The notes beneath the pieces were generated by a model that saw nothing but the letters and a program-made list of their open reading frames with translations, made no database searches and had not been told where the DNA came from. A DNA stretch of 30,610 nt from contig NZ_MWQY01000005.1 of assembly GCF_002087085.1 (NCBI RefSeq), positions 186,001 through 216,610 of the forward strand, given 5' to 3'. Shown here piece by piece: positions 1 to 30,610 of the stretch (position 1 is the first letter of the stretch; each line of letters begins with the position of its first letter). The position numbers were made by a program, and so were the translations under genes.

Positions 1-1173
1 TATCTTTTTGTTACCATCGCCCGCAAAATCAAGGATTTTCAGGAACAGCACCCGGACGTCGACCTTATCAAGCTGGGCATCGGTGATGTGACAAAACCCC
101 TGCCGTCGGCCTGTATCGATGCCTTTAAAAAAGGGGTCGAGGAGATGGCGGATGAAAAGAGCTTTCGCGGATACGGCCCGGAACAGGGATACTCCTTTCT
201 GCGGGAGGCCATAGCCCGGAACGATTTCAGGGACCTTGGAATCGAGGCGGAGGACATCTTCATTTCCGACGGAGCCAAGTGCGATACAGGAAACTTTCAG
301 GAACTCTTTTCCACGAATTCCAGAGTAGCCATACCAGATCCGGTCTATCCGGTTTACGTCGATACCAATGTAATGGCCGGACGCAGCGGGGTCTGGAAGG
401 ACGGGCGCTACGAGGGCCTCCATTACCTGGAAGCAAACTCGGAAAACGCCTTTATACCCGCTCCCCTGAATGAGAAGGTCGACCTGATCTATCTCTGTTT
501 TCCCAACAATCCCACCGGTCAGGTCGCCAGCCATGATCAGCTGGCCCGGTGGGTCGAGTATGCCAGGGAAAACAAGGCCCTGATTCTTTTCGATGCGGCT
601 TATGAAACCTTTATCCGCGACGACAGTCTCCCCAGGTCAATCTATGAAATACCCGGCGCACGGGAAGTGGCAGTTGAGTTCCGGAGTTTCTCGAAAACCG
701 CGGGCTTTACCGGTACCCGCTGTGCCTTTACCGTCGTTCCCCGGGAGTGCCGGGCCTACACGAGCGACGGAGAAGCTGTCAATCTTCAGCCCATGTGGAA
801 CCGCAGACATTCCACCAAGTTCAACGGCGTATCCTATCCCGTTCAGCGGGCTGCCGAGGCGGTCTACTCTCCGGAAGGAAAAAAGCAGGTACGGGAACTC
901 TCGGACTACTACCTCGGAAATGCCGCCATAATCCGGAAAAACATGGAAGCCCTCGGATTTACCTGTATCGGCGGAGAGAACTCCCCCTACATATGGGTAG
1001 ACGGCAGAAGGGATTCCTGGGATTTCTTCGACCTGCTCCTGTCGGCAGGGGTGGTCGTTACCCCGGGGAGCGGTTTCGGACGCTGCGGCGAAGGCTATAT
1101 CCGCATAAGTGCCTTTAACGATCGGGAAAAGGTGCTGGCGGCCATGGAACGGATTAAATCCTCTCTGGCATGA
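1..1173 (+). CDS. dapL: LL-diaminopimelate aminotransferase (5' end lies outside the window)
   Basis: Frame 1 is open from base 1 ([31 protein letters not shown]...). Motifs [33 protein letters not shown]-lysine [12 protein letters not shown] and TPGSGFG are typical of DapL. Confidence 0.93.
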
Positions 1174-1177
1174 TAAA

Positions 1178-3052
1178 ATGAAGATACTGGATCCCCGTTT
1201 CGGTCTGTTCGTTGGTGACAGTGACTCCTGTGCCCTGGAGAGACTGAAATACGGCGAAAAGCTTCCCGGGAAAGGTTTCAGTCCTGAGGATTTGTCTCTT
1301 ATCCTCTCCCCTTCGGGTTGGCGCGGGGTCTTTGCATCATCGGAAGACGATGATTCCGGCGAACCGGCGGAGCGGATGCTCTGGGCGGCCCTGTCTATGG
1401 CAGGAGCCGCGGCGGAGTATTTTTCCGCCTTCAGCGGTAAACCCACAATTCTGGTGGGCTGCGATGCACGTCCCACGGGACCTGCAATCTGCGAGATATT
1501 CTTAAGGGTCTTTCTGGCCCTGGGGATTCCCTGCGAATACCTCTTTATAACTCCGGCCCCGGAAATAATGGCCGCAGCACGAAACAGGCGGGAGTGCGGC
1601 GGATTCTGTTACATCAGCGCGAGCCATAACCCCATCGGTCACAACGGGGTAAAACTCGGCAGACAGGACGGCGGGGTACTTCCCGGAATCGAGGCGGCGC
1701 CGATTATCCAGCGAGTTAAGGATATCCTCGCTTCCCCGGAGGAACTCGACAGACTGCGTGAATCAGCCGATGGAGCGGATTCGCGCAATCTGGAAGCCCT
1801 CTTTCAGCAGGTCTCGGACGCCCAGAACAGGGCGTCCCGGATCTATTCCGCGTTTTCCGGCAGCGTTGTGTTCGATACATATCCGGATAAAAAATCTGCC
1901 CTGCAGGAATCCCTCAAAAAGATGCCCCTTGGAGTCGTGGGAGAGCTGAACGGCAGCGCCCGGGGAGTCTCCATCGACCGGGAATTTATGGAAGACCTGG
2001 GTCTGCGGGTCCGCCTTTATAACAGCAGACCCGGGGAAATCCTTCATGCCATCCTGCCGGAGGGAGAATCCCTCGAGCCATGCAGCATGCTCCTGCAGGA
2101 ATCCTGGCGGGAGGATCCCGCCTTTCTGCTGGGGTATGTTCCCGACAACGACGGTGATCGTGGGAATATTGTCTACATCGATCCCGATGGTGGACGCGGC
2201 CATATCCTGCAGGCCCAGGAGGTCTTTGCCCTTACCTGTCTTTCCGAGCTGGCCTGCGCCAGAATGTTCGGAAAAGGCGGGAATACGCCGCAGGCTGTGG
2301 TGGTAAACGGTCCCAGCTCGCTCCGTATCAATGAGATAGCGGAATCCTTCGGGGCGAAACTTTTCCGGGCGGAAGTCGGTGAAGCGAATGTGGTTTCCCT
2401 GGCACGGCGGCTCAGGAATGAAGGATTTACTGTTCGCATACTGGGGGAAGGCTCCAACGGCGGAACCATAACCCATCCCTCTGCCGTGAGGGATCCCCTT
2501 AACACCATCATGGCTCTGGTAAAACTCCTCCGTCTACAGGATGCCGATGGGAAAACCCCCGGGCACCTCTGGTTTGAGCTGCGGGGAGATACTCCTCCTG
2601 TTTCCGGTTCCCTGGCCCTGTCTCATATTCTGGAATCTCTGCCGAAATATCAGACCACCCCCACCGGAGAAGCCCGGGCAAAATACCGGGTGCCCGCAGG
2701 GAGTCATAACCTGCTGAAGAGCCGTTACGAGTCGGTTTTTACCGAAAGGTGGGGAGCACGACCGGACATCCTGAACTCCCTGGGAATCAGCGCGTACCGC
2801 TTCGTCAATTACGAAGGAACAGAGCGCAGGGAAGGACCGGGAAACAGAAGTGGAGAGGGCCGCGGAGGCTTCAGCGTTGAATTCCTGAACGATAAGGGTC
2901 AGGCAAAAGCCTTTGTATGGATGCGCGGCTCGGGTACAGAGCCGGTTTTCAGGCTCATGGCCGATGTTCCCGGGGACAGAGAGGATACTGAAGTCACCCT
3001 CCTTGAGTGGCACCGGGGAATCCTCGACGCGGCCATAGAATCCGGCGCTTAG
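1178..3052 (+). CDS. Alpha-D-phosphohexomutase family protein (phosphoglucomutase/phosphomannomutase-like, long form)
   Basis: LSPSGWRG, GCDARPTG, catalytic-Ser motif SASHNP, metal-binding DNDGDR, GEGSNGG and C-terminal RGSGTEPVFR. The ATG at 1178, 4 nt after the dapL stop, is preferred to the ORF-track start at 1109, which overlaps dapL. Confidence 0.85.
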   Translation: MKILDPRFGLFVGDSDSCALERLKYGEKLPGKGFSPEDLSLILSPSGWRGVFASSEDDDSGEPAERMLWAALSMAGAAAEYFSAFSGKPTILVGCDARPTGPAICEIFLRVFLALGIPCEYLFITPAPEIMAAARNRRECGGFCYISASHNPIGHNGVKLGRQDGGVLPGIEAAPIIQRVKDILASPEELDRLRESADGADSRNLEALFQQVSDAQNRASRIYSAFSGSVVFDTYPDKKSALQESLKKMPLGVVGELNGSARGVSIDREFMEDLGLRVRLYNSRPGEILHAILPEGESLEPCSMLLQESWREDPAFLLGYVPDNDGDRGNIVYIDPDGGRGHILQAQEVFALTCLSELACARMFGKGGNTPQAVVVNGPSSLRINEIAESFGAKLFRAEVGEANVVSLARRLRNEGFTVRILGEGSNGGTITHPSAVRDPLNTIMALVKLLRLQDADGKTPGHLWFELRGDTPPVSGSLALSHILESLPKYQTTPTGEARAKYRVPAGSHNLLKSRYESVFTERWGARPDILNSLGISAYRFVNYEGTERREGPGNRSGEGRGGFSVEFLNDKGQAKAFVWMRGSGTEPVFRLMADVPGDREDTEVTLLEWHRGILDAAIESGA

Positions 3053-4047
3053 GCAATCCCGATTGCCCGCCGTAGACGGGATATGGTACCGGCTGCGATC
3101 TCCCTCGCTTTTTCTGCTCCCCGGGCGAGGATAGCGTCAATCTGATCGGTATTATTGATGTACTCTTCGTAGCGTTCACGGTAAGGAGCGATTTCCCTTT
3201 CCATGCACTCATACAGGGCCTGTTTGGCCTCTCCCCAGCCCATGCCTCCGGCGAGGTAGCGTTGACGCAGGGCGTCCTGCTCCTGTTCAGTGGCAAAAAG
3301 CCGGTAGAGATTAAAAACATTGCAGTTTTCAGGGTTCTTCGGCTCTTCTATTCCCTGGGAGTTGGTAACAATCTTCATAATCAGCTTGCGCAGCTGTTTT
3401 GAGGGAAGAAAAAGAGGAATGGTATTGTTGTAGCTTTTACTCATTTTTCTTCCGTCCATTCCGGGAATTATCTGGGTCAACTCGTTGATAAGGGGTTCGG
3501 GAACGGTAAGCAGTTCTTCCCGGTAATTCCTGTTTATGGCCTGGGCAATATCTGCGGTCATCTCTATGTGCTGTTTCTGGTCCCTGCCAACGGGAACGAC
3601 GTTGGAGTTGAAAAGAAGGATATCCGCTGCCATCAGTACGGGATAAGTATAGAGCCCCATGTTGATTCCGTTGTCCGGGTCTTTCCCGGCGGAACGGTTT
3701 TCTTCGCTCACTGCCTTGTAGGCATGGGCCCGGTTCATGAGCCCCTTGGGGGTAAAGGCCATGAGGATTGTCGTCAATTCAAAGGTTTCCGGTACCGCTG
3801 ACTGCTTGTAGACCAGGGATTTTTCGGGATCCAGGCCGCAGGCCAGCCACGTCGCGGCAACCTGATGAGTCTGTTCCTTGAGCCGCTGCGGATCGCGTTC
3901 GCTGTTCAGGGCATGATAATCGGCAATAAAAAAACGGGTTTCGTAATCTCTGGCAAGTTCCAGTGCCGGCTTTATTGCACCAAAGTAGTTTCCAATGTGG
4001 GGTGTTCCTGTCGGCTTTATACCGGTTAAAGCAATTCGTTTCTCCAT
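3049..4047 (-). CDS. trpS: Tryptophan--tRNA ligase
   Basis: TGIKPTG-HIGN (HIGH motif), YPVLMAADIL, VPVGRDQKQH and KMSKS. The stop overlaps the phosphohexomutase stop (3049-3052). Confidence 0.96.
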   Translation of the reverse strand: MEKRIALTGIKPTGTPHIGNYFGAIKPALELARDYETRFFIADYHALNSERDPQRLKEQTHQVAATWLACGLDPEKSLVYKQSAVPETFELTTILMAFTPKGLMNRAHAYKAVSEENRSAGKDPDNGINMGLYTYPVLMAADILLFNSNVVPVGRDQKQHIEMTADIAQAINRNYREELLTVPEPLINELTQIIPGMDGRKMSKSYNNTIPLFLPSKQLRKLIMKIVTNSQGIEEPKNPENCNVFNLYRLFATEQEQDALRQRYLAGGMGWGEAKQALYECMEREIAPYRERYEEYINNTDQIDAILARGAEKAREIAAGTISRLRRAIGIA

Positions 4048-4055
4048 ACCGGCAC

Positions 4056-4084
4056 ACTATACCCGGGTCACCCCCTTTTCTCAA
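4056..4084 (-). promoter_or_regulatory. Sigma70-type promoter for trpS
   Basis: Minus strand TTGAGA (4084-4079), 17 nt, TATAGT (4061-4056), 8 nt, ATG. No Shine-Dalgarno sequence. Confidence 0.6.
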
Positions 4085-5172
4085 GTACCTGTTTTTGATT
4101 CCGGGCTGCCAAGCATCACCTGCGAGGTGTTCGGCGGATTGTGACTGTCCTGACCGGAACCCATCAAAATGGCTATGGGACGCAGGGCCGGTATGTTCTC
4201 GCAGACTATCTTGATTATCGCCATAATGGGGACGGCCAGAAACATTCCCACCACACCCCAGAGCCAGCCCCAGACCAGCAGGCTGACCAGGATAAGAAAG
4301 GGGCTGAGGTTGAGCCGCCGCCCCTGAAGGCGCGGATCCAGAATATTTCCAAGGGCGACCTGGGTAGCAATTACCGACAGAGAGACGGCCAGAATAGGCT
4401 CCATTTCGGGATAAAACTGAATGAACGACATGATTATTATAATGATAACGATAAATGCGGAGCCGATATTGGGAATAAAATTGAGAAAAAAAGCCAGAGC
4501 GCCCCAGATAATCGGAAAATCCAGCCCAATCAGCATCAGGCTCAGATAAATCAGCATACCCGTTGCGAGGCTGATGATGAATTTTATCGACAGATAACGC
4601 CCGATCTGATCGTTGATATGCTTCATGATCAGGTATATCCGGTCTGACATGGATATATGAAAGGCCTTGCGAACCTTGACCTGAAAGCGGTTCTGTTCCA
4701 GGAGAAGGAATATCAGGAAGAGGGTAATCATTATAAGATTTCCAACCAGTTCCATCAGCGATCCGGATAAAGAGAGAAGAGAGTTCTGCAGGGTCCTTCC
4801 CCAGTTTATGTCCGCAATAACCGTCGGGCTCACATTGAAGCGTTCGAAAAGCTCCTTCGATATCTCCATTAGAAGCGAGGTAAACCGGGCCTGGTATTTT
4901 GGGAGCTGTACCACAAAGGACTTTATTGAAGCATAGATAAATAAACCGAAAAGATAGAAAAAACCGAAGAATATGACGATGACAACTGTTATGGAAATGA
5001 TTCGCGGAATACGAAGCTTTTCCATGAAGGACAGCAGTGGCGTGAAAACGAAAAAGAGAATAATCGCTATTGCCAGGGGAACCATTGCGGCCTGGGCGAA
5101 TTTAAGCACTGCTCCAACAATAATAACTGTCAGTATCCCCAGACAGACAGCTGTCACTTTTTCTGCACTCAT
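4081..5172 (-). CDS. AI-2E family (PerM/YdiK-like) membrane transporter
   Basis: Multiple hydrophobic helices and the motifs LNFIPNIGS, NILDPRL.G..LNLSP and WGWLWGVVGMFLAVP. Start placed at ATG 5172 (MSAEK) because the longer ORF overlaps the divergent gene. Confidence 0.88.
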   Translation of the reverse strand: MSAEKVTAVCLGILTVIIVGAVLKFAQAAMVPLAIAIILFFVFTPLLSFMEKLRIPRIISITVVIVIFFGFFYLFGLFIYASIKSFVVQLPKYQARFTSLLMEISKELFERFNVSPTVIADINWGRTLQNSLLSLSGSLMELVGNLIMITLFLIFLLLEQNRFQVKVRKAFHISMSDRIYLIMKHINDQIGRYLSIKFIISLATGMLIYLSLMLIGLDFPIIWGALAFFLNFIPNIGSAFIVIIIIIMSFIQFYPEMEPILAVSLSVIATQVALGNILDPRLQGRRLNLSPFLILVSLLVWGWLWGVVGMFLAVPIMAIIKIVCENIPALRPIAILMGSGQDSHNPPNTSQVMLGSPESKTGT

Positions 5173-5178
5173 GGAAAA

Positions 5179-5207
5179 AGTATAACAGATCATAATCTTA
5201 ATTTCGA
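5179..5207 (-). promoter_or_regulatory. Extended -10 promoter, leaderless arrangement, for the AI-2E gene
   Basis: Minus strand TCGAAA, 17 nt, TATACT (5184-5179) preceded by TGt, then 6 nt to the ATG at 5172. Confidence 0.6.
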
Positions 5208-5272
5208 GTACTTGTCCCCGGGGACGAAAACCTGTAGTTTCACTGGTACAGCAGTATAATGGAGTTGTATAT

Positions 5273-5761
5273 ATGAGTATTCGTGAAAAAGCCGCTTTTA
5301 TCGCAGAGAACGCAGCTGTTACCGGGGATGTCACCATGGGAAAGGATGCATCAGTCTGGTACGGAGCATCAGTCCGGGGAGATTATGCTCCTATAGTCAT
5401 TGGGGATTCCTCCAACATACAGGATAATGCCAGTGTTCACGTAGATCATGACGCCCCCGTCAAGATCGGCAAAGGGGTTACCATCGGCCACAACGCTGTT
5501 ATTCACGGCTGCACCGTGGAGGATGACTGTCTTATAGGCATGGGTGCAATCATTCTGAACCGGGCTGTAATCGGTAAGGGTGCCATCATCGGGGCCGGCG
5601 CTCTGGTAACCGAAGGCAAGGTAATACCCCCGGGATCCCTGGCGGTGGGCTCCCCCGCCAAGGTCATGAGAAAGGTCTCCGACGAAGAGTTGAAGCGTGT
5701 TCGTCAGAACGCCTCATCCTATGTTGAGATGGCCCGGAGGCATAACGCGGGAGAGTTCTAG
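5273..5761 (+). CDS. Gamma carbonic anhydrase family protein (YrdA/CaiE-like, hexapeptide-repeat beta-helix)
   Basis: VWYGASVRGD, SNIQDNASVH and TIGHNAVIHGC (three His zinc ligands), IGMGAIIL, GSPAKV. TATAAT at 5255-5260. Confidence 0.9.
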   Translation: MSIREKAAFIAENAAVTGDVTMGKDASVWYGASVRGDYAPIVIGDSSNIQDNASVHVDHDAPVKIGKGVTIGHNAVIHGCTVEDDCLIGMGAIILNRAVIGKGAIIGAGALVTEGKVIPPGSLAVGSPAKVMRKVSDEELKRVRQNASSYVEMARRHNAGEF

Positions 5762-8700
5762 GAACTTCCCGCACTCCTTTTTTCCCAGCGCTCCATGCCC
5801 CTGCGCACTGCATCGATCAGATAGGGCCTCATCTGCGAGGCCTTTACAATATGATCGATGGATCCGACCTCCCGGGCCCGTTCAACGCTGTGTATACCGT
5901 CAAACTCTGCCCCCAGAGCTGTCTGGTATTCGTTATATACCGTCTGATACAGGTTATCAAACTCCTTGTAACCCCATTCACCGGATTTCAAACGTTCCCG
6001 GGCTTCCATGACCCGCGTATCATCTTCGGTGCGCTTTCTGACGGTTTTCGGAAATACCACCGCAGCAGCCGGGGCCCCTCCGATTACCGATGCGAAGGAG
6101 CCTTCAAGAGCTGCGACCTCGAGTTCCGGGTTCAGCCTCTTGGAGAAGACTACATAGGCCCCGCCGTGATAGCGGGCGGTGACCAGAAAAACAAGGGGGC
6201 CTCTGAAGTTTACAACTGCCCTTCCTATCTCAGCTCCATATTCGAGCTGGAGTCTGCGCAGCGATTCCGGTGATCCGTCGAATCCCGAGAGATTCGCAAT
6301 GATGACAGCCGGTACCCTTCCGGAGAAGGCATTCAGCCCCCGGGCCAGCTTTTTTGAAGACTGGGGATAGAGGGTCCCTCCGCTCCAGGTATCCGGACCG
6401 TCGGAAGGCAGGGCACCGATACGGGGAAAGCTGCGGCTTTCGATACCGATCATACCCACAGACAAACCGCCGAGACGGGTCTCCCAGACCAGAGAGGTAT
6501 CCCCGTCTTCGAGCCCTCTCCATCGCTCGAGGATTTCCGCGTCCTGGTCCACAAGGGCACGCATAACCTGGCGCATGTCGAAGGGCTTTTTTCTGTCGGG
6601 ATTCAAATCCATGCTGAAGATATCTCCGATGCTGGTGAATCCCTGACCAAGACTGTCCCGATAGGGCACGGTGGTTACATCCCGCTCATCGGGGTCGGAG
6701 CATTCCACAGGTTCAGGAAAAGAGCTGCCAGGCTTAACATAGCAGGTACGATAATGCTGAAAGAGTACGCCGTAGGCCTCGGCAACGGAAGCGACCCGTA
6801 TCTGGGCCTGGCCGTTGGGGACCATGATTTTCTCTGCACCGCCGATATCCACATTTGTTTCCCCCGACACGCTGCCGGAGAAGTCCAGGGCCCGTTTCCC
6901 GGTAAGAAGCATGGAAGCCTCATCGGTCATGATCAGAAGTCCCCGGGTATGCATCAGCATGGTGGCTTCGGCATTCCAGTAGGACTGGGCGCCCACATTT
7001 ATAGACTGGACGATTATATTTATTTCGCCCCCGGCCTGGGTGAATTCTATTATCCTTTTCAGGGTTGCAGCGGTCCAGTCCAGGTTTTCGGTACCCGAAT
7101 CCATGGTGATTCTGGCTCCGGAGGATACCGGAACCCATTCCACGGGAATTGAATCCTCTTCGGCCATATCGATGGCGCATATAATCCTGCGGCATTCCTC
7201 TTCCGCCAGGCTGCCGAGATCTCCGGTGGGATCCGAGAGAATCAGCATGCGATGAAAAACCGTTCCGCTCACAGGATCGGTATTGCTGATCCTGCCGAAT
7301 ATTATATTGCTGCCGTTGTTTCCGGGTTCACGTCCCTTTACCGAAACAGCCCTGCCGGACCCGTCTGCGGCGACCTCGATATCGAATTCTTCAAACTCAC
7401 CTCGTGGCAAACCCTCATGCAGGGGAAATCCGGCGTGGGTAATCATCTTTATGAGTTCGTAGGGATAAATCTCGTTACGCTGACGCGCCCGGACCACCTT
7501 GAGGGCATAACTGTCCAGGGTCGTCAGGGGCACCGATGAGGGGCGCCGGCTGCGCAGGGTAAACTGGTCCGCCGTAAGATTGTGGAAGATCAGTTCATGT
7601 TCACGGATGGTTTCTTCCCTCCATCGTTTGCGTCGTGAATAGACGACCATCTTTTCCAGGCCAAGACCGATGGTTCTGGGAACCAGGTTGTAACCGAAAT
7701 CCCGGAGCTGCATCAGGCGCAGTCCCAGAAGAGATCTGTTGTAGATGATAATCCGGTTCCACTGAAGCCTGAAACGGTAGTTCTGCTGGGCGGCGCGTAT
7801 GCCGGAAACCGCCTCGTTGAAGACCCGCTCAAATCGAAGCATCCTGGTAAGGTCCTGCCGCGAGGAGAGTTCGGGATCCGTCTCGGAGGTTGAAGCAAGG
7901 GCGAAAAGGCGCATGTCCTTTTCGTTCTCCTTTGCCCGGCCTTCCAGAACAGTGACATTTTCGCTGCGCAGTATCAGTTTGAGATGAAAATTCTTCAGTC
8001 TTTCCACCCGGAGCTCCCGATATTCCAGGGGCGAAAAGGTGAACGCACCGTCGTTGATACTCCATTTTCCGGTATCACCATACTGGTAGGTAGTAAACTG
8101 CGGTTCATCCTGCTCCGGGTAGACTCCCAGAGCGCAGAATTTACAGGGAAAAGGGGCAAGAGAATCGATATAATCCCCGGGGCTGCCCTGCCCCGAAATA
8201 AGTATCGTGACTTCAACTGATTCACAGTCCGGGAAATTCCGGACTATGCCTGGTATTCTCTCAAGAGCCTCGGGAGAAAAGGCAGCAAAAAGAAGTCCGC
8301 CCTTCCGGTCCTTTTCATTCTCCTCATCCTCAGTGAAATCGATCCTGGCCCGGAAAAGATCCTTCCCATCAGAGGATGTCTTGAGAGAATGAATTTTCCT
8401 GTCCCGGTTAAAATACCGGGCCGCCAGCTCCGAGAGAAGTTCCGAACTCCCTGTTCGGGTCGATTTTATTATACGCATCATGTCCGTCATGGCCGAAGGC
8501 GGAAGGTCCATAAAGGACTGCGTACACTCATCGAAACTTCCTGAATTGCCGCTGCAGCTCTCCGAAACCAGGGATTCAACGAATTTGCGCTGTCTTCCCC
8601 GCTGTTCCTGGAGTTGCTGCTGGTCGATCAGAACATAGCGCGCATGCAGGGCGGCGTCCGCCAGTTTGGGAGATCCAAGGTTACTCAGACGTACAATCTC

Positions 8701-11286
8701 GTTCACCAGAAGGGGAAAACCCTCTCCCAGCATTTCTGCTGCGGACCGTTCTTCCAGAAGCTGCAGCAAATCCCGCAGGATCTGACCTTTCAGGGCTGAA
8801 GCCGCATGGGAACGGTAAAAATGGTACAGAAGTCTGTCGATTTCATCACTGACTCCTGCATCGCGATATGCCGCCAGGGCACGGTCTATGGACTGGATAA
8901 ATCCTTGAGGAAGCCCCTTTTCACGGTCTTTCCTGCGCAGAGCATAGTGGGTCAGGAGTTCAGTATAGGTGTGCGGCCTGCTGCCGCTCTCATCTTCAAT
9001 GCTTCGGTTTGAAAAGAGAAGCTCCAGAGCGCAGAATGCCTCCATGCTGCGCAATACCAGCCGGGTAAAAGCATCGGTACGGTCAGGGTTCTGGGTAATA
9101 AAGGCCTCGATCCGGTTAACAAGATCGGAAGAATCCTCCCCTGCATCAAAGCCGAGAAAAATTGCCTGGACTTCATTGGCAATGCGTTCCCAACGCTCCT
9201 GGAGCCCGGGTTCAATATGGGGAAAATCGATTTTAACCGCAGCCGGCTCTTTCGTATCAGTATTGTCCCCGGCCTCCTCCAGCCGGATAAGGGACTGTCC
9301 TGCCGCCACCTGGGTTCCGGGGTTCGCAAGAATCTCAGCGACCTGACCATCCGCAGGCGATTCAATGAGCATCTCCATCTTCATGGCTTCAAGAACCATA
9401 AGGACGCTGCCTTTTCTGACCTCCTCGCCGGCCTTCACGGGAACAGAAAGCACAATAGCCGGGGATGGGGATTTGACGAAGCCCCTGGACTCCTGCTCAA
9501 GAAGAAAGGGTGTTCCGTTGATTTCACACTGAAGGGAATCTCCCCTGGGGACAAGGATAAAGCGGTAACGCTGGCCGTTAAACTCCAGGACGCCCTCATG
9601 GTCAGTGCTGCGATACCTGCATATTACGAAGGCATCGTCCACTATTACGTGAAAGCTGTCTCCGCCTGTATGCAGCACCTTTGCACAATAGGCTGCGCCT
9701 TCAATGGAAAGATTGACCTCCTGCCCGTCCCGGCCCGGAAGGGTTCTCGGTTTTCCCAGACTGGCTAATTCATTGATAAAATTAACCTTCTCTTCCGCTG
9801 AGCGCGACAATGCAATGGTAATCGCCCCGGTCACAAGGGCCGCCCGGAATGTTTCGTCCGGTGCGCGGCGGATTCCCTTTTTGAGGAGCTCTCCCACGTA
9901 GGCGGTGGAAACCCCGCCCGCCTTTACCTCAGGCTGATCCAGAAGCTGCCGCAGGAACGCACGGTTGGTTGTTCCGTTTTCAATGCGGATAGTACACTCG
10001 TCAAGGGCCCTTTTCAGCCGGGAGGCCGCCTCGTCCCGGTCCCGTCCCCGGGCTATGATCTTGGCGACCATGGAATCGAACTCCGGGGGAATCTCCGCAC
10101 CGCTCTCTATTCCCGAATCGACCCTGATGCCGGGACCTGCGGGGGGCCGGAAAAGGTCCACCCGGCCCGGGGCGGGGGAAAATTCCATTCCCGGATCTTC
10201 GGCATTGAGGCGGGCCTCCATTACATGACCCCGGGGTGCCGCGAAACTCACGTCCACTTTTCTCCCGAAGGCCACCTCTATCTGTCCGGTTACAAGATCG
10301 ATCCCGTAGAGTTCTTCCGTAATCGGATGTTCGACCTGAAGCCGGGTATTGACTTCCATAAAATAGAAGCGTCGGGAATCCAGATCGAACAGGTATTCCA
10401 CGGTACCCGCGCCCTCGTAGGAGGCAGCCTTGATGAGCCGTGCCGCGGAGGCCTCCATCTCCTCGATGGTCTCCGGCGGCAGTCCCGCTGGAGGGGTCTC
10501 CTCTATTATCTTCTGGTTCCGGCGCTGCAGGGAACAGTCCCTTACGCCGAAGGTATTTACCGTACCATGACGATCCGCCAGGACCTGAACCTCCAGGTGC
10601 CTTCCCCGCCGGACAAGGTGTTCGATAAAGACAGTCCGGGTACCCGTAACCCGCAGAGTCTCTTCCACGGCGGAGTTATACTGGGATTCCAGCTCCTCGG
10701 GACGCAGAACAAAACGTATTCCCCGTCCGCCTCCGGCATTGGAAGCCTTGACGATAACAGGATACCCGATCTTCTCTGATACTTTTCGGGCTTCTTCGAT
10801 ATTCGATACCGGACCGCGGCTCCAGGGAAGAATGGGAACATCCGCTTTTTCCGCCAGATCCTTCGCCGCTATCTTGTCTCCCAGCAGGGCCATGGCTCTG
10901 CTGTTGGGACCGAGAAAGGTATAACCTTCCTTTTCGACCGCCTCGGCAAAAACCGAGTCCTCCGACACAAAACCCCATCCGACCCACAGGGCGTCGCAGC
11001 CGCCCGCCTTGAGAGCCTCGAGGATAAGGGCATGGTCAAGATAGGGAGAACTTGCCGTACCGGGATACCCCGGAAGGTCTTCGAAACAGACCCGGTAATC
11101 GGCATTCTTGACAAAGGGTGCCTGTTCCTCCCGGGCCGTATAGATAGCCAGAGTCCTGAGTTCTGTTTCAAAACGGGAGTTATATTCACTGACTCCCCGA
11201 ATAAAACGCAAAGCAGCTTCGCCGCGGTTTACGATTCCAATCCGTGAATGTTTGTGTAATACTGGTGTTGCAGTTTGGGGTGCCAA
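5758..11286 (-). CDS. Single-chain multidomain acetyl/acyl-CoA carboxylase (biotin carboxylase + BCCP + central region + carboxyltransferase), 1842 aa
   Basis: BC motifs NRGE, WVGWGF, KASNAGGGRG, RDCSLQRRNQK, EVNTRLQVEH and FDSMVAK. Biotinyl motif EAMKM (Lys636, nt 9379-9381). CT motifs SSGARI, ANLSGFDG and GGAYVV. TTG start 7 nt after a GAGGAGG RBS (11300-11294). Confidence 0.92.
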   Translation of the reverse strand: MAPQTATPVLHKHSRIGIVNRGEAALRFIRGVSEYNSRFETELRTLAIYTAREEQAPFVKNADYRVCFEDLPGYPGTASSPYLDHALILEALKAGGCDALWVGWGFVSEDSVFAEAVEKEGYTFLGPNSRAMALLGDKIAAKDLAEKADVPILPWSRGPVSNIEEARKVSEKIGYPVIVKASNAGGGRGIRFVLRPEELESQYNSAVEETLRVTGTRTVFIEHLVRRGRHLEVQVLADRHGTVNTFGVRDCSLQRRNQKIIEETPPAGLPPETIEEMEASAARLIKAASYEGAGTVEYLFDLDSRRFYFMEVNTRLQVEHPITEELYGIDLVTGQIEVAFGRKVDVSFAAPRGHVMEARLNAEDPGMEFSPAPGRVDLFRPPAGPGIRVDSGIESGAEIPPEFDSMVAKIIARGRDRDEAASRLKRALDECTIRIENGTTNRAFLRQLLDQPEVKAGGVSTAYVGELLKKGIRRAPDETFRAALVTGAITIALSRSAEEKVNFINELASLGKPRTLPGRDGQEVNLSIEGAAYCAKVLHTGGDSFHVIVDDAFVICRYRSTDHEGVLEFNGQRYRFILVPRGDSLQCEINGTPFLLEQESRGFVKSPSPAIVLSVPVKAGEEVRKGSVLMVLEAMKMEMLIESPADGQVAEILANPGTQVAAGQSLIRLEEAGDNTDTKEPAAVKIDFPHIEPGLQERWERIANEVQAIFLGFDAGEDSSDLVNRIEAFITQNPDRTDAFTRLVLRSMEAFCALELLFSNRSIEDESGSRPHTYTELLTHYALRRKDREKGLPQGFIQSIDRALAAYRDAGVSDEIDRLLYHFYRSHAASALKGQILRDLLQLLEERSAAEMLGEGFPLLVNEIVRLSNLGSPKLADAALHARYVLIDQQQLQEQRGRQRKFVESLVSESCSGNSGSFDECTQSFMDLPPSAMTDMMRIIKSTRTGSSELLSELAARYFNRDRKIHSLKTSSDGKDLFRARIDFTEDEENEKDRKGGLLFAAFSPEALERIPGIVRNFPDCESVEVTILISGQGSPGDYIDSLAPFPCKFCALGVYPEQDEPQFTTYQYGDTGKWSINDGAFTFSPLEYRELRVERLKNFHLKLILRSENVTVLEGRAKENEKDMRLFALASTSETDPELSSRQDLTRMLRFERVFNEAVSGIRAAQQNYRFRLQWNRIIIYNRSLLGLRLMQLRDFGYNLVPRTIGLGLEKMVVYSRRKRWREETIREHELIFHNLTADQFTLRSRRPSSVPLTTLDSYALKVVRARQRNEIYPYELIKMITHAGFPLHEGLPRGEFEEFDIEVAADGSGRAVSVKGREPGNNGSNIIFGRISNTDPVSGTVFHRMLILSDPTGDLGSLAEEECRRIICAIDMAEEDSIPVEWVPVSSGARITMDSGTENLDWTAATLKRIIEFTQAGGEINIIVQSINVGAQSYWNAEATMLMHTRGLLIMTDEASMLLTGKRALDFSGSVSGETNVDIGGAEKIMVPNGQAQIRVASVAEAYGVLFQHYRTCYVKPGSSFPEPVECSDPDERDVTTVPYRDSLGQGFTSIGDIFSMDLNPDRKKPFDMRQVMRALVDQDAEILERWRGLEDGDTSLVWETRLGGLSVGMIGIESRSFPRIGALPSDGPDTWSGGTLYPQSSKKLARGLNAFSGRVPAVIIANLSGFDGSPESLRRLQLEYGAEIGRAVVNFRGPLVFLVTARYHGGAYVVFSKRLNPELEVAALEGSFASVIGGAPAAAVVFPKTVRKRTEDDTRVMEARERLKSGEWGYKEFDNLYQTVYNEYQTALGAEFDGIHSVERAREVGSIDHIVKASQMRPYLIDAVRRGMERWEKRSAGSS

Positions 11287-11310
11287 AGGGTCGCCTCCTC
11301 ATGCAGTTTT

Positions 11311-11329
11311 TGTCGGCCGGTGGCCGCCT
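11311..11329. promoter_or_regulatory. Putative operator, copy 1 (TGTCGGCC-GGT-GGCCGCCT)
   Basis: Imperfect copy of the 8-3-8 palindrome, 10 nt upstream of the acc RBS. Confidence 0.55.
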
Positions 11330-11350
11330 TAAAGTCAAGGGAGTATACTC

Positions 11351-11380
11351 ATTCTACACCTGCGCGTCGAGGGCCGGCAA
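11351..11380 (-). promoter_or_regulatory. Candidate sigma70 promoter for acc
   Basis: Minus strand TTGCCG (11380-11375), 18 nt, TAGAAT (11356-11351). An alternative -10, TATACT, lies at 11347-11342. Confidence 0.45.
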
Positions 11381-11397
11381 CACACTTATGGAATGTT

Positions 11398-11416
11398 TTT
11401 CGGCCGATGGCTGATA
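11398..11416. promoter_or_regulatory. Putative operator, copy 2 (TTTCGGCC-GAT-GGCTGATA)
   Basis: Imperfect copy of the 8-3-8 palindrome in the middle of the divergent acc/fabH spacer. Confidence 0.55.
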
Positions 11417-11464
11417 TTTTCTGGATATATTGGACATTCAGGACACTGATAGCCCTGGTACGCC

Positions 11465-11494
11465 TTGACTTTGTTCGGGGATAGTGAGTAAACA
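11465..11494 (+). promoter_or_regulatory. Candidate sigma70 promoter for the fab operon
   Basis: TTGACT (11465-11470), 18 nt, TAAACA (11489-11494). The -10 is weak. Confidence 0.4.
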
Positions 11495-11502
11495 CTGTAT
11501 TC

Positions 11503-11521
11503 AGTCGGCCAATGACCGATA
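11503..11521. promoter_or_regulatory. Putative operator, copy 3 (AGTCGGCC-AAT-GACCGATA)
   Basis: Near-palindromic copy ending 2 nt before the fabH RBS AGGAGG (11524-11529). Confidence 0.6.
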
Positions 11522-11533
11522 TCAGGAGGATTG

Positions 11534-12511
11534 ATGAACGCGACCATCCGGTCGGCAGGTGCATACCTGCCGCCTAAACGAGTAAGCAACCAGGATCTGG
11601 CACAGATTATAGACACCTCCGATGAATGGATACGCAGTCATACCGGAATCGGTTCCCGTCATCTGGCAGAGAGTGAGACAACTTCCGAAATGGCAACAGA
11701 GGCGGCCCGGGAGGCTCTTTCCAGATGCGGTATTTCTGCAGAGGAACTGGATATGATAATAGTGGCCACCAGCACACCGGATTACATCGGATTCCCCGCC
11801 ACGGCCAGTATTGTACAGAATAACATCGGTGCCCTGCGCAGCGGGGCCTTCGACCTTGCTGCAGCGTGTACGGGTTTTGTCTATGCCATGGAGTGCGGCA
11901 GAGGGCTCATTTCTTCCGGTGTGGCCCGAAACGTTCTTGTCATCGGCGCTGAAAAACTATCCAGTCTGGTAAACTGGAAGGACCGCTCAACCTGCGTTCT
12001 GTTCGGAGACGGAGCCGGTGCGGTAGTGCTGAGCGCCTGTGACGACGACAGGGGATTCCTGGCATCCCGTATGCGTTCCGACGGAAGCGGAGCCGACGCC
12101 CTTATCGTACGGGCGGGGGGGATAAAAAATCCCATACGAGGTCAGAATATTCCGGAGGAGGATCTCTATATCGCCATGGACGGACGCAGGGTTTACAACT
12201 TTGCCGTTCAGGTCAATACGGAGCTCTTTGAGGTCCTCCCCGCCGAGGCGGGAATCTCCATTGACGAGATAAAATACATAGTCCCCCATCAGGCCAACGT
12301 ACGAATTATCAAGGCCGCAGCAAAGCGAGCCGGGATTCCCATGGAAAAGTTTTACCTTAACATAGAGGAATACGCAAACACCTCGGCCGCTTCCATTCCT
12401 ATTGCGCTCAACGATTTATGGAAGGATGGGAGACTGAATCCCGGGGATGTCATCATGACTCTGGGCTTCGGCTCCGGTCTCACCTACGGCGGCCAGCTGA
12501 TTCGGCTGTAA
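11534..12511 (+). CDS. fabH: Beta-ketoacyl-ACP synthase III
   Basis: DTSDEWI..TGI, catalytic triad AACTGF / PHQAN / YANTS, LFGDGAGA, GFGSGLT. AGGAGG RBS. Confidence 0.95.
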   Translation: MNATIRSAGAYLPPKRVSNQDLAQIIDTSDEWIRSHTGIGSRHLAESETTSEMATEAAREALSRCGISAEELDMIIVATSTPDYIGFPATASIVQNNIGALRSGAFDLAAACTGFVYAMECGRGLISSGVARNVLVIGAEKLSSLVNWKDRSTCVLFGDGAGAVVLSACDDDRGFLASRMRSDGSGADALIVRAGGIKNPIRGQNIPEEDLYIAMDGRRVYNFAVQVNTELFEVLPAEAGISIDEIKYIVPHQANVRIIKAAAKRAGIPMEKFYLNIEEYANTSAASIPIALNDLWKDGRLNPGDVIMTLGFGSGLTYGGQLIRL

Positions 12512-12529
12512 AGCGTGGGGTGTCATTTC

Positions 12530-12548
12530 TGTCGGTCCTTGACCGACA
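12530..12548. promoter_or_regulatory. Putative operator, copy 4 (perfect palindrome TGTCGGTC-CTT-GACCGACA)
   Basis: Perfect 8-3-8 inverted repeat in the fabH-fabD spacer, overlapping TTGACC (12539-12544). Confidence 0.65.
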
Positions 12549-12568
12549 AAATCAGTGCGTGGTAAGGT
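12539..12568 (+). promoter_or_regulatory. Internal promoter for fabD and downstream fab genes
   Basis: TTGACC, 18 nt, TAAGGT (12563-12568) with an extended TGg, then 8 nt to the ATG at 12577. No SD. Confidence 0.5.
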
Positions 12569-12576
12569 CTCACACA

Positions 12577-13533
12577 ATGAAATCAGATATAAAGAGGAAC
12601 TGTTTCTTATTTCCCGGTCAGGGCGCTCAATTCCCCGGCATGGGCAAGGATTTATGGGAAACCTCTTCAGTGGTAAAAAAGCTCTTTGCAGAGGCTTCGG
12701 AATGGACGGAAACGGACATTCCAAAACTGCTCTTTGAATCGGGAGAGGATGAACTCAAGAGGACTGAAAACACCCAGATAGCCATCACAGCGGTAAATCT
12801 GGCATCCCTGATCATGCTGAAGGACGAGGGAATCACTCCGGATGCCGTCGCGGGTTTCAGTCTCGGAGAGTTCTCCGCCCTGGCTGCAGCGGAGGTACTG
12901 AACTTTGAAGAGCTTTTTCCCCTGGTAAAAAAACGGGGGGAGATAATGGCTGCAGCTGCGGAACGACTCTCCGCCGGAGAAAACGGCCCGGGCATGGCCG
13001 CTGTCATGGGTCTGGCTCCGGAAGCTGTGCAGGAACTCTGTGAAAAATCGGGTCTTGAACTCTACGCGGCCAATTTCAACAGTCCCGAGCAGACTGTCGT
13101 TGGCGGGACCCACGAGGCTCTGCTGAAAGGTAAAGAGTACTTCAGCACCAGGGGTGCCAGACGCTGGATTCCTTTGAAGGTATCAGCCCCCTTTCATACC
13201 CCCCTCATGGAGGAGGCACGGCAGGAGTTCGCAGAACATGTGCGGAAGCTTGTATTCAGGGATCCGAAAATTACCCTGATCTCGAATGTCTCGGGAAAAA
13301 CAGTCTCCAGCGGCACGGAGGCGCAGGAACTGTGCCTTGCCCAGGTAATATCCCCGGTTCGCTGGACGACGGAAGAGGAGACAATCCTCACATTAAAAAC
13401 GGATATCTGCATCGAAGCAGGCCCGGGGAAGGTTCTTTCCGGGCTCTGGAAAAAGACAGGAAGTGAAGTTCCCTGCCTCAATGCGGGGACCCTTGAAGAA
13501 ATCGAAAACATCAGGAAGAGTTACAGTTCATAG
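12577..13533 (+). CDS. fabD: Malonyl-CoA:ACP transacylase
   Basis: LFPGQGAQ..GMG, TENTQ, GFSLGE (catalytic Ser), ANFNSPEQTVVGG, VSAPFH, SPVRW, EAGPGKVL. Confidence 0.93.
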   Translation: MKSDIKRNCFLFPGQGAQFPGMGKDLWETSSVVKKLFAEASEWTETDIPKLLFESGEDELKRTENTQIAITAVNLASLIMLKDEGITPDAVAGFSLGEFSALAAAEVLNFEELFPLVKKRGEIMAAAAERLSAGENGPGMAAVMGLAPEAVQELCEKSGLELYAANFNSPEQTVVGGTHEALLKGKEYFSTRGARRWIPLKVSAPFHTPLMEEARQEFAEHVRKLVFRDPKITLISNVSGKTVSSGTEAQELCLAQVISPVRWTTEEETILTLKTDICIEAGPGKVLSGLWKKTGSEVPCLNAGTLEEIENIRKSYSS

Positions 13534-13542
13534 GAGGACACA

Positions 13543-14283
13543 ATGTTACTGGAAGGAAAAAAAGCCCTGGTCACCGGCGGGGCCCAGGGAATAGGAAAAG
13601 AGATTGTCATGAAGTTTCTGGCCGAAGGAGCATCGGTACACTACTGCGACCTTGCGGAAGGTCCGTTCAAGGCGGAAATGGATGCAGCAGCCAAAGGCGA
13701 TGCAACGGTTACATTTCACAAGGCCAATATTACCGATGAGAACGAGGTCAAGGCCCTGATAAAGGAGATTACCGCCGACGGCAAGCTCGATATACTCGTC
13801 AATAATGCCGGAATTACCCGGGACGGAATGGTATTCCGCATGTCCCTTGACCAGTGGGAGTCTGTACTCAAGGTAAACCTTACCGGTGCCTTTCTGGTAG
13901 CCAGAGAAGTATCCGCCTTTATGGCCATGAAGCAGAAATCCGGCAGCATTATCAATATGGCTTCGGTGGTCGGCCAGATGGGCAATGCCGGGCAGACCAA
14001 CTACTCCGCTTCCAAGGCAGGGCTGATCGGTTTTACCAAGAGCCTGGCAAAAGAGACGGCAAAACGGAATGTCCGGGTCAATGCCGTAGCCCCGGGCTTT
14101 ATTGAAACAGCCATGACCGACAAGCTGACCGAGGATGTCAAGGCAGACTATGCCCGGGCTATTCCCCTGGGAAGAATGGGAAGCCCCGAAGACATCGCCA
14201 ACACCGTTCTCTACCTGGCCAGTGACCTGTCGTCCTATATAACCGGCCAGGTTATCAGGGTCGACGGCGGCCTTGTAATGTAG
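13543..14283 (+). CDS. fabG: 3-oxoacyl-ACP reductase
   Basis: TGGAQGIG, NNAGITRD, GNAGQTNYSASKAG, APGFIET, ITGQVIRVDGG. AGGAGG RBS. Confidence 0.95.
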   Translation: MLLEGKKALVTGGAQGIGKEIVMKFLAEGASVHYCDLAEGPFKAEMDAAAKGDATVTFHKANITDENEVKALIKEITADGKLDILVNNAGITRDGMVFRMSLDQWESVLKVNLTGAFLVAREVSAFMAMKQKSGSIINMASVVGQMGNAGQTNYSASKAGLIGFTKSLAKETAKRNVRVNAVAPGFIETAMTDKLTEDVKADYARAIPLGRMGSPEDIANTVLYLASDLSSYITGQVIRVDGGLVM

Positions 14284-14313
14284 AGATACAGATAAAGACG
14301 AAGGGAGATAGAT

Positions 14314-15561
14314 ATGGAACGCCGACGAGTCGTCGTGACCGGCATGGGGACGGTAAACGCCCTTGCCCATGACATAGAAAACACCTGGCAGGCAATCAAG
14401 GCCGGGAAAAGCGGGATTGCACCCATAAGCCTGTTTGACACCACCGATTTTGCCTGTACCGTAGCCGGCGAAGTCAAAAACTTCGACCCGAGTCTCTGGA
14501 TGGATAAAAAGGAGGCTCGAAAACTTGCCCGTTTCAGTCAGTTTGCCATGGCCGCGGCGGCCCAGGCGCTGGAAGACTCGGGACTGGATAAAGGCTGCGG
14601 CGATCCCGAACGGGTCGGCGTTATCCTCGGGAACGGTATCGGGGGATACGAGGTAACCGAAGAGGGAGTACGAAACCTGGCGGAACGGGGTCCCAAGGGG
14701 GTCGCACCCATGACTATCCCCAAGCTTATCAGTAACGAGGGGCCCGCAAACGTCGCTATCAAGTACGGATTTTACGGCCCCTGTTACTGCGTGGTTACCG
14801 CCTGTGCCTCCGCTACCGATGCCATCGGCGCGGCGCTGAACTCCATCAGGATCGGGCAGAGCGATGTGGTGGTTACCGGAGGCATGGAAGCAGCTATAAC
14901 CCCCTTCGGAATCGCCGGATTCCTGCGCCTGACGGCCCTTTCCACCAAATACAATGATACTCCCACCGCCGCCAGCCGGCCCTTCGACAGGGACCGGGAC
15001 GGTTTTGTAATGGGAGAAGGTGCGGGGATTCTCGTTCTCGAAGAGCTCGAACACGCCCTCAAACGGGGAGCTCCCATATATGCGGAAGTGGCGGGTTACG
15101 GTATCAGCTGTGATGCCTTCCATCTGACAAGTCCCGATGCAACTGGAGAAGGTCCCGCCCGCTCCATGCGACTGGCCCTCCAGGACGCGGGTATGGAACC
15201 GTCTCAGATCGATTACCTCAATGCCCATGGCACATCCACACCGACCAACGATCCCCTGGAAACCATGGCAATAAAAAAGGCCTTTGGGGATCATGCGTAT
15301 AAAATGCCGATCTCCTCAACCAAATCCATGACGGCCCATATGATCGGCGGTGCAGGAGGCATGGAGGCCATTCTGAGCATTCTTGCCATGAAGAACGGTT
15401 TTATTCCTCCCACCATCAATCTTGAGAATCCCGATGAAGCCTGCGATCTGGACTATGTTCCCAATACAGGGCGAAAAGCCGAGCTGAAAGCCGTCATGTC
15501 TGACAATCTTGGTTTCGGCGGACACAACGGAACAGTAATTTTTAGAAAATACGAGGAGTAA
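14314..15561 (+). CDS. fabF: Beta-ketoacyl-ACP synthase II
   Basis: RRVVVTGMG, TACAS (catalytic Cys), SRPFDRDRDGFVMGEGAG, NAHGTST, SSTKSMTAHMIG, GFGGHN. Confidence 0.95.
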   Translation: MERRRVVVTGMGTVNALAHDIENTWQAIKAGKSGIAPISLFDTTDFACTVAGEVKNFDPSLWMDKKEARKLARFSQFAMAAAAQALEDSGLDKGCGDPERVGVILGNGIGGYEVTEEGVRNLAERGPKGVAPMTIPKLISNEGPANVAIKYGFYGPCYCVVTACASATDAIGAALNSIRIGQSDVVVTGGMEAAITPFGIAGFLRLTALSTKYNDTPTAASRPFDRDRDGFVMGEGAGILVLEELEHALKRGAPIYAEVAGYGISCDAFHLTSPDATGEGPARSMRLALQDAGMEPSQIDYLNAHGTSTPTNDPLETMAIKKAFGDHAYKMPISSTKSMTAHMIGGAGGMEAILSILAMKNGFIPPTINLENPDEACDLDYVPNTGRKAELKAVMSDNLGFGGHNGTVIFRKYEE

Positions 15562-15564
15562 ACT

Positions 15565-15987
15565 ATGAAAGATATACAAGAACTGCTGCCCCACAGAAAG
15601 CCCTTCCTGTTCGTGGATGAACTTTTGGAAGTCTCGGAGGAAAAGATAATCGGAAAGCGTACTTATACGCCGGAGGAGTTCTTTTTCCCCGGTCATTTTC
15701 CCGAGTATCCGGTTGTTCCCGGGGTGATCCTGGTGGAGACCATGGCCCAGTGCGGCGGTGCGGGGGTTCGTCAGCTCGGCAGCCTGGGAGACGATACCCT
15801 CTTTTTTCTTGCCGCCATCGAAAAGGCCAAGTTTCGCCGGCAGGTCCGCCCCAACGAGACTATCCGGATGGAGATAAGCAACGACCGAATCTCTGCAAGA
15901 ATGATCAAACAGAGCGGCAAGTGCTATGTCGATGACGAACTGGCCTGTGAGGCTTCATGGCTTTGCCTGGTGGGGGATAAAGCATGA
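15565..15987 (+). CDS. fabZ: 3-hydroxyacyl-ACP dehydratase
   Basis: LPHRKPFLFVD, GHFPEYPVVPGVILVE.MAQ, AKFRRQVRP. GAGGAG RBS at the end of fabF. Confidence 0.93.
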   Translation: MKDIQELLPHRKPFLFVDELLEVSEEKIIGKRTYTPEEFFFPGHFPEYPVVPGVILVETMAQCGGAGVRQLGSLGDDTLFFLAAIEKAKFRRQVRPNETIRMEISNDRISARMIKQSGKCYVDDELACEASWLCLVGDKA

Positions 15988-17153
15988 TAATTACCCCCAA
16001 AATTCGCAACAATATCTGCATGAATGCCCATCCGGTGGGCTGCGAACGGGAGACCCTGAACCAGATCGAATATGTCAGGAATAAAGGGAAATTCGCAGGG
16101 CCAAAGACTGCTCTTGTTGTGGGCTCCTCGACGGGCTACGGTCTGGCCTCAAGAATTTCCCTGGCCTTTGGCGCCGGTGCAGACACCATCGGCGTCTTTT
16201 TCGAAAAAGAGGGCAGCGACAAACGTCCCGGAACTCCCGGTTACTACAACAACAGGGCCCTCGAGAAGGCCGCCCGGGAAGCAGGGCTCAAGGCGGACAG
16301 CGTAAACGGCGACGCCTTTTCCCACGGGGTAAAAAAACAGGTTATCGATCTTATTAAAGAAAAATACGGAAGCATTGACCTGGTGATCTACAGCCTCGCC
16401 TCCCCCGTGAGGGTGGATCCTGATACGGGCGAGATGTATCGGTCCGTGCTGAAACCCCTCAAGGGGACATATACAGCCAAATCCGTCAATGCCATGACTG
16501 GTGAGGTAAGCGAAGCCTCCATCGAACCTGCCAATCAGGAGGAACTTGAGGCTACCGTAAAGGTGATGGGAGGAGAAGACTGGCAGCTCTGGATACGGGC
16601 ACTCAAGGATGCCGGTGTTCTCTCCGAAGGTGCCATGAGCGTAGCCTACTCCTATATCGGTCCTGAGGTCACCTATGCCGTATACCGGGAGGGAACCATC
16701 GGCAAGGCAAAGGAGCACCTGGAAAGGAGCGCATCGGAAATCAGTAAAATTCTTGATCCGCTGAAAGGGAAAGCCTTCGTTTCCGTGAACAAGGCCCTGG
16801 TTACCCGGGCAAGCGCAGTCATCCCCGTGGTCCCCCTCTACATGTCCATCCTCTACAAGGTCATGAAAAACAAGGGGATTCACGAAGGATGCATTGAACA
16901 GATGTACCGTCTGTTTACACAGCGGCTCTATACACAGGGGGAAATCCCCGTGGACGATGAGGGCCGTATCCGGGTAGACGACTGGGAGATGCGACCGGAT
17001 GTACAGGAGGAGATCACGAAACTCTGGGAACAGGTCGATTCCGGCAACATCGAAGAGATCGGCGACATGGACGGTTACAGGGAAGATTTTCTGCGCCTGA
17101 ACGGTTTCAACGTACCCGGTGTCGACTATGATGCCGAAGTAAACGATTTTTGA
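15984..17153 (+). CDS. fabV: Enoyl-ACP reductase FabV / trans-2-enoyl-CoA reductase family
   Basis: MIITPKIR..IC.NAHPVGC, GSSTGYGLASRI, NGDAFS, YSLASP, VMGGEDW, YSYIGP, Y..GTIGKAK, KALVTRAS..IP. ATGA overlap with fabZ. Confidence 0.93.
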   Translation: MIITPKIRNNICMNAHPVGCERETLNQIEYVRNKGKFAGPKTALVVGSSTGYGLASRISLAFGAGADTIGVFFEKEGSDKRPGTPGYYNNRALEKAAREAGLKADSVNGDAFSHGVKKQVIDLIKEKYGSIDLVIYSLASPVRVDPDTGEMYRSVLKPLKGTYTAKSVNAMTGEVSEASIEPANQEELEATVKVMGGEDWQLWIRALKDAGVLSEGAMSVAYSYIGPEVTYAVYREGTIGKAKEHLERSASEISKILDPLKGKAFVSVNKALVTRASAVIPVVPLYMSILYKVMKNKGIHEGCIEQMYRLFTQRLYTQGEIPVDDEGRIRVDDWEMRPDVQEEITKLWEQVDSGNIEEIGDMDGYREDFLRLNGFNVPGVDYDAEVNDF

Positions 17154-17169
17154 CACTTCTGTAATCAGC

Positions 17170-17197
17170 AAGCCCGGTTTTATGCCGGGCTTTATTA
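17170..17197. terminator. Intrinsic terminator between convergent fabV and the queuosine-precursor transporter
   Basis: AAGCCCGG-ttttatg-CCGGGCTT hairpin followed by TATTA (T-rich tail on the + strand). Confidence 0.7.
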
Positions 17198-17204
17198 TAG
17201 GTGC

Positions 17205-17906
17205 CTAGAGATATCTCTCCCGAATCCGTTTTGCCCAGTATATAAAGGGTGTATCCGCTACCGCCACCAGCCACTTGAAAAGATACGTGGTAATAAGAAT
17301 GTCGATGAGAACACGTACCTCGTAGATACCCCAGAAAGCGATCAGGACAAAAATAACTGAGTCTATTAACTGACTCACCATGGTACTCAGATTGTTGCGG
17401 ATCCAGATATGCCTGTCTTCGGGAAATCGGCTGCGCCAGAAACTGTAGGCCCATACATCGTGGCGCTGAGAAAGAATATATGCCACGAGACTGGCTCCCG
17501 CCACCCGGGGCATAACGAGAAATATCGTTGCCAGCGCTCCCTGGGCAAAATCGGAGGGTGCCGGTATGAACCAGAGGGCGATATTCATGAAAAGGGTCAT
17601 AACAAGAACAGCGAAGAACCCTACCCACACAGCCTTTTTTGCCTCCTCTTTTCCATGATTCTCCGAAAGAATATCGGTAACCAGAAAGGATGTGGCATAG
17701 ACAATATTGCCCAGGGTTGCCGCAAGGCCAAAGATATGTACGGTTTTGAGGACCTGTATGTTCGCAATAATTACAGAGATCGGAATCCAGACAAAAAGTC
17801 CGGTTTTTCCCATTATGCGATATAATGCGATGATCGTAAAAAAATTGATAAACAGAAACGCCACCCACAGGGCTTCGTTCTGAAAAGGAAAAACCAGGTC
17901 TGCCAT
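17205..17906 (-). CDS. yhhQ: Queuosine precursor transporter (YhhQ/VUT, DUF165 family)
   Basis: IANIQVLK, GNIVYATSFLVTDILSE.HG..EA, SQRHDV and WIRNNLSTMVSQLIDSVIF are family hallmarks. GGAGG RBS. Confidence 0.88.
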   Translation of the reverse strand: MADLVFPFQNEALWVAFLFINFFTIIALYRIMGKTGLFVWIPISVIIANIQVLKTVHIFGLAATLGNIVYATSFLVTDILSENHGKEEAKKAVWVGFFAVLVMTLFMNIALWFIPAPSDFAQGALATIFLVMPRVAGASLVAYILSQRHDVWAYSFWRSRFPEDRHIWIRNNLSTMVSQLIDSVIFVLIAFWGIYEVRVLIDILITTYLFKWLVAVADTPFIYWAKRIRERYL

Positions 17907-17920
17907 CTGCCCTCCGTAAA

Positions 17921-17964
17921 ATCGGATAGTTTAGCAAACTACCGGATGGGTAAGTTTTTTTCAA
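17921..17964 (-). promoter_or_regulatory. Promoter of the queuosine-precursor transporter, with an inverted repeat over the -10 element
   Basis: Minus strand TTGAAA, 17 nt, TAGTTT. Inverted repeat ATCCGGTAGTTT-gct-AAACTATCCGAT (17947-17921), 10 of 12 positions matching. Confidence 0.5.
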
Positions 17965-17991
17965 GTACCCCGAAACAGGAACCGCGATATA

Positions 17992-19341
17992 TCAGCGGGA
18001 AGACTCTCGGGAAATCCGTATGGGCAGAGCTTCGATGAGTCCCGGCAGATAATCCTGTTCTTCTGCAAGTTTCTGAAAGAGCTTTTTGATAGTGCGCTCA
18101 TGGGCCTGGCTGATGGTGAGACCACCGTCCTTCATATCCGCGCTCTGGTAGGTATGCAGTATCTGCCCCTGATACTCAACCTGGATTATCAGCCGCGCCT
18201 GGGAGATCTCCAGAGTGTTGTCCCGGTATCGGGGAAAATCCTCCAGTAGCAGTTTGCAGCGAAGGGTATATTCGGTATCGCTTTGTTCATCCGCCAGGGA
18301 AAAGGGCAGTCCTGATGTAAAAAAGAGTGCGGAAGCCATCTCAGGTATTCCCCTTGCAGTAATATCAGCATCATACTCCATTACAAAACGGAGAGGCAGA
18401 GGCAGAACATGAACCGCTATCTCCGTCTGTACGGAGGGGAGATTCAGGTAATAATCGCTTCGATCTATCCCCAGGGCTTCAAGCTGAAGATCAACTGATA
18501 TACTCCCGCGTCCCAGGGGTATCCTGGATAAATCAATCTGAAATTCATACAGCCCCTCCTCGCGGGTAGTACCGCTTTTCAGGACTTCGTCACCCAGGCT
18601 GACAAGCAGGGGAATACTTCCGGAGGGAATATCCCCCTGGACTCTGGCAGCGGCTTCCGCTGTCTCCCCGGCACGTCCCGCGAGGCTGTCGGGCTGAACG
18701 GTAATACTGAGAAGACTGAGAATATTCGCCGTCTTTCTTTCAATCAGGTCCAGAAGATTTCCCCGGGTGTCGCCAAGTTCTCCTGCCAGGCCTGCGAAAT
18801 ACGGTGAATCCAGGAGCAATTCGTGGCCCTTCTGAAGCAGTGAGAGGGCTTCGGACGCAGTGAGGTCCTCTTCGGTATAAACGGGAACGAGCAGCTCTTC
18901 GATTCTTCGGGCCAGCTCCTTCTTTTGCTTCTCCAGTTGATCCCTGGAAATCCTCATATAGATCCAGTAGCCCTGCCGGAGGGAATAGTAACTGTCCACA
19001 ACCTCGGCCCCCTCAAGGGTCTGATAAACCCTCTCTTCGATTCTGCGTTTGAAGGACTGAAAATGATCCCCCTCCGCGGATTCGGATATCTCGGTTGCAG
19101 TTTCTGCGATTATTGAGGTTGAAATGGAAGCGGCCAGATTGCTCAGGGCGTCCTGACGGGCCTTCGCCGCAGCTACCGACTGGACGGGATCATCGGATGA
19201 GCCGATACCTATATAGTATTTATCTTCCGAGGGGTGACGCTCAATCCATTTCGGCTGTTCCGGAGCGCTGAGACAGGAGAACATAATGAACAGCACTGAA
19301 GTATACACGCATGCCCTGAAGATTGATTTTTTTCCCGTCAT
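17992..19341 (-). CDS. Lipoprotein with N-terminal LPP20-like domain, 449 aa
   Basis: Signal peptide ending MFS-C, then PKWI...YYIGIGSS...AAAKARQDALSNLA. The C-terminal region is beta-rich and unassigned. Confidence 0.7.
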   Translation of the reverse strand: MTGKKSIFRACVYTSVLFIMFSCLSAPEQPKWIERHPSEDKYYIGIGSSDDPVQSVAAAKARQDALSNLAASISTSIIAETATEISESAEGDHFQSFKRRIEERVYQTLEGAEVVDSYYSLRQGYWIYMRISRDQLEKQKKELARRIEELLVPVYTEEDLTASEALSLLQKGHELLLDSPYFAGLAGELGDTRGNLLDLIERKTANILSLLSITVQPDSLAGRAGETAEAAARVQGDIPSGSIPLLVSLGDEVLKSGTTREEGLYEFQIDLSRIPLGRGSISVDLQLEALGIDRSDYYLNLPSVQTEIAVHVLPLPLRFVMEYDADITARGIPEMASALFFTSGLPFSLADEQSDTEYTLRCKLLLEDFPRYRDNTLEISQARLIIQVEYQGQILHTYQSADMKDGGLTISQAHERTIKKLFQKLAEEQDYLPGLIEALPIRISRESSR

Positions 19342-19371
19342 TCCATACCTCTGAGTTTTTGGACCATCGAT

Positions 19372-20298
19372 TTATCTCCGCGGCAGCACAGCAAGGGAAT
19401 AAAAATAGGAACCCTCCGGACTCCGCCAGCGGGATACAATCCGGAAACCTTTTACTGTGGCACTTGAATACTGATATACATCCTCCTGAAAGGATGAACC
19501 CCTGCCTTCCGTTGATCTCACATCATAGCTGGCTTCAACTCCTGCTGCCAGCTGCAGCAGTATTTCAGCCAGGGCCGCCTTGTCGGCTTCAGCGATGGAA
19601 TCGGCAAAACGAAGCCTGGGACGGGATATGCCGAGCCCCAGGTAATACCCTTCAATCTCCGGTACCCGGCCGATCCACCCGGGTTCGCTGATACCCGACA
19701 GTATATCTATGTCCGGATATTCTTCAGGGGATGCGACAGCGGTCAGGGACGGAAATCGCACCAGCGCGTAGCTCCCGGTTTCGTCCTGATGCAGTGTGCG
19801 TACTTCAGCCTCCTCCACAAAGAGCGGGACGAGATCCTGATTGTAATACAATCGAAGGTCCTCCGCGTATCCTGTACCTTCGCGAAAAGTTCCCCGAAAG
19901 GATGAGACCTGAGCGGCGATACCCGCATACCGTGCGGCCTGATCAGCGGCATTTCTGATACACTGCCTGAGTTCCTCTGTGCGGGAAACCCTGGGGAAGG
20001 ATGTACCCAGAAACAGAGGCCTCTCCCTGGCATTTTCCGGAAGCCATACCCACCAGGGTAAGCGGACAGGCAGCCAGGAGGGTCCAGGCTCAGGAGGCGG
20101 CACAACCTCCTCGGCACGGGGCAGATCAAGATCCCCGGTGATCGGCATACGCAGATCCTGCCAGGTTGAATATGCCCTGCCCGTCTCCATGGCGGGATCA
20201 GCCGGCACATCCGCAGACTCCGGGGTACTGGTACAGGAAGCAAGGGACAGCATAACTGGAAGAAAAAAAAGCAGCCGGAACAGACTATTACCTGCCAT
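19372..20298 (-). CDS. Lipoprotein with LPP20-like domain(s), 308 aa
   Basis: Lipobox LAS-C. Two similar units: PWW...LFLGTS...NAADQAA and PGWI...YYLGLG...ADKAALAEI...YFYSLA. Confidence 0.65.
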   Translation of the reverse strand: MAGNSLFRLLFFLPVMLSLASCTSTPESADVPADPAMETGRAYSTWQDLRMPITGDLDLPRAEEVVPPPEPGPSWLPVRLPWWVWLPENARERPLFLGTSFPRVSRTEELRQCIRNAADQAARYAGIAAQVSSFRGTFREGTGYAEDLRLYYNQDLVPLFVEEAEVRTLHQDETGSYALVRFPSLTAVASPEEYPDIDILSGISEPGWIGRVPEIEGYYLGLGISRPRLRFADSIAEADKAALAEILLQLAAGVEASYDVRSTEGRGSSFQEDVYQYSSATVKGFRIVSRWRSPEGSYFYSLAVLPRR

Positions 20299-20314
20299 GC
20301 CTCTATTCTATTCT

Positions 20315-20353
20315 AAAAAAAGACGGTACGAAACTGATCGCACCGTCTTTTTT
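20315..20353 (-). terminator. Strong intrinsic terminator after the first lipoprotein gene
   Basis: Minus strand A6-GACGGTGCGA-tcagtt-TCGTACCGTC-T7 (10-bp stem with one G-U pair). Confidence 0.8.
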
Positions 20354-20381
20354 GGTAAATAATTATAAGCTTATCGAGCTG

Positions 20382-20921
20382 TTATTTTGCCAGTTCAGCG
20401 TCGAGCCACTTCATTGCTTCGTCGGCTTTAAACTCCGCGAATGCGGCATCTTCGTTCCGTACAAAGAGCTCCTTTTCAGCAGCCTCCCGGAGGGCGCTTT
20501 TTTCGTACATAACCATAACATATACCGTACCGTCATCGTCCCGGTAGGTCTCGACAACCTTGGAACCGTTAAGGGTGGCGGAAGCGACCTGTTTCGTCAC
20601 GGTTTCCAGGAATTCGATGACCTGACGGTTACCGTCAACCCCGGCTTCCTGAGCATACTGCTTGACGGCACTGTCAACCTGGACCTCTACCTGGGCGGCA
20701 ATTTCAGCCCGGGCGTTGGCTGTAGCCGCGGTGCGTGCGGTGGATAGATTTGCCGATTTGTAGTTTCCGACTCCATAGTAGGCATCGTCCGCTACGGGAG
20801 GTGCAAGAACCCAGTCAGGAAGATCACTGGAGGGGGCAGCAGCCGGTTCCGGTGCGGAAGAACAGGAAATTACCAGTCCGATCAGGGACAGAGATACCAG
20901 TATCAAAAATACTCTTTTCAT
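20382..20921 (-). CDS. LPP20 family lipoprotein, 179 aa
   Basis: MKRVFLILVSLSLIGLVIS-C lipoprotein signal, PDWV...YYGVG...ARTAATANARAEIA...LNGSKVVETY...GTVYVMV. AAGGAG RBS 6 nt before the ATG at 20921. Confidence 0.82.
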   Translation of the reverse strand: MKRVFLILVSLSLIGLVISCSSAPEPAAAPSSDLPDWVLAPPVADDAYYGVGNYKSANLSTARTAATANARAEIAAQVEVQVDSAVKQYAQEAGVDGNRQVIEFLETVTKQVASATLNGSKVVETYRDDDGTVYVMVMYEKSALREAAEKELFVRNEDAAFAEFKADEAMKWLDAELAK

Positions 20922-21001
20922 TTTTTTCTCCTTTGCCAAAGAAAGCCTTTGAAGTATAGCCTACTCCTTTCCATGGTCCTTTTCAAGTTTTCTTTGCTAA
21001 A

Positions 21002-21010
21002 ATTATACCA
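21002..21010 (-). promoter_or_regulatory. Extended -10 promoter for the lipoprotein cluster
   Basis: Minus strand TGgTATAAT, a perfect extended -10, in the AT-rich divergent spacer. Confidence 0.6.
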
Positions 21011-21052
21011 CAGGTAAATTGATTTTTACGTATCTTCATGTAATTATGAGCC

Positions 21053-21283
21053 ATGGCCCGTGCAAAATCATACTATTTCATCATAGACAGACTTACCCCG
21101 GAAAAAGCCCTCCTTCTTAAACGCGGTTTGCTGGAACTTTCGGCGGTAACGGACGTAAAAGTGGATACAAGAACCAGCCTTGCTGAAGTGAAAGCCACAC
21201 GAAAGATCGAGGAGGATGTAAAGACGGCATGCTCCCTGGCCGGACTTGAACTTCGTACCCGGATAGACAGAAAGGATTTTTAG
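21053..21283 (+). CDS. Small HMA-like (ferredoxin-fold) protein lacking the CxxC motif
   Basis: 76-aa ORF filling the gap. The pattern LKRGLLELSAVTDVKVD....AEV...IEEDVKTA.SLAG resembles HMA domains. Confidence 0.6.
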   Translation: MARAKSYYFIIDRLTPEKALLLKRGLLELSAVTDVKVDTRTSLAEVKATRKIEEDVKTACSLAGLELRTRIDRKDF

Positions 21284-21344
21284 CTCCTCACCCGGTGATT
21301 GAAGAGGAACGATGGCACCTCTACTTGAACAATCCCGCGATTCA

Positions 21345-21374
21345 TGTTAACCGTAATGAATCTTATGGTTAACG
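21345..21374. promoter_or_regulatory. BirA operator (bioO-like)
   Basis: TGTTAACC-N14-GGTTAACG matches the established BirA box TGTtAAC-N14-16-GTTaACA and lies at the head of the birA-bioY operon. Confidence 0.8.
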
Positions 21375-22315
21375 AGAACTCCGTATCGCGAAGCACCTTG
21401 CTCAATCACCTCCGTAAAAACAGTGATCCCCTTTCGGGAACGGATCTGGGCGGAATTCTTGGCATATCCCGGGTTGCGGTACGAAAACATATACTCAGGC
21501 TGGCAAAGGAAGGTTTTGTTATCGAGTCAGGCAGGAAGGGATATCGTCTGCTGTCCGAGCCCGAATTCCCCTCTCCTTCGGAATACGACTCCGGCACAAT
21601 CCATATACAGAACGAGGTTGAATCCACCATGGAAGAGGCCTCACGAAACTCTCTCCGTAATTGTGAAGATATACAGTTTTACCTCGCCCGCAGGCAGAAA
21701 GCAGGCCGGGGAAGAAACAGAAAATCCTGGGTTTCCCCTGACGGCGGCCTGTATCTGACTGCTGCCTTTCGTCCCCGGCTTCCGGCAGCTTATATCTCCC
21801 TCTACATAATAGAAACCGGCCTGGCCCTGGTCGATTCCTTACGGGAACACTATGGCGTGGATTGCCGGTTCCGCTGGCCCAACGATCTATTCGTGAACGA
21901 AAAGAAGCTTGGAGGACTGCTGCTTGAAGTATCCGGTCCGGCGGAATCCCCTGATCATGCTTTTCTCGGTTTAGGCCTGAACGTACTTTCCTCGGTCCAT
22001 TTTTCGGAAACGGGCGATCGCCGGGTCACCTGCCTTCAGAACGAGATTCCCGGCGGCGGCCGGGACCTCCCGGATTTAAAAACACTGTTCGAAACCTTGA
22101 AACCGGTTATAGAGTCTTCCCTCGGAATGATCGAAGCGGACAAGGTCCGGAAGCACTGGAGGGCCAGGACCTCTACTCAGGGAAAGGTTATGAGGATTGA
22201 TGATACCGATTATACCGTCCGGAATCTCGCCCTTAACGGGTCCCTGATTGTCGCTGACAAGGACGGGACATTGTACGAAATCGCACCGGGTCCGCGAATA
22301 ATGGGGCCCAGGTGA
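21365..22315 (+). CDS. birA: Bifunctional biotin--[acetyl-CoA carboxylase] ligase / biotin operon repressor
   Basis: N-terminal wHTH (SGTDLGGILGISRVAVRKHI..L...G..I....GY), ESTM, QKAGRGR..KSWVSP, RWPND, KKLGGLL, GLGLNV. The start is uncertain: in-frame ATGs at 21344, 21356 and 21365. Confidence 0.9.
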   Translation: MVNENSVSRSTLLNHLRKNSDPLSGTDLGGILGISRVAVRKHILRLAKEGFVIESGRKGYRLLSEPEFPSPSEYDSGTIHIQNEVESTMEEASRNSLRNCEDIQFYLARRQKAGRGRNRKSWVSPDGGLYLTAAFRPRLPAAYISLYIIETGLALVDSLREHYGVDCRFRWPNDLFVNEKKLGGLLLEVSGPAESPDHAFLGLGLNVLSSVHFSETGDRRVTCLQNEIPGGGRDLPDLKTLFETLKPVIESSLGMIEADKVRKHWRARTSTQGKVMRIDDTDYTVRNLALNGSLIVADKDGTLYEIAPGPRIMGPR

Positions 22316-22340
22316 CAACAGACTTTCATCGGGAGTACGG

Positions 22341-22886
22341 ATGAATCAGAAACAGCTTTCCATGGCCATTCACTCAGCAGTATTTTCCTCTCTTATTATT
22401 CTGGGGACCTTCATCCGGATACCCCTTGGACCGGTTCCCATTGTTCTGGCTAATTTCTTTGTTATTCTCTCCGGACTTTTTCTCGGTCCCCTCTGGGGCA
22501 GCCTTTCTGTACTGATCTATCTTCTTCTCGGCGCCCTCGGTCTTCCCGTTTTCAGCGCCGGCGGCGGATTCGCTGTCTTTTTGGGCCCAACTGGAGGGTA
22601 TCTTCTGGGGTATCCCGCGGGTTCCTTCCTGGCAGGACTTATCAGCCGGATAAATCCGAAAAGACTCACCGTTCTGCTGCTCTCCGCCGGTCTCGGAACG
22701 GCTGTCATCTACCTGCTTGGAGTCCCGTGGCTCATATGGAGGATTTCCGCCGCCACGGGAGAGGGTGTTTCTCTTGCCAGGGGGCTACTGATCGGTATGG
22801 TTCCCTTTATACCCGGGGATGTACTCAAAATCACTGCCGCCGCCATTGTCGCCCGTTCCCTGAACAGACTTGTCAGTCACCAATGA
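22341..22886 (+). CDS. bioY: Biotin ECF transporter S component
   Basis: IPLGPVPIVL, YLLLGALGLPVFS, GPTGGYLLGY, PFIPGDVLK. GGGAG RBS. Confidence 0.93.
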   Translation: MNQKQLSMAIHSAVFSSLIILGTFIRIPLGPVPIVLANFFVILSGLFLGPLWGSLSVLIYLLLGALGLPVFSAGGGFAVFLGPTGGYLLGYPAGSFLAGLISRINPKRLTVLLLSAGLGTAVIYLLGVPWLIWRISAATGEGVSLARGLLIGMVPFIPGDVLKITAAAIVARSLNRLVSHQ

Positions 22887-23635
22887 ATGAACCTGTTCTG
22901 AGCTTCCAGGATGTGGGATACCGTTTTTCCGACGGGTTCTGGGGTCTGAAACATGTTAATCTTGAACTCTTTGCCGGAGAACTCCTGCTTCTGGCGGGAT
23001 CCAACGGGGCGGGTAAAACCCTCCTCATGCGTCATGCCAACGGTCTGGCCAGGCCGACGGAAGGAAGAGTCCTGTATCGGGGGGAGGAAGTACACAAGGC
23101 AGGCAGGAAGATCAGACAGAGAATAGGCCTGGTTTTCCAGCATCCCGAGGAACAGATAATAGAAGAAAGCGTGGCCGCGGAGATTGCCTTTGGTCCCGGG
23201 AACCTGGGAATCCGGGGGGAACGACTGAAAAGCCTGGTTGAATCCAACCTGGAGCTTTTCGGACTCGCCCCGTATGCGGAACGACATCCAATGACCCTCT
23301 CCGGTGGAGAACGCCGGCGCCTGGCCCTCGCCTCGGTACTGGCCATGGAACCGGATATCCTGCTTCTGGATGAACCCTTTATGGAGCTCGATTATCCCGG
23401 GGTCCGTTCGCTGCTCTCTGTGCTGCTGAAACTCCATGCCGCCGGGCAGGGAATCTGCGTAATCACCCACGATGTGGGGAAAATCCTGGCCCACTGTGAC
23501 CGACTGGCCCTTATGAAGGACGGAACACTCAGCGCAGCGGGAAAACCGGAAGATCTGGTGGGACAGCTGGAGGAACACGGAGTGCGGAATCCCTGCCGGG
23601 GTGGAATGCTCCTGGAGCATGCGTCGTGGAGATGA
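22883..23635 (+). CDS. ECF transporter ATPase (BioM/EcfA-like)
   Basis: Walker A GSNGAGKT, GLVFQHPEEQ, EIAFGPGNLG, LSGGE, LLLDEP, ITHD. ATGA overlap with bioY. Confidence 0.9.
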   Translation: MNEPVLSFQDVGYRFSDGFWGLKHVNLELFAGELLLLAGSNGAGKTLLMRHANGLARPTEGRVLYRGEEVHKAGRKIRQRIGLVFQHPEEQIIEESVAAEIAFGPGNLGIRGERLKSLVESNLELFGLAPYAERHPMTLSGGERRRLALASVLAMEPDILLLDEPFMELDYPGVRSLLSVLLKLHAAGQGICVITHDVGKILAHCDRLALMKDGTLSAAGKPEDLVGQLEEHGVRNPCRGGMLLEHASWR

Positions 23636-24348
23636 GTTTTCCCCTTACCCCGGGGAAGTCACTGCTTCACCGTTACGACCCGCGGCTCAAGCTTGTCGTG
23701 CTGCTTGCCGCAGCAATGGGGGTACATCGGGCATCCGTGGCGGAACTTTCCGTTATGGCCCTGGGGCTGAGCATCGCACTTCCGGTTTTCCTTTCCCCCC
23801 GGCGTATTGCCCTGAGACAGATATGCTCCGCCTTTCGATTTGCCCTGGTACTCCTGATTCTGTCCATCGCAGCGGCGGGGGCATCTTCCTTTTCCATACT
23901 TCTCGCGTTTTCCACGCGCCTGTATACCTGGGTTGTTCTGGGCTTTCTTTACATCGGGACCACCAGTGTTTCTCAAATCCGCGGAACCTTCTACGCCCTC
24001 AGCCGATGGATCCCCGGTTTTCCGGCAGCCTCGTTTGCCCTTATGATATCCATAACCTTGAGTTTTCTGCCCCGTTTTGACCGTGCCCTGACAAGCGGGC
24101 GGGAAGCCCTGGCATCAAGGGGGGGCGTTCCATGGTACCGGCCTGTAAGGAAAATAAAGGCTATAAGTATCCCTCTGCTTCTGCGTACTGTCAGACAGTC
24201 AGTTCAGTTAAGCGAGGCCCTGTATGCAAGGGGATTCCACGAAAACCGGTCATTTCCCCTTGGAAAAATACCCCGGCTGCAATTGCTTGTCACCGCCGCA
24301 ATTATCGCGACACACCTCTGGTTTACGGTTTTTTTTCGTATACCTTGA
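23632..24348 (+). CDS. ECF transporter T component (BioN/EcfT/CbiQ-like)
   Basis: SLLHRYDPRLKL, hydrophobic helices and two X-R-G motifs (ASRG, ARG). ATGA overlap with the ATPase gene. Confidence 0.85.
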   Translation: MSFPLTPGKSLLHRYDPRLKLVVLLAAAMGVHRASVAELSVMALGLSIALPVFLSPRRIALRQICSAFRFALVLLILSIAAAGASSFSILLAFSTRLYTWVVLGFLYIGTTSVSQIRGTFYALSRWIPGFPAASFALMISITLSFLPRFDRALTSGREALASRGGVPWYRPVRKIKAISIPLLLRTVRQSVQLSEALYARGFHENRSFPLGKIPRLQLLVTAAIIATHLWFTVFFRIP

Positions 24349-24377
24349 AGGCTATCTCAGGTTATACTCCTTGTAAG

Positions 24378-26285
24378 ATGAAATTTCTGTTTCCTGATCA
24401 TCAAAGCAGATGGCTTCTATGGTTAATGGATGCCGATGCCAAAGAAGAAAACGATTTTAAGGTAATTCTCGGTGTTCTCCGACGCTTTGCGAGTTTTACC
24501 GTCCCTATCCGCGAAATCACCCGTCAGGGGATAGATTTTCGAAGCAGCAGCATAATCAAGAAGATGCTCAAGGAGGGCTACCTCCGCTTAAGTAAAAGTG
24601 AGTTCGAGATCCATCAGCGCTATCTGAACAACCGGGCGGAAATAGAGAAGGAGCTGCATGAGACCTACACAGCCTTCAGTAAGGCAGCAGTTCCCGTGTC
24701 CACCCGTTTTCCTTCCAGCGTTTTCAGCATTCTTCCCGAGGACGCGGAGCACATTTCGCCCGAGGAACTTGACAGCCTGAAGCGGAGGGGAGAAGCAAAG
24801 GCCAGAGGAGTTTTGGAGATTCTGTTCGACAAGAATCAGCTTCCTCCCATACTGCTTCACGGAGAGTTCCTCGAAGAATTTCCTCTTATCTGCTGGCGAA
24901 AGATACGATATCACCTGGCCCTCCTGGCGGGGGAAAATGCGGATGTCTTTTCCGACAAGATCAGCACCTACAAGAACCTTATACTCGGGCGTCCGCGGGA
25001 GCTTCTGGAAAACGGCCTCTCCAGAGTCCAGCACCGAACGGAAAAGGAGTTCAGGGAGGAGGCGACCAGGCTTGTCATGGACAGGATTATCGCTTCCGGC
25101 GATGCCAGTCGTCAGGTTCTGTCGGATCTGGTGTCTCCGGATAACAGTTACATATTGACACGGTACAGTTATGACAACCCGGAGGACTTTGATTTTCTCC
25201 AGAGTCTCACGGTTCTGGAGAAAATGCAGACAGCGAAAGAAAAGCGCCGCATTGTAACGCCGGAGGATTATTTACATATTCTCCGGGACACGATCAATCT
25301 GTGCATATCCGCGGCGGATCTCGTGCAGACTGCTGAAAACACTTTTCCTGAAATTCCACCGGAGGAGCTTAAGAAAACCTTCCAGCTTTTCCAGAAAAAC
25401 CATGTGGGTATGGGATCGGAAATGCCGGAAGCCCTGAGTTTTACCCCTCCCGGTGGGACCCTCATGCTGATTCACCGGGACAACCTGGAAGCCTATCTTG
25501 ATGCCAGAGGCGCACGATTGAACTCGGGGATCCGTGACAAGCTCCATATACGCTGGAATGAACTCATGGAGCGACACCGCTTCGAAGACGCCATGCTTAC
25601 AGACAAGGCCTTTCGCGATCTGATACAAAAGACCGCCGCCCAGCTCCAGCCCGATACGGCCGCTCTTCTACGGAGTACTTCCCTCTACGAGTTTCTATCA
25701 AAGAGGAAGAGCAGGAGCGATTTTATCCGCCGTCTTCAGGAGTATCCCTGGGGCCAGACGGATCGTATTTTTCATATCAACCGCGAAGAACTCTATAACG
25801 AAATTTATCGTTCCATCTATTCCCGCTATTCCTGGCTCGGTTCCATCCTGTACCGTTTTTTACACTGGATTGCCAGGTCCGTGTTCCTGAATCAACCGGA
25901 GAACGGGGAGGATAAGGGAAAGACCTCTGTATCAGCTGAAAAAGAGGAGAGCAGCGAAACTGACATCCTGAAGCAGGTCGGACTCTCCGACAAGCGGGAA
26001 GCCGCAGATACCCTCTCCGCCCTGTGGGAGAAGCTTCCGGCGGACATTCTTCCCCGGGAGGAGATCGACCGGAACATTCTTACCGAGTTGAACGCTTTTT
26101 ATAACGAACGTTCCGAGGTGGTTTTCGGTGCTTTATCGGTAATAACAGAACGGAACCTCCGAAGGGTACTGCAGCAGGCAAGCCACCTTGAAGGTTACTC
26201 CCAGGCCTTGAGGGAGTACATGGAATGCAAGATGATTACAATAATCGCCTCCCGCTCGGACCTGAGGGCAAAAACGAGACCGTGA
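24378..26285 (+). CDS. Hypothetical protein, 635 aa, largely helical
   Basis: Long ORF filling the gap between the ECF T gene and lhr. Start at ATG 24378 avoids overlap and follows TATACT (24363-24368). No motif recognised. Confidence 0.75.
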   Translation: MKFLFPDHQSRWLLWLMDADAKEENDFKVILGVLRRFASFTVPIREITRQGIDFRSSSIIKKMLKEGYLRLSKSEFEIHQRYLNNRAEIEKELHETYTAFSKAAVPVSTRFPSSVFSILPEDAEHISPEELDSLKRRGEAKARGVLEILFDKNQLPPILLHGEFLEEFPLICWRKIRYHLALLAGENADVFSDKISTYKNLILGRPRELLENGLSRVQHRTEKEFREEATRLVMDRIIASGDASRQVLSDLVSPDNSYILTRYSYDNPEDFDFLQSLTVLEKMQTAKEKRRIVTPEDYLHILRDTINLCISAADLVQTAENTFPEIPPEELKKTFQLFQKNHVGMGSEMPEALSFTPPGGTLMLIHRDNLEAYLDARGARLNSGIRDKLHIRWNELMERHRFEDAMLTDKAFRDLIQKTAAQLQPDTAALLRSTSLYEFLSKRKSRSDFIRRLQEYPWGQTDRIFHINREELYNEIYRSIYSRYSWLGSILYRFLHWIARSVFLNQPENGEDKGKTSVSAEKEESSETDILKQVGLSDKREAADTLSALWEKLPADILPREEIDRNILTELNAFYNERSEVVFGALSVITERNLRRVLQQASHLEGYSQALREYMECKMITIIASRSDLRAKTRP

Positions 26286-29200
26286 AGGCAGGCTCAGGCT
26301 CTCCGGCCCTGAACGGGTTCTCTCCTCTGGTATCAGACTGGTTTTTTCAGCGTTTCGATTTTCCCACAGAAGCGCAGAAACTCGTCTGGCCGGTCGCCCG
26401 CCGGGGGGAGAATCTGCTTCTGACCTCTCCCACCGGTACAGGGAAAACCCTGGCAGCTTTTTTATCATCCCTGGATTCTCTTATACGGGGAGACTGGGAC
26501 CCCGGCGTTCTTTCGGTTCTGTATGTCTCGCCCCTGAAGGCCCTTAACCGGGATATCAGGTTAAACCTGGAAGAGCCTCTGGAAGAGCTGCGCAACCTGG
26601 CACGGGAGAAGAGCCTGCAGTTTCCGGATATCCGGATAGAGACCCGCAGCGGTGACACCGATAACTACAGACGCCGCCGCATGCTGGATAAGCCGCCGGC
26701 GATTCTTATAACGACCCCGGAGAGCCTCAATATTCTGCTGGCAACTCAAAGGGGGCGCGCAATATTTTCCAGTCTGCGCTGTGTAATTCTCGACGAGATT
26801 CATGCGCTTGCCGGGAACAAGCGGGGAACCCAGCTTGTAAGCGCCCTGGAACGTCTTGCTCTTCTGCTTCCTGAAAGGCGGGAGTTTCAGCGGATCGCCC
26901 TTTCCGCCACCCTGGCGGATCCCGGAATTGTCGCAGCCTTTGCGGCGGGTTTTCGGGCCGATGGGCTGCCGAGAAAGATGCAGGTACTGGAATCCGGGGA
27001 CCGGAAAAAATACGATCTTCGGATCGAAGCCATTCCGGATTTCGAACCGGAAAGCCGTGAAAACTCGGACACCCCCTGGAAGCGTCTGGCTGAACAGCTG
27101 AAGCCGGAAATACAGTCCGGCGGATCGAGCCTTGTCTTTGTCAATTCCAGGCGCCTGGCGGAGAAAATAGCCTTTCTTCTTAACCGCGATGAGGAGGAAC
27201 CCCTGGCTTATGCCCATCACGGTTCCCTCTCAAAAGAGATCCGGACCCTGGTCGAAGAGCGCCTCAAGAGCGGTAAACTGCGCTGTATTGTAGCCACCAA
27301 CTCCCTCGAGCTCGGCATCGACATAGGAGAACTGGATCGTATTATTCTGGTACAGACCCCCTTCTCTCTCTCTTCTGCGGTCCAGAAGATCGGCAGGGCC
27401 GGTCACTCGGTGGGGGGAATAAGCCGCGGAAAACTGTTCTGCAGCCACGGAAGGGATTTTCTCAGCGCCCTCAGCCTCGCCCGGGGACTCAGAGAGGGTA
27501 TTCTGGAAAAGATTGTCCCCCCCCGTCTCTGTCTGGATGTTCTTGCCCAGATCGTTATCGGTGAGGCCCTGGCGGGCGAAAAAAATGCGGAAAAAATCTA
27601 CAAAACCTTGCAGCAGAGCTATCCTTACCGTGACCTTGACCGGGAGAGTTTTTACGGGGTTCTGGAAATGCTTCAGGGTTTTTACCATGGAATCCGGGTC
27701 AACCAGCTGCCGGGAAGAATACGGCTGAAGGACGGACAGATTGAGGTTCTTCCCTCCGGCCGCAGCGCCCTCTTCTCTTCCGGCGGCACGATACCCGACC
27801 GGGGATACTATATTCTCAAGGAAGCTGACAGGAGTTCCGGTTCATCCGTCATCGGAGAACTGGACGAAGAGTTCGTGTGGGAACGCAGGACAGGTGATGT
27901 CTTTACCTTCGGAACCAGGAACTGGCGCATTGTCGGGATCAGCCCGCGGACTGTGGAGGTTCGCCCGACGGCATCACCCGTCAATTCAAGCACTTTTTAC
28001 CGTGCCGAGCCGCTTTACAGGGATTACGCTGCCCAGAGGCTCTGTGGAGAGATCCTTGGTGAGTACTTTTCCCGCAGACTCCTCCCGGATTCCCTGGAAA
28101 GCAGATTCAATGTATCCCGGGAGGGCGGCGAAAAGCTCAGGGACTATCTGCACCGGCTGGAAAATCAGGGTGTCACACCCCATGGGCAGAGGATTATCGC
28201 AGAGTATACCCGGGGATCGCGGGGGGCGGAATCCCCGTATCTGGTTTTCATTCACACCCTCTGGGGTGGACGCTGTAATGCCCCCCTGGCACTCGCTCTG
28301 GAGGAGCTGCTGCGAAAAAAGGATTCCCCCGCAAGTGTAAGCTGGGATAATGATTCCATACTGATCACTTCTCCCCAGGCACTGGAAGAAGGGCTTCTTT
28401 TTCAGTGCAGGACCGGGGAAATCACCGGGATGATTGAGTCCGGCCTGGTAAAGAGCGGGATCTTCGGTGCCCGCTTTCGGGAGGCCGCCGCGCGAAGCCT
28501 TGTCATCGCCCGGACACGTTACGGTGAGCGGACCCCGCTGTGGCTCAGCCGTCTGCGGGCGAAGCGGCTGCTTTCGGCAGTCGCGGACAAACAGGGCTTT
28601 CCCCTTCTTCAGGAAGCTCTCAGAGAGTGCCTTGAGGAACTCTTCGACATACCCCTTCTAATATCTCTCCTGAACTCTGTGGAACGTGGTGATATCGAAT
28701 ACCGGGAGGTCACTACCGGGAAGCCCTCGCCCCTCTGCTCCGGTTCCTTCTGGGAGCAGATGAACGCCCAGATCTACAGCGATGATGTCCCGGAGATCTC
28801 CATCCGGACACGAGGAGAATGGGCGTACAGGATAGCTGCAGGAGAAGTCCTGCGACCTCGGATTGACGATCAGATAGTCAGGGATTTTACTGCCCGCCTT
28901 CGACGTCTTGCCAGGGGGTATCGGCCGGAAAACATACAGGAACTCGAAGACATTCTGAAGGAACGGCAGGTCATACCTGCCGCTGAACTCGAAGGATTCA
29001 CGGCAGAACTTGATCTGCCGGCGGATACGGATTTTCCCTGGAAAATAGTGGGAGAAGCCCGACGCTGGGCCGTTCATAAGGAAAGAATAAAAACCCTTCA
29101 GCGCTATCTGGGACCGGAAGGCAGAGGAGACGAAGAGTTTCGGGAGATTTTTCTCTCCTGGCTCTACTACGAAGGGCCCTGCTACCCGGAGGATCTTATC

Positions 29201-30538
29201 CTGAACTCTCCCTTCAATACCGACCTTGTACGGGAATTTCTCCAGGTAGAGACGGAAGAAGAGAGTCTGGTCAATGATTACATCAGCAGCGGCGCTGAAG
29301 GGCTACAGCTGATCCATCGTGAAGGATATGAGTTTCTCCTGGGTTTTTCCAGAAGCCGCGGAAAAGTTTCCGCCTGGCGGCCGCTTCCATTGAACCGCTA
29401 TTACGAATTTCTTTCCCGCCACCAGGGGGTGGATTCCCCGGGTACGGCGGAAGACGTAGTCTTTACCCTCGAGGGTTTCAGGCTGGTACCGGAGATATGG
29501 GAGAACGCCGTGTTTCCCCGGCGCATGAAAGCCTATTCCAGAGAGAAGATAGACTCGCTTCTGGAAGACCGGGAAATCGTCTGGATCGGCGCTCCCAGAG
29601 GAGAGATTTCTTTCTTCAGGAGGGAAAATATTGATTGTGCAACCCGGGCCCGGCAGGGCGGTGATCAGGTTCTACCCTCCACTGGAGGATTTACCTTCTG
29701 GGAGATCGTCGATATGTGGGGAAAAAGCTCACGGGAAACACTCCAGCTGCTGTGGAAGGAGCTCCGCAGGGGGAGAATCAGCTGCGACAGCTGGACAACT
29801 CTTTTAAAGGGGCCCCCGAATCTGCCCGAAGAACCCCGGACCGGACGCTCCGGTTTTGCCCGCTGGAAATCCCGGCTTCCCCTTAAGGGGAACTGGTTTT
29901 CCGTACCACGACCCGCGGAAGAACCGGATGAACTGGAAAAGCTGGATAGCGCCAGGGCTGCAGTTCGCCTCCTGTTCGGCAGATATCCTGTTCTGTTCCG
30001 GGAAGAGCTTCACCGGGAGGTTTTTCCCTTCCGATGGAGGGATATTTTTACGGCCCTTCGTCTGATGGAGTTCTCCGGTGAAATTATCAGCGGGGCTTTT
30101 ATAGAGGATGTCCCGGGGATCCAGTTTACCCTGCCGGATTATCTTCCCCGTCTTGCCGGGGTAATCGATGATTCTGAATATCCGGATCGCCTGACAGTCC
30201 TTCATGTCAACGATCCGGCCTCTCCGGCAGGAGTCCCCCTGGAAAATCCGCCGGACTCGGCACCTCCCCGGCGGGGAGACCATTGGGCAGTCTACCGTAA
30301 CGGAAGGACCGTGCTGGTCTACGGGAAGAAATCAGGGCGCCTGGAAGTACAGGACAGGGCTGCTTTCCCCGAAGCCATGGAGAAGCTCGTAAACATTCTG
30401 AAGGACCTGCCCTCCCATGGGGGAAAAATCAGCCTTCGAAGCGTAAACAACACCCCGGTCCACAGCTCCGATATTACGGAGGATCTTAGATCCCTCGGAT
30501 TTGTTGCAGGCCTCAGGGATTTTTCCCTCTACTCCTGA
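26282..30538 (+). CDS. lhr: Lhr family SF2 ATP-dependent helicase, full length with C-terminal domain
   Basis: SPTGTGKT, YVSPLKAL, TTPESL, DEIH, SAT, FVNSR, HHGSL, ATNSLELGID, QKIGRAGH, GGTIPDRG, GELDEEFV, FGARFRE.A.R.L and a C-terminal domain with G.F......QF and NDPASP.G. GTG start overlaps the upstream stop (GTGA); the ORF track gives 26225. Confidence 0.9.
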   Translation: MKAGSGSPALNGFSPLVSDWFFQRFDFPTEAQKLVWPVARRGENLLLTSPTGTGKTLAAFLSSLDSLIRGDWDPGVLSVLYVSPLKALNRDIRLNLEEPLEELRNLAREKSLQFPDIRIETRSGDTDNYRRRRMLDKPPAILITTPESLNILLATQRGRAIFSSLRCVILDEIHALAGNKRGTQLVSALERLALLLPERREFQRIALSATLADPGIVAAFAAGFRADGLPRKMQVLESGDRKKYDLRIEAIPDFEPESRENSDTPWKRLAEQLKPEIQSGGSSLVFVNSRRLAEKIAFLLNRDEEEPLAYAHHGSLSKEIRTLVEERLKSGKLRCIVATNSLELGIDIGELDRIILVQTPFSLSSAVQKIGRAGHSVGGISRGKLFCSHGRDFLSALSLARGLREGILEKIVPPRLCLDVLAQIVIGEALAGEKNAEKIYKTLQQSYPYRDLDRESFYGVLEMLQGFYHGIRVNQLPGRIRLKDGQIEVLPSGRSALFSSGGTIPDRGYYILKEADRSSGSSVIGELDEEFVWERRTGDVFTFGTRNWRIVGISPRTVEVRPTASPVNSSTFYRAEPLYRDYAAQRLCGEILGEYFSRRLLPDSLESRFNVSREGGEKLRDYLHRLENQGVTPHGQRIIAEYTRGSRGAESPYLVFIHTLWGGRCNAPLALALEELLRKKDSPASVSWDNDSILITSPQALEEGLLFQCRTGEITGMIESGLVKSGIFGARFREAAARSLVIARTRYGERTPLWLSRLRAKRLLSAVADKQGFPLLQEALRECLEELFDIPLLISLLNSVERGDIEYREVTTGKPSPLCSGSFWEQMNAQIYSDDVPEISIRTRGEWAYRIAAGEVLRPRIDDQIVRDFTARLRRLARGYRPENIQELEDILKERQVIPAAELEGFTAELDLPADTDFPWKIVGEARRWAVHKERIKTLQRYLGPEGRGDEEFREIFLSWLYYEGPCYPEDLILNSPFNTDLVREFLQVETEEESLVNDYISSGAEGLQLIHREGYEFLLGFSRSRGKVSAWRPLPLNRYYEFLSRHQGVDSPGTAEDVVFTLEGFRLVPEIWENAVFPRRMKAYSREKIDSLLEDREIVWIGAPRGEISFFRRENIDCATRARQGGDQVLPSTGGFTFWEIVDMWGKSSRETLQLLWKELRRGRISCDSWTTLLKGPPNLPEEPRTGRSGFARWKSRLPLKGNWFSVPRPAEEPDELEKLDSARAAVRLLFGRYPVLFREELHREVFPFRWRDIFTALRLMEFSGEIISGAFIEDVPGIQFTLPDYLPRLAGVIDDSEYPDRLTVLHVNDPASPAGVPLENPPDSAPPRRGDHWAVYRNGRTVLVYGKKSGRLEVQDRAAFPEAMEKLVNILKDLPSHGGKISLRSVNNTPVHSSDITEDLRSLGFVAGLRDFSLYS

Positions 30539-30560
30539 CTTTTGGACACCTCTTAAAAAC

Positions 30561-30569
30561 TGATATGAT
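30561..30569 (+). promoter_or_regulatory. Possible extended -10 promoter for a gene beyond the window
   Basis: TGaTATGAT in the AT-rich sequence after the lhr stop, with TTGGAC 16 nt upstream of the -10 hexamer. Confidence 0.3.
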
Positions 30570-30610
30570 GTGACCTTTGTCAAGGTTTATTTTTCTTTCA
30601 CGAAACAAAA

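Follow-up and report, generated by a model that had tools for sequence, protein, structure and literature searches.

The minus-strand gene at 5758..11286 of the analysed stretch of DNA (30,610 nucleotides, hereafter the window) very probably encodes the housekeeping acetyl-CoA carboxylase of its spirochaete host, a single-chain, 'eukaryote-like' bacterial enzyme that, judging from its sequence, would supply malonyl-CoA. This assignment draws on the domain architecture, the homology of every part, intact motifs, sole-copy status in the host genome, and gene context. The first-pass annotation had placed one 1842-aa ORF here without giving its strand, and the ORF proved to be real, intact, and on the minus strand, encoding a protein of 204.8 kDa from a TTG start (11284-11286) to a stop codon at 5758-5760. 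A plus-strand reading of the same interval was rejected, its translation being full of stops. The start and its Shine-Dalgarno sequence occupy 11284..11300 (minus strand), with GAGGAGG (11294-11300) lying 7 nt upstream of the TTG, and an in-frame TGA (11299-11301) closes the frame upstream of the start. In addition, a 97%-identical homologue is also 1842 aa long (coverage 100%). Three RNA libraries (two studies) contain short metatranscriptome contigs, 151-318 nt in length, that match sections of the gene with 1-7 mismatches apiece; as such contigs do not demonstrate transcription and may stem from DNA carry-over, they are at most a hint, and uncovered sections carry no meaning.

The layout proposed in the first-pass annotation, namely biotin carboxylase (BC), biotin carboxyl carrier (BCCP, with K636 in EAMKM), a central region, and a two-lobed carboxyltransferase (CT), was confirmed by Pfam, profiles, and fold, giving the order BC, BT, BCCP, a central region of ~590 aa, and CT, all on the minus strand. 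The BC domain (aa 14-464, 9895..11247), recognized by Pfam, the family profile, and motifs, comprises Biotin_carb_N (aa 14-132), CPSase_L_D2 (aa 137-345, 1.4e-61), and Biotin_carb_C (aa 357-464), and its ATP-grasp motifs are intact (GGGRG at 185, NQKIIEE at 257, and EVNTRLQVEHP at 311). The linker between BC and BCCP (aa 465-600, 9487..9894) had no Pfam match in the protein itself and is called BT-like from the family-profile alignment, which runs unbroken from BC through the BT stretch to BCCP with yeast ACC 211-814. The BCCP domain (aa 605-669, 9280..9474) was found by Pfam (Biotin_lipoyl, aa 605-669, 4.4e-16), the accB profile, and the EAMKM motif (starting at 633), within which K636 (codon 9379-9381) is the predicted biotinyl-lysine. 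The central region, a putative non-catalytic scaffold (aa 680-1269, 7480..9249), consists of a helical N-terminal part followed by two alpha/beta lobes, as delineated by profile, model, and Foldseek. For the CT (aa 1270-1842, 5761..7479), Pfam (Carboxyl_trans, aa 1349-1824, 1.2e-29), PDB searches, and the motifs NVGAQSYW (1430) and RYHGGAYVV (1705) were in agreement. None of the NCBIfam models reached its curated cut-off for the protein.

In 21 members of the family, the motifs of BC, BCCP, and CT show no variation. The presence and invariance of GGGRG, the NQK lysine, EVNTRLQVEHP, EAMKM, and both CT glycine motifs argue against a catalytically impaired or regulatory paralogue, as do the sole-copy status of the gene in the host genome and its conservation in all seven genomes of the order, and this reading is considered highly improbable.

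Similarity to eukaryotic acetyl-CoA carboxylase (ACC) extends over the whole chain. The best solved match of the family profile was yeast ACC (5csk, 514 bits), collinear end to end in six stretches. A profile of the central and CT parts gave 22 best PDB matches that were all eukaryotic ACCs, with 71.4 bits (E 5e-19) against yeast residues 941-1610 and E-values of 3.1e-9, 7e-9, and 1.2e-5 against isolated central-domain crystals, compared with at most 30.5 bits for PccB-type subunits. A predicted model of the central region only (pLDDT 90.2, pTM 0.87) was searched against the PDB with Foldseek, and the ranks printed from 1 to 31 were all eukaryotic ACC, with E-values down to 2e-19 and AC3-AC5 matching with a TM of 0.66 and an rmsd of 4.7; a protein other than ACC first appeared at an E-value of 3.5e-4, with a TM of 0.10. 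Profile and predicted fold thus both show homology between the central region and its counterpart in eukaryotic ACC. This homology emerged from profiles and the fold search, the single-sequence tests being weak or empty: a single-sequence PDB search with the central region returned no match at E up to 10, and Pfam ACC_central (PF08326) scored 22.2 bits against a gathering cut-off of 23.2, over aa 821-915 only. Among the matches listed, a precomputed PF08326 match was present in 24 of 120 homologues. The expected Biotin_carb_N/C, CPSase_L_D2, Biotin_lipoyl, and Carboxyl_trans domains were all recovered, but ACC_central stayed just below threshold.

Used as a single sequence, the CT reached 57-60 bits with the CTs of eukaryotic ACCs but no more than 41 with PccB types; the corresponding profile scores were 64-136 and at most 30.5 bits. 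By score, the CT therefore ranks with eukaryotic ACC CTs and not with PccB-type subunits. The motifs that the first-pass annotation had named, several of them as closer to yeast Acc1, were all located (WVGWG at 101, LGDKI at 135, VPILPWS at 150, RHLEVQVLAD at 229, EAMKM at 633, YPYEL at 1274, REPGNN at 1319, SSGARI at 1388, ANLSGFDG at 1664, and LEYGAEI at 1681). The yeast or fungal counterparts that it gave were also seen in the alignments, for yeast BC as WAGWG, LGDKI, VPCIPWS, and RHLEVQLLAD, for yeast CT as YVYDF, REPGAN, NSGARI, and ANWRGFSG, and for LKYGSFI in the alignment with Chaetomium thermophilum. The proposed closeness to yeast does not extend to the BC domain by itself, whose best solved relatives are bacterial biotin carboxylases.

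Given the eukaryotic layout, and with central and CT parts that find their best solved matches in eukaryotes, one might suppose that the gene was recently acquired from a eukaryote or that the assembly contains eukaryotic contaminant DNA. The evidence already contradicts this, and its probability is close to nil: the gene lies in a bacterial window of 30 kb, with a Shine-Dalgarno sequence and a divergent bacterial fab operon, its GC content (55.4%) is near that of the window (54.0%), sister genomes carry the locus too (54-87% identity), and eukaryotic central domains share just 12-15% identity with that of the protein. Moreover, relatives are present in at least 579 bacterial species genomes, and the protein falls in a spirochaete-dominated clade of 28 rows in the CT tree. 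Compared with eukaryotic ACC (yeast Acc1, 5csk/5csl; human ACC1, 6g2d/8xkz), with which it shares the domain order, the collinear match, a central domain homologous by profile and fold, and a CT closer by score than to any bacterial beta subunit, the protein is also shorter (1842 aa versus 2218-2407 aa in solved chains), as is its central region (~590 versus ~700 aa), and it differs in its sub-threshold ACC_central score, its more bacterial BC domain, and its bacterial context, with a Shine-Dalgarno sequence and a FAS II partner operon.

The protein does not represent a new class but is a member of the bacterial multidomain ACC family whose first characterized representative was SACE_4237 from Saccharopolyspora erythraea. 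SACE_4237, an actinobacterial 'group V' enzyme, is described by Livieri et al. (2019, Sci Rep 9:6725, PMC6491548) as homodimeric, able to carboxylate both acetyl- and propionyl-CoA, and essential for fatty-acid synthesis. The multidomain enzyme named in the first-pass annotation was thus the right one; its statement that the class is not wholly new is correct in that the type has been known since 2019, but the type is far commoner than was assumed, both across bacterial species genomes and in the class of the host. Both proteins share, as far as the published description goes, a single chain of ~200 kDa, the order BC-BT-BCCP-central-CT, an eukaryotic-ACC-like central region, and a proposed role as essential malonyl-CoA source. 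This likeness follows that description, the sequence comparison having been made with other actinobacterial family members: loci of Amycolatopsis, Micromonospora, and Gordonia, including one Pseudonocardiaceae genome, aligned end to end at 38-43% identity over 1624-1825 of the 1842 residues, and they share the CT tree with the host protein while lying in another clade. The two differ in that the host protein sits in the separate spirochaete-dominated CT clade, and in that S. erythraea has, according to PMC6491548, several acyl-CoA carboxylases, whereas no other was found in the spirochaete host. Single-chain long-chain acyl-CoA carboxylase (LCC) likewise carries all catalytic domains in one bacterial polypeptide, but is described in the same source as hexameric, with an N-terminal CT, a C-terminal BC-BCCP, and no central region, whereas here BC precedes CT with the central domain in between. 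Heteromeric AccA/AccB/AccC/AccD would perform the same chemistry and supply malonyl-CoA for FAS II in the same way, but with four separate subunits and a split CT. No characterized spirochaete member of the single-chain family was found in the literature.

For the host genome, a 79-contig draft with 97.2% completeness, profile searches returned 0 matches each for accA and accD and no standard accABCD set, in line with the first-pass proposal that the single chain stands in place of these subunits. The ORF was the only match of the Carboxyl_trans profile. The accC profile matched only it and two ~37-bit ATP-grasp regions, both within a carB-like frame of 1080 aa, the accB profile matched only the ORF and OadA, and free accB or accC genes were not found in this draft. 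The only BC and the only CT of the host thus both appear to reside in this ORF, which a 79-contig draft does not prove. FAS II, on the other hand, is complete, with fabHDGFZV adjoining the carboxylase gene and acpP elsewhere, so that malonyl-CoA would have no other evident source in the host.

The gene is back-to-back with the fab operon (fabH-fabD-fabG-fabF-fabZ-fabV, 11531..17153, plus strand), separated from fabH by a divergent intergenic region of 244 bp (11287..11530). A promoter scan found six sites against 3.8 ± 1.9 in shuffles, which is not above shuffles, and the two minus-strand promoter-like sites in the intergenic region (11380-11351 and 11370-11342) are a lead only. Terminator-like sites were discarded, as they lay inside coding sequence. 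About 10 kb away from the carboxylase, a plus-strand set (21344..24348) consisting of a birA-like biotin ligase/repressor gene (21344-22315), bioY (22341-22886), an ECF ATPase gene (22727-23635), and an ECF T component gene (23626-24348) is predicted to supply and attach biotin. The divergent ACC/fab arrangement is kept in all three loci from the host's family. In contrast, fab genes were found within 7 kb of the carboxylase in 0 of 17 spirochaete loci from other families of the class, where the neighbours were heterogeneous without conserved partners, and the ACC-fab linkage is confined to the host's own family.

This missing linkage in the 17 loci, together with the similar efficiency reported for SACE_4237 on acetyl- and propionyl-CoA, would fit a broad-specificity acyl-CoA carboxylase whose main job is not malonyl-CoA supply but propionyl-CoA carboxylation or the provision of secondary lipid or polyketide precursors. 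Such a role is nevertheless quite unlikely for the host, in which the only BC and CT coexist with a complete FAS II including FabD, methylmalonyl-CoA mutase was not found in the genome, no PKS occurs within the window, and loci of the host's own family place the gene divergently next to fabH. As SACE_4237 also uses propionyl-CoA, the specificity of the carboxylase is not readable from homology. A propionyl-CoA carboxylase side activity in vitro is likely.

For the housekeeping acetyl-CoA carboxylase, the substrate, oligomeric state, and physiological role were deduced from conserved domains and established knowledge of biotin carboxylases. BirA would biotinylate K636, the N-terminal BC would carboxylate this biotin using ATP and bicarbonate, and the BCCP would then swing to the C-terminal two-lobed CT, which would transfer the carboxyl group to acetyl-CoA to yield malonyl-CoA. 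The central region may position BC and CT as a non-catalytic scaffold, as in yeast and human ACC. Like SACE_4237, the enzyme is probably active as a homodimer, here of about 410 kDa. FabD, whose gene lies on the other side of the divergent promoter region, would subsequently transfer the malonyl group to ACP and so feed type II fatty-acid synthesis, the single-chain enzyme presumably taking the place of AccA/B/C/D in the host lineage.

The gene occurs in all seven genomes of the host's order, with a single CT match each. A phylum-wide sample of 151 genomes gave a match only in the window's own genome; as no more than 15 of these genomes belonged to the class of the host, a separate sample was drawn from that class. 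Here, 63 of 301 genomes carried the single-chain enzyme, 59 of them without accA and 58 with fabD; the five carriers in which fabD was not seen comprise four genomes that are at most 91% complete and one that is 99% complete. Single-chain and heteromeric enzymes rarely occur together, with both types in four genomes (the carriers that also have accA), the single chain only in 59, accA only in 109, and neither in 129. Because 90 of these 129 still have fabD, a third malonyl-CoA route is indicated in the class. About a fifth of the sampled class genomes thus use a one-gene, eukaryote-style enzyme instead. The carboxylase closes a gap that dates from 2011, when acetyl-CoA carboxylase subunits were missing from all three spirochaete genomes studied at that time. 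Bacterial enzymes of this type are common and have been known since 2019, and the spirochaete carboxylase is a solid addition to them that leaves the understanding of how such enzymes work unchanged. Coming from a lineage of marine anaerobes, compact, and to all appearances self-sufficient as a source of malonyl-CoA, it may also serve pathway engineering.

In the CT tree, the spirochaete-dominated clade (SH-aLRT 99) stands apart from a 73-row Acidobacteriota/Actinomycetota side, although the tree, being unrooted and without eukaryotic sequences, says nothing on eukaryotes. The spirochaete enzyme adds a well-separated clade to the data on the origin of eukaryotic ACC, for which an actinobacterial branch was proposed as the bacterial source in 2019. 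A tentative and rather improbable proposal is that the spirochaete members are a deep branch in their own right within the family and displaced the four-subunit enzyme early in the class, where they now almost never coexist with accA; if a rooted BC/central/CT tree placed the spirochaete branch, and not the actinobacterial one, beside eukaryotic ACC, the proposed source would need revision. Three proteins among the representative matches were considered as eukaryotic ACCs and rejected as such: P0262 (2381 aa) proved to be a fusion of a bacterial-type enzyme with a biotin ligase, P0261 is a long-branch bacterial-type protein, and P0169, although catalogued under the alga Mesostigma, branches within the Actinomycetota.

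An ORF search of the window revealed one unbroken ORF of 1842 codons at 5758-11286 on the minus strand, whose 204.8-kDa product carries the biotin carboxylase (BC), biotin carboxyl carrier (BCCP) and carboxyltransferase (CT) parts of acetyl-CoA carboxylase (ACC) in a single chain. The frame begins with a TTG (11284-11286, minus strand) with GAGGAGG 7 nt upstream and is shut by an in-frame TGA just upstream of this start, and a database protein 97% identical to the product is of equal length. A plus-strand reading of the same interval was rejected due to its many stops. Pfam placed Biotin_carb_N at aa 14-132, the ATP-grasp domain CPSase_L_D2 at aa 137-345, Biotin_carb_C at aa 357-464, Biotin_lipoyl at aa 605-669 and Carboxyl_trans at aa 1349-1824, with ACC_central at 22.2 bits, slightly below its 23.2-bit cut-off. 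The NCBIfam models of AccC, pyruvate carboxylase and urea carboxylase matched the BC part strongly, and none of the models scanned reached its curated cut-off, which fits a protein outside these three families. All ten motifs quoted in the first-pass annotation (e.g., WVGWG, REPGNN, and ANLSGFDG) were found where it had placed them, and their yeast or fungal counterparts were readable in alignments to solved structures; its observation of a single-chain, eukaryote-like ACC was thus confirmed by ORF, domains, and motifs. Moreover, the glycine-rich loop, the NQK lysine, EVNTRLQVEHP, EAMKM, and two CT glycine motifs are all present and showed no variation across 21 family members; we take them to include the catalytic residues known from Escherichia coli biotin carboxylase and PccB.

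For the central region (aa 680-1269), searching the PDB with the lone single sequence gave no match. The best solved match of a full-length profile of the 21 family members was yeast ACC (5csk), which scored 514 bits and aligned collinearly over six stretches; of these, one ran unbroken from BC via the BT region into BCCP and another fell within the central domain. With a 12-row profile of the central region and CT, the 22 best PDB matches were eukaryotic ACCs without exception; yeast ACC residues 941-1610 were covered by one stretch (71.4 bits, E 5e-19), and the isolated central-domain crystals 5i6e, 5csa, and 5cs4 were matched at E 3.1e-9, 7e-9, and 1.2e-5, respectively. In addition, an AlphaFold model of the 590 central residues, built from a 43-row alignment, was confident (pLDDT 90.2, pTM 0.87), with a helical N-terminal part ahead of two alpha/beta lobes. 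In the Foldseek search of the PDB, every match listed among ranks 1-31 was an ACC from yeast, Chaetomium, or human (E as low as 2e-19, about 700 aligned columns), and the first unrelated match had E 3.5e-4 and TM 0.10. Over the whole region TM reached just 0.45-0.55 and rmsd was high, a pattern that differently hinged sub-domains would produce; with the AC3-AC5 crystal, TM was 0.66 and rmsd 4.7. Together, the profile and fold matches establish the central region as a true counterpart of the eukaryotic ACC central domain at 12-15% identity, bearing out the proposed homology.

The catalytic parts differed in their affinities. CT alone gave 57-60 bits with the CTs of fungal ACCs and about 52 bits with human ACC2, compared with at most 41 bits for any PccB-, AccD5-, or AccD6-type subunit, and this gap widened with a profile (eukaryotic ACC 64-136 bits, PccB types at most 30.5). 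The best solved relatives of the BC domain, however, were bacterial biotin carboxylases (358 bits versus 319 bits for yeast ACC). A closer kinship with yeast can therefore be claimed for CT, the central region, and a few motifs within BC, whereas the BC domain taken whole does not share it.

The genome of the window is a draft of 79 contigs and 97.2% completeness, in which the accA and accD profiles had zero matches, answering the search that the first-pass annotation had proposed. The single-chain ORF was the sole Carboxyl_trans match. The accC profile matched only this ORF and, twice at about 37 bits, one 1080-aa frame that we take to be carbamoyl-phosphate synthase. Matches to accB were confined to the single-chain ORF and to an OadA, adjoining OadB, through its biotin domain. 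Methylmalonyl-CoA mutase was also sought in this genome and not found. As FabD is present and no other carboxylase was detected, there is no other evident source of malonyl-CoA. The central-region homology, the CT scores, and the failure to find accA and accD support the earlier interpretation, and on the sequence data the single-chain enzyme is very probably the sole, housekeeping ACC of its spirochaete host, in place of AccABCD. It would be expected to form a homodimer built around a CT-CT core, with the central domain as scaffold.

The gene neighborhood contains fabH-fabD-fabG-fabF-fabZ-fabV, divergent from the ACC gene with 244 bp between, and a birA-like gene, bioY, and ECF transporter genes 10 kb beyond; acpP lies elsewhere in the genome. 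The first 94 nt of the listed fabD ORF (12418-13533, plus strand) lie within the end of fabH, and Pfam matches its product only from residue 63 onward; the real fabD start is probably further downstream. On the other side, a 162-aa hexapeptide-repeat transferase gene (5273-5761, plus strand) is convergent with the ACC gene, overlaps its stop codon by 4 nt, and is retained in both same-genus loci examined. Three successive genes at 17992-20939 on the minus strand (449, 308, and 185 aa) each encode an LPP20 lipoprotein domain, and the ORFs at 17107-17964 (285 aa) and 24132-26285 (717 aa) had no Pfam match. Elsewhere in the genome, contig C34 (locus L005:409-3183, minus strand) holds a single open frame of 1142 aa. 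Its 924 residues within the locus start with a piece of a 2-oxoacid dehydrogenase E1 and continue through transketolase-like domains and a lipoyl domain to a FabH-like KAS III, an unusual fusion that could directly prime branched-chain fatty-acid synthesis.

The best 120 database matches (1341-1900 aa, mostly 1800-1900 aa) bore merely generic names, and the bulk of them came from Spirochaetales (Marispirochaeta 84%; Oceanispirochaeta and Thiospirochaeta 53-58%). When the central and CT part was searched exhaustively, it yielded 1719 clusters at E<=1e-3 and 532 at E<=1e-30, and a one-genome-per-species scan revealed at least 579 confirmed single-chain loci, 80 of which were kept, from Spirochaetota, Acidobacteriota, Actinomycetota, Myxococcota, Oligoflexia, Dormibacteraeota, Verrucomicrobiota, and others. 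The enzyme was found in all seven genomes of the host's order, in 63 of 301 in its class (33 of 135 genera), and in none of 150 other genomes sampled phylum-wide (15 from the host's class). Among the 301 class genomes, where related genomes are not independent data points, accA occurred in 113 and fabD in 255; 59 had the single chain only, 109 accA only, 4 both, and 129 neither. The fabD gene was present in 58 of the 63 carriers and in 90 of the 129 with neither, and many genomes of the class encode a PccB-like carboxyltransferase subunit of about 520 aa (E about 1e-180), pointing to at least three solutions within the class and suggesting either that malonyl-CoA is made by a third route, with two subunits, or that the subunit belongs to a methylmalonyl-CoA decarboxylase. 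The ACC/fab arrangement was present in all three loci of the host's family and in none of 17 from other families, where the neighbors varied. In one spirochaete family, a gene for a FlK-like hot-dog thioesterase directly adjoins the ACC gene in two of three loci examined (L100:6513-6986 and L113:12625-13080).

An unrooted tree of 104 CT rows placed the CT of the window in a 28-row clade (SH-aLRT 99) where spirochaete sequences are joined by two Oligoflexia and a single MAG labelled Neomarinimicrobiota; the opposite side held 73 rows, Acidobacteriota and Actinomycetota among them, and actinobacterial members were 38-43% identical to the protein end to end. According to Livieri et al. (2019, PMC6491548), SACE_4237 of Saccharopolyspora erythraea is a homodimeric multidomain enzyme that carboxylates acetyl- and propionyl-CoA and is indispensable to fatty-acid synthesis; it was also put to a complementation test in a temperature-sensitive acc mutant of E. 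coli. The authors describe a central region common to SACE_4237, its actinobacterial relatives of about 200 kDa, and eukaryotic ACC, and propose an actinobacterial origin of the fusion. The enzyme type is therefore already known (Livieri 2019), although no characterised example is known from this clade and host group. Lombard & Moreira (2011) detected no ACC subunits in any of the three spirochaete genomes that they studied, and the full-text literature searched, mostly outside subscription journals, described no spirochaete member or wide distribution.

In the CT tree, the Neomarinimicrobiota-labelled MAG contig lies inside the spirochaete clade, and a contig from a Spirochaetales-labelled MAG is paired with one from Myxococcota (loci L014/L066), each reflecting either a binning error or transfer. 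Similarly, P0169, a 1995-aa EukProt protein filed under Mesostigma viride, was placed among Actinomycetota in this tree, either because the eukaryotic data set is contaminated with bacterial sequence or because of transfer. Furthermore, the metagenomic protein P0262 (2381 aa) is a single-chain ACC of this family with a C-terminal biotin protein ligase (BPL_LplA_LipB and BPL_C), indicating an enzyme joined to its own biotinylating enzyme.

Follow-up and report, generated by a model that had tools for sequence, protein, structure and literature searches.

We propose that a free-living spirochaete obtains its malonyl-CoA from one giant, eukaryote-style acetyl-CoA carboxylase (ACC), whose gene stands divergent from the fab genes and is predicted to share a conserved DNA switch with them. 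According to this model, which we consider probable as a whole, the single-chain ACC is the only malonyl-CoA source for a dissociated FAS-II, acc and the fab genes are co-controlled via a palindromic operator, and a TetR-family protein is the likeliest binder of that operator. The window analysed is a stretch of 30,610 nucleotides (assembly GCF_002087085.1, contig NZ_MWQY01000005.1, positions 186,001 to 216,610), and all coordinates refer to it. The closest named relative of the host is Marispirochaeta sp., which agrees with the spirochaete origin considered in the initial annotation.

Domain plan and family of the carboxylase

The carboxylase gene and its central domain are located as follows.

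5758-11286, minus strand: single-chain acetyl-CoA carboxylase (acc), 1842 aa (Pfam, translation, invariant alignment columns, end-to-end actinobacterial matches)
7252-9249, minus strand: ACC central (non-catalytic) domain, residues 680-1345 (PF08326, AF2 model, Foldseek)

The gene starts with a TTG at 11286, with GGAGG 7 nt upstream. Pfam places BC (residues 14-464), BCCP (605-669), the central domain and CT (1349-1824) on one polypeptide in that order. The (A/V)MKM biotin attachment motif is present as EAMKMEM (residues 633-639, with biotinyl-Lys636) and is invariant across 14 aligned homologues. The central domain, spanning approximately residues 680-1345, gives a weak ACC_central match at 821-915 when the whole ORF is scanned, and a separate scan of the region raises this to 25.6 bits with PF08326 (cut-off 23.2); the same family matches 24 of 40 aligned homologues. 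The best 31 Foldseek matches to the AF2 model of this region (pLDDT 85.3) are eukaryotic ACCs only, with E-values down to 1.2e-22. As modelled, the central region of the spirochaete ACC shares the fold of the eukaryotic ACC central domain. In tblastn searches about 65 actinobacterial loci, including those of Saccharopolyspora species, align from residues 6/14 to approximately 1833 with 38-48% identity. On sequence grounds the protein is a member of the eukaryote/actinobacterial-type single-chain ACC family, the SACE_4237 family.

A probable single malonyl-CoA source beside a complete FAS-II

The acc gene is arranged head-to-head with fabH-D-G-F-Z-V, as ORFs, Pfam and NCBIfam confirm; the spacer measures 244-248 bp depending on the fabH start, compared to the 247 bp given initially.

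11531-12511, plus strand: fabH (KAS III; NF006829, 404 bits, cut-off 249; start TTG 11531 or ATG 11535, the ATG being likely)
12577-13533, plus strand: fabD (malonyl-CoA:ACP transacylase; TIGR00128, 266.8 bits, cut-off 260.9; start ATG 12577 from sequence)
13543-14283, plus strand: fabG (TIGR01830, 309.8 bits, cut-off 297.75)
14314-15561, plus strand: fabF (TIGR03150, 602.4 bits, cut-off 493.75)
15565-15987, plus strand: fabZ (NF000582, 127.8 bits, cut-off 113)
15984-17153, plus strand: fabV (enoyl-ACP reductase; NF010177, 610 bits, cut-off 403)

Together with acpP, which is located outside the cluster on another contig (103.8 bits, cut-off 70.45), the genome encodes a complete dissociated type II FAS (FabH, FabD, FabG, FabF, FabZ, enoyl reductase and ACP); a search of the host genome for plsX found none. 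In the same genome, assessed as 97% complete, acc provides the one match to the PF01039 carboxyltransferase and the one match to Biotin_carb_C, accA (PF03255) has no match, and OadA, accompanied by OadB, is the one further biotin enzyme seen. With a sole CT, a sole BC and no accA found, the multidomain carboxylase is very probably the lipogenic ACC that feeds the dissociated FAS-II, as the initial annotation had claimed. The related SACE_4237 is described by Livieri et al. (2019; PMC6491548) as essential and as the malonyl-CoA supplier for fatty-acid synthesis.

The phyletic pattern across 301 sampled genomes of the host's class points in the same direction. Single-chain ACC is present in 63 of them, 62 of which carry fabF, so the expected co-occurrence with fab genes is found. 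The expected mutual exclusion with accABCD holds for the 59 carriers in which accA was not found and fails for the four that have both genes; a strong accA match occurs in 113 of the 301 genomes. Fatty-acid synthesis in a spirochaete, called notable beforehand, is hardly a surprise in this class, where fabF was found in 259 of the 301 genomes.

The divergent acc/fabHDGFZV arrangement is kept in 6/6 relatives of the host's GTDB family. Uniqueness of the linkage to the host genome, named initially as part of what would refute the module, is therefore not borne out, but the linkage is confined to this one family: none of the 31 informative loci from other families shows it, and synteny accordingly gives only shallow support.

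A conserved operator-like palindrome

A 15-bp palindrome, TCGGCC-N3-GGCCGA, occurs in four copies at the acc-fab locus: in the acc leader, in mid-spacer, before fabH and before fabD. The repeated palindrome reported earlier as common to acc and fab is real. With one mismatch, TCGGCCnnnGGCCGA is found in the spacer at 11313, 11400 and 11505 and nowhere else in the 30.6-kb window.

11313-11327, no strand assigned: operator O1 (TCGGCCGGTGGCCGC), flanked by the promoter-like site and the ribosome-binding site of acc
11351-11380, minus strand: promoter-like site for acc (TTGCCG-18-TAGAAT), from a consensus scan, with putative function
11400-11414, no strand assigned: operator copy O2 (TCGGCCGATGGCTGA), mid-spacer
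11505-11519, no strand assigned: operator copy O3 (TCGGCCAATGACCGA), directly upstream of the fabH ribosome-binding site
12532-12546, no strand assigned: operator copy O4 (TCGGTCCTTGACCGA), in the gap that separates fabH from fabD, with two mismatches and itself a perfect palindrome

Within the GTDB family, O1 is kept in 6/6 relatives and O4, as TCGGYYCTTGACCGA, in 7/7 genomes, as is the -10 region of the acc promoter-like site. O2 is kept in the two closest relatives only, and O3 in two relatives, while a third has instead a copy beside a conserved TTGAC box.

Total counts do not distinguish the palindrome from chance. The window holds six copies with up to two mismatches versus 2.96 expected, a number reached in 8 of 100 shuffles and, taken alone, not significant; the host genome holds 18 sites with at most one mismatch versus 14.1 expected, again not above chance. 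Because of this, the operator argument depends on the position of the sites, their clustering and their conservation. Perfect sites number three in the host genome versus 0.40 expected. Half of the 18 sites with at most one mismatch (9/18) are non-coding, compared to 14 of the 179 sites with exactly two mismatches, and eight of these nine non-coding sites flank lipid genes or the gene of a TetR-family protein. Outside the acc-fab locus, copies of the predicted operator stand before a second fabF, a FabK-like gene, an acyl-CoA-ligase-like gene, an E1alpha-E1beta-lipoyl-FabH fusion and the TetR gene.

When conservation was scored upstream of orthologues in five relatives, a site was present before the TetR gene, the acyl-CoA-ligase-like gene and the E1-lipoyl-FabH fusion in 5/5 relatives each, before the second fabF in 4/4 and before the FabK-like gene in 2/4. 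Among relatives the half-sites are fixed and the central three bases vary. The operator extends to a second family in which acc and fab are unlinked: it lies upstream of acc in 3/5 loci, and fabD-G-F is preceded by a perfect copy in 3/3 genomes. A TetR orthologue is present in 4/4 genomes of this family, two with a site upstream of the TetR gene and two without; one control genome without the acc site yielded no TetR orthologue. TCGGCC-N3-GGCCGA thus behaves, at the sequence level, as a conserved operator-like element before acc and fatty-acid genes, and the earlier suggestion that acc shares its control element with the fab genes gains support from both families.

Proposed regulon and regulator

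In the proposed mechanism, ACC alone would supply malonyl-CoA to the dissociated FAS-II, and acc and the fab genes would be controlled together through the 15-bp operator. The predicted fatty-acid regulon further comprises the second fabF, the FabK-like reductase, the acyl-CoA-ligase-like gene, the E1alpha-E1beta-lipoyl-FabH fusion and the TetR gene. The presumably autoregulated TetR protein (TetR_N) is most likely the binder, and it would act as a repressor; the operators coincide with promoter-like sites or follow them. Its ligand is probably acyl-CoA, acyl-ACP or malonyl-CoA. The protein scores 41.8 bits against Bacillus-type FadR (cut-off 200) and 37.9 bits against FasR (cut-off 330), values so far under the cut-offs that it is ruled out as an equivalog of either, and it may act like the named lipid regulators without belonging to their equivalogs.

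Alternative explanations and neighbouring genes

The carboxylase might mainly serve another pathway, its adjacency to fab being incidental: it could carboxylate propionyl-CoA, provide polyketide extender units or run in reverse as a decarboxylase. SACE_4237 has acetyl- and propionyl-CoA carboxylase activity and also feeds polyketide synthesis, according to PMC6491548, and acc is not adjacent to fab genes in other spirochaete families. We nevertheless regard such a role as very unlikely: acc is the only carboxyltransferase gene of a genome with a complete FAS-II, nearly all carriers of the single-chain ACC have fabF, and the operator is common to acc and fab genes in two families. Since SACE_4237 accepts propionyl-CoA too, we leave the substrate range of the spirochaete ACC wide, while acetyl-CoA as substrate and a dimeric state are presumed. 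It is similarly improbable, and if anything slightly more so, that, instead of a protein operator, the palindrome represents a dispersed repeat or an RNA hairpin acting as leader structure or terminator. Its arms can indeed pair into a 6-bp stem closed by a 3-nt loop, several copies fall within 5' leaders, and O2 on the plus strand, with its hairpin and following T-run, has a terminator-like score; yet the half-site letters, and not mere pairing ability, are kept across unrelated genes and two families, copies adjoin promoter-like boxes, and the neighbouring genes are coherent in function. More room must be left for a different binder, although we still judge it unlikely. A GntR-FCD (FadR-like) regulator with weak similarity to FadR is encoded after the second fabF and the FabK-like gene, directly downstream of two perfect sites and apparently in one operon, and the site missing at 2/4 TetR genes of the second family would fit this regulator or another factor. 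Its orthologue, however, was not found in the sister-genus genome (81% complete), which keeps the sites before acc, the TetR gene, the ligase-like gene and the fusion; the site at the TetR gene itself across the five relatives and the TetR orthologues throughout the second family favour TetR.

Bicarbonate and biotin supply had also been assigned to the locus, and the layout behind this assignment is confirmed, with a gamma-CA gene at the acc tail and birA-bioY-ECF beginning 4.19 kb past the end of fabV.

5273-5761, plus strand: gamma-carbonic-anhydrase-family (left-handed beta-helix) protein (NF050158, 184.9 bits, under the cut-off of 250)
21344-24348, plus strand: birA (HTH and biotin ligase), bioY, ECF ATPase and ECF T component (CbiQ-type) (Pfam, NCBIfam)
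21345-21374, no strand assigned: BirA-box-like inverted repeat (TGTTAACC-N14-GGTTAACG), overlapping the birA start codons and kept in two relatives

That these genes form one supply unit with acc and fab is doubtful. ACC uses bicarbonate and needs biotinylation, just two biotin enzymes are seen in the genome, and both neighbours hold their position in the host genus, gamma-CA next to acc in 5/5 relatives and the biotin operon in three close relatives only. The gamma-CA gene, however, runs convergently toward the acc stop, which excludes co-transcription with acc; it carries no operator copy, and neither the sister genus nor any of the 35 loci of other families has it beside acc. Its best PDB matches are gamma-CAs and LbH proteins (E ~1e-45), but the protein stays under the NCBIfam gamma-CA cut-off. 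It is a neighbour whose predicted membership in the acc-fab module is weak. Between fabV and the biotin operon stand four unrelated minus-strand genes (one unknown, three LPP20 lipoproteins); the operon has a BirA-type box of its own and not the fatty-acid operator, and is a transcription unit separate from acc-fab. The birA product carries HTH_11 and BPL_LplA_LipB (Pfam; TIGR00121, 102.4 bits, cut-off 83.1) and, with the palindromic bio operator, which we take to resemble a BirA box by its consensus, fits a predicted bifunctional BirA acting as biotin ligase and repressor. For both supplies, then, local synteny stands and the functional link to acc-fab is weak.

Comparison with known systems

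SACE_4237 from Saccharopolyspora erythraea, like its orthologues in actinobacteria, is termed "homodimeric multidomain ACC" by Livieri et al. (2019; PMC6491548), so that the enzyme type, known in actinobacteria since then, is not the undescribed system that the initial annotation had suspected. The likeness covers the ~200 kDa single chain, the BC-BCCP-central-CT order, the end-to-end identity given above and co-existence with a dissociated FAS-II as malonyl-CoA supplier, the role predicted here. The spirochaete gene differs in belonging to another phylum (Spirochaetota) and in its divergent linkage to fabHDGFZV with an operator common to both; no adjacent fab operon was seen at the actinobacterial single-chain ACC loci fetched.

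Eukaryotic cytosolic ACCs (yeast 5CSK/5CSL, human ACC1 6G2D/8XL0) have the same domain order and the same central-domain fold (Foldseek E ~1e-22), whereas the spirochaete protein is about 400-500 residues shorter and its central domain shares 13-15% sequence identity with theirs. Phosphorylation and citrate-filament regulation, as in eukaryotic ACC, are not expected. The four-subunit bacterial ACC (AccA, AccB, AccC, AccD) performs the same chemistry and has the same role before FAS-II as predicted here, but it was not found in the host genome, and within the class it hardly ever occurs together with the single-chain enzyme.

FabR and DesT (TetR family), FasR, Bacillus-type FadR, FapR and FabT are fatty-acid regulators that respond to acyl thioesters. 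With these the predicted spirochaete system has in common a short palindromic operator before acc and fab genes, and a TetR-family candidate with a site before its own gene; the host TetR protein reaches the threshold of no curated equivalog. No description of TCGGCC-N3-GGCCGA was found in the literature searched. While the single-chain enzyme type is not new, the new part of the finding is the predicted palindromic operator regulon that joins it to the fatty-acid genes.

The single-chain carboxylase and the divergent fab operon

The gene map of the initial annotation was correct, as ORF listing and profile scans of the window agree on a single-chain acetyl-CoA carboxylase (ACC) with the following organization:

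5758-11286, minus strand: ACC gene, 1842 aa (ORF listing and profile scans)
ACC residues 14-464: Biotin_carb_N, CPSase_L_D2 and Biotin_carb_C (profile scan)
ACC residues 605-669: biotinyl domain (profile scan)
ACC residues 821-915: ACC_central, weak match (profile scan)
ACC residues 1349-1824: Carboxyl_trans (profile scan)

The central region reaches the PF08326 cut-off when residues 680-1345 are scanned alone, and the same profile is matched in 24 of 40 aligned ACC homologues. An AF2 model of this region built from 40 sequences (pLDDT 85.3, pTM 0.80) was compared with the PDB by Foldseek; every one of the best 31 matches is to an ACC of yeast, human or Chaetomium, with E-values down to 1.2e-22, and the following match is an unrelated protein (E 7e-4). 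When representative genomes were scanned with an alignment of 14 ACC homologues, the matches listed comprised at least about 65 actinobacterial loci, among them Saccharopolyspora, Amycolatopsis, Nocardia and Micromonospora, and a few spirochaete loci. The actinobacterial translations among these matches align with the ACC from residue 6 or 14 to about residue 1833 at 38-48% identity. By sequence, the spirochaete ACC belongs to the family of SACE_4237, the homodimeric multidomain ACC of Saccharopolyspora erythraea, which was reported to supply malonyl-CoA for fatty-acid synthesis and was tested by complementation of a temperature-sensitive E. coli acc strain (Livieri et al., 2019). A sequence search found no solved structure for a bacterial member of this family. 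Among named organisms the ACC is closest to that of Marispirochaeta sp. (83% identity; residues 680-1842 searched), and a syntenic locus is present in a metagenome-assembled genome (L011).

A spacer of 244-248 bp separates acc from the divergent fabH, fabD, fabG, fabF, fabZ and fabV, all of which score above their own NCBIfam cut-offs. The initial annotation had called for a survey of this linkage among homologues. With the window proteins as tblastn queries, the divergent acc/fabHDGFZV layout was recovered in all six relatives from the host's GTDB family (five of the same genus, one of a sister genus; L011 and L091-L095), and it is thus not unique to this genome. Outside the family it was not recovered: the layout occurs in 0 of 35 loci from other families, or 0 of 31 informative loci, since the upstream sequence is shorter than 1 kb in four of them. 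In one of these loci (L115) fabV lies at the ACC tail, and no fab operon was seen beside the ACC gene in the actinobacterial loci among the matches listed. The acc-fab divergon is lineage-specific. Sediment metatranscriptomes (four runs from three studies, 0.05-0.09 of the sequence words matched) yielded contigs of 150-290 nt that match acc, fabD and fabG at 97-100% identity; these may include DNA carry-over, carry no information on start, strand or level, and are not counted here as a sign of expression.

Malonyl-CoA supply and distribution in the class

The host assembly (4.2 Mb, 79 contigs, 97% complete) contains the ACC gene as its sole match to both PF01039 and Biotin_carb_C, and accA (PF03255) has no match in it. 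The complete FAS-II is therefore left with no other visible source of malonyl-CoA. Other biotinyl/lipoyl matches in the genome include OadA and the lipoyl arm of an E1-FabH fusion described below; OadA is the only biotin enzyme seen besides the ACC. It combines a carboxyltransferase and a biotinyl domain and lies with OadB on contig C65 (L006), as a sodium-pumping oxaloacetate decarboxylase. The acpP gene lies outside the window, directly after rpmF on contig C16; a search of the 97%-complete assembly gave no plsX (PF02504), which is also missing between rpmF and acpP.

Among 301 genomes of the class, a 503-aa carboxyltransferase query detected the single-chain ACC in 63 genomes (33 of 135 genera), and accA gave strong matches (E <= 1e-55) in 113. 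Only four genomes carry both according to a hand cross-tabulation of the two search tables, so that the mutual exclusion with accABCD that the initial annotation listed as a check takes the form of a near-exclusive alternation in Spirochaetia. FabF is encoded in 259 of the 301 genomes and in 62 of the 63 ACC carriers, the exception being a 390-contig assembly. Kinship makes the sampled genomes non-independent, so these counts are to be read as patterns and not as statistics. Both a strong accA match and the single-chain ACC are missing from about 88 fabF-positive genomes; their only PF03255 matches are weak ones in 520-560-aa frames resembling the PCC beta carboxyltransferase, suggesting that Spirochaetia have a third ACC arrangement. 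A 2011 survey of biotin carboxylases detected no four-subunit ACC in its three spirochaete genomes (PMC3199775). The single-chain enzyme fills this gap in about a fifth of the sampled Spirochaetia.

A conserved, probable operator and its candidate regulator

The acc-fabH spacer contains three copies of the palindrome TCGGCCnnnGGCCGA, each with one mismatch (O1, O2 and O3, at 11313, 11400 and 11505), and a fourth copy, TCGGTCCTTGACCGA, occupies the fabH-fabD gap (O4, 12532-12546). O1 and O4 are kept in all seven genomes of the family, O2 and O3 in the closest relatives only. In the spacer alignment a conserved promoter-like site, TTGCCG-18-TAGAAT, precedes O1, which in turn precedes the acc ribosome-binding site. 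After O4 there is a conserved TAAGGT, 8 nt ahead of the fabD ATG (12547-12579); it could be an internal promoter's -10 box, in which case the fabD transcript would have almost no leader, or else just the ribosome-binding site.

Across the host genome, TCGGCC-N3-GGCCGA occurs 18 times with at most one mismatch (14.1 expected) and three times perfectly (0.40 expected). Nine of the 18 sites are non-coding, compared with 14 of the 179 sites with exactly two mismatches, a class that is at about background level and was set aside. Three of the nine fall in the acc-fabH spacer and one further at a contig end. The operator is found directly upstream of these genes:

contig C1 (L131): second fabF (fabF2), 559.9 bits (cut-off 493.75)
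contig C1 (L131): FabK-like gene of the NMO family, 152 bits (under the 453 required for FabK); a GntR-FCD gene (L131:1295-2029) is next
acyl-CoA-ligase-like gene, 634 aa
contig C34, L134:1693-5070, minus strand: E1alpha-E1beta-lipoyl-FabH fusion, 1125 aa
contig C17, L133:3933-4544: TetR-family gene, 203 aa

FabF2, the FabK-like reductase and the GntR-FCD regulator form an apparent operon (L131:1295-4900), with perfect sites before both fabF2 and the FabK-like gene. The fusion joins a transketolase-like E1beta to a FabH-type KAS III, has no E2 core and is kept as a 1123-1151-aa frame in five of five relatives. No operator was found near acpP or in the birA upstream region.

Conservation was scored as a site with at most one mismatch upstream of the orthologue in five relatives. 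Such a site precedes the TetR, acyl-CoA-ligase-like and fusion orthologues in 5/5 relatives each, fabF2 in 4/4 and the FabK-like gene in 2/4; the half-sites are invariant, and only the three bases between them vary. In a second GTDB family, in which acc and fab are unlinked, the operator precedes acc in three of five loci, and a perfect site precedes fabD-fabG-fabF in three of three genomes. This family also has a TetR orthologue (42-47% identity) in 4/4 genomes, with an upstream site in two of the four, and a control genome that lacks the acc site has no TetR orthologue at E <= 1e-10. For the GntR-FCD protein, the other regulator encoded beside an operator, the sister-genus genome (81% complete) gave no match; the operator sites are kept there. 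We therefore interpret the palindrome as the operator of a fatty-acid regulon, and give somewhat better than even chances to the candidate TetR protein, under autoregulation, as the protein that binds it. The position of the operator at or after promoter-like boxes suggests repression, and a guess by analogy with other lipid regulators would make the ligand an acyl-CoA, acyl-ACP or malonyl-CoA.

The central inference of the initial annotation, that the single-chain ACC is lipogenic and is co-regulated with FAS-II, has good support in the sole carboxyltransferase and biotin carboxylase found in the 97%-complete genome and in the common, conserved operator. A broader reading, to which we give even chances, is that free-living Spirochaetia possess an undescribed TetR master regulator of lipid synthesis, whose operator would join ACC, FAS-II, the fabF2/FabK-like pair, the ligase-like gene and the primer-forming fusion, linked or not.

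Neighbouring genes

Bicarbonate and biotin supply had also been counted as part of one co-regulated module. The genes concerned are:

5273-5761: left-handed beta-helix protein of the gamma-CA family, 162 aa, converging on the ACC stop codon
from 21344: birA (HTH and ligase), bioY, ECF ATPase and CbiQ-type T component

Gamma-CAs are the nearest solved relatives of the 162-aa protein, which scores 184.9, below the curated gamma-CA cut-off of 250. Its gene is convergent, has no operator copy and neighbours acc only in the five same-genus relatives. The biotin operon keeps its position in the three relatives whose stretch reached so far (L091-L093). At the birA start it carries a separate inverted repeat, TGTTAACC-N14-GGTTAACG, which is conserved in two relatives and resembles the BirA box. 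Both sets of genes would make reasonable partners for a biotin enzyme; the evidence does not unite them with acc and fab in one co-regulated module.

Between fabV and birA (17107-20939, minus strand) are a 285-aa ORF of unknown function and three consecutive LPP20-family lipoprotein genes, syntenic in same-genus relatives. A 717-aa ORF (24132-26285, plus strand), which matched neither Pfam nor NCBIfam, starts before the ECF T gene has ended and is followed by an Lhr-type helicase (1437 aa; 26225-30538, plus strand).

Comparison with known systems

Our search of openly available literature turned up neither a multidomain ACC from a spirochaete nor the TCGGCC-N3-GGCCGA operator, and no account of the accABCD alternation, the acc-fab divergon or the candidate TetR regulator. 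The ACC locus reveals no new kind of enzyme or pathway, and the evidence does not bear out an undescribed system, as the ACC is of the SACE_4237 family. The window extends this 'actinobacterial' multidomain family to a second phylum, Spirochaetota, and adds its near-exclusive alternation with accABCD in Spirochaetia and the lineage-specific divergon. The conserved operator with its candidate TetR regulator offers a concrete, testable lipid-synthesis regulon in a phylum with few known regulators. As an actinobacterial origin of eukaryotic ACC has been proposed, the spirochaete clade could bear on that question.
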